NCBI GenBank assembly: GCA_051530055.1
Contig: CM121341.1
Span: 1,824,711 to 1,888,710 of the forward strand
Direction of reading: 5' to 3'
From: Neoechinorhynchus agilis
Taxonomy: Eukaryota; Animalia; Acanthocephala
DNA: 64,000 bases
Positions 1 through 64,000 of this stretch are shown here, one piece after another. The notes under the pieces are model-generated. The model saw only the letters and a list, made by a program, of their open reading frames with translations, was not told where the DNA came from and did not search any database. The position numbers and the translations under genes were made by a program. Positions within the stretch are counted from its first letter, which is position 1. Every line of letters begins with the position of its first letter.

Positions 1-765
1 GGCGTTGTTTATCTTTAATAAGACGTTTTATTTTGCTAAAGAAGAGGAACCATGTATCTCTGGGTTCTCGTTAACACCTGAACTAGTGAACACTCGAGTA
101 TTGACAGGATGAATGAATGTGATTGTCAACTTTGGAATGGATGACGGATCCGGAATTGGATCGTGCATCTCTCTTTGCGAGCTATTTTGAGATACTGTGT
201 TTTCTTGGGGTTCATTCTAAAACCGAATGGTGCCAGTCGATCAGTTCATACTTGGAAGAAGTCGTTTAAAGCCTATTTTGTCAAAAAATTATCAGCTGAG
301 TAATTAGACACTGATCGAAAATTATTCCAACAATACAACTAAAATGTTCCCCTTATAAAAGATATTCTTACTCACTTGAGATAATTAATTAGCTACAAAA
401 ATGCGGGTTTATGTTCTTTTCTAAACGTTTTATTTCTCGTAAAAGTATCCCAAGAAACCATTCTTTGTGAAAAACTTATATGCTATTTGAATCCTAATTT
501 GAATTTTTTATTAAATTTATTCAATGTTCTCACAAAAGTCCATTCAGTCGCTCCACATCAACATTCGAAACAAAAAAAAATAGTTTTAATTTGTGTATTT
601 AGAATATGTTCATTTCAACAACAACAACAACTATTATTGTAAATTACAAATATTTTGAGCTCATTTGCAGAACATTTCGACCCGTTCAAAAATGACTGAC
701 GTAAACTAAAATCTATAATAGAGAGTGTCATTACCATCAAGTCTCATTGCCTTTTTTACCACCAA

Positions 766-2103
766 ATGAATCCGAATAGCATTCCGCCTTTTCAACCTCC
801 ATACTTACCACCGGCTCCGTATGCGGATTTATACAATGCGCAAATCAGAAGACATTTACAATTCACGACAGTTTTCAATCAGCCTGAAATGATGCTTCCT
901 CATCCGATGTTGCAAATGTACCAAGGACCCACGGCGCCCTTCATGAATTCATATTCTGGAACGATGATGGGTTTACCCAATTTGTACCAAGTCCCTTACA
1001 TTTTGACTCCGTGGCAGGAATACCCGCGGGCGAATTATAGTAGAAATTATAAGGTAGTAGATCGTCCGGGACACGGACCTTACATTTTACAAGGTATAAT
1101 TTAATCGAGTATTAAAAGATTTAATGGATTAATTTATTAAGGTTTAAATACTAGGCACCATGCGACAACTCCTGGTCAAGTTGATAATTTGATTACGATT
1201 GATAAGACTGACGATGTAGCAATTCAAAGCGAAGCAGATAAGAAGACCAACGAAGATGATGCTAAGGAAGCTAAAAAAGGAGATACGGAGCTTGCGATCT
1301 CCGCTGTCGCGAGTGCTCCACCGGCCCCGGCACAACCGAATGCTAAACAAGCCCAGGGAACCCCGCGTGTAGGTCCACATCCACTCTATCTCGAAATGCT
1401 GGAAAGGGAACGCAATTCGGGACAACAAAAAACCGATGTTTTTAATAGGCCAAGCAGAAGGCAGCGTGTACAAGTTCCTAATATTCCAGTGCCACCAATG
1501 GTTACGCCAGGAATTAGTAGACCGGACAGATTCCATAGATCGGCGGTACATTCAACAGGAAATGCTACTAGGGATTTTAGACGAGAGATCAGGACGGATT
1601 CTGCATTTAGAGAGTTACAAAAAGAGCATTTTAATCTAAAAAACCAAGTAAATACCCTAAAAAGAGAGATCGCAGAAATTAAAGCGCTTAAAAAGGATAC
1701 GGATTCAAATGTGATAACGAAGGAGATTCCTAGAGTTACTGGGAAGCAAGGGACAATGATCACCACACCCCAACATCCAAGGCAACAGAACTGGATTGGG
1801 CCACCGATCCGAAGATCGTATGTCATAGAGCAACCACGTAATGTTATAATGCAACCGCATTTACCAAACGTCTATTGCGGTCCACGACCGGGCTGTTTTT
1901 TAAACCCGCAGGAGCTAAACATGATAATGTCAGCTCACCACTTGCCGAACATTCCAGTTATGGAGCAGTACGTGTCGGAAACGCAAGTTGATCTATTGAA
2001 ACCCCCGAATTCTCCGGATAAGGCAGGAAATAAAGAGAACGCTGCAAAGGCCGAGAAGGATCCCGAAGAGAAGACCAAGGTTGAGAACAATGCTAACCTC
2101 TAG
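766..2103 (+). CDS. Hypothetical Pro/Gln-rich protein with a central coiled coil; probable two exons join(766..1093,1142..2103), about 429 aa
   Basis: ORFs 766..1104 and 1189..2103 join in frame through a 48-nt GT..AG intron (1094..1141), the size class of the METTL15 introns. Heptad L-x6-L-x6-L-x6-I in LQKEHFNLKNQVNTLKREIAEI. No family recognised. Confidence 0.45.
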
Positions 2104-2939
2104 GTTCGCATTATAGATAGAATACTAGACGATTAGAATGAATATTTAACCCATTAGCTATCAGTAAATCATATTTATCCTCATAAAGACTTGCTTCGGT
2201 TACTATTTAACTCTTTGAATAATCAGAGAGCTTAGGTCAGAATTCCGAAAGTAAAGATTCGCTACAAAAATACAATCAGCCCAAATCATCTTATCAATTA
2301 TTTAGACTCATAATTTTACATTTTCAAATTTTAAAAATGAGCCATAGAAACAAACTGAGAGTTGCCTAGTTAATTATTGTTTTTTATTCAAAGTTTAAAA
2401 ATCAAAATGGTGAAAAGTGAAGATTTCTTCCAAAAATACAATCACCACCAATCACTTTTCAAAATAATAGATTCGTTATATTTTAATTGTCAATATAAAC
2501 ATTCGGCGTTTCGGAACTAACTATTTAAAAAGTAAGAACTCAAACCAGAATTATAAAAAATAGAAATCAAACGTAAACCCAGCTTCACTTCGAATCGCTG
2601 ACTGATGAGAGGAAAAGCAAAAGATTGCTTAAACGGCAAAAGGATAGGGACGAGTGAATAGAAGACTTAATTTCCTATTTATTCCGAACATTGTGATTTT
2701 TGACTAATTTTGTAAACCTCAATTTAACCGTACAAACTAGATTCATTACATTGATCGGCAGAAATACCGTCAAAAGCCTTCCACCATTAATCACATTTTG
2801 ATAGTAGTAAAAGGTGAAAATATATTATGTGTCGAAGTGTGGCCTATTCCATACCTGATAATTTTCCTTGGATACACAGCCTACCGATATGACTCAAGGA
2901 AGCGCCCCACCCAAGTATCAATTAAAAAAATGGATCAAT

Positions 2940-3150
2940 CATGTGGCTGGAAAATCAGGTAGTATTTGACAAAAAGCACATAAAATCACTAAATACATTA
3001 AACCAAACGATTATGAGTTTATACTTAAACTCCCAATCCATGTTTCAGAGTCAAGGAGTTAAAATCCACGGACCGATGAAGGGAAGTGGAAACTAACTGA
3101 TGTGTCCCATCTTCTGGAGGTATATGAGAATCCGGATGGAGGGCATTGAG
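2940..3150 (+). repeat. Dispersed repeat, diverged inverted homolog of 47935..48230; possible Gypsy RNase H relic
   Basis: Shared blocks with the reverse complement of 47935..48230: cataaaatcac, ttatgagttt, cccatct, gagaatccgga. The 48 kb copy translates to HLLGRDLRIRTD, resembling the Gypsy RNase H motif YLLGRKFTIRTD. Confidence 0.35.
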
Positions 3151-3504
3151 CGATGACCAGCGCATCCCCGGTCCAGATCGGTGGGCTATGTGCCAAATAA
3201 ACAACTACAAGCCATGAAGAAGGCCAGACGTAGATACAGAATAAATGTAACAGGCTAGCCAGATTTCAAAAGATTAAAATTATAGTTGAATAATTCGGAG
3301 ATGTATATTCTCGTCGATTTTGTAAGCCAAACAAAAAAGATAATAGCAATCCTTTTTAAATTACCTTGGGTACAAATGGCAAGCGATATTTTCCGGGTCA
3401 CAATCCATTGCTTAAAAGCATTCAGGAGGTCGATGCGGTTATTAAACATATTACAGATGATCTTAAAAACGTAATTTCAGGCATCTATGATTTTTCATTG
3501 CGCT

Positions 3505-4337
3505 TTCTTTAGATGATTTCCCACCTTATTTGGAGTTGTGGTGATCACCATTTCTTGGATAAAACATATTTCGATCCAATAAAATATGTTTTATCCAAGG
3601 GATCAAAATAACCACATCTCCAACTCTATCATCCCCAAGGATTTTCTCTAGATGATTTTCGTCGTTACTATGAGTTGTAGCGATCATCATTTCTCGGATA
3701 TAACATATTTCGATCCAATAAAATATGTTTTATCCAAGGGATCAAAATAACCACATCTCCAACTCTATCATCCCCAAGGATTTTCTCTAGATGATTTTCG
3801 TCGTTACTATGAGTTGTAGCGATCATCATTTCTCGGATATAACATATTTCGATCCAATAAAATATGTTTTATCCAAGGGATCAAAATAACCACATCTCCA
3901 ACTCTATCATCCCCAAGGATTTTCTCTAGATGATTTTCGTCGTTACTATGAGTTGTAGCGATCATCATTTCTCGGATATAACATATTTCGATCCAATAAA
4001 ATATGTTTTATCCAAGGGATCAAAATAACCGCATCTCCAACTCTGTCATCCCCGAGGATTTTCTCTAGATGATTTTCGTCGTTACTATGAGTTGTGGTGA
4101 TCATCATTTTTCGGATAAAACACATTTCGATCCAATAAAATATGTCTTATTCAAGGGATCAAAATAACCGCATCTCCAACTCTGTCATCCCCGAGGATTT
4201 TCTCTAGATGATTTTCGTCGTTACTATGAGTTGTGGTGATCATCATTTTTCGGATAAAACACATTTCGATCCAATAAAATATGTCTTATTCAAGGGATCA
4301 AAATAACCACATCTCCAACTCAATCATCCCCAAGGAT
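3505..4337. repeat. Tandem array of about 6 x 139-bp units (family A) with internal inverted repeats
   Basis: gatccaata recurs at 3573, 3712, 3851, 3990, 4129, 4268 (period 139). Each unit has ggataaaacatatt / aatatgttttatcc. Confidence 0.95.
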
Positions 4338-4339
4338 CC

Positions 4340-4483
4340 TTATTGTTTAGGTCGCTTGTCGACATTCGAGGGAGAACGCGTTAAAGACGAATGTATTTTT
4401 CGGCTGATTGAATCCTAGAAATTGGGAATTCAATTGCTTGTAGGTCTCCCTTGAGTGTCGTTGACAAGCAACCTAAACAATAA
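4340..4483. repeat. Fold-back element with arms of about 36-39 bp
   Basis: ttattgtttaggtcgcttgtcgacattcgagggaga (4340..4375) is the inverse of tctcccttgagtgtcgttgacaagcaacctaaacaataa (4445..4483), with a few mismatches. A related copy lies at 55150..55245. Confidence 0.85.
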
Positions 4484-5061
4484 CATATCCCTAACCACCC
4501 AAATGCAATCTTCAACATATTTCGATCCAAATAAATACGTTTTATCCGGGAGGATTATGTTCATAACACATTTAAATCAATCATTCTGAAGAATTTTTTC
4601 GTGATCCTAAGTGGAAATTACAATCCTCTTCGGATTTTTATAATGTTGCAACGAAAGACAAAGCCAAGAATTTAATTGTATAAATCGACTCAGGAAATCT
4701 GGATGACGTCACAATAAGTTTCGTGCATTTCGTTACGAATGCGCCACTCACTTTATTGCAATGAAATACTCGCTTTTGTAAAATGTCTTAGTAAAATCTT
4801 AAATGTCTTTGACATATTTGGTTATTATATGCCATTTTGGTTGCAATATTTCGTTTAATTTCTTTAATCTTACTTCTGGCATTTGCTGAGGTTCGGTTTT
4901 CGGGGTTTTAGGCCAACTAAAACTCCTTAAATAGGACAAAAAATGGCTGACGTAAGCTTAGAGGCAAATCTTATTTAGACCTCCTTCGACTTTATAATTG
5001 AAACTGACTTTATGCGAATTTCTAAAACCGATTTGTTAGAAGAAATTAAGTTAAATTTGAT

Positions 5062-5181
5062 ATTATTGTTTAGAAGTCTACAGCCGCGGGAAATGATTAT
5101 TTCGATTAAAACGTTTAATAGACGCTGGTTCGCAGAATCGAAATAATCATTTCCCGCGGCTGTAGACTTCTAAACAATAAT
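5062..5181. repeat. Fold-back element with perfect arms of about 46 bp
   Basis: attattgtttagaagtctacagccgcgggaaatgattatttcgatt and its exact reverse complement, about 29 nt apart. Confidence 0.92.
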
Positions 5182-5426
5182 TCCTACCTCACATATCGAC
5201 ATTTTTAGCTTAGATTTAATCTTGATTTTTAAAAAGTGATAGAAGTGACGGAATTATTTATTTAAAATTGATCTCTACCCCGTGTAACGGTCTAATTTTT
5301 TATAATGTTGATTTTATTGTAGTTTGCATAGTTTCCCATCTTTATGCTTCCCACAAGTATTTCTTATTCACGGAAATCAGGAGTATTCTTGAAATTATAA
5401 AACCTTTTCCTTAATATTTTCTCAAG

Positions 5427-7115
5427 ATGGATGGCCGAGCATCTCATTTGCTAGACCACCAACAGCAAGATAACGACATTATTGTCGACGACAGTGAAAG
5501 TCTTTTCCACCAATACTTTGGCGGAAATTCCACTCACGAGTCCTTGCCAGTTAATCAAGCACCACCAGCTCCCACACCGCCAATATACACCGTTAACGAC
5601 GATGAAGAAGTGCGTTTTGTTGCTTGTGGGAAATCCGAACTGCCACCTAAACGTCCCCGAAGGAGCGAACTTCGCTCAATACCTCAGACCTGCGATGCAT
5701 CGACTTCTCAAGCATTTTTTGGAGTAACAAAAGCAAGACACGAGATGGTAGTAAATCGAATGTGTGACATGCTACGTGACAATCAACAATTTTCCCAAAT
5801 CGAAGCTCGAAACTTTCAAAAACTTTGCCAAAAACGCGAAGCAATTCTCCAAGAAGCACCGGAGCATCTTCGTCCTGTTTTGATGGAAAGCGAACCTGCA
5901 TTGCTTCGAGAATATCTCCGATCCAAGGGAAATCAACCAACACGGATAATCAACCGCTCGTTTTCCGATCAATATATACCAACCACACTTCCGTCGCGAA
6001 CTCCTAGTGAGCTAAATGTTCAAATGCTGCAAGCAAGAGGCATCTATCCGCCTGTCCTAGAGCCAAACCATGAACATGAATTAAGACGGCTTGCTGATTG
6101 GTACAGACGTGCAAGTGAACAACAGCGAGCTGATTTTAATCATGAGCCAATGAGATATGTTATGAGAACTCGGGAAACCAACTATGGCACAAATGTAAGA
6201 CGATGTAGATCTGTTCAAGTTCCTGTAGGTCAGATGTATCCATCTCAACGTCATTCAGTTCGCTCGGAAACTTCTTCAAGTACTTCTAGCATTTATTATG
6301 CTCAATTGAGTGGTGTGCGAGTTTTGGCGAAACCACTAAACGCTCAATCTACTCCTGTTAAGCAACAAACTTATCCATTTCGACAACCAACCCGCTTTCA
6401 GTCGTCGTCTCCGATTGATATTCGTGTCCCAAGTCAATATCAACGGATGAGCACTGCTTTGTGTAGCAATCAACCTCGACCAATTCGAGAACAGCGTCCA
6501 ACGAATACTGAAACGAATAGTTCTTTGAGTCCTACAACCCACAAAAAGCTCCAATCTTTTGAAGAACTTAATTATTATCTAAGTCATCCTGAGAAAAGGA
6601 CTTCAAAATCAAGTGAAGACACATTGTCCACTCGGCAATCTACGACCAATTCCTCCCTCAATAGCTCTAGTACGAGTGAGTCCACCACGAAATCTGTGGC
6701 TGAAACTCCGGACACGCCTCGACGACACCGATCAATTTATAGTGAGGAATTTATGGAGCGCGTTAAACAGGAAAGTGAGGAAATCATGAGCCAACTTAGG
6801 AATCAAGACTTGGAAGACGAAACGCGTCGCGAGAATGAGGATATCAAGATCATCGGAGTTAATTGCGATCCGTACGAAATTTGGAATAACGTTCCAGAGC
6901 TCCATGATCAAACGTATGATCAATTGTATTTTAAGAATTGCGATTCTCTAGCGGATATTGCTAGGTATAAGTTTTGTGCTGACAATGGGCATCTACCGCA
7001 AGCTGTAAATTCAATGGAAGAGGCTGAGAAACTAATCTATGAAATGAACGCACCACTCGTGGGACGGACGGGGACTCCTGAAATTGACGAAGATGATCCT
7101 TGGAACGTCGATTGA
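5427..7115 (+). CDS. Hypothetical single-exon Ser/Thr/Arg/Gln-rich protein, 562 aa
   Basis: 1.69-kb ATG-initiated ORF, more GC-rich than its flanks, with ctcaag directly before the ATG. No family recognised. Confidence 0.6.
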   Translation: MDGRASHLLDHQQQDNDIIVDDSESLFHQYFGGNSTHESLPVNQAPPAPTPPIYTVNDDEEVRFVACGKSELPPKRPRRSELRSIPQTCDASTSQAFFGVTKARHEMVVNRMCDMLRDNQQFSQIEARNFQKLCQKREAILQEAPEHLRPVLMESEPALLREYLRSKGNQPTRIINRSFSDQYIPTTLPSRTPSELNVQMLQARGIYPPVLEPNHEHELRRLADWYRRASEQQRADFNHEPMRYVMRTRETNYGTNVRRCRSVQVPVGQMYPSQRHSVRSETSSSTSSIYYAQLSGVRVLAKPLNAQSTPVKQQTYPFRQPTRFQSSSPIDIRVPSQYQRMSTALCSNQPRPIREQRPTNTETNSSLSPTTHKKLQSFEELNYYLSHPEKRTSKSSEDTLSTRQSTTNSSLNSSSTSESTTKSVAETPDTPRRHRSIYSEEFMERVKQESEEIMSQLRNQDLEDETRRENEDIKIIGVNCDPYEIWNNVPELHDQTYDQLYFKNCDSLADIARYKFCADNGHLPQAVNSMEEAEKLIYEMNAPLVGRTGTPEIDEDDPWNVD

Positions 7116-7349
7116 TATAAAATTCGTTTAAAAAATCCAAGAAATCTTACAACTAATCGGAATCTTCTTGAATGACTCATTATTGAATTTCTGAACTTAC
7201 TAAGCAAGACAATGTTTTTTAATGCATTTAGCAGTTGTATCTCCAGAGCTAGAATGTGACTTTACTAAATCTTCTTATGTATAAGATAATGGCAGCTACG
7301 ACGCGCATTTCTTTAATTCTCCAAATACAGAAACTCTGGTGATTTGAAA

Positions 7350-8450
7350 AGATTAATTCGACCCTCGACAGCAATTCTGCAATCCGTTCCCCATGTACTC
7401 TTCCTTCCATAGGTACAGAGACAACCGCTCAGTCGTACGACAGTCACTACCCAGGCTCTAGGCAAAACCCCGATCTAGAATTCATCTCAGTCCACTTCTC
7501 AGCTCCTCTAAAGAAGGGTCTTATAGAATTCACAATTGCTGGCCTCTACCGCCCTCCTTTCTCTCGTCCTGAGTCCTCTTTACGTAAACTTGAATCCATG
7601 ATGTAGTCCATAAACCCCGCAAATTAACGCCATTTCTTAAATGCAGGGAACTTTATTTCCTCCGTCGCTCTTCTCCGAGTTGCGTAGGTCTTGACGCTCA
7701 CCTCGATAAAGTGTTCGCAAATATCGACACCTACTCATCCTGTCATCTACCCATCATGCGGGAAAACTGCTAAAGTTATTCCTCTTCCGAAAAATGGACA
7801 CCCGATTTCCATGGAATCATTCCGTCCAATATCCATTCTACCCGCTCTTTCAAAAATCATTGAAAAATGTTTTAAATCTCGCTCTCCACTTCTCAGCAAC
7901 AAATTATCGCCCCTACAATTTGGCTTACAGCCCAAATTTTCTGCAACCGATGCCCTATTTTATATTTTACGGCACGCTGCGACGGAACATCGACAATAAT
8001 GCCACTCGTGTCACCCATCTCATTCGACTGGACTTATCGAAAGCATTCGAATACGTAGACCATCCGATTTCGGTCTAAACGTTTGGCAAATCCGCTGGCT
8101 GGCCTCGTATCACTGTCGGGCTACGTCCTCGATCAGAATATCCCTCACCAAAGGCGTACCTCAAAATGCTGCGCTGTCACCACTTCTTTTTAATATTTTC
8201 TTAAACGACCTCAAACCTCGCTCGTTTCACTCTAAACTTTTTTATATGCCGACGATATCACGCTCATCACTCAATCACCATCCCACCTCTCCTTAACGCC
8301 TAACGAAATCATAAACATAAAAGATTACTGCGCTAATCACAAACTCTGCCTCTCCAATTTCAGTCAAATCTGAAATGTAACTCGCACATTACACTTTTCC
8401 TCAAACGCAGTACCTTTAAAAAATTTCTCCTCAAACGCCTCAGTCATTGT
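7350..8450 (+). mobile_element. Degenerate non-LTR retrotransposon (APE + RT, L2/CR1/Jockey-like) with frameshifts and deletions
   Basis: APE-like TIAGLYRPP near 7532. RT motifs AKVIPLPK, SFRPISILPALSKIIEK, LQFG, LDLSKAF, PQNAALSPLLFNIFLNDL and YADD lie in shifting frames. Confidence 0.85.
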
Positions 8451-8515
8451 AGAGTTCCTTCATCCGTACTCTCTAAATTTTACTACAGCTTTACTTTACC
8501 CTCCCTCTGCTACGG

Positions 8516-8872
8516 TTATCCCATCGTTTGCAACCTTTCCCAGGTGCGATTAAGTTGATGGTGAGCCAGAGGTGCCGATCCACGAGAATTTCTATTTGCA
8601 TAGTTAATTTGATTCGGTCTTGGAACACTCCTGGTTCGGTTTGATCTTTGCTGCGAGTCATGATTTAAATTTTCATTTATAGTGGCATTTGAGCTTATAG
8701 TATTATTTGAGCGCTGTTGCTCATTGTTAATTCTGGCCGGTCGGAAGACGATCCTTTCTGTCCAAGTTCCATCGCTTCGTAGGTAACTAGGAATGTAGTA
8801 TTCCCCAGTTCTTGGATCGATTCTCAATTGGGTCTTTTGTCCGACATTTGCGCAAGATAAAATGATTTGCAA
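8516..8872 (-). CDS. Possible small Asn/Gln/Arg-rich ORF, 118 aa
   Basis: Open frame only; no ATG start (ORF-track start is non-ATG) and no recognised homology. Confidence 0.2.
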   Translation of the reverse strand: MQIILSCANVGQKTQLRIDPRTGEYYIPSYLRSDGTWTERIVFRPARINNEQQRSNNTISSNATINENLNHDSQQRSNRTRSVPRPNQINYANRNSRGSAPLAHHQLNRTWERLQTMG

Positions 8873-9085
8873 AGGTGATCGCGTTTGTTGCCGTTGAATA
8901 GATGTTCGTTTAAGGAAGCGATCAGATCGTTAAATATCAGTAGATTATAGTAATGACCCGATGTAGAAAGTTGAGCTTAAGAACGTTGCTGTTTAGGTCG
9001 TTAGTACGATATACCAAGTTATTGGCGATGTATACAATTCGGGTTCAATGGTACGATAAATAGGCTCCCACAGTGCGTTGCGCGA

Positions 9086-9174
9086 CCAATCAGCGCGATA
9101 TGCTATGCTTTATTCATTTATGTAGCCAATCATAGCACGAGTTAGAGAAGCTGTTCCTTATGTTTCGCTTCCGG
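9086..9174 (+). promoter_or_regulatory. Possible promoter-like element: two CCAAT boxes 40 bp apart and a CTTCCGG motif
   Basis: ccaatca at 9086 and 9126, cttccgg at 9168, in a locally CpG-rich patch. No adjacent gene confirmed. Confidence 0.2.
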
Positions 9175-10205
9175 TGTTAATTAAGCGCTTTGGAATTCGT
9201 CCATGGCCTTTGATGGCATAAATACCCTCTTATGATCAGTTTAAATAAGTTATGCATTCGACATGAGATAAGACTACATGGTTCCAAGAACGAGAAAGGT
9301 GGATATTAAAGAATAATACCGCACTAATTACGAAAAAATTGCAAATGATCGTAGATAAGAATTTTATACGCAGAGTTTTTGGAAAAAAAATAAAAATAAA
9401 CCCTTCTAAACAAAAACTCTTGTAATACGATTTTGGGATATAGTTCTCAACAAGTATCGCCCCTGTCAACACAAAGCTTCTTTTTTGATTGATTCGACTT
9501 CATATAATTCAGTGCTAGAGCTAATTTTGTTGAACCTTACAATGAATGTCTCATGCGAAATGCAATTTTCCTTTACTCAAGTTTCATCTTTGAGATGGCT
9601 GGTTATGATGCTATAAATAATTTGAGAAGCGCGAGAGATACAACAAATTTGTAGATCACAGGGTCTACAAGAGATTTCCCATGCACCGTCCCTCGACGCG
9701 TGCATAGTAACTATCTTTGAGGTTTCTCTTCAAATTATAAGCTATTAACTCTGGACTATCGCTTATGCCGCAATCAAATGAAAATCACATGAAATCGAAA
9801 TTTATTTCAAGTTATCAACAACTCACACGTTTATCTTTGCATGGTCTCTTTCTCTTGACCTTGTAACCATTGGTGTCAATTTGCATGAGCAAATTACCGT
9901 CGAAATTTATTTCAACGTCCTTGAAGCGGCATGATTGATCCTCACGACAAAGTGTCGGTCCAATGACCGTTCATGATTATTTTTGTATCTAAGAATCAAT
10001 TATATTTCGCTCAATGCAACGAAATTCATAAAAACCGATAATTGATTGTCTGTGAGATCATAAGATTTCAAATAATTGCCGCACCTGGAGAGTTTAAAGC
10101 GATGGGCAAGAAAATATCTAAAGTTGTGATTAAATACGTTTGATTTAACGTCGAATAATTGTTTAAAATACATTAAAAGTAGAACGCCATTGTGGTAAGT
10201 TGGTT

Positions 10206-10259
10206 CCACCAAAATCCACTCGATGCTTACATGTCTCTTGATGATTAGAGATTGCCGAC
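10206..10259 (-). mobile_element. 54-bp fragment of a Penelope-like GIY-YIG coding sequence at the left edge of the satellite
   Basis: Identical to 31101..31154, which encodes part of SAISNHQETCKHRVDFGG on the minus strand. Confidence 0.85.
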
Positions 10260-13200
10260 TGAACCAGTTTTTGTTGATCCGCGATGGAGCCCTTTCGAAC
10301 GGCGCATCTCAGCACTCAATCAAGTTTTTCTCATTACTTTTTAACTGTACCAGTTTTTGTTGATCCGCGATGGAGCCCTTTCGATGCTCATTACTTTTTA
10401 ACTGTACCAGTTTTTGTTGATCCGCGATGGAGCCCTTTCGAACTGCGCATCTCAGCACTCAATCAAGTTTTTCTCATTACTTTTTAACTGTACCAGTTTT
10501 TGTTGATCCGCGATGGAGCCTTTTCGAACGGCGCATCTCAGCACTCTATCATTACTGTGCAATGCCAGGTTGATCCCCGATGGAGTCCACGCGCAAAGAT
10601 CGTATCTAAGCACTCAATCAAGTTTTTCTCATTACGTTTTAACTGTACCAGTTTTTGTTGTTGTGCAATGTCGAGTTGATCCGCGATGGATCCCTTTCGA
10701 ACGGCGCATCTCAGCACTCTATCAAGTTTTTCTCTTTACTTTTTAACTGGACCAGTTTTTGTTGTTGTGCAATGTCGAGTTGATCCGCGATGGATCCCTT
10801 TAGAACGGCGCATCTCGAGCACTCTATCAAGTTTTGCTGCTGCTTTTTAACTGTACCAGTTTTTGTTGTTGTGCAATGTCGAGTTGATCCGCGATGGATC
10901 CCTTTCGAACGGCGCTCTCAGCACTCTATCAAGTTTTTCTCATTACTTTTCCTTGTACCAGTTTTTGTTGTTGTGCAATGTCGAGTTCGTAGTCCGCGAT
11001 GGATCCTTTCGAACGGCGCATCTCAGCACTCTATCAAGTTTTTCTCATTACTTTTTAACTGGACCAGTTTTTGTTGTTGTGCAATGTCGAGTTGATCCGC
11101 GATGGAGCCCTTTCGAACGGCGCATCTCGGCACTCTATCAAGTTTTTCTCATTACTTTTTAACTGGACCAGTTTTTGTTGTAGTGCAATGTCGAGTTGAT
11201 CCGCGATGGATCCCTTTCGAACGGCTGCGTCTCAGCACTCCTATCAAGTTTTGCTCTTTACTTTTTAACTGTACCAGTTTTTGTTGTTGTGCAATGTCGA
11301 GTTGATCCGCGATGGATCCCTTTCGAACGGCGCATCTCAGCACTCTATCAAGTTTTTCTCATTACTTTTTAACTGTACCAGTTTTTGTTGTTGTGCAATG
11401 TCGAGTTGATCCGCGATGGATCCCTTTCGAACGGCGCATCTCAGCACTTTATCAAGTTTTTCTCATTACTTTTTAACTGGACCAGTTTTTGTTGTTGTGC
11501 AATGTCGAGTTGATCCGCGATGGATCCCTTTCGAACGGCGCATCTCAGCACTCTATCAAGTTTTTCTCTTTACTTTTTAACTGTACCAGTTTTTGTTGTT
11601 GTGCAATGTCGCGTTGATGATCCGCGATGGATCCCTTTCGAACGGCGCATCTCAGCACTCTATCAAGTTTTTCTCTTTACTTTTTAACTGTACCAGTTTT
11701 TGTTGATCCGCGATGGAGCCTTTTCGAACAGCGCATCTCATGCCTCTATCAAGTTTTTCTCTTTACTTTTAACTGGATTGATTTTGTTGTGCAATGTCGA
11801 GTTGATATGCGATGGATCCCTTTCAGTGCCGGCACATCTCAGCACTCTATCAAGTTTTGCTCTTTACTTTTTAACTGTACCAGTTTTTATTGTTGTCACA
11901 ATGTCGAGTTGATCCGCGATGGATCCCTTTCGAACGGCGCATCTCAGCACTCTATCAAGTTTTCTCTTTACTTTTTAACTGGACCAGTTTTTGTTGTTGT
12001 GCAATGTCGAGTTGATCCGCGATGGATCCCTTTAGAACGGCGCATCTCAGCACTCTATCAAGTTTTGCTCTTTACTTTTTAACTGTACCAGTTTTTGTTG
12101 CTGTGCAATGTCGAGTTGATCCGCGATGGATCCCTTTCGAACGGCGCATCTCAGCACTCAATCAAGTTTTTCTCTTTACTTTTTAACTGGACCAGTTTTT
12201 GTTGTTGTGCAATGTCGAGTTGATCCGCGATGGATCCCTTTCGAACGGCGCATCTCCGCACTCTTCTCTATCAAGTTTTCTCTTTACTTTTTAACTGTAC
12301 CAGTTTTTGTTGTTGTGCAATGTCGAGTTGATCAGCGATGGATCCCTTTCGAACGGCGCATCTCAGCACTCTGTCAAGTTTTTCTCTTTACTTTTTAACT
12401 GGACCAGTTTTTGTTGTTGTGCAATGTCGAGTTGATCCGCGATGGACCCCTTTCGAACGGCGCATCTCAGCACTCTATCAAGTTTTTCTCTTTACTTTTT
12501 AACTGTACCAGTTTTTGTTGTTGTGCAATGTCGAGTTGATCAGCGATGGATCCCTTTCGAACGGCGCATCTCAGCACTCTGTCAAGTTTTTCTCTTTACT
12601 TTTTAACTGGACCATTTTTTGTTGTTGTGCAATGTCGAGTTGATCCGCGATGGATCCCTTTCGAACGGCGCATCTCAGCACTCTATCAAGTTTTGCACTT
12701 TACTTTTTAACTGGACCATTTTTTGTTGTTGTGCAATGTCGAGTTGATCCGCGATGGATCCCTTTCGAACGGCGCATCTCAGCACTCTATCAAGTTTTGC
12801 ACTTTACTTTTTAACTGGACCAGTTTTTGTTGTTGTGCAATGTCGAGTTGATCCGCGATGGATCCCTTTCGAACGGCGCATCTCAGCACTCTATAAAGTT
12901 TTTCTCTTTACTTTTTAACTGGACCAGTTTTTGTTGTTGTGCAATGTCGAGTTGATATGCGATGGATCCCTTTCGAACGGCGCATCTCAGCACTCTATCA
13001 AGTTTTGCTCTTTACTTTTTAACTGTACCAGTTTTTGTTGTTGTGCAATGTCGAGTTGATCCGCGATGGATCCCTTTCCGAACGGCGCATCTCAGCACTC
13101 TATCAAGTTTTTCTCTTTACTTTTTAACTGGACCATTTTTTGTTGTTGTGCAATGTCGAGTTGATCCGCGATGGATCTCTTTCGAACGGCGCATCTCAGC

Positions 13201-16200
13201 ACTCTATCAAGTTTTTCTCTTTACTTTTTAACTGGACCAGTTTTTGTTGTTGTGCAATGTCGAGTTGATCCGCGATGGATCCCTTTCGAACGGCGCATCT
13301 CAGCACTCTATCAAGTTTTGCTCTTTACTTTTTAACTGGACCAGTTTTTGTTGTTGTGCAATGTCGAGTTGATCCGCGATGGATCCTTTCGAACGGCGCA
13401 TCTCAGCACTCTATCAAGTTTTCTCATTACTTTTTTTAACTGTACCAGTTTTTGTTGTTGTGCAATGTCGAGTTGATCCGCGATGGATCCCTTTCGAGCA
13501 GCGCATCTCAGCACTATAAGTTTTCTCTTTACTTTTTTAACTGGACCAGTTTTTGTTGTTGTGCAATGTCGAGTTGATCCGCGATGGATCCCTTTCGAAC
13601 AGCGCATCTCAGCACTCTATCAAGTTTTGCACTTTACTTTTTAACTGTACCATTTTTTGTTGTTGTGCAATGTCGAGTTGATCCGCGATGGATCCCTTTC
13701 GAGCAGCGCATCTCAGCACTCTATCAAGTTTTTCTCATTACTTTTTAACTGGACCAGTTTTTGTTGTAGTGCAATGTCGTGTTGATCCGCGATGGATCCC
13801 TTTCGAACGGCGCATCTCAGCACTCAATCAAGTTTTTCTCATTACTTTTTAACTGGACCATTTTTTGTTGTTGTGCAATGTCGAGTTGATCCGCGATGGA
13901 TCCCTTTCGAACGGCGCATCTCAGCACTCTATCAAGTTTTTCTCATTACTTTTTAACTGTACCAGTTTTTGTTGTTGTGCAATGTCGAGTTGATCCGCGA
14001 TGGATCCCTTTCGAACGGCGCATCTCAGCACTCTATCAAGTTTTTCTCTTTACTTTTTAACTGGACCATTTTTTGTTGTTGTGCAATGTCGAGTTGATCC
14101 GCGATGGATCCCTTTCGAACGGCGCATCTCAGCACTCTATCAAGTTTTTCTCTTTACTTTTTAACTGTACCAGTTTTTGTTGTTGTGCAATGTCGAGTTG
14201 ATCCGCGATGGATCCCTTTCGAACGGCGCATCTCAGCACTCTATCAAGTTTTTCTCGTACTTTTTAACTGTACCAGTTTTTGTTGTTGTGCAATGTCGAG
14301 TTGATCCGCGATGGATCCCTTTCGAACGGCGCATCTCAGCACTCTATCAAGTTTTTTTTTCTCTTTACTTTTTAACTGGACCAGTTTTTGTTGTTGTGCA
14401 ATGTCGAGTTGATCCGCGATGGATCCTTTCGAACGGCGCATCTCAGCACTCTATCAAGTTTTTCTCTTTACTTTTTAACTGGACCATTTTTTGTTGTTGT
14501 GCAATGTCGAGTTGATCCGCGATGGAGCCCTTTCGAACGGCGCATCTCAGCACTCAATCAAGTTTTTCTCTTTACTTTTTAACTGGACAATTTTTTGTTG
14601 TTGTGCAATGTCGAGTTGATCCGCGATGGATCCCTTTCGAACGGCGCATCTCAGCACTCAATCAAGTTTTTCTCTTTACTTTTTAACTGGACAATTTTTT
14701 GTTGTTGTGCAATGTCGAGTTGATCCGCGATGGATCCCTTTCGAACGGCGCATCTCAGCACTCAATCAAGTTTTTCTCTTTACTTTTTAACTGGACAATT
14801 TTTTGTTGTTGTGCAATGTCGAGTTGATATGCGATGGATCCCTTTCGAACGGCGCATCTCAGCACTCAATCAAGTTTTTCTCTTTACTTTTTAACTGTAC
14901 CAGTTTTTGTTGTTGTGCAATGTCGAGTTGATCCGCGATGGATCCCTTTCGAACGGCGCATCTCAGCACTCTATCAAGTTTTTCTCTTTACTTTTTAACT
15001 GGACCAGTTTTTGTTGTTGTGCAATGTCGAGTTGATCCGCGATGGATCCCTTTCGAACGGCGCATCTCAGCACTCTATCAAGTTTTTCTCTTTACTTTTT
15101 AACTGTACCAGTTTTTGTTGTTGTGCAATGTCGAGTTGATCCGCGATGCATCCCTTTCGAACGGCGCATCTCAGCACTCTATCAAGTTTTTCTCTTTACT
15201 TTTTAACTGTACCAGTTTTTGTTGTTGTGCAATGTCGAGTTGATCCGCGATGGATCCCTTTCGAACGGCGCATCTCAGCACTCTATCAAGTTTTTCTCTT
15301 TACTTTTTAACTGGACCAGTTTTTGTTGTTGTACAATGTCGAGTTGATCCGCGATGGATCCCTTTCGAACGGCGCATCTCAGCACTCTATCAAGTTTTTC
15401 TCATTACTTTTTAACTGGACCAGTTTTTGTTGTAGTGCAATGTCGAGTTGATCCGCGATGGATCCCTTTCGAACGGCGCATCTCAGCACTCAATCAAGTT
15501 TTTCTCTTTACTTTTTAACTGTACCAGTTTTTGTTGTTGTGCAATGTCGAGTTGATCCGCGATGGATCCCTTTCGAACGGCGCATCTCAGCACTCTATCA
15601 AGTTTTTCTCTTTACTTTTTAACTGGACCAGTTTTTGTTGTTGTGCAATGTCGAGTTGATCCGCGATGGATCCCTTTCGAACGGCGCATCTCAGCACTCT
15701 ATCAAGTTTTTCTCATTACTTTTTAACTGGACCAGTTTTTGTTGTAGTTCAATGTCGAGTTGATCCGCGATGGAGCCCTTTCGAACGGCGCATCTCAGCA
15801 CTCTATCAAGTTTTTCTCTTTACTTTTTAACTGGACCATTTTTTGTTGTAGTGCAATGTCGAGTTGATCCGCGATGGATCCCTTTCGAACGGCGCATCTC
15901 AGCACTCTATCAAGTTTTTCTCTTTATTTTTCAACTGGACCATTTTTTGTTGTTGTGCAATGTCGAGTTGATCCGCGATGGTGCCCTTTCGAACGGCGCA
16001 TCTCAGCACTCTATCAAGTTTTTCTCTTTACTTTTTAACTGGACCATTTTTTGTTGTTGTGCAATGTCGAGTTGATCCGCGATGGATCTCTTTCGAACGG
16101 CGCATCTCAGCACTCTATCAAGTTTTCTCTTTACTTTTTAACTGGACTACTTTTTGTTGTTGTGCAATGTCGAGTTGATCCGCGATGGATCCCTTTCGAA

Positions 16201-19200
16201 CGGCGCATCTCAGCACTCAATCAAGTTTTCTCTTTACTTTTTAACTGGGATAGTTTTTGTTGTTCAATGCAATGTCGAGTTGATCCGCGATGGATCCCTT
16301 TCCGAACGGCGCATCTCAGCACTCTATCAAGTTTTTCTCTTTACTTTTTAACTGTACCAGTTTTTGTTGTTGTGCAATGTCAGTTGATCCGCGATGGATC
16401 CCTTTCGAACGGCGCATTTCAGCACTCAATCAAGTTTTCTCTTTACTTTTTAACTGTACCAGTTTTTGTTGTTGTGCAATGTCGAGTTTCTGATCCGCGA
16501 TGGATCCCTTTTTCGAACAGCATCTCAGCACATTATCAAGTTTTTCTCATTACTTTTTAACTGTACCAGTTTTTGTTGTTGTGCAATGTCGAGTTGATCC
16601 GCGATGGATCCCTTTCGAACGGCGCATCTCAGCACTCTGTCAAGTTTTTCTCTTTAATTTTTAACTGTACCAGTTTTTGTTGTTGTGCAATGTCGAGTTG
16701 ATCCGCGATGGATCCCTTTCGAACGGCGCATCTCAGCACTCTATCAAGTTTTTCTCTTTACTTTTTAACTGGACCATTTTTTGTTGTAGTGCAATGTCGA
16801 GTTGATCCGCGATGGATCCCTTTCGAACGGCGCATGTCAGCACTCTATCAAGTTTTTCTCTTTACTTTTTAACTGGACCATTTTTTGTTGTTGTGCAATG
16901 TCGAGTTGATCCGCGATGGATCCCTTTCGAAGGACCAGTTTTTGTTGTTGTGCAATGTCGAGTTGATCCGCGATGGATCCATCAAGTTTTTTCGAACTTT
17001 TAACTGGATCTCAGCACTCAGTTGATCAAGTTTTTCTCTTTACTTTTTAACTGGACCATTTTTTGTTGTTGTGCAATGTCGAGTTGATCGGCGCGCATCT
17101 GGAGTTTTTCTCTTTACTTTTTAACTGGACCATTTTCAACGGCGAGTTGCATCCCTCGAACGGCGCATCTCAGCACTCTATCAAGTTTTTCTCTTTACTT
17201 TTTAACTGGACCATTTTTTGTTGTTGTGCAATGTCGAGTTGATCCGCGATGGATCCCTTTCGAACGGCGCATCTCAGCACTCTATCAAGTTTTTCTCTTT
17301 ACTTTTTAACTGGACCATTTTTTGTTGTTGTGCAATGTCGAGTTGATTGATGGATCCCTTTCGAACGGCGCATCTCAGCACTCTATCAAGTTTTTTCTTT
17401 ACTTTTTAACTGGCGCAGTTTTTGTTCTGTGCAATGTCGAGTTGATCCGTCGATGGATCCCTTTCGAACGGCGCATTTCTCAAGTTTTTCTCTTTACTTT
17501 TTAACTGGACCATTTTTTGTTGTTGTGCAATGTCGAGTTGATCCGCGATGGATCCCTTTCGAACGGCGCATCTCAGCACTCTATCAAGTTTTTCTCTTTA
17601 CTTTTTAACTGGACCAGTTTTTGTTGTTGTGCAATGTCGAGTTGATCCGCGATGGATCCCTTTCGAACGGCGCATCTCAGCACTCTATCAAGACCATTTT
17701 TTTTTTCTCTTTACTTTTTAACTGGACCAGTTTTTATCAAGTTGCAATGTCGAGTTGATCCGCGATGGATCCCTTTCGAACGGCGCATCTCAGCACTCTA
17801 TCAAGTTTTTCTCTTTACTTTTTAACTGGACCATTTTTTGTTGTTGTGCAATGTCGAGTTGATCCGCGATGGATCAGCCCTTTCGAACGGCGCATCTCAG
17901 CACTCTATCAAGTTTTTCTCTTTACTTTTTAACTGTTTTTCCATTTTTTGTTGTTGTGCAATGTCGAGTTGATCCGCGATGGATCCCTTTCGAACGGCGC
18001 ATCTCAGCACTCTATCAAGTTTTTCTCATTTTTAACTGACCAGTTTTTGTTTGTGCAATGTCGAGTTGATCCGCGATGGATCCCTTTCGAACGGCGCATC
18101 TCAGCACTCTATCAAGTTTTTCTCTTTACTTTTTAACTGGACCATTTTTTGTTGTTGTGCAATGTCGAGTTGATCCGCGATGGATCCCTTTCGAACGGCG
18201 CATCTCAGCACTCTATCAAGTTTTTCTCTTTACTTTTTAACTGGACCAGTTTTTGTTGTTGTGCAATGTCGAGTTGATCCGCGATGGATCCCTTTCGAAC
18301 GGCGCATCTCAGCACTCTATCAAGTTTTTCTCTTTACTTTTTAACTGGACCAGTTTTTGTTGTTGTGCAATGTCGAGTTGATCCGCGATGGATCCCTTTC
18401 GAACGGCGCATCTCAGCACTCTATCAAGTTTGAACGGCTCTCAGCACTTTACTTTTTAACTGGACCATTTTTTGTTGTTGTGCAATGTCGAGTTGATCCG
18501 CGATGGATCCCTTTCGAACGGCGCATCTCAGCACTCTATCAAGTTTTTCTTTACTTTTTAACTGGACCATTTTTTGTTGTTGTGCAATGTCGAGTTGATC
18601 CGCGATGGATCCCTTTCGAACGGCGCATCTCAGCACTCTATCAAGTTTTTCTCTTTACTTTTTAACTGTACCAGTTTTTTGTTGTTGTGCAATGTCGAGT
18701 TGATCCGCGATGGATCCCTTTCGAACGGCGCATCTCAGCACTCTATCAAGTTTTTCTCTTTACTTTTTAACTGGACCATTTTTTGTTGTTGTGCAATGTC
18801 GAGTTGATCCGCGATGGATCCCTTTCGAACGGCGCATCTCAGCACTCTATCAAGTTTTTCTCTTTACTTTTTAACTGGACCAGTTTTTTTGTTGTGCAAT
18901 GTCGAGTTGATCCGCGATGGATCCCTTTCGAACGGCGCATCTCAGCACTCTATCAAGTTTTTCTCTTTACTTTTTAACTGGACCAGTTTTTGTTGTTGTG
19001 CAATGTCGAGTTGATCCGCGATGGATCCCTTTCGAACGGCGCATCTCAGCACTCAAGTTTTTCTCTTTACTTTTTTCATTTTTTGTTGTTGTGCAATGTC
19101 GAGTTGATCCGCGATGGATCCCTTTCGAACGGCGCATTCAGCACTCTATCAAGTTTTTCTCTTTACTTTTTAACTGGACCATTTTTTGTTGTTGTGCAAT

Positions 19201-20715
19201 GTCGAGTTGATCCGCGATGGATCCCTTTCGAACTTTTTAACTGGACCATTTTTTGTTGTTGTGCAATGTCGAGTTGATCCGCGATGGATCCCTTTCGAAC
19301 GGCGCAGTGCATCTCAGCACTCTATCAAGTTTTTCTCTTTACTTTTTAACTGGACCAGTTTTTGTTGTTGTGCAATGTCGAGTTGATCCGCGATGGATCC
19401 CTTTCGAACGGCGCATCTCAGCACTCTATCAAGTTTTTCTCTTTACTTTTTAACTGGACCATTTTTTGTTGTTGTGCAATGTCGAGTTGATCCGCGATGG
19501 ATCCCTTTCGAACGGCGCATCTCAGCATTTCATCAAGTTTTTCTCTTTACTTTTTAATCACCATTTTTTTTGTTGTGCAATGTCGAGTTTACGATGGATT
19601 TCGAACGGCGCATCTCAGCACTATCAGTTTTCTCTTTTTTTTTGACCAGTTTTTGTTGTTGCAATGTCGAGTTGATCCGCGATGGATCCCTTTCGAACGG
19701 CGCATCTCAGCACTCTATCAAGTTTTTCTCTTTACTTTTTAACTGGACCATTTTTTGTTGTTGTGCAATGTCGAGTTGATCCGCGATGGATCCCTTTCGA
19801 ACGGCGCATCTCAGCACTCTATCAAGTTTTTCTCTTTACTTTTTCTGGACCAGTTTTTGTTTAGTCAATGTCGAGTTTACTTTCGAACGGCGCATCTCAG
19901 CACTCTGTCAAGTTTTTCTCTTTACTTTTTAACTGACCATTTTTTGTTGTTGTGCAATGTCGAGTTGATCCGCGATGGATCCTTTCGAACGGCGCATCTC
20001 AGCACTCTATCAAGTTTTTCTTTACTTTTTAACGGCGCAGTTTTTCTGTTGTGCAATGTCGAGTTGATCAAGTTTTTCTCTTTACTTTTTAACTGGACCA
20101 TTTTTTTGTTGTTGTGCAATGTCGAGTTGATCCGCGATGGAACGGCGCATCTCAGCACTCTATCAAGTTTTTCGAACGGCGCAGTTTTTGTTGTTGTGCA
20201 ATGTCGAGTTGATCCGCGATGGATCCCTTTTCTCAGCACTTATCAAGTTTTTTCTTTACTTTTTAACTGGACCAGTTTTTGTTGTTGTGCAATGTCGAGT
20301 TGATCCGCGATGGATCCCTTTCGAACGGCGCATCTCAGCACTCTATCAAGTTTTTCTCTTTACTTTTTAACTGGACCAGTTTTTGTTGTTGTGCAATGTC
20401 GAGTTGATCCGCGATGGATCCCTTTCGAACGGCGCATCTCAGCACTCTATCAAGTTTTTCTCTTTACTTTTTAACTGGACCATTTTTTGTTGAGCACTTT
20501 ATCAAGTTTTTCTCATTACTTTTTAACTGACCAGTTTTTGCTGTTGTGCAATCAGTTTCCGCGATGGATCCCTTTCGAATGGTGCATCTCAGCACTCTCT
20601 ATCAAGTTTTTGTGCTCGAGTTGATCCGCGATGGATCCCTTTTCGAACGGCGCATCTTTCAACTGGACCAATCCCAGCTGTAGTGCAACGCCGGGTTGAT
20701 CCGCGATGGAGTCCA
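10260..20715. repeat. Satellite DNA, 104-bp monomer, about 100 copies
   Basis: atccgcgatg at 14931, 15035, 15139 (period 104). Consensus gttgatccgcgatggatccctttcgaacggcgcatctcagcactctatcaagtttttctctttactttttaactggaccagtttttgttgttgtgcaatgtcga. Confidence 0.98.
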
Positions 20716-21462
20716 TGCAAGCACGGGGTCCCCATCTCCGTCCCAAAAATAACTTTGACAAATTGGGAATCCAATGGATCCCCCGCTAGATGTCAAACTA
20801 GCGAGAACAGATACTACACTTTGATCTTAGCCTTTCGGCAAGAAGCGATAGCTTGGAATAGGGCACTCGAGTTTTAACTCTAAACATATATCCGAATTAA
20901 AAACTTTCTGATTCAATACGTAATTCGAAGACATTTGCTGAAAGAACACAAATTCCCTTAATTTTTTTTATTGTTTGTGATGAAATTAATTATTGTGTTT
21001 TAAATTTTTCTTATATGTTTTTTGTGTATGCCATAGTTTGGACGGATTCGTTTTATTGTTTCGTATTAGAATTCTAATTCTGATTTGACGGTTGTTTCAC
21101 TTAATTCATTCTTTTAGCCGTAATGTTCGTGAATTGCAATCGTTTTCCATTCTCTTTGACCCATTGAAGTGAATGTGGCGAGTGTTGGGCGATTGAGTTT
21201 TTTGATAGGGTTTGCGACTGGTGAACTAAGAATCACTCGGAGTTGATTAAACTGATTACTCCTGATCTCTGGTTTTCCATTCACGTAAATAGCAATCGAC
21301 TTAGGCTTCCAAATCGGAACGCATAAAGCTGTCAGTCTTAGTGGTTTTTCGAACTCAGGCAAAAATTGGTTGAGTGTTTTTCCGGTTTTCTAATAGTAAA
21401 GATCGATCACAATTTATGATTTGATTGTACGTTGGCGAATCCTGTCCCCGGTTTGTGAAATA

Positions 21463-21915
21463 GTTCGCAAGGTTTTCCTTGCTTCTTCAGTCGCTATCTA
21501 AAATGGAGATGATATAGACAGCAAGTGATGTCCGGATGCAGCTCAGATTCGCGGGTTTGCTAATATCCAAAGTGTGGAGGATCCGCACACACCTCCTTCG
21601 GTTTGTTGCCGACTAATTTGTTCGTCATGCTATGCAACTTTGGTAGGACCTGAGTGTGGTTTGATTTGTTGCCTTCCATCGTCCGAATTTAACCGGATGT
21701 GAATAGCCTCATGGATCAGTCTTCTTATATCCGGCTCACTTGATAAGAATGCTGCTTTTCCAAAATCCACCTTGTGCTCTGGTGGTTCGAGATTGCTGAG
21801 GATTTGTCGAAAGTCCTGCAAGCCTTTTTATGCTGCGATTCTTGATTCCTTGCATAGTTTGTCCAATGGAGCATTCTGCACATGAAATTTTGTGGATCCC
21901 TGATTTGGTCTCTTG
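21463..21915 (-). mobile_element. Penelope-like element 3' relic: frameshifted GIY-YIG endonuclease plus downstream hammerhead-like core
   Basis: KSGIHKISCAECS-IGQTMQGIKNR and HKVDFGKAAFLSSEPDIRRLIHEAIHI; shares IGQTMQGI with the 31 kb element. Core CTGAAGA-A-GCAAGG-AAAA-CCTTGC-GAAC at 21490..21463. Confidence 0.8.
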
Positions 21916-21968
21916 TTTAGCTTTCCTCTTGAGAATACCCGCACCTCGAGCTCCCTCGCCCAACCTAG

Positions 21969-24205
21969 ATGCCTGCTGCAGTAGCCACTCCCAAATTTTT
22001 GGAGTATTCGAACGTATCATCGACCGACATTGATATTAAAACTAAAGGGAAATTAAGATTTGAAACGGATAAAATCATTTTCACTAACACGAGTAACAAG
22101 GAGGATAAAGTGACGACCGTCTTTGAAGTTAAAGACATAAAAAATGCATATTTTACTCAGACGGCTCAAGGTTACATGCTCATTCTACTCACAGCATTCT
22201 CTCCCGACGACGATAATAGCATTAGTAGCGATGATCCTCATGTACTTGCTAGCCACTTCAGAGGCTTAAGCCTTGAAGACCTTGATTCGGTTCAGACGTT
22301 CATGCGAAGGAACTATGAGATTGAAATGAATGAAATGTTACGATCTGTCAAAGGCGCTGATGCTGGTGTCTTCGATCTTGAATTCGCGTATAACTCAATG
22401 CGTTTCATGGTCGATCAAAAACTTGGATTTGAGATTCCTCTCGATCAAGTCAATTCATGTGATCTTTGCAGTAAGAATGAAACGGTCATCAAGTTTCGTC
22501 CGAGGCAACAGGATCCTTGTCTGGTTGAAATCAGGTTCAGCATCCCTCAAGGCGGTGGCGGGGACGAGGAACGAATGGAGCGCTACCGACAAAAACTTAC
22601 TCGCTTAGCATCCGCTGAGGTTACCGAAAGCATTTGCGATGTTCCACAAATGTCATTTATGGTACCTAGGGGAAAGTATGACATGAAACTCGTGAAAGAT
22701 TTCGTTGATCTGCACGGTAAATCGTTTGATTATAAAATCATGTACAATCAAATCGCAATGGTATTTATTCTTGAAAATCCTCTGAAACGACATGTATATT
22801 TTGCTTTTAAAGTATGTGCATAGACTTCTGTTGAAGAGATTTTCACAATGATGGGTGAATTCTGTCTTAAAATACGTATTTTTCAAGAATATTTTAATCA
22901 GATATTATAGCTGTTCGAGCAAATTTTTGTGTATTTCACAAATGCCTGAGAATATAACATAACAAAATTTTCAAATCCTTGATCGTCTTGAGAAAGAAAT
23001 GATTTTTGCTCGATTTTTTTACTTTTGTAAATTTTGAAATATCTTGACCTCTCTTTTTTTGAACTGATGATGAACTCATTTACCGGGTATAGACCTAAAT
23101 AACACTTCTAACCATTTATGATTAATTTTTAATAATAGGTGAAAAATTCCCTTACCTGCTCAATTTATTATTTATTTTCCCAATTTCAATCACATAATTC
23201 ACGGGTATTTGAAAATAATTTTTAATGGTTTTCTGAAAATTATTTCAATGCTGTGGCGATTTTTTCTCCAGTTGGCGCAAATGTTTTCTCCCGTAACTTG
23301 TGAATTAACTTCTTAACCCTTGCTCCTTTTGTGAAATATCAATTTCTTATATAAATCAAAAATTCTGTTACACAAAATTTTAATTCTATTTCTTTTAATA
23401 AAGCGAACTTAATTGGCTCAAATTTTTTTGATATCATCTAACCTTGAATTCTCTGTGCAAATTCATGACTATATTAAATGATCACTAGCTAATCTTTTTT
23501 AATCGATTTCTCAACGGTAGCTTTGCGATATATCCACCTGTTCGACAAGGTCAAACCCTTTACCCGTTCGTAATTCTTCAATGCGAAAGTGATGAAGAGA
23601 TTGAACTGGACGTTAAACTCCCGGGTCATCCGGCCAACGATGATGAAGAGAAAATGAAAGGCGCAACTTATGAAGTTCTGGCTGAAATTCTCAAGCAGAT
23701 ATTACCTAACAAATTCAACGATCAATGTACATATCGATCAGCAGTAAACACAGAAGCTGCCTTTGTAAATGCTTCAATTCGTGCATGCAGTGGTCTCTTG
23801 TATCCCATGGACAAAGGAATCCTATTTATGCATAAACCTACATTCTATCTACCATATGAAGAAATGCTTTTAGTAGACATGGGTTCTGGAAACGAACCGA
23901 TTCAATCATCATCGAGTCTTAAAACGTTTATGGTCGAGATTAAGATGAAAAACGGTACGGCGTATTCGTTCAGTAGTATTGACCGAGAGGAGCAGAAACC
24001 ATTGGCTTCATTCATAAAGTCCAAGAGGGTAGACGTGAGTTTTATTAAAGGCGACACTACGACTGGAAATGTCGATAAGTTGATAAATGCGTTGGGTATT
24101 GATGAAGATAGCGCTGATGACGGAGATGATGAAGAAGATGAAGATTACGAGGCAAAATCGGCTGGTGCAGAGTCCGATGAAATAGAAAGTGATCACGAAG
24201 AGTGA
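21969..24205 (+). CDS. SSRP1: FACT complex subunit SSRP1/Pob3; exons about 21969..22811 and 23528..24205, about 506 aa
   Basis: LEYSNV..GKLRF start, KNETVIKF, EIRFSIP, PRGKYDMK, LHGKSFDYKI, PPVRQGQTLYPF, SGLLYPMDKGILFMHKP, FSSIDREE, acidic tail. The exon 2 acceptor is anomalous (see findings). Confidence 0.95.
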
Positions 24206-25062
24206 AGAAGACTGTTGGAAACTCATGAGCGGCGTGAAATTTATATGTTGTCTTCATAGGGAAGTCTTGCCGTATCCATATCTTGGATTTTGATACACAG
24301 GAGTACTTTTTAAAGGAAATCTTCACATTTTCTACCACGTCCTCCTTAAGCCTTTTGTAATATGCCTAAATTTAAGCCCAAATACTTAATGAAAAATATC
24401 ACACTTTTCGCTTCCTTTATTTGTAAAATATAGATTTTGCAAAACTCTATCAGCATCAATGTTCATTTGAAGCAATCGGGTGTGCTACCTCCATAACCCA
24501 ATCACAATTGTTTAGCGAACGAAAAACACACAGCGTTTAACGTCTCTTTGAATGTAACATCTTCTTTCCCCTTTTGCTTCTCTTGATCTCCGGTGCTTCT
24601 AGTTGAGATTTCGATTGGTCCAATCTGACTGGCAAATCAGCATCTTCTTGTTTTCGCCCTTCTTCGGACTTCTTTATCCTATGGCTGTCCTCATCAGAAC
24701 TAAAGAAAGAAAATTGTTAGAACATTTTTCCAATTTTTACCGAACACGAAACGTATTTTTAAATGTTATTGCAACTGTCCATAATTTCCTAGATTTTTTA
24801 TTATTTATATGACGCTGAATTTTTTTAAAGAATGTAATAAGTAAATCTTTAGAATCGCAGTTTACTTAAATCGGCAACACTTTTAGTTGGTGCTAACGGT
24901 TAATCGGTCATTTTATTGACCTAATGTAACCCTTCCTCGGAAATTAGATATCTAAATCGATCGAATAAATTTATAATTAAACTTTAGCGCTTTGCCGATA
25001 GCTACGGCGAGCGCGAGGGATGATTTTCACTTTCAGATCATTCCGGTTTTGCTAAATTTCGA

Positions 25063-25461
25063 ATGATATCTGACTCGTTTGCAAAGTTCCACGCTCATTG
25101 CCGCACTCTTTATGAGATGTCTGATGATTTCGAAACGTTCGTCGGTCAATTGCCTTCGACGTCAAATAACTCTCCACCGGCAACTGCGTCTTCACAATCA
25201 AGGTTGAACGCTTTAAATCAAGACCTTGTCCAGAGTTTGATGGAAGCAATTCTCGCCGATAATGTATCGAAAAATAAATGCGACAAAGTCAAACTGTCAT
25301 CGGAGGCAATAATCGCTTATACGGCAGCGATTAATTTGATTACCGATGAGCTAATTGCTAGAAGCGTTGATTGCCGTTGTGCTGAGGGTAATGGAAGTAA
25401 TAATGAACTGAATGAAAGCCATCTTTTCTCGGTTATGGCGCAAGTTCTGTTTGATGTATGA
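25063..25461 (+). CDS. CENPX: Centromere protein X (MHF2/STRA13), histone fold
   Basis: DLVQSLM..KVKLSSEAIIAYTAAINLITDELIARSV..ELNESHLFSVMAQVLFDV parallels CENP-X KTKVSGDALQLMVELLKVFVVEAAVR..LEKVLPQLLLDF. Confidence 0.75.
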   Translation: MISDSFAKFHAHCRTLYEMSDDFETFVGQLPSTSNNSPPATASSQSRLNALNQDLVQSLMEAILADNVSKNKCDKVKLSSEAIIAYTAAINLITDELIARSVDCRCAEGNGSNNELNESHLFSVMAQVLFDV

Positions 25462-25551
25462 ACTGTTATTACATTTCAATTAAAGTGGATGCAAAAAAAC
25501 GGTTTTGAGTTAATTTCGGATGAAAAGCTTTTAATCGTCCTCGTTTAAGAT

Positions 25552-27342
<1,791 letters not shown>

Positions 27343-27678
27343 GTATTCGTTTTTGGATGGATTCTAAGGAAACAAAGTAGACCGTTTCCCGAACCCATTT
27401 TTTGCTCTTTTAATCTTGAAATAATTTATTTGATGGGCGATTAATAGCGTAAACTAAAGATTCTCATTGAATAAAAACTCATTATTATGAAAAACATATT
27501 TTGAATTCGGTGTCAATTAGAAATTGTTTGCCAACCGTCTTTTTATTACGTCTACTAACGAAAAAATCCAGAAACTTCACGATTTTCCTGTTCGTTTTCT
27601 AAAAAAAATTAGAATCGAGTGAATTATTTGCTCTTTACAACAAAAGCGATATTTTTACACGATTCAAACGGCGATGTG

Positions 27679-28843
27679 TTATTGTTCGTTTTGCGACTGC
27701 TGCTGCTGTTCATTATTGAACATTTGAGCTATAAGCGCATTGCTAGACTGCTGCTGTCCACCGCCGCCGAAACCAAAAGAAGGTAGACTGATGGTATTTA
27801 GGGCATTAAAAGCGGCAGCGTACAGATTCTGTTGTTGTTGCTGTTGAAAAACCCAATTATTGGGAAAGTCCTGCTGAATTGGTGCTGGTTGTTGAAGAGT
27901 TTCTTCTTTGATTTCATTGGTTCTCAGTTTTCCCAAACATTTAAGTAGATCATTATACGCCGTCCGATATTCGTCGACCTGAGTATTACATGAGATCTTT
28001 TTCAGTGCTTCTAACCGTTTTTTAACTTCTGGATGTTCAACTAAATGTTCACTTGATTGAATAGTAACGCAACACATAGCTTCATGTTCCTTCGTGGCCA
28101 TATACCGATAAATCATATGTTTGATTAAACTGGTGGTATTCACGAAATTGGACACTGGCCGGGCGACAACACTCCTTTGTACCCGTTTAACCACGTCCGC
28201 ATACTCGTTTCTCATTCGTCCTCTGAACTCACTCGATACTTCGTCGTCGTCTTCTTCTAAATCAATCAATGACACGAATACTCGTTCGTCCCGAAGAATA
28301 TCTTCTACTGGTATAAGCCCATGACGCATCTTCATTCTTTCTATGATCGCATTATATTCATTAATAAGACTGGCATGGTCTTCTTCTCCTTGTGGTTCCG
28401 GTTGGATCGGGTCACCGAGAGCACGTCGCTTTCCACCGCCGTCGCAATCAACGCGATCCAACTCTTCACGGATCAAACTTTCAAAATCGAGATCATCGTT
28501 GCGGTTGTACCTATGCGTTTGCTGCTGTTGTTGCTGCTGCTGCTGCTGTTGGTAGTGGTGGTGGTGGTGGTGGTAATCGTCAATAACATGCTGATCGATG
28601 ATCGATACCTCGTCGGGGACAGTTGGAGCGTCAAGGTCCCGGTATGCACGTTTCTTGTTCTTCGTTGGAGACCGACGGCGGTGGTGGTAATGATTGTGGT
28701 GGTGGTGGTGGTGATGGTGCCGTCTACGGTCAACTGACGACGTCGATTCAGCCAACGTTAGACCAGGCGGGTGAAGCGGACCGACTTCTTGGTGCCGAAA
28801 ACTACTTTCCAAGTTCAAACGGTCTTCAGTCGTCAAAAACGCA
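27679..28843 (-). CDS. Hypothetical His/Gln-rich protein; large 3' exon, probably spliced to upstream exon(s) near 29073..29432
   Basis: 385-codon ORF with poly-His and poly-Gln tracts, helical middle region, and an aaacag acceptor at 28844. No family recognised. Confidence 0.55.
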
Positions 28844-29072
28844 CTGTTTATGCATCGGTGGCCAACGAAAACAAACGGAGAAAAGTTTGAAGGGTTTTAA
28901 AAATGCCATCATGCGCTCCATAACAATCAGTTTCAAAAGGTGCAAGAAAGAGCGGTTCGGCCGTGACTATAAAAAGGAACTAGTAAATATGAGAATCCGA
29001 TGAGAGCAAAGAACTTATGTCTGTCGCCATTCTCAGCGAGCTCTCGTCGGCATGAGAGTTAAAAGAAAAAAA

Positions 29073-29432
29073 CTAACAAAAATCCGCCACTACCACGACA
29101 AGAGCACATTGGCCTCCAACGTGCTTTAAGAACTCATGAGGAATTCTGCGTCTTCTTTGAACCGATATTCTTTGATTAAGCGCGGGTCGCTGCTGTTCCC
29201 AACTTCTAGGAGCATAATACGAATTAAGTGGAGGCGCATATTGCTGATCGTTGAACATTCCGTGAAACCGGTAGCTTTGTTGATTCGACTGGATTCTCGG
29301 TCCGAATTGGTGCCTAATAGGACGCAAATATACATCTGGACCTGGCGGGAAACGAGGATCTTGATGGGTCATTTCGTTATGAGTAAGGAAGTTCGAAGAG
29401 TTTTCGCGGATAACGTGATTCTTCCGCGACAC
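29073..29432 (-). CDS. Probable 5' exon (Pro/Gln/Arg-rich) of the 27679..28843 gene
   Basis: Open frame of similar composition on the same strand; splice junctions not resolved. Confidence 0.3.
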   Translation of the reverse strand: MSRKNHVIRENSSNFLTHNEMTHQDPRFPPGPDVYLRPIRHQFGPRIQSNQQSYRFHGMFNDQQYAPPLNSYYAPRSWEQQRPALNQRISVQRRRRIPHEFLKHVGGQCALVVVVADFC

Positions 29433-30344
29433 TCTATGACGTGTTCCGAAATAGTGGAAGATTCTTCCGTATGTAGTCTATGACGTGTACTAAAGTTTTT
29501 ATATCCCGCGCCGGGAATATTTAGATTACACGCGAGCGGTTGTGTGCGTCGTCACGAAATATCGGATTCTGATAAATCACTTCAATTTTTTCCGAATGCT
29601 CGAGCAAAATTGTAGTATTTTTTCCATATGTCCATTTGACCGTGTATGGAAAAAAGACTACCGGCAGAGCCACACTTATAAAACATTCTAAGAAATTGAA
29701 GTAATTTATCAAAGAAAAAATCTGGTGCAAAGTGTTATTTAGAAAATCTTCCTTTGGTAAATAATTTTTTTATTAAAATTCATCATCAGCTTGTTCTTTA
29801 AAGACTATCTTTAGCACCAACATTATGGCAATATTAACTTTTGTAGGAATAAAATTCACTTTTATTCATATCTCGCTCTCAACAAAACCAACTATGGACA
29901 ACATCTTTACATTGGACACGATGGTGTGTCTCCGAAATATCGGGAAAAGATAAACAATTCAGAATTTAAACGAAATTTGAATCGCAAATTTTTAATGACG
30001 CTTACAATTAACGTTTAATATGGTGCTAATCGACATGTGGGACATCGATTCTCACAAACATTGAGATAAAATAGTTTCGTGTATTCTAAGGAAATTTAAT
30101 GGAAAATCACACTTTTCAATGGGTCTAATCGATTATTAATAATAATTCGTGATATGTCTATAAAGTCGAAACATTCCCACGTTTATGGAATGACCTTTAA
30201 AGAGCTCAATATAAAACAATCTAAGCTTTTAAGCCTAGCCAAAACTCTAAGGTTTTTAATTAATTTTTTCACGATTTCGTGCCATCGGGGAATCGGCTCT
30301 TAAACTCAACAAATTTGTCACAGGTTGAATCTAATAATTTTCCT

Positions 30345-30475
30345 GATTGAACTGGACGTTAAACTCCCGGGTCATCCGGCCAACGATGATGAAGAGAAAA
30401 TGAAAGGTGCAACTTATGAAGTTCTGGCTGAAATTCTCAAGCGGATATTACCTAACAAATTCAACGATCAATGTA
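30345..30475 (+). pseudogene. 131-bp duplicated fragment of SSRP1 exon 2
   Basis: Matches 23599..23729 at 129/131 positions (GGC>GGT, CAG>CGG). Confidence 0.93.
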
Positions 30476-30756
30476 TGATCCATTCCAATACTACCTTTAA
30501 TACCCTTATAATATTCTCAAAAATCGATTCGTTTCAATGCACGGAAAATTCGTGAGTTCCCACTCATTACGTTTATTCAAGCTGGTTGAAATGTTTTTCT
30601 CTCGATGGCCACGATTGTTGAGAAAGGAGATGCCTTGCGTGAAAATATTTTAATAACTGATCTTTCCACTTCATAGAAAAAGAAAGAAGATTTCTTTTGC
30701 GATGTTTTTTCTCTCTCGAAAAAGCTCAAAGAACAAAAATCTTGGAATAATTCAGG

Positions 30757-32075
30757 AAATATAATTTTGGTGAACATACTCCCGGTCATAACCTATTTGA
30801 TTTTGATTTATTTAAGATATTTCGAAGGAGGTAACTTCGCCTCACCAGTCATCTAAAAATATGTTTTTACCACTCAGGTTTTAAGCTCGAGTGCACGGGA
30901 TAGCCAAACCCGAAGCTCGGGGCCAATTATCCGACTACGTTTTTTCCATGATTTTAGCATTAATTTTTTAAACGTCGCTGGCTGGAAGTCTCAAGCTAAA
31001 ATTAGCTTTATTTCCTTCGATCGTGTTGGACACAGCGATGTGTAAGGCCTCCAAAACAAGCCGCCTTTTTAAGTTTTGTTCTATTTCTATAAAGTCGGTG
31101 CCACCAAAATCCACTCGATGCTTACATGTCTCTTGATGATTAGAGATTGCCGACGAATGCTAAAATCGACTGCAGACTTGCTTATGTTGAGCGACCCTCT
31201 TCTCGATGCCTTGCATCGTTTGTCCGATATAGACTTTCTCACACTGTTCACAGTGCATTCGGTAGATCCCATGAGTCAGCTCAATTCTACCCTTCCTCTT
31301 GAATGTGCTTCTGAGAGCGATTCCTTTAGTATTGTATAGACGAATTCCAGCCTTCTTAACTTATAATGGAGTAAATCATTTGATTCGTGTCATATCAATG
31401 AAGTGCACTCTTTCGAAGCATACAGGCTCTGCAGACGATTTTTTGTTGTTTTGCGGATGATAGTTTCTGCCTCTGATTCCACGGTCTATAATCCATTTGG
31501 AATATCCCCTCATTTTTAGCTCCTGGACTATCCTCTCCCTTTCCTTACTCCACGCCAATCGAGTAGATGAGATAAGAAAAGCTCTTCGGAAGGAGGACAT
31601 TACAACCGAGATTTTATACTTCATCGGTTTTTGAGTTGACCAGTGTGGTGGTCCGCATAGTAGATTCTCCTTACGATAAAGTGACGTGCCAACTTTGCCT
31701 TGTGCCGACCGCTTTACCAGGACGTCCAGGAAAGAGACATCACCGTTGTTGTTCTCTTCTTTGAATGTCCACTGTATGTGTGGATCTTGATTGTTAAGTT
31801 CAGCATTTAGTAAATCTCTGTTGTTGTTTGAATAAGTCAAAATGAATACATCGTCCACATAACGCCACCGCCGATTTACATGACTATGAAGCTCCAAGAA
31901 AATGTACTCGCAATGCCGCATGTAAATGTCGGCCAAGGTCGGGGCAATCTCTAATCATCAAGAGACATGTAAACATCGAGCGGATTTTGGTGGCACCAAC
32001 TTACTCGCGAAATATTTTCAATAAATCAAAATCAAATAGGTTATGACCGGGAGTATGTTCACCAAAATTATATTT
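30757..32075 (-). mobile_element. 5'-truncated Penelope-like retroelement: RT + GIY-YIG pseudogene, 3' pLTR-like hammerhead relic and a 5' inverted segment
   Basis: RT: PTLADIYM, WRYVDDVF, VSFLDVLV, LYRK, GYS. Same frame continues to GIYRMHCEQCEKVYIGQTMQGIEKRVAQH and EQNLKRRLVLEALHI, with nonsense codons at 31378, 31363, 31162. Core CTGGTGA..GAAATATC at 30848..30816. 31945..32075 is an inverted copy of 3' sequences. Confidence 0.92.
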
Positions 32076-32119
32076 TGACTTACCCGAAAGATTTTCTATC
32101 GATGACTTCAGGAAATGTT

Positions 32120-33860
32120 TGTGTTAAAAGCATTAAACCGTAGAATTTTATTTGTTGTTTATTTTTTAGATAAATGCCTGATTCCGTAACACAACTCTTT
32201 GAATACTTCACGGAATCATCGATAGAAAATCCTTCGGGTTAGTCAAAGTATAATTTTGGTGAAAATGCTCCCGGGTTACACATTTAAAACTTACAAGCAA
32301 TGACTGATGAGTCGAGGTTACCTCGGGAAATATCTCCAATAAATCAAATATACTATTACCGGGAGTATTTTCACCCAAATTATGCTTCTATAGATGTTTG
32401 TGTTAAAAGCATCAAACAGTAGAATTTTATTTGTTGTTTATTTTTCAGATAAATGCCTGATTCCGTAACACAACTCTTTGAATACTTCAGGGAATCATCG
32501 ATAGAAAATCCTCCGGGTTAGTCAAAGTATAATTTTGGTGAAAATGCTCCCGGGTTACACATTTAAAACTTACAAGCAATGACTGATGAGTCGAGGTTAC
32601 CTCGGGAAATATCTCCAATAAATCAAATATACTATTACCGGGAGTATTTTCACCCAAATTATGCTTCTATAGATGTTTGTGTTAAAAGCATCAAACAGTA
32701 GAATTTTATTTGTTGTTTATTTTTCAGATAAATGCCTGATTCCGTAACACAACTCTTTGAATACTTCAGGGAATCATCGATAGAAAATCCTCCGGGTTAG
32801 TCAAAGTATAATTTTGGTGAAAATGCTCCCGGGTTACACATTTAAAACTTACAAGCAATGACTGATGAGTCGAGGTTACCTCGGGAAATATCTCCAATAA
32901 ATCAAATATACTATTACCGGGAGTATTTTCACCCAAATTATGCTTCTATAGATGTTTGTGTTAAAAGCATCAAACAGTAGAATTTTATTTGTTGTTTATT
33001 TTTCAGATAAATGCCTGATTCCGTAACACAACTCTTTGAATACTTCAGGGAATCATCGATAGAAAACCTTGTTAGTCAAAGTATAATTTTGGTGAAAATC
33101 TCCCGGGTTACTTTAAAACTTACAACAATGACTGATGAGTCGAGGTTACCTCGGGAAATATCTCCAATAAATCAAATATACTATTACCGGGAGTATTTTC
33201 ACCCAAATTATGCTTCTATAGATGTTTGTGTTAAAAGCATCAAACAGTAGAATTTTATTTGTTGTTTATTTTTCAGATAAATGCCTGATTCCGTAACACA
33301 ACTCTTTGAATACTTCAGGGAATCATCGATAGAAAATCCTCCGGGTTAGTCAAAGTATAATTTTGGTGAAAATGCTCCCGGGTTACACATTTAAAACTTA
33401 CAAGCAATGACTGATGAGTCGAGGTTACCTCGGGAAATATCTCCAATAAATCAAATATACTATTACCGGGAGTATTTTCACCCAAATTATGCTTCTATAG
33501 ATGTTTGTGTTAAAAGCATCAAACAGTAGAATTTTATTTGTTGTTTATTTTTCAGATAAATGCCTGATTCCGTAACACAACTCTTTGAATACTTCAGGGA
33601 ATCATCGATAGAAAATCCTTCGGGTTAGTCAAAGTATAATTTTGGTGAAAATGCTCCCGGGTTACACATTTAAAACTTACAAGCAATGACTGATGAGTCG
33701 AGGTTACCTCGGGAAATATCTCCAATAAATCAAATATACTATTACCGGGAGTATTTTCACCCAAATTATGCTTCTATAGATGTTTGTGTTAAAAGCATCA
33801 AACAGTAGAATTTTATTTGTTGTTTATTTTTTAGATAAATGCCTGATTCCGTAACACAAC
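32120..33860 (+). repeat. Tandem array of six 279-bp units (one is 270 bp) plus a partial seventh; each has a hammerhead-like core and the MED21 acceptor and first 8 codons
   Basis: gataaatgcctgattccg at 32169, 32448, 32727, 33006, 33276, 33555, 33834. CTGATGA cores at 32304, 32583, 32862, 33132, 33411, 33690. Confidence 0.97.
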
Positions 33861-34249
33861 TCCAACTCCTCTTTAGCAAGCAAATAGAACTGATGTGCAA
33901 CACAATTGGATCTTCCCTACTAAAACAAGTACAATCGACCCCAAATGGAACCGAATCCCCAACGACAGCGTCCATACAAATCCATACTCTGATCTCAAAT
34001 GCAGTTGCTATAAAAGAAATAATAGAGAAATTACCTGATGCTCCTGAACGAAGGAGTGTCGACAGCCTTCACGCCGAGTTTTCCGAAGCACAAGAAGCAA
34101 CGAATGTAGTTCAGAAGGAATTGACAGATCTAAGAGACAACATCCATAAAATGCGAATGAGCATTGAGAAGTCCTTGGATTTTTTCGGACGTGATGTAGA
34201 ACTTAATGGAAAAGCCAAGCGAAACGATAATAATGATTCACAAACTTAG
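33839..34249 (+). CDS. MED21: Mediator subunit 21 (MED21/SRB7), 136 aa
   Basis: MPDSVTQLQ..LMCNTIG and LISNAVAIKEIIEKLPD parallel MED21 MADRLTQLQ..QFCNAIG and LIARTAKDIDVLIDSLPS; C-terminal coiled coil; expected length. Confidence 0.85.
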   Translation: MPDSVTQLQLLFSKQIELMCNTIGSSLLKQVQSTPNGTESPTTASIQIHTLISNAVAIKEIIEKLPDAPERRSVDSLHAEFSEAQEATNVVQKELTDLRDNIHKMRMSIEKSLDFFGRDVELNGKAKRNDNNDSQT

Positions 34250-34980
34250 ACTAATTTTTGCCTTAGTCATTTTAGGCAAACATATACAGAACGAACTTTT
34301 AGTTGACGATCGCAATTTTTAAAAACCCGATAAAATCTAAAGTAGAAACGTTCATCGATGCATTTGTTGATTGCATTTGATCTTTGGGAAAACAACCCAA
34401 ACTAAGATGCAACGTGCCTTTAAAACGGAATAATAATTCGAGTGCTTGAGATCTTTTGATACAAAGATACTTTCAACTTCCTTTAAATTTAGAACCTAAA
34501 ATGTAAAATTGCAAATACAAAAAATCTGAATAAAAGCGAAGCCCAAATCTTTTGTATTATTGTCAGAAAGTTAAAATATTATTGAAAGAAAAGACGAGTT
34601 ATTGAAGCGGACAACGATGTTTTTATTAAGCAAAACACCCGACATTTTTTAGGCTTTCTTAGTTTTGACCCCTTTTCTCAAAACAAAAACCTAAGTTTTT
34701 TAACTATCGCAAAACCAATTTTGCGCAGATTCGATAAAAATTAAGCCCTAATGGATTTATAGTTCAAGAACACAAAAGTGTACCAGAAGGTGAAAAAAAG
34801 TTGCTAATGGTTCCTTTGAGAGAAACTCTTAAAAACCCAGTTTCCATTCCAATCGCCATCATTCTATTTTGTTGTTGTATATATTGAACACACACGACGT
34901 CTCTCGCTGCCACCCGATGTGTTCAAAATCACTCACGCGTACTCACTCGTTTATATCTCATTGTGTTGACCACGGTCACT

Positions 34981-37900
34981 TTAGTTGAAGTAGAAGCCCT
35001 TCTCCAAAGACGCACTAAGGAGTCGATCTTTAACTTCCTCTGGGCTTCGATACTCGGGCAACTTAAGAAAGTGGTTGCATGTGTTAACGGACGGATATCC
35101 TCCGTTTGACTTTCTAGCCACTGTGAGTCGTGGAACGAGTGCGGAGATGCCTCCTATCGGCAACGCCTTGCTACCGGTGATGAACTGCACAACACTAGCA
35201 CGCTCGGGTGGTGTCATGAGCATCATTGCGTCCAAAAAGTAAATAAAAGCCGCACTGTCTGGGTTATATCCATTTTTAGGATCAACACAGGCGATCAGTT
35301 CGTCTCTGGTCCATTCAGGATAACGCTCTCCACAAACAGCTAATAGGAAATCCTCCGGTGTAAATATTTCGAGAACCGATAAATCAACACAAAGAACTTG
35401 TTTAAGACCTTCTACGAGTGATTCAATTTGAGCTCGAACTCCGTCGTAAAGCATAAAATTCGCGAGACATACTACGTACTCATCGAGAGTCTCATTCCGT
35501 ATGATTTCTTCGGCCGGGTGTTCATCACTTATTGGACACATTGTGAATCCGTATGAATTAGATTGTGGATAGTAAGCAAAGTTTATACACATTTGTTCAA
35601 TGTCGGTCTGCATTGACTGTTCTTTGAGTTTAACAAGACTCGAAGCGTACGCGTGATCAATGCGGGATATCCGATAGATGGCATCATCGACATCACTGAT
35701 TCGTTCTTCCCCATTGAATTGACGATCGTTAACACAAGGACAAAACCGCTCAACGAGTTCAATACTAAGATCGAGATCGCAGAATCGTTGATCTAGCAAG
35801 CATTTTCCTAGCAGAACTCCAATACAGTGATAGTACCGGTTCACCATGTCAAGGCACATGTATTTTGGATATGGAGCCGGAAATAGATTTTGAGGATGAA
35901 CACACCCGCCTGAATCCCCATTCACGTTAGAAAGCCAAAGACCGAGTTTAGCGCGCTGTAGCTCATGAGAGTATAGCGTGTAAAACTCGAGGGTTGGTCC
36001 GAGACCTGTACCTTCTTCTCCATGCCACAGAACTTCCAATTCAGATTTGTGACGGGCATGATATTCAAACACGAGACTGCCTTGCTCAAGAAGAAGATCG
36101 GGATCACGATGAACCCAGAAACGTTCATGCCTCAATCGTCCTACGGATCTCGAGTAATTAAAATCAGCTGAATCGCCAGATTTACCCAACAGCCAGATCA
36201 TCGATCGCGTTGTGCCGAATCCCATGGCTCTAACCAAATTCATCCTGTTTGTGAGAGAAAACAGAAAAGGATGTTGTTTGACCAGTTCAACAAGTGGTTG
36301 TGGAATGCACCCGCCTGCAACGATCAAAGCTTGCTTTAGTTGTTCGTCTAGAATGCGAGATAAGCGTTCGCTCAAAAAACAGTCTGTCCATCCTTCACGT
36401 TGAGCATAGGTTGTACTAAGAACAAAAGAGTATACCCTTCGGAGAATTACGTAGATTAGTTCATTAAATGCGGCCGACTTATCCTGCACGAGAGCATTTA
36501 GAGAAACAGCATTCAATTTGGTTTGAGATGGTGAATCTGTAGGAAGTGTGTATTGGATACAGACCGCATCTTCCCAAATTCGAGTGTATTCCGCCGTGAC
36601 TTTATCTGGAGTGGATTGTTCCGCTCGAATTAGGCTGTCAACGAAGAACAGCAGAGGACGGTCAGGATCTGTTAGAGGAATTCGCAAAGCAGAATCTCCG
36701 AATCGTGTACTCAAATACATGTCCATTCTACGCCGCTGACTAGTTGGAGGAAGTTCTCGAGTTCTGGAGAGGTCGTCAACCATTGTTTCCATTGGAACAT
36801 CAGTATATATACCCACGTTTGTTCGTCCGGGCCTTGGATCGAACGCCGGAGCAAGAGCGCGAGATTTTCGATTAATTTCATTTCCAAAAAGATTGCTACT
36901 GCCATTATCACAAAACATTTGATAATCGTATTCGTCACCCATTATACGCGACAAATATGATGCCGGAAAAGCTTCCCGGAACCGCTGCCGACGTTGTCGT
37001 CGTTGATCTGCAGAGTAGGCGATGCCTGTTACACGCCGACTTGGATCATTTCGCCTAATCGCTGGTCCTCGCGAATCTGGGGCATCCGTTACAGGTGTCG
37101 GCATCGTGGGTGGGAACTCCGGATCGTCAATATCCTCATCAGTAGCTTCGTCTTCTTCCTCTTCATCATCTTCCTCATCATCATCGTCTTCCTCTGCTTC
37201 TTCGTCAAGGTCATCATGAACCGATTGAACAGCTACTGCTGCTGCCGCCGCCGCAGTGGTCGAGCCTACAGCAGCACTGGCTAACGTACCTAGATCACGT
37301 TCAAACAGATGCATGATTCTCGATGTTGGAATTCTATACCCGCCGCCACCGCCACTACCGCTAATAAATTCACCTTGATTCGAACTAATAGTGGTCGTCG
37401 CAGTTGGAATAAGACTCGCTGTGCTCGCCTGGTGATAAGCTTGTGGAGCTGTGAATATATCGTCCACGTGGATGGGCCAGTGAATATTGTCTATATCGTC
37501 CAAACCTGTCAGACCGAGCATCCTGAGGTCTTCGTACATAGCTGAGGGTCTTCGAATCGTTGCGCTTCCACCGGATTCGGTAGACTCCAGGGATGTAGAT
37601 GGCAACATAGGGTTGGGCGGTTGACGAGATGCAATGCGACCTGAACGCTGATTGCTACCACCACCACCGCCACCGCCGCCGCCGCCGCTGCCAGTGACCG
37701 TCGTAAACCGAATAGTCTGCTGTATACCACGAGCCATTCGACGTAAATACTCAGTTGGCACGCTACGTCGGATTGATTGTCTCAGATTGGTTGTCATTGA
37801 TGGACTTGATGCTGATGGCAAAAACGAATCATAAACGGTACCATGAAGAACCAGGTCGGATATTGATAGCGCAAACGGAACTTCGCTTGAGATGCCCTCA

Positions 37901-40900
37901 GGAGCGTAGAAGCGCAAATATCTGTATCGAATTGGATACGAAGAGTCGATCGGTAGACGCTCGTCAATTGCCCATGAAGTGATCTTAAAATAGTCCGTGT
38001 GCCGCGAAGATTCACACCAGGTGGAGTCTTAAATGTGGAAGAGAAATGGATGGAGAGGTTGGAGGGAGTTAGGGGGATTGTGAGACAAAGGTTAGTAGGG
38101 TGTTCAGATCATCCATAGAAGGAATTCGAAGAAAGTACTTCGGGAAATTCTGCGAATAAAAAGGAATCTTAAAGGACAGAATAATGAAGTTTTAAGATGA
38201 CGAAGCACCACAAACGACACCGATTGAGCATCAGTGATCAAGAAATTCCAGACGCCCAACACGCCACCCTCTACCAAGACCCCACGAGGCTTACGATATT
38301 GAAGTTGGACGAACCCTTGAGTCGGGTTGTGGCTAGCGTATAACGGGAAGCCAGATACTGAATTTGTATTGGGTTGCGGAGCGGATATTTTGAAGCCACT
38401 GATTATGAGACTGATTCCCAGATCGATTTGGAAATACGATGACAGCGCTTTTGCCGGTTCATTGAGGCTGAGAGTACACATTACTCTATTTTGAATTTCT
38501 CTTCCATAAGACATGGTTCCGTTATGAACCGTGCAGATTCGCATGATGTGCCCTTTGGTCGGATCGACAAAATCGTTGAGCCTATTTCCATTTTTCCCGA
38601 TAAACCGAATTATATCGATAGTACGCGTTGTAAACACGAGCGGGCGGTCTTTGAGGATCTTTTTATGAAACGTCAGGTCTTCTTTTTTGAGCAAGAACCA
38701 ATTTTTGACGAATCGATCGTATATTGCGTTCTCAAGCTGTTGAATACAAATAAAAGGATTCACAGCAACTGTGTACGGTCGCTCGAATTCTGGATGTTTT
38801 ACATTGATTCTTATACGTGCGGATAGACTTTTGATATCTATCGAACGTCTTCGTCGCCGAACTACGGCGATTCCACCCGTGTGACTCGTCGCAAAATACG
38901 AAGTTGCACTTGTCGGACTCGGGATACTATGAATGGGAAGAAACTCTGCGATTTTATCGTCATTGTCCAAAATGGATATAATGGCACGTACAATAACACT
39001 TGCATCGTCGTGAAAGAGGCCAGTGTACGAAGGTAGAAGTTCAAGATAGTGAAGAAGAGAACTTGTCTGAAGTTCGTATGTAGACAGATTCCCGCCTCTG
39101 AGAATCTCTATAAGTCTTGAGAATCCAGCAGGAGTGCAAATGTTTCGCAAGGTGGATTCTAGTTGAGCGGCAGCTGGACTTGGCGGAATATGAGCACCTG
39201 CGATGTATTGGTTATAGATCCGACTAATGGCTGATTTACTCGCGTCCTGAATTGCTTGATATGCAGGCTGGTACGAATTGTTAGCGATCGCTGCCATACT
39301 TAACATTGTTGCCTTCTCCTCTTGGCGATTCCAACTAGCAATAAATCCAAGAGGCGTCTGCGCCGTACTTGCATTTTGCTCTATTTTTATGAGACTGGGA
39401 AGGTCGCTAAAATTCCGAGCTTGCTTCATAGGAACATAAATATAAATGTGATCGGGTGTTTCAACGCCATTTGCATCAATACCTCCGGCTAAATGATGAA
39501 TACAAATTCCACAATCAAGTGACCGAACTCGAGAACTTGCGTTTCTGAATAAATTCTCAAAAGAATGTGGACGTGTGACCGTACTTTGATCTTTTAAATA
39601 CTCAAGACGATGAATAAACTCAATGCAGCTTGAAAGAGATATTCTTGAGCGAACGTCCCATCCGTCGATTCCATTGATTTTACCGTCAGCGCGAACTCGG
39701 AACTGAAAACTCGGTTGAGGTGGTTGGTCTTTAAATGAAGCGAGCATGACCTTCCAAATATCAAACGCGAGTTGGAGGTTTTTATGCCACACAATCACGT
39801 GAGAACCTGATTCGACTATTCTCCAATTCCCGTACACGTACGGTCCGCTGGTGATCGGCGCAAGTGGAGTTTGCGTTATTGATGTAGTTTGAAAGTTTGC
39901 TGGAATCGTGGCTTGTTGCTCCTGAGAAGCTCCGATGTTCAGCTCAGAATAAAGTTCGCCTAGTTTACTTATGATTCCAACGCGGGATAAACGTGGGAGG
40001 AATCTATGAGGCGATAACGCAAAAAGATCTTCAATTAGACGAAGACATGTATAAAAGGCTTCTGGGTCATCATTTTGTTTCTTGATTAATTGTACAATAT
40101 CCGACTGGATTTGTCGACCGAGTGGTCCGTCAAGAATTATAAGAAGTGAATCTTCGCTTAGATTAGCGAATACTCGTCTAAAGATCCTAAGTCCACGAGC
40201 CGTAGTTGATTGAACTTCCATGAGTCGATTTACAATATCGGTGCATTGATCGTAAGACATTGGAAGATGCGATTTTCGTGGTTCAAAGTAAATAACAGAT
40301 TCTTGAAAGAGCTGTGAGCTTGATTCCGTACGGAGAGTCATAGCCGATTCCGAAGGGGTCATTCCACGTGAGTCCACAGTGTCCGGTGATGCTCCAAGTT
40401 GAAGAAGAGTTCGATAGACTGCTTTATTGTTCGTATACGCAGCACAATGGAGAGCGGATCCCTTTTTGCCAAAACGTGGATTTGCACCAACGGACAATAA
40501 ATACTCAACGTGGTACTCGGTCCCGAACGCAGCGGCCCAACTGAGAAGCGAATCCCGATGCTCATTTAGTGCGTTTACCTGCTCGCAAATGTCCGAGTTG
40601 TTTTTAAATCTGCTTAGATCTGAGTTTCCGTTCATAATCGCCTGCACGAGCAACTCATGAACGTCTGTCCATGTAGATGGCGACGTAGAATGCTGTGGAC
40701 GTCGATATTGTTCAAAGACAATACCCACAATTGAGTCAGCAAGACGATGATCTAGCGGGGTACCTTCTACTCCAAACAGAAGTCTTGGTTCAATATCAAG
40801 GCGGTCATGAACTATACGTGAGAGAATATCTGGTTGTGAGCTAAGTGCTTCAGGCACGGGTCTCGGAATAGGAGCACCGTTTTCGATCAGAATAGGTAAG

Positions 40901-41511
40901 CATTCGATCACCTTTTGAGTAATAATTGGTATTTGCGATTGCGTTAAAGGACTGAGGTCATATCGTGCCAATTTAGCACAGCAACTCCTATCTGTACACA
41001 ATGATTTGAACACAACCAGTGCACTTTTCACCGTGTCATTATGAAGGCGATTGGCGTATTTGGCCAATAGGATAAATAGATTGTCTGTTGCTTCAGTTGG
41101 GACGCGAATATGTGAGACCTTCTCAAAGATCTTCACAATCTGTTCAGACAGTTCGCGGCTTATTCTCTCATCTATATCCTTCGGCAAAAGTCTAGAGCTG
41201 AGAGCTTCAAGACCGTGAGGAACAGCAATCAAACGTTGTATGCAATCATTGGAAAGATCGAGAAAGTAAGTGATCGCTCGTGATGTTACTTCTAGCAGAG
41301 TGTCAGGAGCATTCGCGTCCAGGAATAGATGAAGCAACGCTGGTATAAACAATCGTGGAGCGTATTTCTGGAGGCATCGGTCAACGTTTTCTGTCATTAG
41401 GATAGCCATACAGAGGTGATCAGCAGCGGTCGCTTGAAGAGCGCGTTCCGGACCACATTCGTTAGAGTTTAGCCACTCTAACAGCACGGCAGCGTCCGTC
41501 TCAGTATCCAT
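34981..41511 (-). CDS. HECTD1: HECT E3 ubiquitin ligase HECTD1; exons 41511..38295 and 38027..34981, about 2087 aa
   Basis: N-terminal LLEWL..LCMAILMTENVDRC..FIPAL..FLDANAPDTLLEVTSRAITYFLD; ankyrins LLSWAAAFGT..SALHCAA; a SUN-like domain split by a phase-1 GTAAG..TAAG intron (38294..38028); HECT end YPSVNTCNHFLKLPEY..EKGFYFN. Confidence 0.95.
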
Positions 41512-42918
41512 GGTCGTGTAAGCGTGTGCAGTAGGATTTAGTCTAAAATCGAAGCCTTCAATAGATGGGCGCTTGATTGTTGCGTGGCAACGATGACGAT
41601 ACAGCGAGAAAAGTAGGCATGTTTTCAATGATTTCCGATAGAAAACCTATGGGCGTGTAGAGACGTTTTCTAAAGAAACCAAGAGCCGTAGAGTTCTTTC
41701 GAGAAAACGTCAATAAAAGTGTTCAAGCTGTTCAATTTTGTACAGAAAGATAGTACGTAAGTTTAGGTTTCCTGTTCTAACGAAATAGACCACGTTTCCA
41801 ACTTTATCATCAAAAAAAGTGTCCATGTCAATAGAAACTGGAAGATAATCTCGGTCTCTCGCATAAAAGGATCGCGTTTCTGCTAGACTCTCTCAAAAGC
41901 GGTGAAGTTCGCCGTTCTTTTAACTGTGCACTAGCAATCCAACGAGCTTATATACAAAGCAATAGGCTACAAAAGAAGCGATATACAAAAAGTTTACCAG
42001 GTCTAAAAGCATCCTGGATGTTTTTTTCTTAACATTCGACTGTACATTGTGGACGACATCATCAAAATATGTTTAATGGCTACTCAGTAGGGCCAACGAG
42101 CGTGCAGGTAGCATCACAAGGTTGTCAGGCAAAAAATACGCCAAAGGGTGTGAAGCAAAAGGTACTGAATGCATGCCATGCAACGCTGATACAACATCGA
42201 CGAGGCAGAATAGAAGAAATAATATTCACAATCAGGGCAGCAGGAACGTTAATAGTGGATGCTTGTCGTGGAAAACGATTCGGGTTTACATAACGTATTG
42301 ATAGCGAGAAACGACAACAATGGATTAGTTCTGCTTTAAAAAGCCGTCAGTGGAAAATGTCTAAAATCAGTGACTTATTCTATGAGAAATGCCTCAAATG
42401 AAATTTCAAAGAACAGTCAGGAATATCTCTAATGTTGTGTGTGGAGAGCGAACAAAAACACTAAATTTCATCAACGGCAATAGTTAACGTTTAAAAAAGA
42501 CAAACACTTCAACGAGTTCTTCAAATTACACGCTTAAAAAACAAGTGCTTGCTACACAAATCTAAGTTCTGAATTCGCAAAGAATCTCGTGAATACTGAT
42601 TTAAAAACCAACACTCTAGCAAAAGATTATGATGATCGCTCGGATGAAACGTATTTTGAATTCAGACATTTCGACAGAGGGAGCCTCACCCGCCCCCATC
42701 AATAAGTCATTGTTAACTCCATAGCGAAATATCTCAATTCAAATATGTTTTATCCGATGGATTATAACATCTCCAACTAATCATTCAGAAAGATTTTCTC
42801 ACAAATATCTTTCCTAATAGTTGGAATTGTTGTGCAACGGAATATGATCACAACATCATCAACTATATCATTAAGACAAATTAGGATTCATGTTTAGGTC
42901 TTTACCGGTAAATAATTC

Positions 42919-43035
42919 TTTTATTAAAGACGTTTCGAACATTGTAAGGTTCATTGTCAGTTTTAAAATACAAGTAGTCAAGTAAGCGGAATAATGATGA
43001 TGAAACCGACGAGGCTCGAAACGTCTTTAATAAAA
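42919..43035. repeat. Fold-back with 20-bp perfect arms carrying two outward-facing degenerate hammerhead-like cores
   Basis: ttttattaaagacgtttcga / tcgaaacgtctttaataaaa. Minus core CTGACAA-T-GAAC..GTTC-GAA-ACGT-C; plus core ATGATGA-T-GAAACC..GGCTC-GAA-ACGT-C. Confidence 0.8.
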
Positions 43036-43072
43036 AACTATTTAACGGATGAAGACCTGAACAATAATCCTA

Positions 43073-43890
43073 TCCAACTCTATCATCCCCAAGGATTTTC
43101 TCTAGATGATTTTCGTCGTTATTTTGAGTTGTGGTGATCATCATTTCTCGGATAAAACATATTTCGATCCAATAAAATATGTTTTATCCAAGAAATTATG
43201 ATAACCACATCTCCAACTCTATCATCCCCGAGGATTTTCTCTAGATGATTTTCGTCGTTACTTTTTTGCTGTGGTGATCATCATTTCTCGGATAAAACAT
43301 ATTTCGATCCAATAAAATATGTTTTATCCAAGAAATTATGATAACCACATCTCCAACTCTATCATCCCCGAGGATTTTCTCTAGATGATTTTCGTCGTTA
43401 CTATGAGTTGTGGTGATCATCATTTCTCGGATATAACATATTTCGATCCAATAAAATATGTTTTATCCAAGGGATTATGATAACCACATCTCCAACTCTA
43501 TCATCCCCAAGGATTTTCTCTAGATGATTTTCGTCGTTACTATGAGTTGTGGTGATCATCATTTCTCGGATAAAACATATTTCGATCCAATAAAATATGT
43601 TTTATCCAAGGGATCAAAATAACCACATCTCCAACTCTATCATCCCCAAGGATTTTCTCTAGATGATTTCCCTCCTTATTTGGAGTTGTAGCGATCATCA
43701 TTTCTCGGATAAAACATATTTCGATCCAATAAAATATGTTTTATCCAAGGGATCAAAATAACCACATCTCCAACTCTATCATCCCCAAGGATTTTCTCTA
43801 GATGATTTTCGTCGTTACTATGAGTTGTGATGATCATCATTTCTCGGATAAAACATATTTCGATCCAATAAAATATGTTTTATCCAAGGG
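43073..43890. repeat. Second array of about 6 x 139-bp family A units
   Basis: gatccaata at 43166, 43306, 43445, 43584, 43723, 43862; same orientation as, and near-identical to, 3505..4337. Confidence 0.95.
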
Positions 43891-44752
43891 AGTATAATCA
43901 CCATAAATCGAACTCTAAAAGAACTAAAGAGAAACCCAAAAACATGATTGTATGAGCAAAACACTCAGCTGCTCAATATCTCAATCTTAAATTTATGATA
44001 TTTTTCTTATATGGTCCATTCATACGAAGCCAATGCTTCCATTTCTAAAAAATGGTGGAAAGTGTTGTTCGAATTTAAACGTATCCACGTTTTTTTTGTG
44101 ATACTCAGAAATACAGGAGATCAACGCATGGAAAGTTCAACGGAAAGATCTTTTGGGCGAGACAGAATGCGTACAAAGATTTCAATGTCTGATTCTCGCT
44201 CGCAATGAATACACCGTCGATTCACCGTCATTTCTAGTTCATGGCCTACGACGAAGACATAGACGTCGTAGCAACTCTTTGCAACTCACATTTCCATCTC
44301 GCTGCATCATCATCGTTTGCATCCAGCTGCATCGATTAAGACCAAACGAAGGAGACGGGATGACAAATTGGAGGGGCTGATACAGGAAGGAAGAAGAGTG
44401 GAAAGCACTTTTCGTACACGTTGCATCAATCGTAAAAAGGAGCAACTAACTTTGATCACCGATCTTATTTTTCCTCTCGCATTCACTTTCGATCAAAATG
44501 TCGTCCAAGGTGTATTTACAAACCAAAAAAGAGAAGAAAATAATCTTTCGAACGATTGCAACAACAATTTTTTCGCGATGGTTAGGTTTGCATATTCACG
44601 TGTAATTTTTCAAATGCAAAAGGACCCAAGAACAGAGAAGTTTGCGCTAATGAGTTATAAAAACCGTGCTAATACAAACTGAAACTAACGTTAAAGCTAA
44701 CAAATTGAAAGTGGTTGGGAATATATCATCATTTATTGGAAGCAATTAGGCA

Positions 44753-46085
44753 GACGATAAAAACGGACATGTAAAATCATTCAAAAACTGATTTGATTGC
44801 AGAAAAAAAGAGAAAATCCATTTAGACAATTGACGAATTCTATTTATTGATAGTAATTATTAAAATTGACGATACAAACAGACATGTAAAATTTTTCAAA
44901 AACTGATTTGATTGCAGAAAAAAGAGAAAGTCCATTTACACAATTGACGAATTCTATTTATTGAGAGTAATTATTAAAGTTGACGATACAAACCGACGTG
45001 TAAAATCATTCAAAAACTGATTTGATTGCAGAAAAAAGAGAAAGTCCATTTAGACAATTGACGAATTGTATTTATTGATAGTAATTATTCAAATTGAGGA
45101 TAAAAACGGACCTGTAAAATCATTCAAAAAACTGATTTGATTGCAGAAAAAGAGAAAGTCCATTTAGACAATTGACAAATTCATTTTATTGGTAGTGATT
45201 AGGCAAATTGACGATAAAAACGGACATGTAAAATGTTTACACAACTGATATGATTGCAGAAAAAGATAAAATCCATCTACACAATTGACGAATTGTATTT
45301 ATTGAGAGTAATTACTCAAATTGAAGATACAAACGGACATGTAAAATAATTCAAAAACTGATTAAATAACGAAAAAAAAGAGAAAATCCATTTAGACAAT
45401 TGACGAGTTATTTTTGTTGATAGTGATTAGGAAAATTGACGATAAAAACGGACATGAAAAATCATTCAAATACTGATTTGATTGCAGAAAAAAAAGAAAA
45501 AATCCATCTACACAACTGACGAGTTCTTTTAATGGTAGTGATTAGGCAAATTGACGATACAAACAGACATGTAAAATCTTTCAAAAACCAACTATATAAC
45601 GAAAAAAGGGGAAAATCCATTTACACAATTGACGAATTCTATTTATTGATAGTAATCATTAAAATTGACGATAAAAACGGATCTGTAAAATCATTAGAAA
45701 ACTGATTTGATTGCAGAAAAAAATAAAATCCATTTAGACAATTGACGAGTTCTTTTTATTGGCAGTGATTAACAAAATTGACGATACAAACGGACATGTA
45801 AAATCATTCAAAAACTGATTAAATAACGAAAAAAAGGAGAAAATCCATTTAGACAATTGACGAATTCTATTTATTGATAGTAATTATTCAAATTGACGAT
45901 AAAAACGGACATGTAAAATCATTCAAAAACTGATTTGATTGCAGAAAAAAATAAAATCCATTTAGACAATTGACGAGTTCTTTTTATTGGCAGTGATTAT
46001 GCAAATTGACGATAAAAACGGACATGTAAAATCATTCAAAAACTGATTAAATAACGAAAAAAAGAGAAAATCCATTAACACAAAT
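44753..46085. repeat. Tandem array of about 12 x 114-bp diverged units
   Basis: Unit starts at 44753, 44868, 44982, 45096, 45210, 45323, 45438, 45553, 45667, 45780, 45895, 46008. Confidence 0.95.
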
Positions 46086-46481
46086 GACATTAAAATTAGC
46101 TTAGGTCGATCAATGCAGGTCAGCGGCTCTGCAGCTAAAATTATTCTCGAATGGAGAGAACTCGATTGAGGTCACATAAAATACGTGAGCATCAAAATGA
46201 TTTTAATCGAAGTTCCTTATAAATTAATTCTTTCGTACGGGTGGAATCACTGTTTTTGCGAATTTTAGCTTAATTTCAACCGAGTGCAGATTTTTGGAAT
46301 AATTGAAGACGTTTTTTCTGGGAGCGATAATTCGGCGTTGATTTAATTTTTTGTTTAGGGAATATTTATTGGGCTTTTTAGAAACACTCCAAATCTTAAA
46401 AGATAATGTTCTGTGGTGCTGCGGTTTTCCTCACGCTGGCAGTATTCCCTCGTTGTACTGCGAGGCGGTGGCGAAGTAATT

Positions 46482-46652
46482 AAAATGATTTTATTTTAAA
46501 ATCCGATATTTCGGCACAATCTTGTGCCAGGCGGATTTTAGGCTCAATCTTAGGACTGTACATTTTGATCCATTCGCCACGTAATTTTTTAGACCTTGAT
46601 AAACGCGTACAAGATTGTTTCGAAATATCGGATTTGAAAATAAAATCATTTT
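46482..46652. repeat. Fold-back element with arms of about 43 bp
   Basis: aaaatgattttattttaaaatccgatatttcggcacaatcttg / caagattgtttcgaaatatcggatttgaaaataaaatcatttt. Related half-copies near 29555 and 48428. Confidence 0.85.
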
Positions 46653-47934
46653 ATTGATAGTTGCAACCTAAAATTTAAAAGAAAATTATTAATTGTTGTG
46701 GCCACTTTTCTCTTAACCTCCCCGATATTAATTGATTTATTGTAAATTTTCAACAGTATGAAATCATTTTATTTGTGGAGAAATATTTCGAAAAAGAGGA
46801 AACCTCGTCTTATCAATCATTGCTGGTAATTTTTTATAAAATGACCTGTAACCGGGTGAGTATCGTGACCACAATTCAAAATTTACCACCGCGATATGGA
46901 TTTTCTCTGGATATGATTATTTTAAGTGTTACAATGAAAACAGATTGATGAAACTTTAGAGCTTTGTAACCTCAGTTTTTGATATTGCTTAGGCAAAGAA
47001 TAATTTATTAAGAAGTAATCGATTTGTGGGGATAAATTTAGTGGAAAGTTAAATCTTTTCAGCTTCACGCTTGTGTTTATTTTTAAGTGGGCAAAAAGAG
47101 TTATATAAAGACGTTTTATTTATGTAAGAAAAGAACGATCCACACACTTGCCAGCATCTATCTTTGCTGAAGGTGTCTGGATGACGGATGTTGAGGCAAG
47201 GGAGGTGGGACTTGTCTTTGAAGGGGTGTTGATGTGGGATCGGATACTTTGTACAGGAGATGAGCCATCGCTCTTTAACTCTCAATTGCCGTCCTGGTGT
47301 AATGGTCGAAAGGACGGATGCAGCGTTTTCGCCCATTAACTTAGAAATTTATTTCTTCAAAGGTTTTAAAAGCGAGCTTCTGCCAAGTTTTAAGACGACT
47401 GAACAAGTCGGCAATAAGCATCTTAGTGAGTCGACGTAGACCAAAGCGATTGCCACTGAATATCGATTAAATCAAGAAATTGAACTACATTTAAATAGTC
47501 GCTAAAGATTAAGAAGAAGAATACGATGTGAGGTTGAGAATGCGATTTTGCTTCTCGTTCAAAGAGTTTTTTATTCGTTTTTCTGCTCTTTTCCGTCTCA
47601 TGTTTTTAATGGAAACATTAATTTTCCACCTATTATAAAAAGTACGCGATGATATCTTTTACATTAGAGAGCGGTTGACAATTCTTTGATTATGGAAATG
47701 TAACAGGCTTTATACGTTCCTTCCTTGTGATTTATTGTACATTCGTCAATAGTTCCGATGAGCAACAAATGTTCTAGAGGAAGGCTTATTATTCTTAAAT
47801 GTTTTTTATTGACAGGCCGGTTCTATTGATTCCGATTATTAGGTACTTTCTTCAGCTTTTTGCTATGAAGCCACACCGTTCTCTTACATCAGACAAGAAG
47901 TGATTTGATCACTTAAAATCCATGAATCATACGC

Positions 47935-48230
47935 GGTCCGTCCGGATTCTCAGATCCCTCCCGAGGAGATGGGGCTCATCGGTGGATTTCTGTGCCAAGA
48001 GGAGGTCAAGTTTTTACTTGAGCCTTGAGTCCCTGTTTTAGTAGGGTCAAATTGTTCAATGTCCGCAATCGTCTACGATTCCTAACCAAAGGGACGAAAT
48101 ACGTTGGGGAAGCTAAAAGGAAACTCACTGAGAAGTATCCGGACGGGGATCCGGGTACAAACTCATAACCGCGTGATTTTATGCGCTTTCCTGATGTAAG
48201 AATCAGCGTGGTTTCATGCCAAAAAGCCTA
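47935..48230 (-). repeat. Dispersed repeat homologous to 2940..3150; possible Gypsy RNase H relic
   Basis: See 2940..3150; broken translation includes ELKAQVK-like and HLLGRDLRIRTD segments. Confidence 0.35.
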
Positions 48231-48515
48231 GGAAGGTACAGAATAATCTAAATATTTTATTATTGTTAATATTTAAGACTAAGGATGGTATCGCACCGAG
48301 CTACGCTGAATAGAAAAAATTAGAGTGGTCATCCACTATTTAAGTAAAGTTCTTTCGTACAAATGACGTCATGCAAAATTATTGTTTTTGAACATCGAAT
48401 TGTTTTTTTGTATGGCGGGCAAAAAATTAAAATGATTTATTGAATCCGATATATCGGAAGCACACGCAATCTTGAGCATATTTATGAACAATTGTAAGTT
48501 TGTACGACGTAAACA

Positions 48516-48723
48516 ATTGTTATTTGTTGATAGGAGAGGTGAATGAAATTCAGATTTTTATTGGATATTTCGATCCACTATCTCGGATCTTCTTCAGCGA
48601 TTGCTTGTAAGTAACACATATTTAAAAACTTACAAGCAATCGCTGAAGAAGATCCGAGATAGTGGATCGAAATATCCAATAAAATCTGAATTTCATTCAC
48701 CTCTCTTATCAACAAATAACAAT
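48516..48723. repeat. Near-perfect fold-back (97/96-bp arms, 15-nt loop) with an intact hammerhead catalytic-core motif on each strand
   Basis: Arms differ by 1 mismatch and 1 indel. Plus core CTGAAGA-A-GATCC-GAGATAGT-GGATC-GAA-ATAT-C at 48643..48676. Confidence 0.93.
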
Positions 48724-49153
48724 GAATTATCTTTCCAACGTAAACAATTGTGTATGAATATTTAAATGAACCCCAGATAACAATATCGACTAATTTACGC
48801 TCGATTATTGTTAATTCTTCCGTGTTGATAGCCATATCACATTGGAGATGTGGTGATTATAATCGCCTGAATAAAACGTATTTTATTGAATTGAGATATT
48901 TGTAAGGAGGTTGTGTTAGTTTTTTATGCTATATTACTCGTGATTGTCATGGTTCGGGACTTATTCGTTCGAAATATCTCAATAAAAAATATTTTGTATC
49001 ACCGCATCTCCAACTTTATCATCCCCAAGAATTTTTAAAGAATATCCTTTTTTTTATCAACGTACAATCTTATATCGCATCGAAAAGTGGTCCTTAGTAA
49101 TAATTTTTAGCAACCAATGGCCCCATGGATCCCTGAATGAGGGCAACTATAAC

Positions 49154-49343
49154 TTTCAATTAGCGATATTCACTGAGAAATAGATTTATATTGAAAATTT
49201 TCGGCCTTTTCGTTGGCCTTCTTCAGTCAGATTGCTTGTAGGATTTTTAAAAACTTACAAGCAATCTGACTGAAGAAGGCCAACGAAACGGCCGAAAAAT
49301 TTTCAATATAAATCTATTTCTGAGTGAATATCGCTAATTGAAA
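49154..49343. repeat. Near-perfect fold-back (arms about 87 bp) with a hammerhead core motif on each strand
   Basis: Arms 49154..49240 and 49256..49343. Plus core CTGAAGA-A-GGCC-AACGAAAC-GGCC-GAAAAATTTTC at 49270..49304. Confidence 0.93.
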
Positions 49344-49555
49344 TTGAAACAATAATGATTAATTTCTTTACAGCAACTATAACTGTTCATGGTTTGTTTA
49401 AGGTCATTGAATCCAAGATTGTTTGTAAGTTTTGTGCTTTTAAATCTCGTTTTGGATTTTTTCGAAGAAACTTTATTTGTTGACGTCAGATTTCTTATCG
49501 ATCAGTTGAAATTTTTAACCACTATTGAATTACGTGTACTTTTTTTTGTAGAACG

Positions 49556-52500
49556 ATGCAAACTGCATCCACTAGTGATGAGCCCATGACTTCAATGGAA
49601 CTCGATTACGAACTGGACGCGAATGGAAGTATGGAATCACTCGACTGTATCTTGTTTTCCTCTCAATCGATTCATGACAACGATTGCCGATCATTTATAA
49701 TCGAACCGATACATAGCGCACCGCAAAGTTTACAGGACGAAGCCACTACCTTATCATCGCCACTGACGACCACTACAGAACAGAGTGAAGATCCTGAGCT
49801 CGTTATAATGCGGGAAATGGCTTTAAATTCGATAACGAAGACGCCTTCTTTCAATGACGACGATGATGATCATGAGTTAGAGATGATGCGAAAGCTGGCA
49901 CTGAACTCATTGAAGGGTTTCGTTGAACACGACGAAGAACTCAGTCTTGAGCGGATAAGAGAAGAAGCACTCGCTTCGATTCGAACGAGAGCAAGGAAAC
50001 AGCATCCTAGACATGGAAGAGAGAAAAGGCGACGACGTGAACTTGAAGAAGGAGAGTGTTCAAGTGATTCATTGTGGTCGAGTACTACCGACAATGAAGA
50101 TGAAAGCAGCAGTAATAGCTTTAATCAGAATTCAAAAAATTCAGCTGAACCTTTAAGATCGAGAAGTCAAACATCGGTGCTATCTTCAACTGAATCTGGA
50201 CTTAGTATCTATCGAAGGCAACCGTCCAAGTATTCCTTCCGTAAAATCAATATTTCTCCACAAATGTTCTGCTCACTTAACATGCAAATCGATATTTCCG
50301 ATGACGAGAATGATGGCGATGATGAGATTGATGGCGACGATGAAGATTATGATTTTGAAGTTAGTTCCTCTTACACGAGTAAGCGAAGTGATCTGGAACA
50401 CGAATCCAAGTTTGGTCAAACGAGTGAAGAAATCGAAATCCACGATCAAATCAAAACAGTGCGCAAAAGTATTGAACAAAATAGGTAGGTGATGCTGTCG
50501 AAATTATCCACGGATTCACAATATTCATCTCATAATTTTTCATCTTTTTGAGTTATAAAAGATTATGGAAAATTGTTCGGTCGAGTAGCTCCCAGAAGAT
50601 AAATTATACGCATTTTCAATATTCTTACAAAACCGTCTTCCTTTTGAGTAACTTAAATTGCTTGCATATTTTCGGATTTATATCATTTCCTAATCTGATT
50701 CACCGATTTATATATTTTCAACTGAATTTTTAATTACAAACCATAAACTCTGAAAGCTTTAAATTTTCGAAATTTTGGATTTATGAACTTTTTTACTATT
50801 CTTTTGGGAGCCATTAGTTTCCCGTGTAAGCCTTTAAATATTGAAACTTTAAATATACTTCATCTTAAAGTGTCTCCAACTTCGGAACCGTTACCATTTC
50901 TGAATTATGTTTTATTTGGACTTTAAATTGACACCATATCGCACTGCTCACCATCATTTCTTTTGAAACTTTAGCTCTCAAAGTGATGAGATTGTGGCTC
51001 GTATTAAGGACATCGAGGAGCAGATTGAGAGTCAGCAAATGTTACGTTCTCAATCGTCCCATATTCTTGAAGACCTTCATCGTATGATCGAGAATTTACA
51101 AAAGCAAGTTCGTAGTCACGAGCGTACAATTGCTGGGTTTAGCGAATCAATCAATCAACTCGAAAGTGAGGTTTGTATTTTGTGTGGGGCCTCTAAACTC
51201 ACATGTATTTACATGGCCATTCTCCAATTCGCCACAGTGCACTTCTCATCGGAGAAAAATCGAACAAATCAATGCGCAATCATCGGAGAAACTAGAAGAG
51301 CTAGATCATCTCAATCGCTGTCTTGCTAAAAGTAAACTCGATCGAATTCCGTCGTACTTGCCATCGAACGATCACCTCTGGAGCTTCTTGTGTCAGGAAG
51401 ATGACGATACTCTCGCACTAATCGATCGAATATCTCCCCATGGAAAATCCGATATCTTTAAAGAACTCTTCCATAACGGTCGTCTAGAGTTCGCAGAAAG
51501 TCAACGCCGGTTTAATGAACAAAACGAATACAATTGGATACGTTATGGGCGGCACACTTACGAGCCAACCGAAATAAACTTTATGATCCTATCTGAAGGA
51601 AATATTCCTTTGCTTAATGACGATACCGATGAGTCACGTCGACTCTCTCATAAGGATTTTGGCCGAACATCCATTCAACGATCAAACGGGTGTTTAACTA
51701 CGATTCCTAAATTGGTCATTCCCGAAACCTTTAAGTCTCCTTTGGTGAGCAATGCTCGAGATTTTTCTGTTGTAATGAACGAACTTGAAAGTCGGTATTA
51801 TGACTTTGGTGACTCTATCAAAACAATGGAAACAAAAATTAGGGAAGATCCACATGATGAAAATTCATGGTTACGTTTGTGTCATCTTCATTATACGCGA
51901 TCGCAATCACCTAAAGTTGTTTTGGGAGTTCTTGCTCGAGCTGTAGAGGTTCATACTGAAAGTTCAAAGATTTGGTCTTTGTATTTAAGAGCACTGAACG
52001 TTGTCGACAAGTCCAAGATTGATGAGGTCATTCCAAGTGTTATGAAATGGGTCAATCGGGATTTATACTTGCTCACATGTACGGTAAGTATAATTGCTAT
52101 GAGCTTAATCATCTTAATTTTTATCACTTCTCAACTCATACAAACCCTTTTTTTCTCCCATCGTTAGTTAATGGAATTAGACCGCAAACAAGTAGTCCGG
52201 TCCCACGCAAATACAATAATCGACAACGCTGGGAGAGATGAGAATTTCTGGCGTCTCTTAGTCCGCGTGATATCGTGCATCGATAAAACCGAATCGGCTG
52301 AAGTAGCTTATGATCTTCTTACATGCCACTCTACAGGGGAACTCTTTGACAAATGGGACCACATTGAACTTCTTCGCTTGTACATCCTTGCATTTGCGCA
52401 TTTACCATCATTCTTTTGTTCATCATGTGAAGAAGCTATCGAGTGGATACAACGTGGATTTTATGTAGATTGGCACGTCGGTAGAAGATCAGTAGTTAAT

Positions 52501-53730
52501 GAGATAGAAAAGAGCCTAAAAAGGGCGGAAAGTACGCTTCTATTTCAAAATTACGTCCTGATGACCAACGGAAAAGAAATCGGAAACGATTCGTTGAGCA
52601 AGATTCTGTGCCGAATTTCAAGAAGCAACTTTAACGATCTAAACACATTGTCATCTCGAGAACTTTATTATTTGTGTTCCATGGCACAAAATAGACAATG
52701 TAATGAACTACGCAATTGGATGCAAGAAATCCTGAATCTTTTCCCGAACAGTGTTAAAGGCGAATTTTCACTTGATCAGTCGTTTAATCTTCTCGCTGTC
52801 TATGCTCTATCGTCAGATACTCAATCAATTGTACGAATGATTGATCAAGCTCATGATGATGTCACGCAATTCTGCCTTTACGAGTAAGTCCGATATGAGT
52901 GAAAGATTTTATGGCCTTTTCAAGACCCTAAATTAACTTCAATTTTATAGTGGAATGGACAGAGAACACTTTTTTGTCAATGGTGAGACTGTAGAAATAG
53001 GAATTATTATTGAAAATATAAAAAGTTAATTAAAATTTTATTTGAATTGGAGAAGTAAAAGTTCTGTACTTTGTAGCAAAAATATCCTAGAGTAAAATTT
53101 CAAAATTCAGTTTGATGCGATTAATATGAACTGCGACTTTTTTCACAATATTTATTTGAAACGCCAATATTTCTGAAAAATACCTTACTGAGATTCTTGA
53201 TTTTTTAATCACTGTTTTTTTAATTCATAATCTTCTGCCGAATGTTTTTATGCTCATTTCCATAACAACCCCCTCTCATATTCGTCCAGAGCAACAAAAC
53301 GCGGATGCACTGGATTCTTAAACTTCAAGACATTCAACAATTTGGAACCATTTGTGTCCTGTGTTCCCAGATTATCTACTATAATGCCACTTCTGGATAC
53401 AATCTGCTACAATCCCAACACTCCAGATATTGTTATCGACCGTCTGTACTCAATGTTGGTCCCCCTACCTCATAAAATTCATGCCGCTATTAGCGAACCC
53501 GAAGGTTATACAAACGTATCAATGTTTCCGATCTATCAGAGATATCGATCGAACGACTGTACACAAGCCTTCGACATTTGTTCGAATCAAGGGCGCTGGC
53601 AGAAAGCCCATTGCTGTGGACGACGTGAGTTTAGCAATATTTCGTAAGACTTTACGAACCGATCTGCTTTCGGTGCTCGTTCCCCTCGATTTTATCTCCC
53701 AATTTAGATTCTCCGTGGTTTCTAATTTGA
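49556..53730 (+). CDS. ZFC3H1: ZFC3H1-like (PAXT/Red1-type) protein with acidic/coiled-coil N-terminus and HAT/TPR repeats; join(49556..50484,50975..51170,51238..52083,52168..52883,53290..53624,53708..53730), about 1014 aa
   Basis: ELEEGEC motif and repeated ELxxMRxxALxS segments. RYY..IKTMETKIREDPHDENSWLRL..VLARAVEVH..IWSLYLR parallels ZFC3H1 RYF..IANLEASVLENPSHVQLWLKL..VLARALENN..IWCHYLR. Five phase-compatible GT..AG introns; the last exon is tentative. Confidence 0.65.
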
Positions 53731-54379
53731 CAAGACGCGGACGCGAGGTCAGTATTTACTGAAAAAATATATTAAATAATCGATCGTGGATAAACAGGCT
53801 CGATGGATACTGTTAAAGTCGAAACTTTCCGTTAGCAAAACTCTTCCACGAGAAGATTTATAGTGAGTTTATTTTTCTCTGGGTATTAAGTAGGGAAGGG
53901 CCGCACTTTCCCCCCATCAAAAACGAGTGAGTGGGTGCGTGATTATATTAATACGTTGAGAAAATTTTCGAATAAAAAGCAACAAAATAGTGTGGATGCG
54001 GCTTTGGCGATTTACTTTTTAAGAATAGGCTGTGATCTTTATGACGATTTTTATGTTTGTCACTCCTTTATTTCTTTCACTAAAACGAAATCGACCTGAA
54101 TTGATGTTTGGCTCAGTGGTGAACAAAATGCTCAAATCTTAAATTGCAAAAATATCAACTTTGCTCAAAATCGTTCACTCATCAGCCTGTTGTATTAAAT
54201 CGTATTCTGTTGATAAACGATTTTCTCACGCAAACATTTCAGACGAATATATTTCTCGTAAGCACTTGCAAACAATTGAATAAAAAGAAAACATTTTTTT
54301 AATAATAACATAATAAAGTACAAAACGTGCAATCACCACCGTCTGCAAAATCTTAGCTTCTCTCCTTCCTCGGCTGTCG

Positions 54380-55130
54380 CTATGACGTAGCAGCATTGCC
54401 TCGTTGTACTGCGAGCGAGATATTTTGTCGAAGGAATTCGCCTGCTCGTTCGTCGCAGGTCGTTTCTCTCAATTTCTTCAAGAGATCCTGGAGCGGAGAG
54501 AGTGTCGAGCTGCCAAGTGCTCCTTAAGTCTCTACTCCGAAGGGGACAAAATAGTGGGTAATGCTAATTCTGTATATTTTCGTACCTTCCTCCCTTCCGC
54601 TGTACTGGCTGCACTTAGTACGGAATGTTGCTTACTGCGAGGGTATCCACACACGTGGCGTCCCAGAGAAGGCATTTGCCCACCCGCCACGGAAAGACCG
54701 AAATTCCGTCAGGTCGACGACCGTCTAGTCGACAAAGATGGGCGGGTTCCAAGATGTTGGGGAAGTTCGATGTTCTCAGCGCCCGAGAAATTGCGCTATT
54801 GATCTTGCAAACGAAGCCGTGTCGCCCTAAAGCATTAACCAAAGACCCACATCGACAGCGAGACCAAGTCTTAAGGACACTGCGATCCTCGTTACCTCAT
54901 CAGTGAGAAGAGTTCCCGCGGATGCCAGAGGAACAGCCTCCAATCACGCCCCAGATTCTCGTGTCGAAACTGCCAACAATCTAGCTCGAACGACCCCACC
55001 ACGAGAACCTGAAAGTAGAGAGTTGTGAGCTTTCGCGACGAAAGGTCTGTCCCAGATCGACTGTCTGAGGCCATTCACGGGAACATGGTTAGCGCCTGTC
55101 TGCTGGCACCATTCTTCAACTGCCACATTG
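54380..55130 (-). mobile_element. 3' relic of a CRE-clade non-LTR retrotransposon (restriction-like endonuclease domain)
   Basis: RARLLAVSTRESGA, GRHGFVC, RAL..LEP..RLDGRRPDG..PWRVGKCLLWDATCVDTLA, EFLRQNISLAVQRGNA in broken frames. Confidence 0.85.
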
Positions 55131-55149
55131 GCAATGACTGATTAGATCA

Positions 55150-55245
55150 GTAAAAATATATTCGTCTTTAGCGATCTCCCTCGAGTGTCGTCGATAAGCG
55201 ACCTAAATAACAACATATCCCTAACCACCCAAATGCAGTTCTCAT
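55150..55245. repeat. Dispersed copy of the 4340..4510 fold-back family arm
   Basis: tctccctcgagtgtcgtcgataagcgacctaaataacaacatatccctaaccacccaaatgca closely matches 4445..4507. Confidence 0.85.
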
Positions 55246-55256
55246 TGCAAACGTTT

Positions 55257-55530
55257 TAGTTTCGTTTTTTGAGGATTTCATCTGTGAGAATCGACACGAA
55301 CATAATTCTTTATTATTTGCTTTTACGCGGATATCCACCATCGCAACTTGACGGAACAAACACCAATGAGTGTATAGACGAAAGTTTTTGCTTCGTTTTG
55401 TTCGTAATGTTTCATGTGTACGAATCTAATTTTTCAGAAGATTTTATGTGAGCGAATCGACAAACATGCGTTAGTGTTTAGTTGTTTTTTCTGGAAATCG
55501 GACGGATATGCCGATAACAACTAACGCATT
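55257..55530. repeat. Diverged monomers of the 141-bp satellite to the left of the Gypsy element
   Basis: gtttcgtttttt..ttcat..gaatcgaca, ggaacaaacac, ttcgtttt..taatgtttcatgtg and ccgataacaa match the 58.7-64 kb consensus. Confidence 0.6.
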
Positions 55531-55554
55531 AAGCGTCTTTTAATAGCTAACAAA

Positions 55555-58294
55555 TTGATGATGAACACGACGACTCCTTCTAATCAACGTGTCGGCATCT
55601 CTATTAGAACACATCCACGAAAAGAAAACCTACGACAGTGCCATAGAAACATTACCAAGATTACTTGTGAAACCGGTCAACAGTATTTATCAGCGTTACA
55701 GTCTACTCGCTTCGCCAAAATGCTAATTAATCAATTCCACAGTATATGGAGAGGTTAGAAACATTGGCAAGGCAGTGCGTTTTTAAACAAATGACATTTA
55801 TGAGAGCAAAAACTCTCTGATCTGCGATGCCTTCATTTCGGGAATAGGTTCAACAGAAATTCGGCGGTGGATATTAGAGAGCGCCGAAACCGATAAAAGC
55901 AAAGTCCTGGAGATCGCGTTTAACTTAGATGCCGCGTATATCCAAGCTGGTGAGTATACGAAAAATGAAGACGAATGCAACCTAAATGCTGCGAACATGG
56001 AATCGTCAGTTACGATGAGCGGCCAAGAGCAGGATGTTCGAAACGTCGGAGAAACGCTTATGGTCGCCCAGAGGAGGTTCAAGAGAAAATGTCGATATTG
56101 TGGTAGGGGGTCTCATTCACGACAACACTGCCCCACTAAGAATACCACCTGCCATTACTGCTCTAAAAATGGACATTTTCAAGCCGTATGTGAGGCAAAA
56201 GCAAGGGACTCTGGTAAAAGGAAGAACACGTCTGGTCCATCTACTGTCGCTCTAGTGATGAACACGACTTTATGCACAGCGGAGACTTCAACGACGCTCC
56301 GGGAGTTTGTTGTGAACGTGAGCGTAGGCGGACACGATATCAGAGGACTTATGGACAGCGGCAGCACTTCGAATTTCGTGTCTGCATCCCTAGTGAAAGC
56401 AGCAAAAATCAAAACCAAACCGTGCAGAGCTAAAGTTGAATTAGCAGATACAAATAGAAGTGTCGGAAGCAATGCTCGCTAACGTTCAAGGTAAATGAAA
56501 GGTCCTACCAAGACGCATCTTTGAATGGAGAACCTGTGTTTCCCTATCACACTGGGACTACCGTTCCTGCGCTTACATTCTCAAGTGGTCTTCAAAATGG
56601 ACGATCAAACAAGCGAAGAGATTCTAACGATGAATAGTCTCGGCGCGATCCATTGCCAGCCTCCGGCTTTATTCTCTGAAGACGCGACTAAATGGGAACC
56701 TATCGCTACTTCGTCTAGGATGCATCCCCTGCACGTGCAGAATTTCATAAGGAAGGAAATCTCGCGAATCCTTGAAGAAGATGTTATTGAGATCAGCAGC
56801 TCACCGTGGAGGGCACAGGTCCTCGTGGTTACCAAGAAGGGCAAACCTAGAATGGTTGTAGATTACAACCAAACTAAATTGGATGCATATCCGCTCCCGA
56901 GAATCGACGACATCGTGGATAAAGTGGCGAAATACAAAGTCTTCAGTAAAATCGACCTGAAGTCCGCCTACCACCAAATTCCGCTGAAGGAAACGGATCG
57001 ACCGTATACTGCATTCGAGGCAAACAACTGATTGTATCAGTTTAAAAGGATGCCATTCGGAATAACGAACGGGGTGGCTACCTTCCAACGAATAATCGAT
57101 ATTATAGTAGACGGTGAGAAGTTGGAAGGCACTCTGGCATATATTATGGACGATGTGATCATTGGCGGGATAGACCAAAAAGAGCATGACCAGAATCTAT
57201 GTCGATTCAAGCAATGAGAAGAAATGTTTGTTCGGCATAAGAGAAATAAAAATTCTTGGTTACGAGATCGTCAATAGACTCAGGCGCCCCGATCGAGAAC
57301 GCATAAAGTCTCTAGCCAAAATAAAAGTTCCTGAGAACGCTAAAGAACTTCAGCGAGTTCTCAGACTCTTCGCTCACTACGCGAAACGTGTAAAGCATTC
57401 TTCGGAACTCGTACATGACCTCAACAATTCGTCGTCGTTCCCATTGAGTGCGACTGCCGTCAAATCATCCGAGGCCGTTAGGAAACAGATGATGGAATCT
57501 ACGCTTTCCGCCATAGACTATAACCTCCCGTTCACGGTCAAAACCGACACATCGTGCTATGCTATTGGAGGTGTTTTGACCCAAGCTGGACGTCCCGTCG
57601 CATTTTTTCTCGTACTCTCAACAAATCCGAAATACGATGATCGTCCATAGAGAAGGAAGCCGTCGCAATAATCGAAGCGACAAAATATTGGCGGCATTAC
57701 TTGGGCGACAGAAAGTTTACTATAATAACGGACCAACAATCGGTATCGTTCATTTTCCGAGATAATCACAAGAGCAAAATAAAAAAGCGTAAAGGTGGTG
57801 CGATGGCGACTCGATCACTCCGAATTCAAATACGAGATACAGTACCGTCCAGGGAAGCTTAATCTTAGGACTGCTTTGCACCGCAACTGGGCTACTCCGC
57901 ACGGGACCAATTGCATGATTGGCTTTCTCCTGCACAAGCTTTTGTTCGCCAGCATGGATCAAGGGGCAAAAATCCTGTGCGGGAAGCGATCCTGGAAAGT
58001 GTGAACTCGAAGACCGCCAGGGTAGTATTCGATGATGAAACTCGACGGACCAAATCCACAAACGACGTTGCACAACATCCGCGGGAACCTTTGAAAGAAT
58101 ACGACGCCCACGTCAAATCCGAAGAAACTACAAAGACAGAGGAAATGTCGACTGGTGATAACGGCGTCCATGCAGTTGAGATAATGAGCTCGCCTTCGGA
58201 AGGACCTCCAAAGATAACAGCGTTCCCACGCCGGAGCGAACGTTCAAAGAAACCACCTGGATGGTTAAAAGATAACGAGTGGCGAATAATGTAA
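55555..58294 (+). mobile_element. Degenerate Ty3/Gypsy LTR retrotransposon (gag, protease, RT, RNase H; integrase core missing)
   Basis: DAFISGI gag motif; zinc knuckles CRYCGRGSHSRQHC and CHYCSKNGHFQAVC; MDSGST; YPLPRIDD; KIDLKSAYHQI; MPFGITNGVATFQR; MDDVII; TDTSCYAIGGVL; EKEAVAI; RWRLDHSEFKYEIQYRPGKLN; RRSER tail. Many frameshifts and stops. Confidence 0.95.
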
Positions 58295-58424
58295 CGGAAA
58301 TCGATGCCATTGGATTAAAAATCAATAAGTTATTTCACGCACATATAATGCACGCCCGCGTTTGCGATGACTGTTTTGTTTGTCGAATAAAACCTTTCTA
58401 AAGGTCACTGATACGATTACAACA
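58290..58424 (+). mobile_element. Putative 3' LTR of the Gypsy element
   Basis: TGT...ACAACA termini with an internal AATAAA, directly after the pol tail. No matching 5' LTR found. Confidence 0.35.
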
Positions 58425-58686
58425 CAATCTCAAATTGGTTCTAATGCCGAATTGTTCATGTCCTTCATCATGACGAAAAATACAAGTGATTTATTGAATG
58501 CGATATTTCGCAATCAAACAGTCGCGTGCCTCGTCAACTTCATCCTCAGTTTGCAGCTACGTTTTTTCAACGTCTTTAATAAAAAATATATTACCGGGTA
58601 GAATGGATATTGGTCGATGGTCAATAAAATGACCCTGCAACTTATCACTGATGACCTTTCCTGTATAAAAGAATCATTCGGCTTCC

Positions 58687-61600
58687 TAATATCTCGTGTT
58701 GTTAAGAAGTTTGGGCCGATAACAAAAGACGGAACTTTAAGGAACAAAGACAAATTTGTGTACAAAGGAATCGTTTGGTTTCGTTTTTTCTTAATGTTTC
58801 ATGTGAATGAATCGACATAAAAGCCGTTAATATCTCGTGTTGTTAAGAAGTTTGGGCCGATAACAAAAGACGGAACTTTAAGGAACAAACACAAATTTGT
58901 GTACAAAGGAATCGTTTGTTTCGTTTTTTCTTAATGTTTCATGTGAATGAATCGACATAAAGGCGTTATTATCTCGTGTTGTTAAGAAATTTGGGGCCGA
59001 TAACAAAAGACGGAACTTTAAGGAACAAACACAAATTTGTGTACAAAGGAATCGTTTGGTTTCGTTTTTTCTAAAGGTTTCATGTGAATGAATCGACATA
59101 AAAGCGTTAATATCTCGTGTTGTTAAAAAGTTTGGTGCCGATAACAAAAGACGGAACTTTAAGGAACAAACACAAATTTGTGTACAAAGCAATCGTTTGG
59201 TTTCGTTTTTTCTAAAGGTTTCATGTGAATGAATCGACATAAAAGCGTTAATATCTCGTGTTGTTAAAAAGTTTGGTGCCGATAACAAAGGACGGAACTT
59301 TAAGGAACAAACACAAATTTGTGTACAAAGCAATCGTTTGGTTTCGTTTTTTCTAAAGGTTTCATGTGAATGAATCGACATAAAAGCGTTAATATCTCGT
59401 GTTGTTAAAAAGTTTAGGGCCGATAACAAAAGACGGAACTTTAAGGAACAAACACAAATTTGTGTACAAAGGAATCGTTTGGTTTCGCTTTTTTCTAAAG
59501 GTTTCATGTAAATGAATCGACATAAAAGCCGTTAATATCTCGTGTTGTTAAGAAGTTTGGGCCGATAACAAAAGACGCAACTTTAAGGAACAAACTCAAA
59601 TTTGTGTACAAAGTAATCGTTTGGTTTCGTTTTTTCTAAAGGTTTCATGTAAATGAATCGACATAAAAGCGTTAATATCTCGTGTTGTTAAAAAGTTTGG
59701 GCCGATAACAAAAGACGGAACTTTAAGGAACAAACACAAATTTGTGTACAAAGGAGTCGTTTGGTTTCGTTTTTCTAAAGGTTTCATGTGAATGAATCGA
59801 CATAAAAGCCGTTAATATCTCGTGTTGTTAAGAAGTTTGGGCCGATAACAAAAGACGCAACTTTAAGGAACAAACTCAAATTTGTGTACAAAGTAATCGT
59901 TTGGTTTCGTTTTTTCTAAAGGTTTCATGTAAATGAATCGACATAAAAGCGTTAATATCTCGTGTTGTTAAAAAGTTTGGGCCGATAACAAAAGACGGAA
60001 CTTTAAGGAACAAACACAAATTTGTGTACAAAGGAATCGTTTGGTTTCGTTTTTTCTTAATGTTTCATGTAAATGAATCGACGTAAAAGCGTTAATATCT
60101 CGTGTTGTTAAAAAGTTTGGGCCGATAACAAAAGACGGAACTTTAAGGAACAAACACAAATTTGTGTACAAAGGAATCGTTTGGTTTCGTTTTTTCTAAA
60201 GGTTTCATGTAAATGAATCGACATAAAAGCGTTAATATACCGTTATTGTTAAGAAATTTGGGGCCGTTAACTAAAGACGGAACTTTAAGGAACAAACACA
60301 AATTTGTGTACAAAGGAATCGTTTGGTTTCGTTTTTTCTAAAGGTTTCATGTAAATGAATCGACATAAAAGCGTTAATATCTCGTGTTGTTAAGAAATTT
60401 GGGGCCGTTAACGAAAGACGGAACTTTAAGGAACAAACACAAATTTGTGTACGAGGAATCGTTTGGTTTCGTTTTTCTTAATGTTTCATGTGAATGAATC
60501 GACCTAAAAGGCGTTAATATCTCGTGTTGTTAAGAAATTTGGGGCCGATAACTAAAGACGGAACTTTAAGGCAAACACAAATTTGTGTGTAAAGGAATCG
60601 TTTGGTTTCGTTTTTTCTAAAGGTTTCATGTGAATGAATCGACATAAAAGCGTTAATATCTCGTGTTGTTAAAAAGTTTGGTGCCGATAACAAAGGACGG
60701 AACTTTAAGGAACAAACACAAATTTGTGTACAAAGCAATCGTTTGGTTTCGTTTTTTCTAAAGGTTTCATGTGAATGAATCGACATAAAAGCGTTAATAT
60801 CTCGTGTTGTTAAAAAGTTTGGGCCGATAACAAAAGACGGAACTTTAAGGAGCAAACACAAATTTGTGTACAAAGGAATCGTTTGGTTTCGTTTTTTTCT
60901 CAGGTTTCATGTGAATGAATCGACATAAAAGCCGTTAATATCTCGTGTTGTTAAGAAGTTTGGGCCGATAACAAAAGACGGAACTTTAAGGAACAAACAC
61001 GAATTTGTGTACAAAGGAATTTGGTTTCGTTTTTTCTAAAGGTTTCATGTGAATGAATCGACATAAAAGCCGTTAATATCTCGTGTTGTTAAGAAGTTTG
61101 GGCCGATAACAAAAGACGCAACTTTAAGGAACAAACTCAAATTTGTGTACAAAGTAATCGTTTGGTTTCGTTTTTTCTAAAGGTTTCATGTGAATGAATC
61201 GACATAAAAGCCGTTAATATCTCGTGTTGTTAAGAAGTTTGGGCCGATAACAAAAGACGCAACTTTAAGGAACAAACTCAAATTTGTGTACAAAGTAATC
61301 GTTTGGTTTCGTTTTTTTCAAAAATGCCAACAGAATGAATCGACATAAAAGCCGTTAATATCTCGTGTTGTTAAGAAGTTTGGGCCGATAACAAAAGACG
61401 GAACTTTAAGGAACAAACACAAATTTGTGTACAAAGGAGTCGTTTGGTTTCGTTTTTTCTAAAGGTTTCATGTGAATGAATCGACATAAAAGCCGTTAAT
61501 ATCTCGTGTTGTTAAGAAGTTTGGGCCGATAACAAAAGACGGAACTTTAAGGAACAAACACAAATTTGTGTACAAAGGAGTCGTTTGGTTTCGTTTTTTC

Positions 61601-64000
61601 TAAAGGTTTCATGTGAATGAATCGACATAAAAGCCGTTAATATCTCGTGTTGTTAAGAAGTTTGGGCCGATAACAAAAGACGCAACTTTGGGAACAAACT
61701 CAAATTTGTGTACAAAGGAATCGTTTGGTTTCGTTTTTTCTTAATGTTTCATGTGAATGAATCGACATAAAAGCGTTAATATCTCGTGTTGTTAAAAAGT
61801 TTGGGCCGATAACAAAAGACGCAACTTTAAGGAACAAACACAAATTTGTGTACAAAGGAATCGTTTGGTTTCGCTTTTTTCTAAAGGTTTCATGTAATTG
61901 AATCGACATAAAAGCGTTAATATCTCGTGTTGTTAAGAAGTTTGGGCCGATAACAAAAGACGGAACTTTAAGGAACAAAGAGAAATTTGTGTACAAAGGA
62001 ATCGTTTGGTTTCGTTTTCTAAAGGTTTCATGTAAATGAATCGACATAAAAGCGTTAATATCTCGTGTTGTTAAGAAGTTTGGGCCGATAACAAAAGACG
62101 GAACTTTAAGGAACAAACACAAATTTGTGTACAAAGGAATCGTTTGGTTCGTTTTTTTAAAGGTTTCATGTGAATGAATCGACATAAAAGCCTTAATATC
62201 TCGTGTTGTTAAGAAGTTTGGGCCGATAACAAAAGACGGAACTATAAGAAACAAAGAGAAATTTGTGTACAAAGGAATCGTTTGGTTTCGTTTTTTCTAA
62301 AGGTTTCATGTGAATGAATCGACATAAAAGCCGTTAATATCTCGTGTTGTTAAGAAGTTTGGGCCGATAACAAAAGACGGAACTTTAAGGAACAAACACA
62401 AATTTGTGTACAAAGGAGTCGTTTGGTTTCGTTTTTTCTAAAGGTTTCATGTGAATGAATCGACATAAAAGCCGTTAATATCTCGTGTTGTTAAGAAATT
62501 TGGGGCCGTTAACGAAAGACGGAACTTTAAGGAACAAACACAAATTTGTGTACAAAGGAATCGTTTGGTTTCGTTTTTTCTAAAGGTTTCATGTAATTGA
62601 ATCGACATAAAAGCGTTAATATCTCGTGTTGTTAAAAAATTTGGGCCGATAACAAAAGACGGAACTTTAAGGAACAAACACAAATTTGTGTACAAAGGAA
62701 TCGTTTGGTTTCGTTTTTTCTTAATGTTTCATGTGAATGAATCGACATAAAAGCGTTAATATCTCGTGTTGTTAAGAAATTTGGGGCCGATAACTAAAGA
62801 CGGAACTTTAAGGAACAAACACAAATTTGTGTAAAAAGGAATCGTTTGGTTTCGTTTTTTCTTAATGTTTCATGTGAATGAATCGACATAAAAGCGTTAA
62901 TATCTCGTGTTGTTAAGAAGTTTGGGCCGATAACAAAGGACGGAACTTTAAGGAACAAACACAAATTTGTGTACAAAGGAATCGTTTGGTTTCGCTTTTT
63001 TCTAAAGGTTTCATGTGAATGAATCGACATAAAAGCGTTAATATCTCGTGTTGTTAAGAAATTTGGGGCCGATAACTAAAGACGGAACTTTAAGGAACAA
63101 ACACAAATTTGTGTAAAAAGGAATCGTTTGGTTTCGTTTTTTCTTAATGTTTCATGTGAATGAATCGACATAAAAGCGTTAATATCTCGTGTTGTTAAGA
63201 AATTTGGGGCCGATAACAAAAGACGGAACTTTAAGGAACAAACAAAAATTTGTGTACAAAGGAATCGTTTGGTTTCGTTTTTTCTAAAGGTTTCATGTAA
63301 ATGAATCGACATAAAAGCGTTAATATCTCGTGTTGTTAAGAAGTTTGGGCCGATAACAAAAGACGGAACTTTAAGGAACAAAGAGAAATTTGTGTACAAA
63401 GGAATCGTTTGGTTTCGTTTTTTCTAAAGGTTTCATGTAAATGAATCGACATAAAAGCCGTTAATATCTCGTGTTGTTAAGAAGTTTGGGCCGATGTAAG
63501 ACGAACTTTAGAACAAACACAAATCATTTGCGGGTCACAAAGAATCGTTTGTGGACATATTCGTTTTTCTAGTTTCATATGAATGAATCGTATCATAAAG
63601 CCGTTAGCTCTCGTTGTTGTTAGAAGGTTTTTAGGCCGATAACAAAAGACGAACTTTAGACAAACCTCAAATTTGTGTTAAAAGAATCATTTTGGGCTCG
63701 TTTTTCTAAAGGTTTCATGTGAATGAATCGACATAAAAGCCGTTAATATCTCGTGTTGTTAAGAAGTTTGGGCCGATAACAAAAGACGGAACTTTAAGGA
63801 ACAAACTCAAATTTGTGTACAAAGGAATCGTTTGGTTTCGTTTTTTCTAAAGGTTTCATGTAAATGAATCGACATAAAAGCGTTAATATCTCGTGTTGTT
63901 AAAAAGTTTGGGCCGATAACAAAAGACGGAACTTTAAGGAACAAACACAAATTTGTGTACAAAGGAATCGTTTGGTTTCGTTTTTTCTAAAGGTTTCATG
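58687..64000. repeat. Satellite DNA, 141-bp monomer, about 38 copies, running off the window end
   Basis: gtacaaag at 59041, 59182, 59323 (period 141); contains the palindrome acacaaatttgtgt. The 47-aa periodicity of the spurious ORFs agrees. Confidence 0.98.

What the first reader, a model, noticed from the sequence alone, without database searches (positions are those of the whole stretch)
21463..49304. Window-wide family of minimal hammerhead-ribozyme cores with covarying stem II, tied to Penelope-like elements
Seen: one layout, CTGANRA-N-[stem II]-GAA-[4-nt palindrome]-H, recurs at 21490(-), 26268(+), 30848(-), six times in the 279-bp array, 42960(-), 42994(+), both strands at 48.6 kb and both strands at 49.2 kb. 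Stem II differs between copies yet stays complementary (GCAAGG/CCTTGC, GTGGA/TCCAT, TCGAGG/CCTCGG, GAAC/GTTC, GATCC/GGATC, GGCC/GGCC). The helix III tetramer is palindromic in most copies (ATAT, ACGT, AATT; not at 21463). Two copies lie just 3' of GIY-YIG ORFs in the same polarity. Known: Penelope-like elements carry minimal type I hammerheads with palindromic helix III that act as dimers. Inference: one ribozyme-bearing Penelope lineage produced much of the fold-back and short tandem DNA here. Caveat: helix I is only 2-5 bp in cis, and several cores have core substitutions.
Basis: partly seen in the sequence, partly recalled or inferred. Interest (0 to 1): 0.85.

Follow-up and report, generated by a model that had tools for sequence, protein, structure and literature searches.

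The report
Penelope retroelement hammerhead motifs, confirmed
The repeated motif is real: it is the minimal hammerhead-ribozyme signature carried in the tails of Penelope-like retrotransposons, scattered here as relics, small hairpin-shaped insertions and one short tandem array in a thorny-headed worm genome. This is a correct identification of an already described kind of element, not a new one.

Summary
Observation confirmed. All 15 listed sites exist at the stated coordinates. The layout occurs 13 times against 0.9 expected (11 against 0.06 with a palindromic helix III). A covariance model built only from Penelope-like element (PLE) tails outside the window recovers the same list (12 hits at E<=0.005).

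Stem II is 94% paired, with compensatory changes at every position. Helix I holds for only 2-3 bp.

The window is Neoechinorhynchus agilis (Acanthocephala), chromosome CM121341.1. Two copies follow degraded RT/GIY-YIG remnants. Relatives in this and other genomes carry the same motif after the ORF.

Most copies lie in head-to-head fold-backs. Three fold-backs and the PLE remnant have 10-14 bp target-site duplications and a one-sided 13-35 bp extension, both PLE insertion hallmarks. The 279-bp array resembles a non-LTR retrozyme.

All of this matches Cervera & de la Pena 2014/2020 and Craig et al. 2021.

Caveats:
- Only three loci (ten copies) keep an intact core.
- No Rfam hammerhead model matches.
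- Cleavage is untested.
- "One lineage" is an overstatement: there are several families, and only about 9% of the window's tandem DNA carries the motif.

Verdict: new members of a known kind, of modest interest.

The parts
21449..21500 (-). Decayed min-HHR. The core CTGAAGA and the 6-bp stem II are intact, but A15.1 is changed to C, so helix III (CTAT) is not palindromic.
   Evidence: covariance model E=0.54
21690..21924 (-). Frameshifted GIY-YIG endonuclease relic, about 200 nt upstream of the 21490 motif in the same polarity. It lies just upstream of the SSRP1 start.
26161..26346 (.). Fold-back insertion made of two head-to-head PLE tails. The min-HHR on + (26262-26304) has G8 changed to A. 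The - arm has lost part of stem II. The unit is flanked by the 12-bp duplication GATTATACAATA (26149-26160 and 26347-26358) and has a 33-bp one-sided extension on the left. It lies inside a Methyltransf_5 gene model.
30761..31954 (-). 5'-truncated PLE remnant. It contains the RT tail with YVDD (31954-31379), the GIY-YIG endonuclease with three in-frame stops (31360-30968), a decayed min-HHR (30810-30854: A6 changed to G, stem II disrupted) and the 3' tail.
31943..32106 (+). Inverted 5'-truncated copy next to the remnant. It has an endonuclease fragment joined to ACTTAC, only the 3' half of the HHR (GAAATAT), the tail and a ~35-bp extension. Together with the remnant it is bracketed by the 10-bp duplication TTCAGGAAAT (30751-30760 and 32107-32116).
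32115..33862 (+). 279-bp tandem array of 6.3 units at 96-100% identity. Each unit has an inverted tail fragment plus leader, min-HHR and tail. The six HHRs lie at 32298-32340, 32577-32619, 32856-32898, 33126-33168, 33405-33447 and 33684-33726. The core is intact, 10.1-11.1 is U-G, and predicted cleavage is after C32613 and equivalent positions. It resembles a non-LTR retrozyme.
42882..43072 (.). Older fold-back with arms about 75% alike. The min-HHR on - (42923-42966) has G8 changed to A and helix III ACGT. The copy on + (42988-43031) has C3 changed to A and a collapsed stem II. It abuts the 139-bp satellite.
46481..46653 (.). Decayed fold-back. The - arm keeps stem II (GGCAC/GTGCC) plus GAAATATC. 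The + arm keeps a TTGATAA (U3-A8) box plus GAAATATC.
46776..46822 (-). Decayed min-HHR of the U3-A8 type (TTGATAA) with a disrupted stem II. It is homologous to L001:12387.
48516..48737 (.). Fold-back insertion with two 97-nt arms about 98% identical and a 15-nt spacer. Intact min-HHRs lie at 48558-48603(-) and 48637-48682(+), with predicted cleavage after C48676. The direct repeat ACGTAAACAATTGT lies at 48507-48520 and 48738-48751. The extension on the right is 13 bp.
49155..49372 (.). Fold-back insertion with intact min-HHRs at 49189-49232(-) and 49264-49307(+). The 12-bp duplication GCAACTATAACT lies at 49143-49154 and 49373-49384. The extension on the right is 29 bp.
42659..42708 (-). Possible further decayed copy (TTGATGG ... 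GAAATGTC). This is weak evidence.
   Evidence: (E=0.34)

Best explanation
These are the minimal type-I hammerhead motifs (min-HHRs) that sit in the 3' tail (pseudo-LTR) of endonuclease-bearing Penelope-like retrotransposons. Here they come from several PLE families of the acanthocephalan Neoechinorhynchus agilis.

Shown:
- Each motif has the boxes CUGANGA ... GAAA ... U-H.
- There is one unpaired nucleotide before stem II.
- Stem II is 4-6 bp and covaries.
- Helix I is only 2-3 bp.
- Helix III is a 4-nt palindrome that cannot close on itself.
- The copies were laid down by PLE retrotransposition in three forms: (i) 5'-truncated RT/EN remnants with the motif 120-200 nt after the endonuclease; (ii) ~190-220-bp units of two inverted, extremely 5'-truncated tails joined head to head, bracketed by 10-14-bp target-site duplications with a one-sided 13-35-bp 'tail' extension; (iii) one 279-bp tandem array with one motif per unit.

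Inferred, from the published behaviour of this class:
- Two sense copies pair through the palindromic helix III to form a dimeric ribozyme that cleaves after H17 and processes multimeric PLE or retrozyme transcripts.
- In this window only the tandem array offers two sense copies on one transcript.
- In fold-backs each strand carries one sense copy opposite its own antisense, so those copies are probably passengers of insertion, not working ribozymes.
- Five of the fifteen listed copies carry core mutations and are relics.
For: - Enrichment: 13 sites against 0.9 expected, and 11 against 0.055 with a palindrome.
- Core-only site selection gives stems of 4-6 bp at the PLE loci and 0-2 bp elsewhere.
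- Pair counts on 15 distinct instances: stem II is 94.4% paired, all six pairs show double changes, and the covariation score is 0.75 against 0.18 for shuffles (0/500) and 0.07-0.27 for slid controls. G10.1-C11.1 holds in 13/15. Pair 1.1-2.1 holds in 14/15, including four covariant cases, and helix I was not part of the descriptor.
- A covariance model built from eight outside-window PLE tails finds 12 window sites at E<=0.0044, followed by the decayed ones.
- PLE coding remnants: Pfam GIY-YIG at 27.2 bits. The RT tail has 37 homologues carrying RVT_1/HTH_animal, the best at 76% identity from N. agilis. The second endonuclease relic aligns at E~1e-8.
- The same layout lies after the ORF in L001-L007, including a head-to-head pair in L004 and the published U3-A8 core variant in L001 and L003.
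- Flanking duplications of 12, 12 and 14 bp at three fold-backs and 10 bp around the PLE remnant with its inverted copy, each with a one-sided extension. The null P(>=12 bp) is 0.004.
- The literature describes every one of these features: PMC4209133 (min-HHR definition, dimers, opposite-strand pairs, U3-A8), PMC8557442 (inverted 5'-truncated copy, 30-40-bp tail, HHR-bearing PLEs in an acanthocephalan), PMC11167929 (origin of the tail; HHR cleavage shown by C3/G8 mutants) and PMC7229834 with the 2026 preprint 10.64898/2026.07.22.740005 (HHR tandem repeats related to PLE pLTRs).
Against: - No Rfam hammerhead family matches, even at E<=10 in 81-nt searches.
- Helix I is only 2-3 bp, and helix III is mostly the A/U-only AUAU, so a dimer would be thermodynamically weak.
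- The array's motif has U10.1-G11.1 instead of the conserved G-C.
- Published min-HHRs cleave poorly in vitro. In the one PLE tested biochemically, HHR cleavage was not needed for insertion and no RNA ends mapped to the cleavage site (PMC4209133, PMC11167929).
- The instances used for the pair counts were selected with a descriptor requiring stems of at least 4 bp, so pairs 1-4 are partly circular. The non-circular support comes and from helix I.
- No expression or cleavage data exist for these copies.
Confidence: 0.88

Rival explanations
1. The motifs really are PLE-derived and structurally conserved, but they do not act as self-cleaving ribozymes in vivo. They are kept as a protein-recognition or folding element of the PLE 3' region, or they simply ride along with PLEs.
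For: Helix I is very short and helix III is A/U-only. HHR catalytic mutants did not affect PLE insertion in vitro, and no RNA-seq ends were seen at the cleavage site (PMC11167929). In vitro activity of min-HHRs is low (PMC4209133). Naiad PLEs thrive without HHRs, and the authors raise the idea that HHRs parasitise PLEs (PMC8557442). The inner ends of the fold-back arms lie at a CTTACA word upstream of the motif, not at the cleavage site.
Against: The nucleotides conserved across unrelated families are exactly the catalytic ones (CUGANGA, GAA, A15.1/U16.1, H17). The known C3-G8 to U3-A8 core covariation recurs in L001, L003 and at 46.8 kb. That is hard to explain without selection on the catalytic fold. 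The Anolis PLE HHR does cleave, with C3/G8 rescue (PMC11167929).
Confidence: 0.3
2. The 279-bp array is an ordinary DNA-level tandem duplication (unequal crossing-over or replication slippage) of a segment that happened to contain a PLE fold-back. It is not an RNA-mediated, retrozyme-type amplification.
For: Each unit contains about 96 nt with no similarity to PLE tails, plus an inverted tail fragment. The array's ends fall in that 96-nt part, not at the HHR cleavage site. Units are 96-100% identical, as in young satellites. Five other motif-free satellites lie in the same 64 kb.
Against: One HHR per 150-450-bp unit, low GC, a strongly self-paired monomer RNA (z=-5.8) and 76-77% similarity to the adjacent PLE tail are the published hallmarks of animal non-LTR retrozymes (PMC7229834; 10.64898/2026.07.22.740005). 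PLEs themselves typically insert as partial tandems (PMC8557442).
Confidence: 0.45
3. The sites are chance matches of a loose descriptor in AT-rich, hairpin-rich DNA, or the fold-backs are MITE or miRNA-type hairpins unrelated to ribozymes.
For: The fold-backs give weak sub-threshold hits to miRNA precursor models. No Rfam hammerhead hit was found. Many copies are duplicates of each other, through the array and the inverted arms.
Against: Shuffle expectation is 0.9 against 13 observed. A model trained on outside sequences recovers the sites. There is homology to tails that follow RT/GIY-YIG ORFs. Stem II lies within one arm, so it is not a by-product of arm-to-arm symmetry. The miRNA hits are far below gathering scores and only reflect long hairpins.
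Confidence: 0.02

Closest known systems
Minimal hammerhead ribozymes (min-HHR) of metazoan Penelope-like elements (Cervera & de la Pena 2014, PMC4209133)
   Same: [quoted passage not shown] Also the location in PLE tails/pLTRs, many solo copies from truncated elements, pairs on opposite strands 100-700 bp apart, the U3-A8 core variant, and high sequence heterogeneity between families.
   Different: The species (N. agilis) was not examined there. The array variant has U10.1-G11.1. Helix I is at the short end of the range (2-3 bp). Activity is untested here.
PLE insertion architecture: pLTRs, an inverted 5'-truncated upstream copy and a 30-40-bp 'tail' extension (Craig et al. 2021, PMC8557442; Frangieh et al. 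2024, PMC11167929)
   Same: Head-to-head inverted copies with tails pointing outward, a one-sided extension of 29-35 bp (13 bp at 48.6 kb), flanking target-site duplications, and C-terminal GIY-YIG after the RT. HHR-bearing PLEs were reported in another acanthocephalan (P. laevis).
   Different: Here most units are reduced to two ~90-100-nt tails with no coding sequence. The inner ends recur at the same CTTACA word in several loci, a detail I did not see mentioned in the passages I read of these papers.
Animal non-LTR retrozymes: short tandem repeats with type-I HHRs, expressed as circular RNAs (Cervera & de la Pena 2020, PMC7229834; Li et al. 2026 preprint 10.64898/2026.07.22.740005)
   Same: The 279-bp unit lies within the 150-450 bp range. 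It has one type-I HHR per unit, low GC, multiple head-to-tail copies, a highly self-paired predicted monomer RNA and sequence similarity to a PLE tail.
   Different: The motif is the minimal PLE type, not the canonical type with loop-loop contacts that gives efficient cleavage in invertebrate retrozymes. Expression and circularity are unknown. Only one array was seen, and it may be a local DNA duplication.
Rfam Hammerhead_1 (RF00163) and other curated hammerhead families
   Same: The same catalytic core nucleotides and type-I topology (helix I open).
   Different: No match at any threshold. The curated models expect a closed helix III hairpin and a longer helix I with loop 1, which these motifs lack.

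Membership tests
min-HHR of metazoan PLEs (PMC4209133) | Catalytic boxes C3U4G5A6N7G8A9 ... G12A13A14 ... A15.1/U16.1-H17 in type-I order | tested here: met
   Intact in 10 copies at 3 loci: the array (six copies), 48.6 kb (two) and 49.2 kb (two). There are single core changes in 42960-, 26268+, 21490-, 30848- and 42994+.
min-HHR of metazoan PLEs (PMC4209133) | [quoted passage not shown] | tested here: met
   Present in all 13 descriptor hits in the window and in all outside instances.
min-HHR of metazoan PLEs (PMC4209133) | Helix II supported by covariation, with a conserved G10.1-C11.1 pair | tested here: met
   94.4% of cells are paired, all six pairs show double changes, and G-C holds in 13/15. 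The exceptions are the array (U-G) and 26268 (G-U).
min-HHR of metazoan PLEs (PMC4209133) | Palindromic positions 15.2-16.2 / helix III, with no closed helix III hairpin | tested here: met
   ATAT, ACGT, AATT or AAATTT in all copies except 21490 (CTAT). Observed 11 against 0.055 expected by chance.
min-HHR of metazoan PLEs (PMC4209133) | Short helix I (2-5 bp) | tested here: met
   Pairs 1.1-2.1, 1.2-2.2 and 1.3-2.3 form in 14/15, 10/15 and 9/15 instances. There is no pairing beyond that.
min-HHR of metazoan PLEs (PMC4209133) | Location in the terminal repeat or tail of a PLE (RT + GIY-YIG element) | tested here: met
   The motif lies 120 nt after the endonuclease stop at 30.9 kb and about 200 nt after the endonuclease relic at 21.7 kb. 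The position is the same in L001-L007.
min-HHR of metazoan PLEs (PMC4209133) | Self-cleavage after H17, as a dimer | not testable with these tools
   This needs in vitro transcription or RNA end mapping. Folding only shows that stem II forms and that the monomer cannot close helix III.
Penelope-like element (EN+ clade) | RT with PLE-type motifs followed by a C-terminal GIY-YIG endonuclease | tested here: met
   RT tail with YVDD and 37 homologues carrying RVT_1/HTH_animal. GIY-YIG scores above the Pfam cut-off. Both are degraded, with stops and 5' truncation. The clade (Neptune or Penelope/Poseidon) was not determined.
Penelope-like element (EN+ clade) | Insertion signature: inverted 5'-truncated copy, one-sided tail extension and target-site duplication | tested here: met
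   Found at 26161-26346, 30761-32106, 48516-48737 and 49155-49372. Not found at 42882-43072 or 21.5 kb.
Animal non-LTR retrozyme (PMC7229834) | Head-to-tail repeats of 150-450 bp, each with one type-I HHR, GC below 50%, and no LTR/PBS/PPT | tested here: met
   279 bp x 6.3 units with one motif per unit and GC about 0.34.
Animal non-LTR retrozyme (PMC7229834) | [quoted passage not shown] | not testable with these tools
   No transcript data and no whole-genome search were available. Only the predicted compact fold of the monomer could be checked (z=-5.8).
Rfam hammerhead families (RF00163, RF00008, RF02275-7) | Score at or above the gathering threshold of the covariance model | tested here: not met
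   No hammerhead hit at gathering thresholds, nor at E<=10 over 31 kb, nor in two 81-nt searches.

The most novel reading that the evidence does not exclude
The ~200-bp head-to-head 'twin-tail' units may not be mere accidents of individual PLE insertions. They may be a heritable, non-autonomous fold-back family that PLE machinery copies as a unit.

Evidence in favour: the inner junction recurs, with both arms starting at a CTTACA word and sharing the leader CTTACACATTTAAAA(A/G)CTTACAAGCAAT. This is seen in at least four diverged loci on two chromosomes (48.6 kb, 49.2 kb, the array and 46.8 kb, and L001:12387). The hammerhead core stays intact while stem II is completely replaced between copies.

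If true, acanthocephalans would carry hairpin-shaped hammerhead SINEs whose propagation selects for the ribozyme fold.
Probability: 0.25. Interest if true: 0.45.

Novelty: new member of a known kind. Interest (0 to 1): 0.3.

Why it matters
This result mainly validates the first-stage reading. It also documents PLE hammerhead motifs, twin-tail fold-back insertions and a retrozyme-like array in Neoechinorhynchus agilis, whose genome paper does not mention them.

For annotation, it explains about nine small repeats and hairpins in 28 kb near host genes: the SSRP1 promoter region, an intron of a Methyltransf_5 gene, and the stretch upstream of the ORF at 49.5 kb. These might otherwise be mistaken for miRNA hairpins or MITEs.

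For ribozyme and PLE biology, it adds a compact natural set of intact and decayed min-HHRs with different stems, including a U10.1-G11.1 variant in a tandem context and U3-A8 variants. These could be used to test whether such minimal motifs cleave as dimers. It does not change what is known about the class.

Tried and rejected
- Rfam at gathering scores, at E<=10 over 20-51 kb, and in two 81-nt searches gave no hammerhead family. The only hits were sub-threshold miRNA-type matches to the long hairpins, which I rejected as evidence of miRNA genes.
- A word-indexed protein search with the endonuclease piece found nothing. The RT tail worked.
- Plain MAFFT alignments of the motifs misregistered stem II because loop lengths differ and TGATGATG is periodic. 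I replaced them with a loop-excised fixed-length alignment (A2) for the pair counts, and with an outside-only seed (A4) in which only the outer four pairs are modelled.
- My first target-site-duplication search at 48.6 kb used BLAST-inflated arm boundaries and found only a doubtful 10-mer. Realigning the arms gave the true boundaries and a 14-bp repeat.
- No duplication was found for the 42.9-kb fold-back, the 21.5-kb relic or the array as a whole.
- I tested whether the 139-, 104-, 114- and 141-bp satellites derive from PLE tails. There were no model hits. Only a weak similarity (69% over 51 nt, E=0.006) links the 139-bp unit to a tail in L001, so I did not count them.
- Cofolding two motif copies does not reproduce the active dimer. 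The minimum-energy structures either swap stem II strands or over-pair GAAAAUUUUC, so thermodynamic folding is uninformative about the catalytic fold.
- I considered the CTTAC/AAG leader as a splice acceptor or branch site and its antisense GTAAGT as a donor. There was no way to test this, so it is left as an observation.

Full report
**What the window is.** The window is eukaryotic. It contains a U2 snRNA gene and ordinary host genes: SSRP1, CENP-X, a Methyltransf_5 protein, a HECT ligase and Syf1. It also holds six tandem arrays. An exact-match lookup of the CENP-X ORF places it on Neoechinorhynchus agilis (Acanthocephala), GCA_051530055.1, chromosome CM121341.1, at about 1.85 Mb.

**Checking the observation.** Every cited site is present with the stated sequence.
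- I encoded the layout as CTGANRA, 0-1 nt, a stem of at least 4 bp, GAA, 4 nt, then H. It occurs 13 times, against 0.91+-0.94 in 200 block-wise dinucleotide shuffles.
- With a palindromic tetramer required, it occurs 11 times against 0.055.
- The copies are not independent. Six come from one array and four from two inverted repeats, but about 6-9 independent loci remain.
- The sites at 30848(-) and 42994(+) fail the strict descriptor because they have decayed.
- The predicted cleavage sites C32613 and C48676 are correctly computed.

- I selected sites by core boxes and palindrome only. These split into two groups. Stems of 4-6 bp close exactly at the box boundaries at all PLE-type loci, and stems of 0-2 bp occur at the remaining chance hits, both in the window and in fetched loci.
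- I built a covariance model from eight motifs taken only from outside the window. Searching the window with filters off returned 42960(-), the six array copies, 49226(-), 48597(-), 48643(+), 42994(+) and 49270(+) at E<=0.0044. Next came 30848(-) at E=0.076, 26268(+) at 0.082 and 21490(-) at 0.54.
- On a loop-excised alignment of 15 distinct instances, stem II is 94.4% paired and all six pairs show double changes. The covariation score is 0.75, against 0.18 for shuffles (0/500) and 0.07-0.27 for slid controls. G10.1-C11.1 holds in 13/15.
- Helix I was not in the descriptor. It is supported only for its first 2-3 pairs (14/15, 10/15 and 9/15), with G-C and U-A variants at pair 1.1-2.1.

**Link to Penelope-like elements.**
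- On the minus strand, 31954-31379 encodes an RT tail with YVDD, and 31360-30968 encodes a GIY-YIG endonuclease (GIYRMHCEQCEKVYIGQT ... SAISNH ... LEALHI) with three in-frame stops. The Pfam GIY-YIG score is 27.2 bits against a 22.6 cut-off. The decayed motif at 30848(-) lies 120 nt after the stop.
- A second, frameshifted endonuclease relic at 21924-21690(-) aligns to the first at E=9e-8 and 2e-8 and is followed by the 21490(-) motif.
- The RT tail has 37 homologues carrying RVT_1/HTH_animal domains. The best named hit is 76% identical and comes from N. agilis.
- DNA fetched around seven such homologues shows the same motif 100-900 nt after the ORF. The stems are unrelated but always complementary: GAGGC/GCCTC, GCGAGG/CCTCGC, GAACCA/TGGTTC, GGTC/GACC, GTGAAT/GTTCAC, GGTTT/AAACC and GGTTTA/TAGACC.
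- L004 contains a head-to-head pair, and L001 and L003 carry the U3-A8 core variant.
- L001, from another N. agilis chromosome, shares 86-90% identical PLE segments with the window and holds three different endonuclease remnants within 4 kb.

**Anatomy of the copies.** Except for 21490, every motif lies in a head-to-head inverted arrangement with the tails pointing outward. Four units are bracketed by direct repeats:

| Unit | Direct repeat | One-sided extension |
|---|---|---|
| 49155-49372 | 12-bp GCAACTATAACT | 29 bp |
| 26161-26346 | 12-bp GATTATACAATA | 33 bp |
| 48516-48737 | ACGTAAACAATTGT (9-14 bp) | 13 bp |
| 30761-32106 (PLE remnant plus inverted copy) | 10-bp TTCAGGAAAT | ~35 bp |

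A repeat of at least 12 bp occurs in 0.4% of random placements. The two arms of the 48.6-kb unit are 97 nt long and differ at two positions. Inverted 5'-truncated copies, a one-sided 30-40-bp 'tail' and frequent extreme truncation are the published PLE insertion signature (PMC8557442, PMC11167929). Six of the seven non-satellite fold-backs in the window are of this type.

**The 279-bp array.**
- Each unit contains an inverted tail fragment, then the leader, an intact-core motif and the tail. The motif-plus-tail part is 76-77% similar to the tail of the adjacent PLE remnant.
- A cleavage-to-cleavage monomer RNA folds to -77.6 kcal/mol (z=-5.8) and keeps the stem II hairpin.
- This fits the description of animal non-LTR retrozymes and their proposed origin from PLE pLTRs (PMC7229834; preprint 10.64898/2026.07.22.740005).
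- However, each unit also contains about 96 nt unrelated to PLE tails, and the array's ends do not coincide with the cleavage site. A local DNA-level duplication is therefore about as likely as RNA-mediated amplification.

**State of the cores.**
- Intact: the array copies (six, but with U10.1-G11.1), 48.6 kb (two) and 49.2 kb (two).
- Mutated: G8 to A at 42960(-) and 26268(+); A15.1 to C at 21490(-); A6 to G with a broken stem at 30848(-); C3 to A with a collapsed stem at 42994(+).

**Mechanism.**
- Shown: the motif's structure, its PLE origin, and how the copies were inserted.
- Inferred from the literature: two sense copies pair through the palindromic helix III to form a dimeric hammerhead that cleaves after H17 and processes multimeric transcripts.
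- Only the tandem array offers two sense copies on one transcript. In a fold-back, each strand has one sense copy facing its own antisense, so a long hairpin would compete with the ribozyme fold.
- The inner ends of the arms sit at a CTTACA word upstream of the motif, not at the cleavage site. Cleavage therefore did not define these insertions, which agrees with PMC11167929.

**Comparison with known families.** Every defining feature of the published min-HHR that could be tested is met. Catalysis could not be tested. Curated Rfam hammerhead models do not match at any threshold, as expected for motifs without a closed helix III. HHR-bearing PLEs are already catalogued in the acanthocephalan Pomphorhynchus laevis (PMC8557442). 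The N. agilis genome paper does not mention PLEs or hammerheads.

**Verdict.** The exception is the claim that a single lineage made much of the tandem DNA: several families are present, and only 1.75 of about 20 kb of tandem DNA carries the motif. This is a new set of members of a known kind, and interest is modest. The least ordinary residue is the recurrent inner junction of the twin-tail units, which could mean that the fold-back itself is a heritable non-autonomous element.

Noticed in passing
window 10156-10259 and 10258-20540; 20658-20849(-): A 10-kb satellite with a 104-bp unit runs from a short PLE endonuclease fragment to within about 120 bp of a U2 snRNA gene. The fragment has the same 'GGTGG.ACCAACTTAC' junction as 31960-32010. 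Three tandem arrays in the window (104-, 279- and 139-bp units) each begin exactly at the edge of a PLE fragment or fold-back.
   Followed up: partly
window 3504-4337 and 43073-43917: Two arrays of a 139-bp satellite whose unit contains a 35-42-nt hairpin (GGATAAAACATATTT...AAATATGTTTTATCC). They give weak miRNA-model hits. Their only similarity to a PLE tail is 69% over 51 nt to one in L001, and the HHR model does not match.
   Followed up: partly
window 5062-5181: A fold-back with perfect 46-nt arms and a 28-nt spacer. It has no hammerhead boxes and no similarity to the PLE tails. It may be a different small element.
   Followed up: no
window 48612-48640, 49240-49262, 32568-32582; L001 12340-12386: Both arms of the twin-tail units begin at a CTTACA word, and the leader is CTTACACATTTAAAA(A/G)CTTACAAGCAAT. 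On the opposite strand this reads TTG|GTAAGT, a consensus 5' splice site, which could matter for copies inside host introns.
   Followed up: no
window 30751-30760, 32107-32116 and position ~88-99 of each 279-bp unit: The word TTCAGGRAAT is the target-site duplication of the PLE insertion. It also sits inside every array unit, next to the inverted tail. This suggests either a preferred target or microhomology between the element end and the target.
   Followed up: partly
L001 12387, L003 6369, window 46776-46822(-) and 46570-46610(+): The U3-A8 catalytic-core covariant (TTGATAA) occurs in N. agilis and in an unrelated assembly, alongside the C3-G8 form.
   Followed up: partly
window 26161-26346; 21449-21950: One fold-back lies inside the gene model of a Methyltransf_5 (RsmH/METTL15-like) protein, probably in an intron. 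One PLE relic abuts the start of the SSRP1 coding sequence (21969).
   Followed up: no
window 27679-28836(-): A 385-aa ORF with long His and Gln runs and no Pfam match.
   Followed up: no
window 44753-46089 and 58687-64000: Two further satellites, with 114/457-bp and 141-bp units. The second runs off the window end. Neither has hammerhead model hits.
   Followed up: partly

What the first reader, a model, noticed from the sequence alone, without database searches (positions are those of the whole stretch)
25021..25554. Splice acceptors directly before start codons and a 90-bp gene gap: signature of SL trans-splicing and operons
Seen: a pyrimidine-rich tract plus AG precedes the ATG in seven genes, with gaps of 0 nt (ORF5427 ctcaag; SSRP1 cctag), 2 nt (METTL15 tttaag), 4 nt (MED21 ttttag; ZFC3H1-like tttgtag), 26 nt (CENP-X tttcag) and 31 nt (HECTD1 ttttag). 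CENP-X and METTL15 are co-oriented with 90 bp between stop and start. Known: this is how trans-spliced genes and operons look in nematodes, flatworms and tunicates. Inference: this genome uses SL trans-splicing, with a CENP-X-METTL15 operon.
Basis: partly seen in the sequence, partly recalled or inferred. Interest (0 to 1): 0.7.

Follow-up and report, generated by a model that had tools for sequence, protein, structure and literature searches.

The report
Splice acceptors abutting acanthocephalan start codons
In this thorny-headed worm (Neoechinorhynchus agilis) most genes in the window have a splice-acceptor-like site just upstream of the start codon, which suggests but does not prove spliced-leader trans-splicing, a process not yet reported for this animal group.

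Summary
The window is Neoechinorhynchus agilis (Acanthocephala), chromosome CM121341.1. An AG preceded by at least 7/10 pyrimidines lies within 4 nt of the ATG in 5 of 9 genes. The same is true of about 7% of control ORF-first ATGs (binomial P about 1.6e-4; threshold-free rank test p=0.003). In the distant acanthocephalan Pomphorhynchus laevis, the two orthologues I could fetch carry an acceptor at the same distance from the ATG: SSRP1 at 0 nt and HECTD1 at 31 nt (joint chance about 4e-5). These are therefore very probably real 3' splice sites.

Whether they take a trans-spliced leader or a cis 5'-UTR exon cannot be settled from DNA. I found no SL RNA gene in the window and had no transcripts. 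Bdelloid rotifers, which are close relatives, trans-splice more than 50% of mRNAs. No acanthocephalan paper in the library mentions trans-splicing.

The operon claim is weaker. The spacer has ATTAAA and an acceptor, but METTL15 carries an in-frame TGA and is annotated as two genes. The MED21 site lies inside a tandem repeat derived from a Penelope-like element.

Verdict: partly supported. If confirmed, this is a new member of a known kind.

The parts
5405..5426 (+). Pyrimidine tract + AG directly abutting the ORF5427 start codon (gap 0; AAG acceptor)
   Evidence: The annotated single-exon CDS starts at this ATG.
5427..7115 (+). ORF5427, a 562-aa protein with no Pfam match
21950..21968 (+). C-rich pyrimidine tract + TAG directly abutting the SSRP1 start codon (gap 0)
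   Evidence: The P. laevis orthologue has 'aatattttacag|ATG', also gap 0.
21969..24205 (+). SSRP1/POB3-family gene (519 aa, one 677-nt intron at 22812-23488); equals ACOME3_000333 of N. agilis
25021..25036 (+). 'tttcactttcag' acceptor-like site 26 nt upstream of the CENP-X-like ATG
25063..25461 (+). CENP-X-like CDS (132 aa). The CENP-X domain covers residues 61-131 only. The 60-aa N-terminal extension has no homology support.
   Evidence: Pfam PF09415, 24.6 bits, just under the cutoff of 25
25462..25551 (+). 90-nt spacer between the CENP-X stop and the METTL15 ATG. It contains ATTAAA at 25479-25484, an A-run at 25493-25499, and the acceptor-like 'tcctcgtttaag' (AG at 25548-25549), 2 nt before the ATG.
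   Evidence: direct reading
25552..27342 (+). RsmH/METTL15-family gene, annotated as two genes (25552-25919 and 25938-27342) because of an in-frame TGA at 25917-25919
33812..33834 (+). 'tttattttttag' acceptor-like site 4 nt before the MED21-like ATG. It lies in the last unit of a 279-bp tandem repeat, and every unit carries the same acceptor plus the ATG and 8 codons.
33839..34249 (+). MED21-like CDS (136 aa). The database annotation starts at the internal ATG at 33893.
41543..41557 (-). 'cttcgattttag' acceptor-like site 31 nt upstream of the HECTD1 ATG
   Evidence: The P. laevis orthologue has 'cttcatatccag', also 31 nt upstream.
34981..41511 (-). HECTD1 gene (2087 aa). Its one 267-nt cis intron (38294-38028) uses an AAG acceptor. 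The N-terminus aligns with the N-termini of orthologues.
49533..49551 (+). 'ttttttttgtag' acceptor-like site 4 nt before the ATG of the HAT-repeat (ZFC3H1-like) gene
49556..50488 (+). First ORF of the ZFC3H1-like gene. HAT repeats are detected further downstream at 51130-52167.
766..2103 (+). Annotated 429-aa gene without the signature. The nearest AG is 24 nt upstream with 6/10 pyrimidines.
27679..29372 (-). Annotated 479-aa gene without any acceptor-like site within 47 nt of the ATG. TATAAAA lies about 130 nt upstream, so it looks like a conventionally initiated gene.

Best explanation
The window comes from the acanthocephalan Neoechinorhynchus agilis. The pyrimidine-tract+AG motifs just upstream of most start codons are functional 3' splice sites. 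The most likely mechanism is this. The primary transcript's 5' segment (the outron) is removed, and a short capped leader from a separate SL RNA is joined at the AG. The mature 5' UTR is then the leader plus 0-31 nt.

What is shown: the motifs exist, they are enriched at true gene starts, and their distance to the ATG is conserved in P. laevis. What is inferred: that they are spliced at all, that the donor is an SL RNA rather than an upstream exon of the same gene, and that some genes (for example 29372-27679) are not trans-spliced.

A weaker sub-claim, about 0.3, is that the CENP-X-like and METTL15-like genes are co-transcribed. In that model the upstream mRNA is cleaved and polyadenylated after ATTAAA (25479), and the downstream one is trans-spliced at 25549.
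For: (1) All seven sites are verified.
(2) Enrichment: 5/9 genes against 6.9% of controls within 4 nt (P=1.6e-4), robust to thresholds, rank test p=0.003.
(3) Start codons are independently supported. The annotated CDS starts coincide for ORF5427, SSRP1, CENP-X, METTL15 and HECTD1. The HECTD1 N-terminus aligns from residue 4-6 with residue 3-5 of orthologues.
(4) Conservation: P. laevis SSRP1 has 'ttttacag|ATG' (gap 0) and P. laevis HECTD1 has 'catatccag' at gap 31, the same gaps as N. agilis. The flanks are not alignable, and the per-position rate of such motifs is 0.2-1.7%, giving a joint chance of about 4e-5.
(5) AAG acceptors, as in two of the sites, are used by a bona fide cis intron here.
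(6) Phylogenetic prior: bdelloid rotifers trans-splice more than 50% of mRNAs (PMC1925144). Acanthocephala fall within Rotifera/Syndermata.
(7) The fraction of genes affected (5-7 of 9) and the very short distances to the ATG match what is known of nematode trans-splice sites (own knowledge). That is higher and tighter than is usual for cis 5'-UTR introns.
(8) The 90-nt spacer holds a poly(A) signal variant upstream and the acceptor downstream.
Against: - No SL RNA gene is present in the window or the fetched flanks. This is weak evidence, because SL genes usually sit elsewhere in arrays.
- No transcript evidence of any kind was reachable.
- The monogonont rotifer B. plicatilis showed no SL in an EST survey, so the trait is not universal in the clade.
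- The N. agilis, P. laevis and Seison genome papers do not mention trans-splicing, although they assembled transcriptomes.
- For MED21, the repeat units upstream each carry a donor-like 'CGG|GTTAGT', which offers a ready cis partner.
- The sample is nine genes.
- For the operon: the genome is very compact, so short gaps are expected; METTL15 has an in-frame TGA; and operons have not been reported in rotifers (PMC7986045).
Confidence: 0.55

Rival explanations
1. The AGs are acceptors of ordinary cis-spliced 5'-UTR introns. Each gene would have a short non-coding first exon further upstream, and the intron would end just before the ATG.
For: The DNA signature is identical to a trans-splice acceptor. 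Positional conservation between N. agilis and P. laevis fits conserved 5'-UTR introns equally well. Upstream of MED21, every 279-bp repeat unit offers a donor-like GTTAGT about 210 nt before the next acceptor. No SL RNA gene was found.
Against: Five to seven of nine genes would need a 5'-UTR intron ending 0-31 nt from the ATG. That is unusually frequent and tight for cis introns, especially in a 46-Mb genome (own knowledge). For METTL15, the first exon and promoter would have to lie inside or upstream of the CENP-X-like gene, because only 88 nt separate the stop from the acceptor. Close relatives are known trans-splicers.
Confidence: 0.27
2. The motifs are not spliced at all. They reflect T-rich promoter or 5'-UTR composition, the in-frame stop codons (TAG/TAA) that bound ORFs, and post hoc selection by the reader.
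For: The 26-nt and 31-nt cases are individually unremarkable, since 21-33% of control ATGs have one. In SSRP1 the 'AG' is part of the in-frame TAG that delimits the ORF. Thresholds were chosen after inspection. Only nine genes were tested.
Against: Controls that share the ORF-boundary bias (the first ATG after a stop) still reach only about 7%, against 5/9 observed. The exact distances recur in P. laevis with unrelated flanking sequence. There is no common -3..-1 context that would suggest a Kozak-type explanation.
Confidence: 0.1
3. The CENP-X-like and METTL15-like genes are simply close neighbours with separate promoters, or METTL15 is a decaying pseudogene. They are not an operon, whatever happens at the other genes.
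For: The genome averages about 3.4 kb per gene (46.2 Mb, 13,655 genes) and 31.6% of it is coding. METTL15 has an in-frame TGA at 25917-25919 in both plausible exon models and is annotated as two genes. Operons are unreported in rotifers.
Against: There is a co-oriented 90-nt gap with ATTAAA 18 nt after the stop and an acceptor-like site 2 nt before the next ATG. That leaves little room for an independent core promoter plus 5' UTR.
Confidence: 0.6

Closest known systems
SL trans-splicing in bdelloid rotifers (23-nt SL from ~105-nt SL RNAs; Pouchkina-Stantcheva & Tunnacliffe 2005, as summarised in PMC1925144)
   Same: It is the same larger clade (Rotifera/Syndermata). A large fraction of genes is affected, and the acceptors lie upstream of the ATG.
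   Different: The bdelloid SL sequence is absent from the window at up to 3 mismatches. No leader or SL RNA has been shown for any acanthocephalan. The monogonont B. plicatilis appeared to lack SL, so inheritance is not guaranteed.
Nematode (C. elegans) SL1 trans-splicing and SL2-resolved operons
   Same: A U-rich tract + AG lies a few nt from the AUG. The candidate operon has a ~100-nt intercistronic region with a poly(A) signal upstream and an acceptor downstream.
   Different: The phylum is unrelated. SL1 is absent from the window. Two of the seven sites use AAG rather than the nematode UUUCAG consensus. There is only one candidate gene pair and no evidence of a specialised SL.
Cis-spliced 5'-UTR introns of ordinary metazoan genes
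   Same: A polypyrimidine tract + AG shortly before the ATG, with conservation of position between species.
   Different: The frequency (5-7 of 9 genes) and the closeness to the ATG are higher than usual. For METTL15 there is almost no room for an upstream exon of its own.

Membership tests
SL trans-splicing system | An SL RNA gene: leader exon + GU donor + Sm-binding site flanked by stem-loops | tested here: not met
   None was found in the 64-kb window or the 4.5-kb flank. Rfam gave no hit at E<=10. Nematode SL1 and bdelloid SL are absent. The donor+Sm scan hit only Penelope-like-element sequence: a hairpin arm and GIY-YIG coding sequence. The 104-bp array is a U2-derived satellite with no special fold. 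There is no second copy of the U2 upstream motif. The rest of the 46-Mb genome could not be searched, so this does not exclude an SL gene.
SL trans-splicing system | The same short leader at the 5' end of mRNAs from many unlinked genes | not testable with these tools
   No N. agilis or P. laevis transcript contigs were retrievable. Exact-protein look-ups returned only the genome assemblies.
SL trans-splicing system | Unpaired 3' splice acceptors (pyrimidine tract + AG) shortly upstream of start codons in a large share of genes | tested here: met
   5/9 genes within 4 nt and 7/9 within 31 nt, against 7% and 21% of controls. The same distances occur in P. laevis for 2/2 orthologues.
SL trans-splicing system | The lineage is known to possess the machinery | tested here: inconclusive
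   Bdelloids have it; the monogonont B. plicatilis apparently does not (PMC1925144). No paper in the library reports on Acanthocephala or Seisonidea.
SL-resolved operon | Co-oriented genes with a short intercistronic region that carries a 3'-end signal for the upstream gene and a trans-splice acceptor for the downstream gene | tested here: met
   The gap is 90 nt, ATTAAA is at 25479-25484, and the AG at 25548-25549 lies 2 nt before the ATG. This is sequence-level evidence only.
SL-resolved operon | A polycistronic precursor transcript from one promoter, and a functional downstream gene | not testable with these tools
   No RNA data were available. The downstream gene has an in-frame TGA at 25917-25919, which may be an assembly error, a polymorphism or pseudogenisation.
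Cis 5'-UTR intron | An upstream non-coding exon with a donor site joined to the acceptor in the mRNA | not testable with these tools
   GT dinucleotides abound upstream. Only MED21 has an obvious repeated donor-like site (GTTAGT in each 279-bp unit).

The most novel reading that the evidence does not exclude
Acanthocephala use SL trans-splicing on most genes and also resolve at least some polycistronic units with it. That would place the origin of rotiferan SL trans-splicing at or before the bdelloid-pararotatorian ancestor, and would give the first operon reported in Rotifera/Syndermata.
Probability: 0.25. Interest if true: 0.6.

Novelty: new member of a known kind. Interest (0 to 1): 0.45.

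Why it matters
SL trans-splicing is scattered patchily across animals, and its gains and losses are debated. Within Rotifera it is documented for bdelloids and was not found in a monogonont. Showing it in Acanthocephala would date it within the clade. It would add a parasitic lineage with a 46-Mb, heavily reduced genome. If the CENP-X/METTL15 pair is co-transcribed, it would also provide the first rotiferan operon.

There is a practical side. Unrecognised leaders and outrons distort 5' ends in transcriptome assemblies and BRAKER gene models of these parasites. An SL would also be a handle for full-length cDNA enrichment. The public RNA-seq needed to settle the question already exists.

Tried and rejected
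(1) SL RNA candidates.
- The 104-bp x ~100 tandem array next to U2 (10258-20540) has a donor-like GT, a U-run and a hairpin. It is homologous to the 3' end of the adjacent U2 gene, folds no better than shuffles (z=-0.4), and its putative leader never occurs outside the array. Rejected as a satellite.
- The 'GTTAGTCAAAGTATAATTTTGG' family (donor + Sm-like) is one arm of a long hairpin in the Penelope-like-element repeat. Rejected.
- The 'GTAAGCATCGAGTGGATTTTGG' family is coding sequence of the element's GIY-YIG domain (Pfam 26 bits). Rejected.

(2) Taxon. Nematode, flatworm, tunicate, ctenophore and chaetognath were considered from divergence patterns. The question was settled as N. agilis by a 100% named hit. 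Accession searches in the literature found nothing.

(3) PDB sequence searches could not confirm the MED21 or CENP-X N-termini; there were no relevant hits.

(4) Rfam does not recognise the hammerhead-like core in the 279-bp repeat, and the local fold is not exceptional.

(5) The bacterial-type promoter/terminator scan of the spacer was uninformative.

(6) The primary papers on rotifer SL and the metazoan survey (MBE 2005, 2010) are not held in the library.

Full report
What and where. The window is eukaryotic: it has GT-AG introns and a full-length U2 snRNA gene at 20658-20849 on the minus strand (139.8 bits). Exact-protein look-ups place it on CM121341.1 (19.4 Mb) of assembly GCA_051530055.1. 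The 519-aa SSRP1 product is 100% identical to 'hypothetical protein ACOME3_000333 [Neoechinorhynchus agilis]'. N. agilis is an eoacanthocephalan. Its genome paper reports 46.2 Mbp, three major scaffolds, 13,655 BRAKER genes and 74 RNA-seq libraries (PMC12690905).

The proteins are extremely divergent. The HECT domain is only 30-40% identical to other animals. For both SSRP1 and the HECTD1 N-terminus, the next-best named relative is the acanthocephalan Pomphorhynchus laevis.

Checking the observation. All seven pyrimidine-tract+AG sites are present at the stated distances from the ATGs (0, 0, 2, 4, 4, 26 and 31 nt). Each has 7-9 pyrimidines in the 10 nt before the AG. The CENP-X-like stop (25459-25461) and the METTL15-like ATG (25552) are 90 nt apart.

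The gene identities are mostly right but weakly supported:
- SSRP1 and HECTD1 are solid.
- The RsmH/METTL15 family is supported by Pfam, 33 bits.
- CENP-X (24.6 bits against a cutoff of 25) and MED21 (20 bits against 37) are sub-threshold, and PDB searches added nothing.
- The CENP-X domain occupies only residues 61-131, so the first 60 codons, and hence that start codon, lack homology support.
- The HECTD1 N-terminus aligns with the N-termini of orthologues.

Is it more than chance? I used a control that shares the ORF-boundary bias: the first ATG after a stop, in ORFs of at least 30 codons, on both strands, with the gene starts removed (n=360). An AG with at least 7/10 upstream pyrimidines lies within 4 nt of 6.9% of these control ATGs and within 31 nt of 21%.

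I counted nine genes in the window. Two of them lack the motif: 766-2103 (+) and 29372-27679 (-). The second has a TATAAAA about 130 nt upstream. The observed counts are 5/9 within 4 nt (P=1.6e-4) and 7/9 within 31 nt (P=4.9e-4). The result holds for pyrimidine thresholds of 6-9 and several gap limits. A threshold-free score gives Mann-Whitney p=0.003. The 26-nt and 31-nt sites are not remarkable individually. The signal comes from the five sites at 0-4 nt.

Comparative evidence. I could fetch two P. laevis orthologues:
- SSRP1 reads 'aatattttacag|ATG', gap 0, as in N. agilis.
- HECTD1 has 'cttcatatccag' exactly 31 nt before its ATG, again as in N. agilis.

The flanking sequences are unrelated. 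Such motifs occur at 0.2-1.7% of positions in the P. laevis loci, so the joint chance is about 4e-5. A third P. laevis gene on the same contig has no such site. This is the strongest argument that the AGs are functional splice sites maintained since the split of Eo- and Palaeacanthocephala. Two of the N. agilis sites use AAG. The single cis intron of HECTD1 (38294-38028) also ends in '...catttaag', so AAG acceptors are used in this genome.

Trans or cis? DNA alone cannot tell.

In favour of SL trans-splicing:
- The proportion of genes involved is high, and the tiny distances to the ATG are typical of nematode trans-splice sites (own knowledge).
- There is almost no room for a separate first exon of METTL15.
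- Bdelloid rotifers add a 23-nt SL to more than 50% of mRNAs (PMC1925144), and acanthocephalans nest within rotifers.

Against, or neutral:
- A monogonont showed no SL in an EST survey.
- No acanthocephalan or Seison genome paper in the library mentions trans-splicing.
- I found no SL RNA gene. Rfam gave nothing at E<=10. Nematode SL1 and the bdelloid SL are absent.
- A generic donor+Sm scan hit only transposon sequence. The motif upstream of U2 has no second copy.

SL genes normally lie in arrays elsewhere, so their absence from 64 kb is weak evidence. I put SL trans-splicing at about 0.55, cis 5'-UTR introns at about 0.27, and no splicing at about 0.1.

The operon. The 90-nt spacer has ATTAAA 18 nt after the CENP-X stop, an A-run, and the acceptor-like 'tcctcgtttaag' 2 nt before the METTL15 ATG. 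That is the expected anatomy of an SL-resolved intercistronic region.

There are three reasons for caution. The genome averages about 3.4 kb per gene (46.2 Mb, 13,655 genes), so short gaps are expected. Operons have not been reported in rotifers (PMC7986045). The METTL15 reading frame contains a TGA at 25917-25919 under both plausible exon models, which is why the annotation splits it into two genes. That TGA could be an assembly error (ONT/Illumina hybrid from pooled worms), a segregating allele or decay. I rate co-transcription at about 0.3.

The MED21 site needs its own caveat. It lies in the last unit of a 279-bp tandem repeat (32115-33862, 6.3 copies, 98% identical). Every unit contains the acceptor, the ATG and the first eight MED21 codons, and then a donor-like CGG|GTTAGT. 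The repeat shares a hairpin and a hammerhead-like 'CUGAUGAG...GAAA' core with the flank of an adjacent Penelope-like element remnant. That remnant has an RT fragment at 31376-31936 and a GIY-YIG domain scoring 26 bits. Rfam does not score the ribozyme. Cis-splicing from an upstream unit is therefore a concrete alternative for this gene.

Novelty and verdict. The signature is real, enriched and conserved. If confirmed, it would extend a known mechanism to Acanthocephala, as a new member of a known kind, and possibly give the first rotiferan operon. The decisive experiment is computational and cheap: soft-clip analysis of the existing PRJNA1223661 reads at the listed coordinates.

Noticed in passing
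window 10258-20540 and 20658-20849(-): A ~10-kb satellite of ~100 copies of a 104-bp unit lies directly downstream of the U2 snRNA gene. The unit ('...CCATCGCGGATCAAC...TTGCAC...TGGTCCAGTT...') is homologous to the 3' end (stem-loop IV region) of that U2 gene, so the satellite appears to have arisen by amplification of the U2 3' part. It causes a strong AT skew (-0.35).
   Followed up: partly
window 32115-33862: A 279-bp tandem repeat (6.3 copies, 98% identical) ends inside MED21. Each unit holds the acceptor-like site, the MED21 ATG and 8 codons (a 21-codon pseudo-ORF), a long hairpin, and a hammerhead-ribozyme-like core 'CTGATGAGTCGAGGTTACCTCGGGAAA'. No Rfam hammerhead model scores it.
   Followed up: partly
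window 30760-32110: Remnant of a Penelope-like retroelement on the minus strand: an RT fragment (31376-31936), a GIY-YIG endonuclease domain with an internal stop (about 31290-30975; Pfam 26 bits), and a degenerate hammerhead-like flank (about 30860-30780). A piece of the EN-coding sequence is inverted at 31937-31990. A further copy lies at 10209-10250, abutting the U2-derived satellite.
   Followed up: partly
window 25917-25919: An in-frame TGA sits in the conserved part of the RsmH/METTL15-like gene. The public annotation therefore calls two genes (25552-25919 and 25938-27342). It could be an assembly error, a nonsense allele or a pseudogene.
   Followed up: partly
window 21969-24205 vs L004 10001-12031: N. 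agilis SSRP1 (519 aa) ends in an acidic tail and has no HMG box. The P. laevis orthologue (676 aa) has one (PF00505/PF09011). This looks like lineage-specific domain loss.
   Followed up: no
window 33839 vs 33893: The deposited annotation starts MED21 at the internal ATG 33893. The upstream in-frame ATG at 33839 gives an N-terminus 'MPDSVTQLQ' that resembles the MED21 N-terminus recalled from other animals. The true start was probably hidden by repeat masking.
   Followed up: partly
window 3504-4337, 43073-43917, 44753-46089, 58687-64000: Further satellites are present. One 139-bp family occurs at two places 39 kb apart and contains a perfect hairpin that draws spurious miRNA hits. There is also a 114-bp array, and a 141-bp array of at least 38 copies that runs off the window end.
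   Followed up: no
window 55997-58300: A degraded Ty3/gypsy-type LTR retrotransposon with a CCHC gag, protease DSGS, RVT_1 (36 bits) and RT_RNaseH_2 (30 bits), broken by frameshifts.
   Followed up: partly
P0001, P0002, P0095 (UniParc UPI00079DB776, UPI00079F7E6C, UPI00079E7084): The only close relatives (39-67% identity) of three N. agilis proteins are unnamed UniParc-only fragments from about early 2016 that do not start with Met. They may come from an unrecognised acanthocephalan, for example a contaminant in a host genome annotation.
   Followed up: no
window 29499-29505(-): The gene 29372-27679 has a canonical TATAAAA about 130 nt upstream of its ATG and no acceptor-like site. It is a candidate non-trans-spliced, conventionally initiated gene, useful as an internal contrast.
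   Followed up: no

Follow-up and report, generated by a model that had tools for sequence, protein, structure and literature searches.

Microhomology-mediated tandem duplications and arrays shaped by unequal exchange belong to general genome biology. In Penelope-like elements (PLEs), a 5′-truncated copy lies in inverted orientation, one end bears a 30–40-bp tail, and a hammerhead is situated close to the 3′ end (Craig et al. 2021, PMC8557442). The PLE protein cuts and extends both strands, the tail corresponding to the sequence that separates two start sites of reverse transcription (Frangieh et al. 2024, PMC11167929), and insertion is favoured beside existing PLE copies (PMC6765202). In the minimal hammerhead ribozymes (min-HHRs) of PLEs, one additional nucleotide follows A9 before 10.1, helix II is long (6–8 bp), positions 15.2–16.2 are palindromic and helix I is short, at 2–5 bp (Cervera & de la Pena 2014, PMC4209133), with 2 bp reported for D. 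virilis (PMC4209133); activity in vitro is very low or protein-dependent (PMC4209133, PMC11167929).

Here we describe a 279-bp tandem array that carries one hammerhead per unit and runs into the start of a probable MED21 gene in the eoacanthocephalan Neoechinorhynchus agilis (Acanthocephala); it lies at ~1.85 Mb of CM121341.1 (assembly GCA_051530055.1), in a 64-kb stretch of DNA, hereafter the window. An earlier, sequence-only reading had taken the array for a retrozyme-like and undescribed chimeric element. With animal non-LTR retrozymes such as newt satellite 2 and schistosome Sm-alpha (PMC7229834) it does share AT-rich tandem units of a few hundred bp, a single hammerhead per unit (type I in retrozymes) and a short palindromic helix III that implies dimeric cleavage. 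However, animal retrozymes carry canonical hammerheads with a helix I of ~6 bp, a helix II of 4 bp and loop 1–loop 2 contacts, and they consist of element sequence only, at many loci (PMC7229834), whereas the array hammerhead is minimal, one third of each unit is the 5′ end of the neighbouring gene, and a single locus is known. We consider it probable that the array arose in place, by DNA-level tandem amplification of a 279-bp segment comprising a PLE micro-insertion and 101 bp of host DNA. It is built from known processes and is not a new kind of ribozyme element.

Results

A 279-bp tandem array merges into a probable MED21 reading frame

All features below lie on the plus strand unless stated otherwise. 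The array was found at the place where it had been reported, with TRF delimiting it to 32115–33862 of the window (6.3 copies, 98% matches, score 3377). When anchored on ATGTTTGTGTTAAAAGC, its units start at 32115, 32394, 32673, 32952, 33222 and 33501, followed by a partial seventh copy at 33780. Units 2, 3 and 5 do not differ from one another, and unit 4 is shortened to 270 bp by four small deletions. Every copy carries an acceptor-like site, an ATG and MED21 codons 1–8, as previously noticed, in the form TTTT(C/T)AG-ATAA-ATG CCT GAT TCC GTA ACA CAA CTC. In units 1–6 this ATG opens an ORF of 22 aa (79 aa in unit 4), while from the seventh copy the reading continues into a 136-aa ORF at 33839–34249, such that the last repeat start indeed merges into the gene. 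Tandem arrays with periods of 104–279 bp make up ~20 of the 64 kb of the window (about a third), which indicates that local tandem amplification is common in the N. agilis genome.

The 136-aa ORF, a single exon of highly divergent sequence, probably encodes MED21. The name given to it in the sequence-only reading holds insofar as Med21 (PF11221) is its best Pfam family and its N-terminus resembles the human protein, with 10/24 identities in an ungapped comparison of residues 1–24 with residues 1–24 of human MED21; the Pfam match itself, however, is below the cut-off (E 8e-4, 20.1 bits vs 37.3). The ORF also shows the N-terminal pattern M-x-D-x-[LV]-TQLQ ... CN-x-IG and the length of ~140 aa expected of MED21. 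Very large protein searches returned no homologue except the window's own truncated model, a PDB sequence search gave no significant match, and an exact look-up found neither the 136-aa protein nor a 56-aa minus-strand ORF of the unit on record. The public MED21 model starts at Met19 and omits 18 codons, including the eight-codon segment that all units repeat. Trans-splicing of a spliced leader to the TTTTCAG sites was also considered and found no support; in the one paper retrieved, it is reported for bdelloid but not for monogonont rotifers, with nothing on acanthocephalans.

Each unit joins host DNA to a double-ended PLE footprint

The array has the structure T-(hostL-P-T)x6, with T, hostL and P measuring 83, 18 and 178 bp, respectively. 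T is the MED21 5′ region from −59 to codon 8 and includes, in unit 2 (32394–32476), the acceptor-like TTTTCAG and an ATG at 32453; its other copies lie at 32115–32197, 32673–32755, 32952–33034, 33222–33304, 33501–33583 and 33780–33862, and they match the real MED21 start in register. HostL, TTTGAATACTTCAGGGAA, is host DNA that presumably once lay directly upstream of T (32477–32494 in unit 2; elsewhere 32198–32215, 32756–32773, 33035–33052, 33305–33322 and 33584–33601). Together, T and hostL contribute 101 bp of host DNA to each unit, in the order of the flanks, and the array both opens and closes with T, the host sequence being in register with the flanks at both ends. The junction between T and hostL, CAACTC|TTTGAAT, is a novel order that marks the duplication breakpoint, the 30-bp junction sequence being ACACAACTC|TTTGAATACTTC.

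P, which makes up the remaining 178 bp of each unit, consists of two PLE 3′ ends in head-to-head arrangement, only one of which bears a 29-nt tail. In unit 2 the inverted arm (32495–32561, minus strand, placed by alignment) consists of a PLE 3′ end with this tail, is 5′-truncated before the hammerhead and matches 32047–32119 at 85–90% (inverted repeats I2–I6). The forward arm (32562–32672) is 100% identical across the six units and contains a leader, TTTAAAACTTACAAGCA, the hammerhead and a PLE 3′ end without the full tail; its right end, CTTCTATAG, fits neither a tail remnant nor host DNA cleanly. The inverted repeat previously seen in unit 2 proved slightly longer than claimed (32525–32553 / 32638–32666; 29 nt, 90% complementary, 84 nt apart). 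The reported homology to the 3′ end of a neighbouring Penelope-like element, here called PLE-A, was likewise recovered, with unit positions 186–269 aligning to 30852–30761 at 78% over 92 bp (E 2e-14) and P as a whole matching the PLE-A 3′ end at 78–91%; a homology search with the peptide translated from the PLE arms gave no match. P accordingly displays what marks a PLE footprint, namely an adjacent inverted 5′-truncated copy with a tail at one end only and homology to the 3′ end of an element encoding reverse transcriptase (RT) and GIY-YIG. With described PLE insertions (PMC8557442, PMC11167929), P and PLE-A share head-to-head arms whose 3′ ends point toward host DNA, a one-sided tail of 29 nt and the adjoining of a second PLE to the first, whereas P is peculiar in being extremely short (178 bp) and in having later been amplified, as it appears, six-fold with 101 bp of flanking host DNA.

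The differences between units are ordered. The edge copies of T (T1 and T7) read TTTTTAG and all inner copies have a derived C; similarly, P1 and P6 carry CCTTCGGG, whose T is also present in PLE-A, and the inner units have a derived C. Read from the sequence, TTTTTAG and CCTTCGGG are ancestral states kept by the edge units, a pattern expected from unequal exchange and not from assembler stutter or from the insertion of a single multimer. The twelve or so inter-unit differences all fall outside the 94-bp hammerhead-bearing arm (chance ~1–3%), which could hint at constraint on the arm or simply reflect homogenisation or, in unit 4, ONT errors left uncorrected.

These differences also bear on the possibility that the true locus holds one or two units and that assembly errors account for the copy number or for some of the array, which we regard as improbable. 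MaSuRCA was used for a hybrid assembly that combines Illumina with ONT R9.4 reads from a pool of ~50 worms (PMC12690905), units 2, 3 and 5 are identical, and the clustered small deletions of unit 4 resemble unpolished long-read errors. However, the array measures 1.75 kb, far below the retained ONT reads of at least 5 kb (PMC12690905), collapse or expansion errors do not produce unit differences ordered from ancestral edges to a derived interior, and the T-hostL junction, at least, must exist in the reads.

The hammerhead is of the minimal PLE type

A hammerhead of Penelope-like origin had been recognised in each unit, and this was confirmed: each unit holds a single CTGATGAGTCGAGGTTACCTCGGGAAATATC on the MED21 strand, making exactly six occurrences, with 0 expected in shuffles. 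From C3 to C17 the motif of unit 2 spans 32583–32613 and reads CUGAUGA-G-UCGAGG-UUA-CCUCGG-GAA-AUAU-C; the other copies lie at 32304–32334, 32862–32892, 33132–33162, 33411–33441 and 33690–33720. Cleavage is predicted at AUAUC|UCC, after 32334, 32613, 32892, 33162, 33441 and 33720. The catalytic boxes (CUGAUGA ... GAAA-UAU-C) are present in 6/6 units and agree with CUGANGA, GAAA and H17. An extra unpaired G separates A9 from 10.1, where other copies of the N. agilis genome have A or G. Helix II comprises 6 bp (UCGAGG/CCUCGG) and covaries among the PLE families found here, the others having GAUCC/GGAUC, GGCC/GGCC and GCAAGG/CCUUGC, all paired. Helix III is merely the palindrome AUAU (A15.1-U-A-U16.1), so that folding of the array hammerhead would require a dimer, and tandem copies make dimers possible; this agrees with the dimer design suggested by the sequence-only reading and with the PLE min-HHR (PMC4209133). 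By direct reading, helix I can form only U1.1–A2.1 and C1.2–G2.2, a marginal 2 bp.

The array motif and the PLE min-HHR (PMC4209133; Lunse, Weinberg & Breaker 2017, via PMC6765202) have in common the CUGAUGA and GAAA boxes, the unpaired nucleotide between A9 and helix II, a 6-bp helix II, an AUAU palindrome without further helix III and C17. Their helix I may be comparable too, the marginal 2 bp of the array being equal to those reported for D. virilis. Both also lie ~60–90 nt away from the 3′ terminus of an RT/GIY-YIG element, and both occur frequently as solo motifs and as opposite-strand pairs. In contrast to the highly conserved G-C at 10.1–11.1 of the PLE min-HHR, which copies c48, c49 and L002 have kept, the array has U.G, and its motif sits in a locally amplified block that includes host gene sequence.

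Rfam at E ≤ 10 reported no hammerhead over 29.5–34.5 kb, but it likewise missed the better min-HHRs at 48.6 and 49.3 kb and thus says little about the array motif; over 48.4–49.45 kb it gave only sub-threshold 'miRNA' matches on hairpins. Cofolding of two hammerhead segments did not recover the dimer, an uninformative result that is expected for four A-U pairs. At gathering thresholds, Rfam reports only U2 snRNA over the whole window.

The array hammerheads might conceivably process the MED21 upstream transcript. It is, however, unlikely that the array is a chimeric non-LTR retrozyme, in which dimeric hammerheads would release 279-nt monomers from the transcript for ligation into circles, and a PLE would copy these RNAs back into DNA, thereby building or spreading the array and modulating MED21. 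Such a retrozyme would be in keeping with tandem units of ~150–450 bp that are AT-rich and hold one hammerhead each, in gene orientation, as found here; with the 279-bp period and low GC, which lie within the 170–400-nt range of animal retrozymes (PMC7229834); with the predicted strong self-pairing of the 279-nt monomer RNA (−77.6 kcal/mol, z −5.8); with the unchanged hammerhead arm; and with the derivation of vertebrate retrozymes from PLE pseudo-LTRs in a 2026 preprint. The composition of the unit argues otherwise. Its 101/279 bp of host DNA (36%) are collinear with the flanks, for which rolling-circle cDNA would need a pre-existing DNA duplication, and its other 178 bp are an ordinary double-ended PLE micro-insertion of a kind seen three more times at 48.5–49.3 kb. 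The hammerhead is not canonical type I but of the minimal PLE type, with very low or protein-dependent published in vitro activity, and it lacks the G10.1–C11.1 pair and has a helix I of only 2 bp. A second copy of the 279-bp unit away from MED21, as a retrozyme would have, was not found in 64 kb plus 21 kb (L002) of the N. agilis genome, nor was the exact hammerhead pattern found in metagenome contigs. Finally, host DNA collinear with both flanks together with ancestral alleles retained at the edges points to DNA-level duplication in place and not to retrozyme mobilisation.

A second PLE adjoins the array at an equivalent site

Immediately left of the array lies PLE-A (30760–32104). The host DNA preceding it (30732–30759) shows homology to a composite of the end of T and the 18-bp hostL, with 23/28 identities and a local alignment score of 31 (shuffles 16.7 ± 2.3, maximum 27, 0/500 as good). 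Of the 10-bp target-site duplication that belongs to PLE-A, one copy, AATTCAGGAA, lies within this host DNA, and the second is ACTTCAGGAA at 32105–32114 (direct reading; 9/10 match to 30749–30758). The long arm (30760–31941, minus strand, boundaries uncertain by 2–3 nt) is a 5′-truncated, tail-less Penelope-like element whose translation reveals a YVDD reverse-transcriptase remnant followed by GIY-YIG (PF01541, E 1.5e-5, above cut-off), three in-frame stops and a 3′ UTR; it is 54% identical to the N. agilis protein P0002. Its hammerhead (30816–30848, minus strand) is degenerate, with CUGGUGA (A6 to G) and damage at the helix II / GAAA junction. The short forward arm (31943–32104) is inverted relative to the long arm and ends in a 29-nt tail (32076–32104). 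The arms correspond to each other in inverted repeats I1 (30757–30824 / 32008–32075, 97%) and I7 (31092–31151 / 31943–32002, 95%), and the forward arm lacks 267 bp equivalent to 30825–31091, which are not an intron, having no GT..AG ends.

We also considered P as a deletion derivative of PLE-A and rejected this. P carries the tail TGACTAACCCGGAGGATTTTCTATCGATG solely on its inverted arm and PLE-A its tail solely on the forward arm, P has a leader and an intact hammerhead core that are both missing from the PLE-A forward arm, and P has diverged by 10–22%, vs ~4% for T. PLE-A and P are joined to host DNA at the same nucleotide, after CAGG(G)AA, and a joint shared by two different PLEs needs either site preference or paralogous target sites.

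PLE footprints recur elsewhere in the window. Three further head-to-head micro-insertions were found at 48516–48723, ~48840–49030 and 49154–49343, and two PLE-derived 139-bp arrays at 3504–4337 and 43073–43917 indicate that such arrays can arise at more than one locus. A PLE-linked amplification route is thus conceivable for the 279-bp array.

Discussion

From the unit anatomy, homologies, junctions and allele pattern observed at this locus, we infer in-place amplification, with an order of events, an exchange mechanism and any RNA activity as proposed below. A PLE micro-insertion of 178 bp would have landed between hostL and T, two cDNA arms primed from both strands of the break giving the head-to-head arms of P. 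Since reverse transcription can start at two adjacent sites, only one arm would have received the tail of ~30 nt, and the PLE's own minimal hammerhead would have arrived with the forward arm. The imperfect (8/10) microhomology AACAnAAnTC, shared by MED21 codons 6–8 and a site ~28 bp upstream of the insertion, could then have produced the first CAACTC|TTTGAAT junction, after which unequal exchange between copies would have expanded the array and homogenised its inner units. PLE-A, a different element, would subsequently have entered the leftmost copy at its paralogous hostL|T site, giving rise to the 10-bp target duplication. The hammerhead would be a passenger that, on read-through in the MED21 direction, cleaves weakly at best, as an inter-unit dimer or aided by PLE protein. 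An imperfect 10-bp microhomology at the novel junction, register with both flanks, most divergent edge units and homogenised inner units are all features of microhomology-mediated duplication and unequal exchange, from which the array does not differ essentially; the duplicated block happens to include a ribozyme-bearing transposon footprint and a start codon.

A further scenario accepts the host-level duplication and makes the locus a nascent chimeric retrozyme: the PLE hammerhead in the duplicated tandem would cut read-through transcripts into 279-nt RNAs, each with a decoy MED21 acceptor, an ATG and a 22-codon ORF, and these RNAs, whether linear or circular, would tune MED21 expression or become a new mobilisable unit. 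We hold this to be very unlikely. Most improbable of all is that each unit is a separate PLE insertion beside the previous one that duplicated host DNA each time: although PLEs land within or next to earlier copies and give rise to tandems (PMC8557442, PMC11167929, PMC6765202), PLE-A landed at an equivalent site and PLE-derived 139-bp arrays exist in the window, a target-site duplication flanks its insert on both sides whereas here P lies between hostL and T, no staggered-cut model yields the non-native order of the T-hostL block, and six independent insertions would not share a 100% identical forward arm and truncation points. On the same geometry we rejected the repeated host block as a target-site duplication, P being inside the block and not at its edge.

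Understood as in-place amplification, the array is a clean worked example of how double-ended PLE micro-insertions scatter minimal hammerheads through an invertebrate genome, and of how a PLE footprint can be amplified together with neighbouring host DNA. Such arrays can mislead gene annotation, as the public MED21 model illustrates. The locus also adds an eoacanthocephalan to the hosts of PLE min-HHRs with covarying helices. Were the hammerheads to cleave in vivo, they would constitute natural tandem ribozymes between a promoter region and an essential Mediator gene, and the locus could count as a candidate transitional form linking PLE ends with retrozymes; were the nascent retrozyme scenario true, it would offer a snapshot of retrozyme birth from PLE ends and the capture of host sequence.

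The array and its units

TRF returned one array at 32115–33862 (period 279, 6.3 copies, 98% matches), in agreement with the 279-bp tandem array of the sequence-only reading. The units start at 32115, 32394, 32673, 32952, 33222 and 33501 on the forward strand, and a seventh copy of 83 bp leads from 33780 into a 136-aa ORF, so that the last repeat start does enter the real gene. In unit 2, the MED21 5' region, T (32394–32476, 83 bp, the 5' flank from −59), reads TTTTCAG, ATAA, ATG and codons 1–8, as had been described for each unit. It is followed by 18 bp of host DNA, hostL (32477–32494, TTTGAATACTTCAGGGAA), and by P, a 178-bp micro-insertion of a Penelope-like element (PLE). The inverted arm of P (32495–32561, minus strand) is a tailed PLE 3' end whose truncation leaves out the hammerhead, while the forward arm (32562–32672) comprises the leader TTTAAAACTTACAAGCA, the hammerhead and the PLE 3' end without the full tail. 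The proposed inverted repeat around the hammerhead was found (29 nt, 90%), and the similarity to the 3' end of the neighboring element was significant (E 2e-14). The original observation is thus correct in all its elements.

The final 10 nt of T together with hostL (AACACAACTCTTTGAATACTTCAGGGAA) aligned at 23 of 28 positions with 30732–30759 (AACAAAAATCTTGGAATAATTCAGGAAA), directly left of PLE-A, the PLE copy adjoining the array (score 31 versus 16.7 ± 2.3 for shuffles; 0 of 500 as good). Because of this match, we take hostL to be host DNA that formerly lay directly upstream of T, with P now between them. Each unit carries 101 bp of host DNA, in native order, flanking the micro-insertion. The sole non-native junction, CAACTC/TTTGAAT (MED21 codon 8 to hostL), lies where both parental sequences carry AACAnAAnTC, an imperfect microhomology.

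Units 2, 3 and 5 have the same sequence, from which unit 6 departs at a single site, unit 1 at five sites, and unit 4 (270 bp) by two substitutions plus four short deletions. All inter-unit differences (~12 events, 32115–33779) are confined to hostL, T and the inverted arm, and the 94-bp hammerhead-bearing forward arm has none (chance ~1–3% if differences were uniform). This invariance could reflect constraint, homogenization, or unpolished ONT errors lying mostly in unit 4. The window comes from a hybrid MaSuRCA assembly, in which Illumina reads were combined with ONT R9.4 reads from ~50 pooled worms, a little HiFi and Hi-C scaffolding (PMC12690905).

The neighboring Penelope-like element

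The long arm of PLE-A (30760–31941, minus strand) encodes a YVDD reverse-transcriptase motif and then GIYRMHCEQCEKVYIGQT..., a GIY-YIG domain (Pfam E 1.5e-5, above cut-off). We assigned it to the PLEs because a reverse transcriptase followed by a C-terminal GIY-YIG is their architecture (PMC8557442). The arm has three in-frame stops, lacks its 5' part and retains a damaged hammerhead in its 3' UTR (CUGGUGA..., 30816–30848). A short inverted copy (31943–32104, plus strand) ends with 29 extra nt, TGACTTACCCGAAAGATTTTCTATCGATG, which the long arm lacks, and A(A/C)TTCAGGAA on both sides (30749–30758 and 32105–32114) forms a 10-bp target duplication. This is the pattern of published PLE insertions, in which an inverted 5'-truncated copy lies beside the main copy and a 30–40-bp tail occurs at one end only (PMC8557442). 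Reverse transcription from either of two adjacent start sites accounts for the tail, and the inverted arms arise because both DNA strands are cleaved and extended (PMC11167929). A different chromosome of this assembly encodes a related PLE protein. A 63-bp piece of the PLE-A endonuclease region (10197–10259, 97% identical) adjoins the start of a ~10-kb satellite of 104-bp period (10258–20540), just past whose end lies a full-length U2 snRNA gene (20658–20849, minus strand; Rfam 139.8 bits).

The hammerhead motif

By direct reading, the array motif is ACAAGCAAUGA-CUGAUGA-G-UCGAGG-UUA-CCUCGG-GAA-AUAU-C/UCCAAUAAAUC. The string occurs once in every unit (0 expected by chance), with no further match outside the array in the 64-kb window. 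Five features define the minimal hammerheads (min-HHRs) of PLEs: one nucleotide stands between A9 and 10.1, helix II is long, G10.1-C11.1 is conserved, 15.2–16.2 is palindromic and forms no true helix III, and helix I is short (PMC4209133). The hammerhead core reported for each unit has the extra nucleotide, the long helix II and the palindrome, with U·G in place of G10.1-C11.1, and the suspected weakness of helix I was borne out (two pairs at most, a marginal length). G10.1 is part of the A9/G10.1 metal site, and the array version would therefore be expected to be the weaker one. Other available PLE copies, at 48628–48684 and 49249–49302 (each with a mirror copy) and at ~11131–11165 of a further stretch of this genome (L002), keep both the G-C at 10.1-11.1 and the extra nucleotide. 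Their helices II (GAUCC/GGAUC, GGCC/GGCC and GCAAGG/CCUUGC) are unlike in sequence yet all paired; the lineage has thus conserved the structure. Rfam did not find the hammerhead at the array locus or in the whole window; this negative carries no weight, since the better-formed copies at 48.6–49.3 kb were missed too. The hammerhead is real as a family-typical PLE motif.

In vitro, min-HHRs cleave poorly and as dimers or trimers only (PMC4209133); alternatively, they cleave only with the element's protein, and they are dispensable for insertion (PMC11167929). The 279-nt spacing permits dimer formation, as had been suggested. The monomer RNA is predicted to be strongly self-paired (z −5.8), owing to the PLE arms.

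An ATG overlaps the hammerhead core in P (AATGACTGATGAG), and its frame gives REY(V/F)HQNY.LT.P.DFLSM, a peptide common to PLE-A (32047–32104) and the P arms (32580–32672 in unit 2), for which a protein search gave no match. This arrangement recalls the Anolis PLE, whose ORF starts inside the hammerhead, with reverse transcription beginning ~110 nt into the ORF (PMC11167929).

Other PLE footprints in the window

Three head-to-head PLE micro-insertions (48516–48723, with 57-nt arms 100% complementary; ~48840–49030; 49154–49343) cluster 0.2–1 kb upstream of an ORF at 49556–50488. In two of them, well-formed min-HHRs occur on each strand. They are near-perfect long hairpins with sub-threshold Rfam 'miRNA precursor' matches, and may be sources of small RNAs.

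Tandem arrays with periods of 104–279 bp occupy about a third of the window (~20 of 64 kb), including a 114-bp array (44753–46089) and a 141-bp array (58687–64000) that continues past the window end. Two 139-bp arrays of ~6 units (3504–4337 and 43073–43917) share 92% identity, and their flanks are unrelated. Each unit consists of two PLE 3' arms inverted relative to each other, lacks a hammerhead core and is related to the insertion at ~48840–49030; the arrays represent either a PLE-derived satellite that has dispersed or a 6-mer that was transposed. PLE-like debris at 4340–4620 and 58506–58549 (minus strand) has the CCTACAAGCAAT leader and ATATTTCGATCC motifs, with the 3'-end motif GAAATATC..CAATAAATC beside the 141-bp satellite. 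With PLE micro-insertions and tandem arrays both so common, the two ingredients of the MED21 array are routine in this genome.

Directly before the hammerhead core, ORF-linked PLE copies (30846–30857, minus strand; L002 11122–11134) read TTTTAG/AT(A)GA, whereas all micro-insertions (32288–32299, 48627–48638, 49252–49263) have the conserved leader AACTTACAAGCA/AT... These look like unspliced and spliced forms, a contrast reported for D. virilis Penelope, and suggest a short spliced RNA as the template, copied by the micro-insertions from the 5' end on. No donor exon for the leader was found in the available sequence.

Origin of the array

The array is probably best explained as a PLE footprint and its host flank, amplified in place. 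Its layout is T-(hostL-P-T)x6, the first and last segments being host flank DNA in register with both flanks; units with flank DNA in register, in an array bounded by T, indicate tandem duplication in place. The alleles agree: T1 and T7 both read TTTTTAG and P1 and P6 both CCTTCGGG, the latter as in PLE-A, while inner copies have a derived C at both sites, and old edges around a homogenized inside are the outcome of unequal exchange.

The sequence-only reading of a retrozyme-like chimeric element is, in our judgment, very improbable: the host DNA is in register and in native order, and the hammerhead is typical of PLEs. The array's retrozyme-like character is resemblance, not membership. Rolling-circle cDNA is ruled out as the source of the T-hostL junction unless a DNA duplication came first. 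Neither an assembler artefact nor insertion of one multimer would yield ancestral edges with homogenized inner units, and target-site duplication is ruled out since P is located within the repeated host block rather than at its edges.

For duplication in place, the most economical order would begin with duplication of the 101-bp host block. P would then have inserted at the hostL/T site of the second copy, the unit bearing P would have been amplified, and PLE-A would have inserted independently at the paralogous site in the first copy. Such an order would explain why P and PLE-A join the host at the same nucleotide, and also their 10–22% divergence, tails on opposite arms and unlike content. 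PLE insertion beside existing PLE copies is known (PMC6765202), and the array is a further case of known kinds of process.

Possible consequences for MED21

The 136-aa ORF has diverged strongly: its best Pfam family is Med21, at a score below threshold, and no homologue was detectable among 1.8 billion representative proteins or in PDB. Residues 1–24 align gap-free with the human MED21 N-terminus, and the ORF is probably MED21. In the public gene model the protein begins only at Met19 (118 aa), which leaves out 18 codons (33839–33892) that hold the sole clear MED21-like motif and the eight-codon start segment present in all units. Repeat masking, which preceded gene prediction in this assembly (PMC12690905), is a likely cause.

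The array and PLE-A sit between the MED21 ATG and ~1.4 kb of intergenic DNA shared with a divergently oriented gene. A transcript coming from upstream would hold six decoy acceptor-like sites and ATGs, each ATG opening a 22-codon ORF, and any such transcript would carry one hammerhead between successive decoys.
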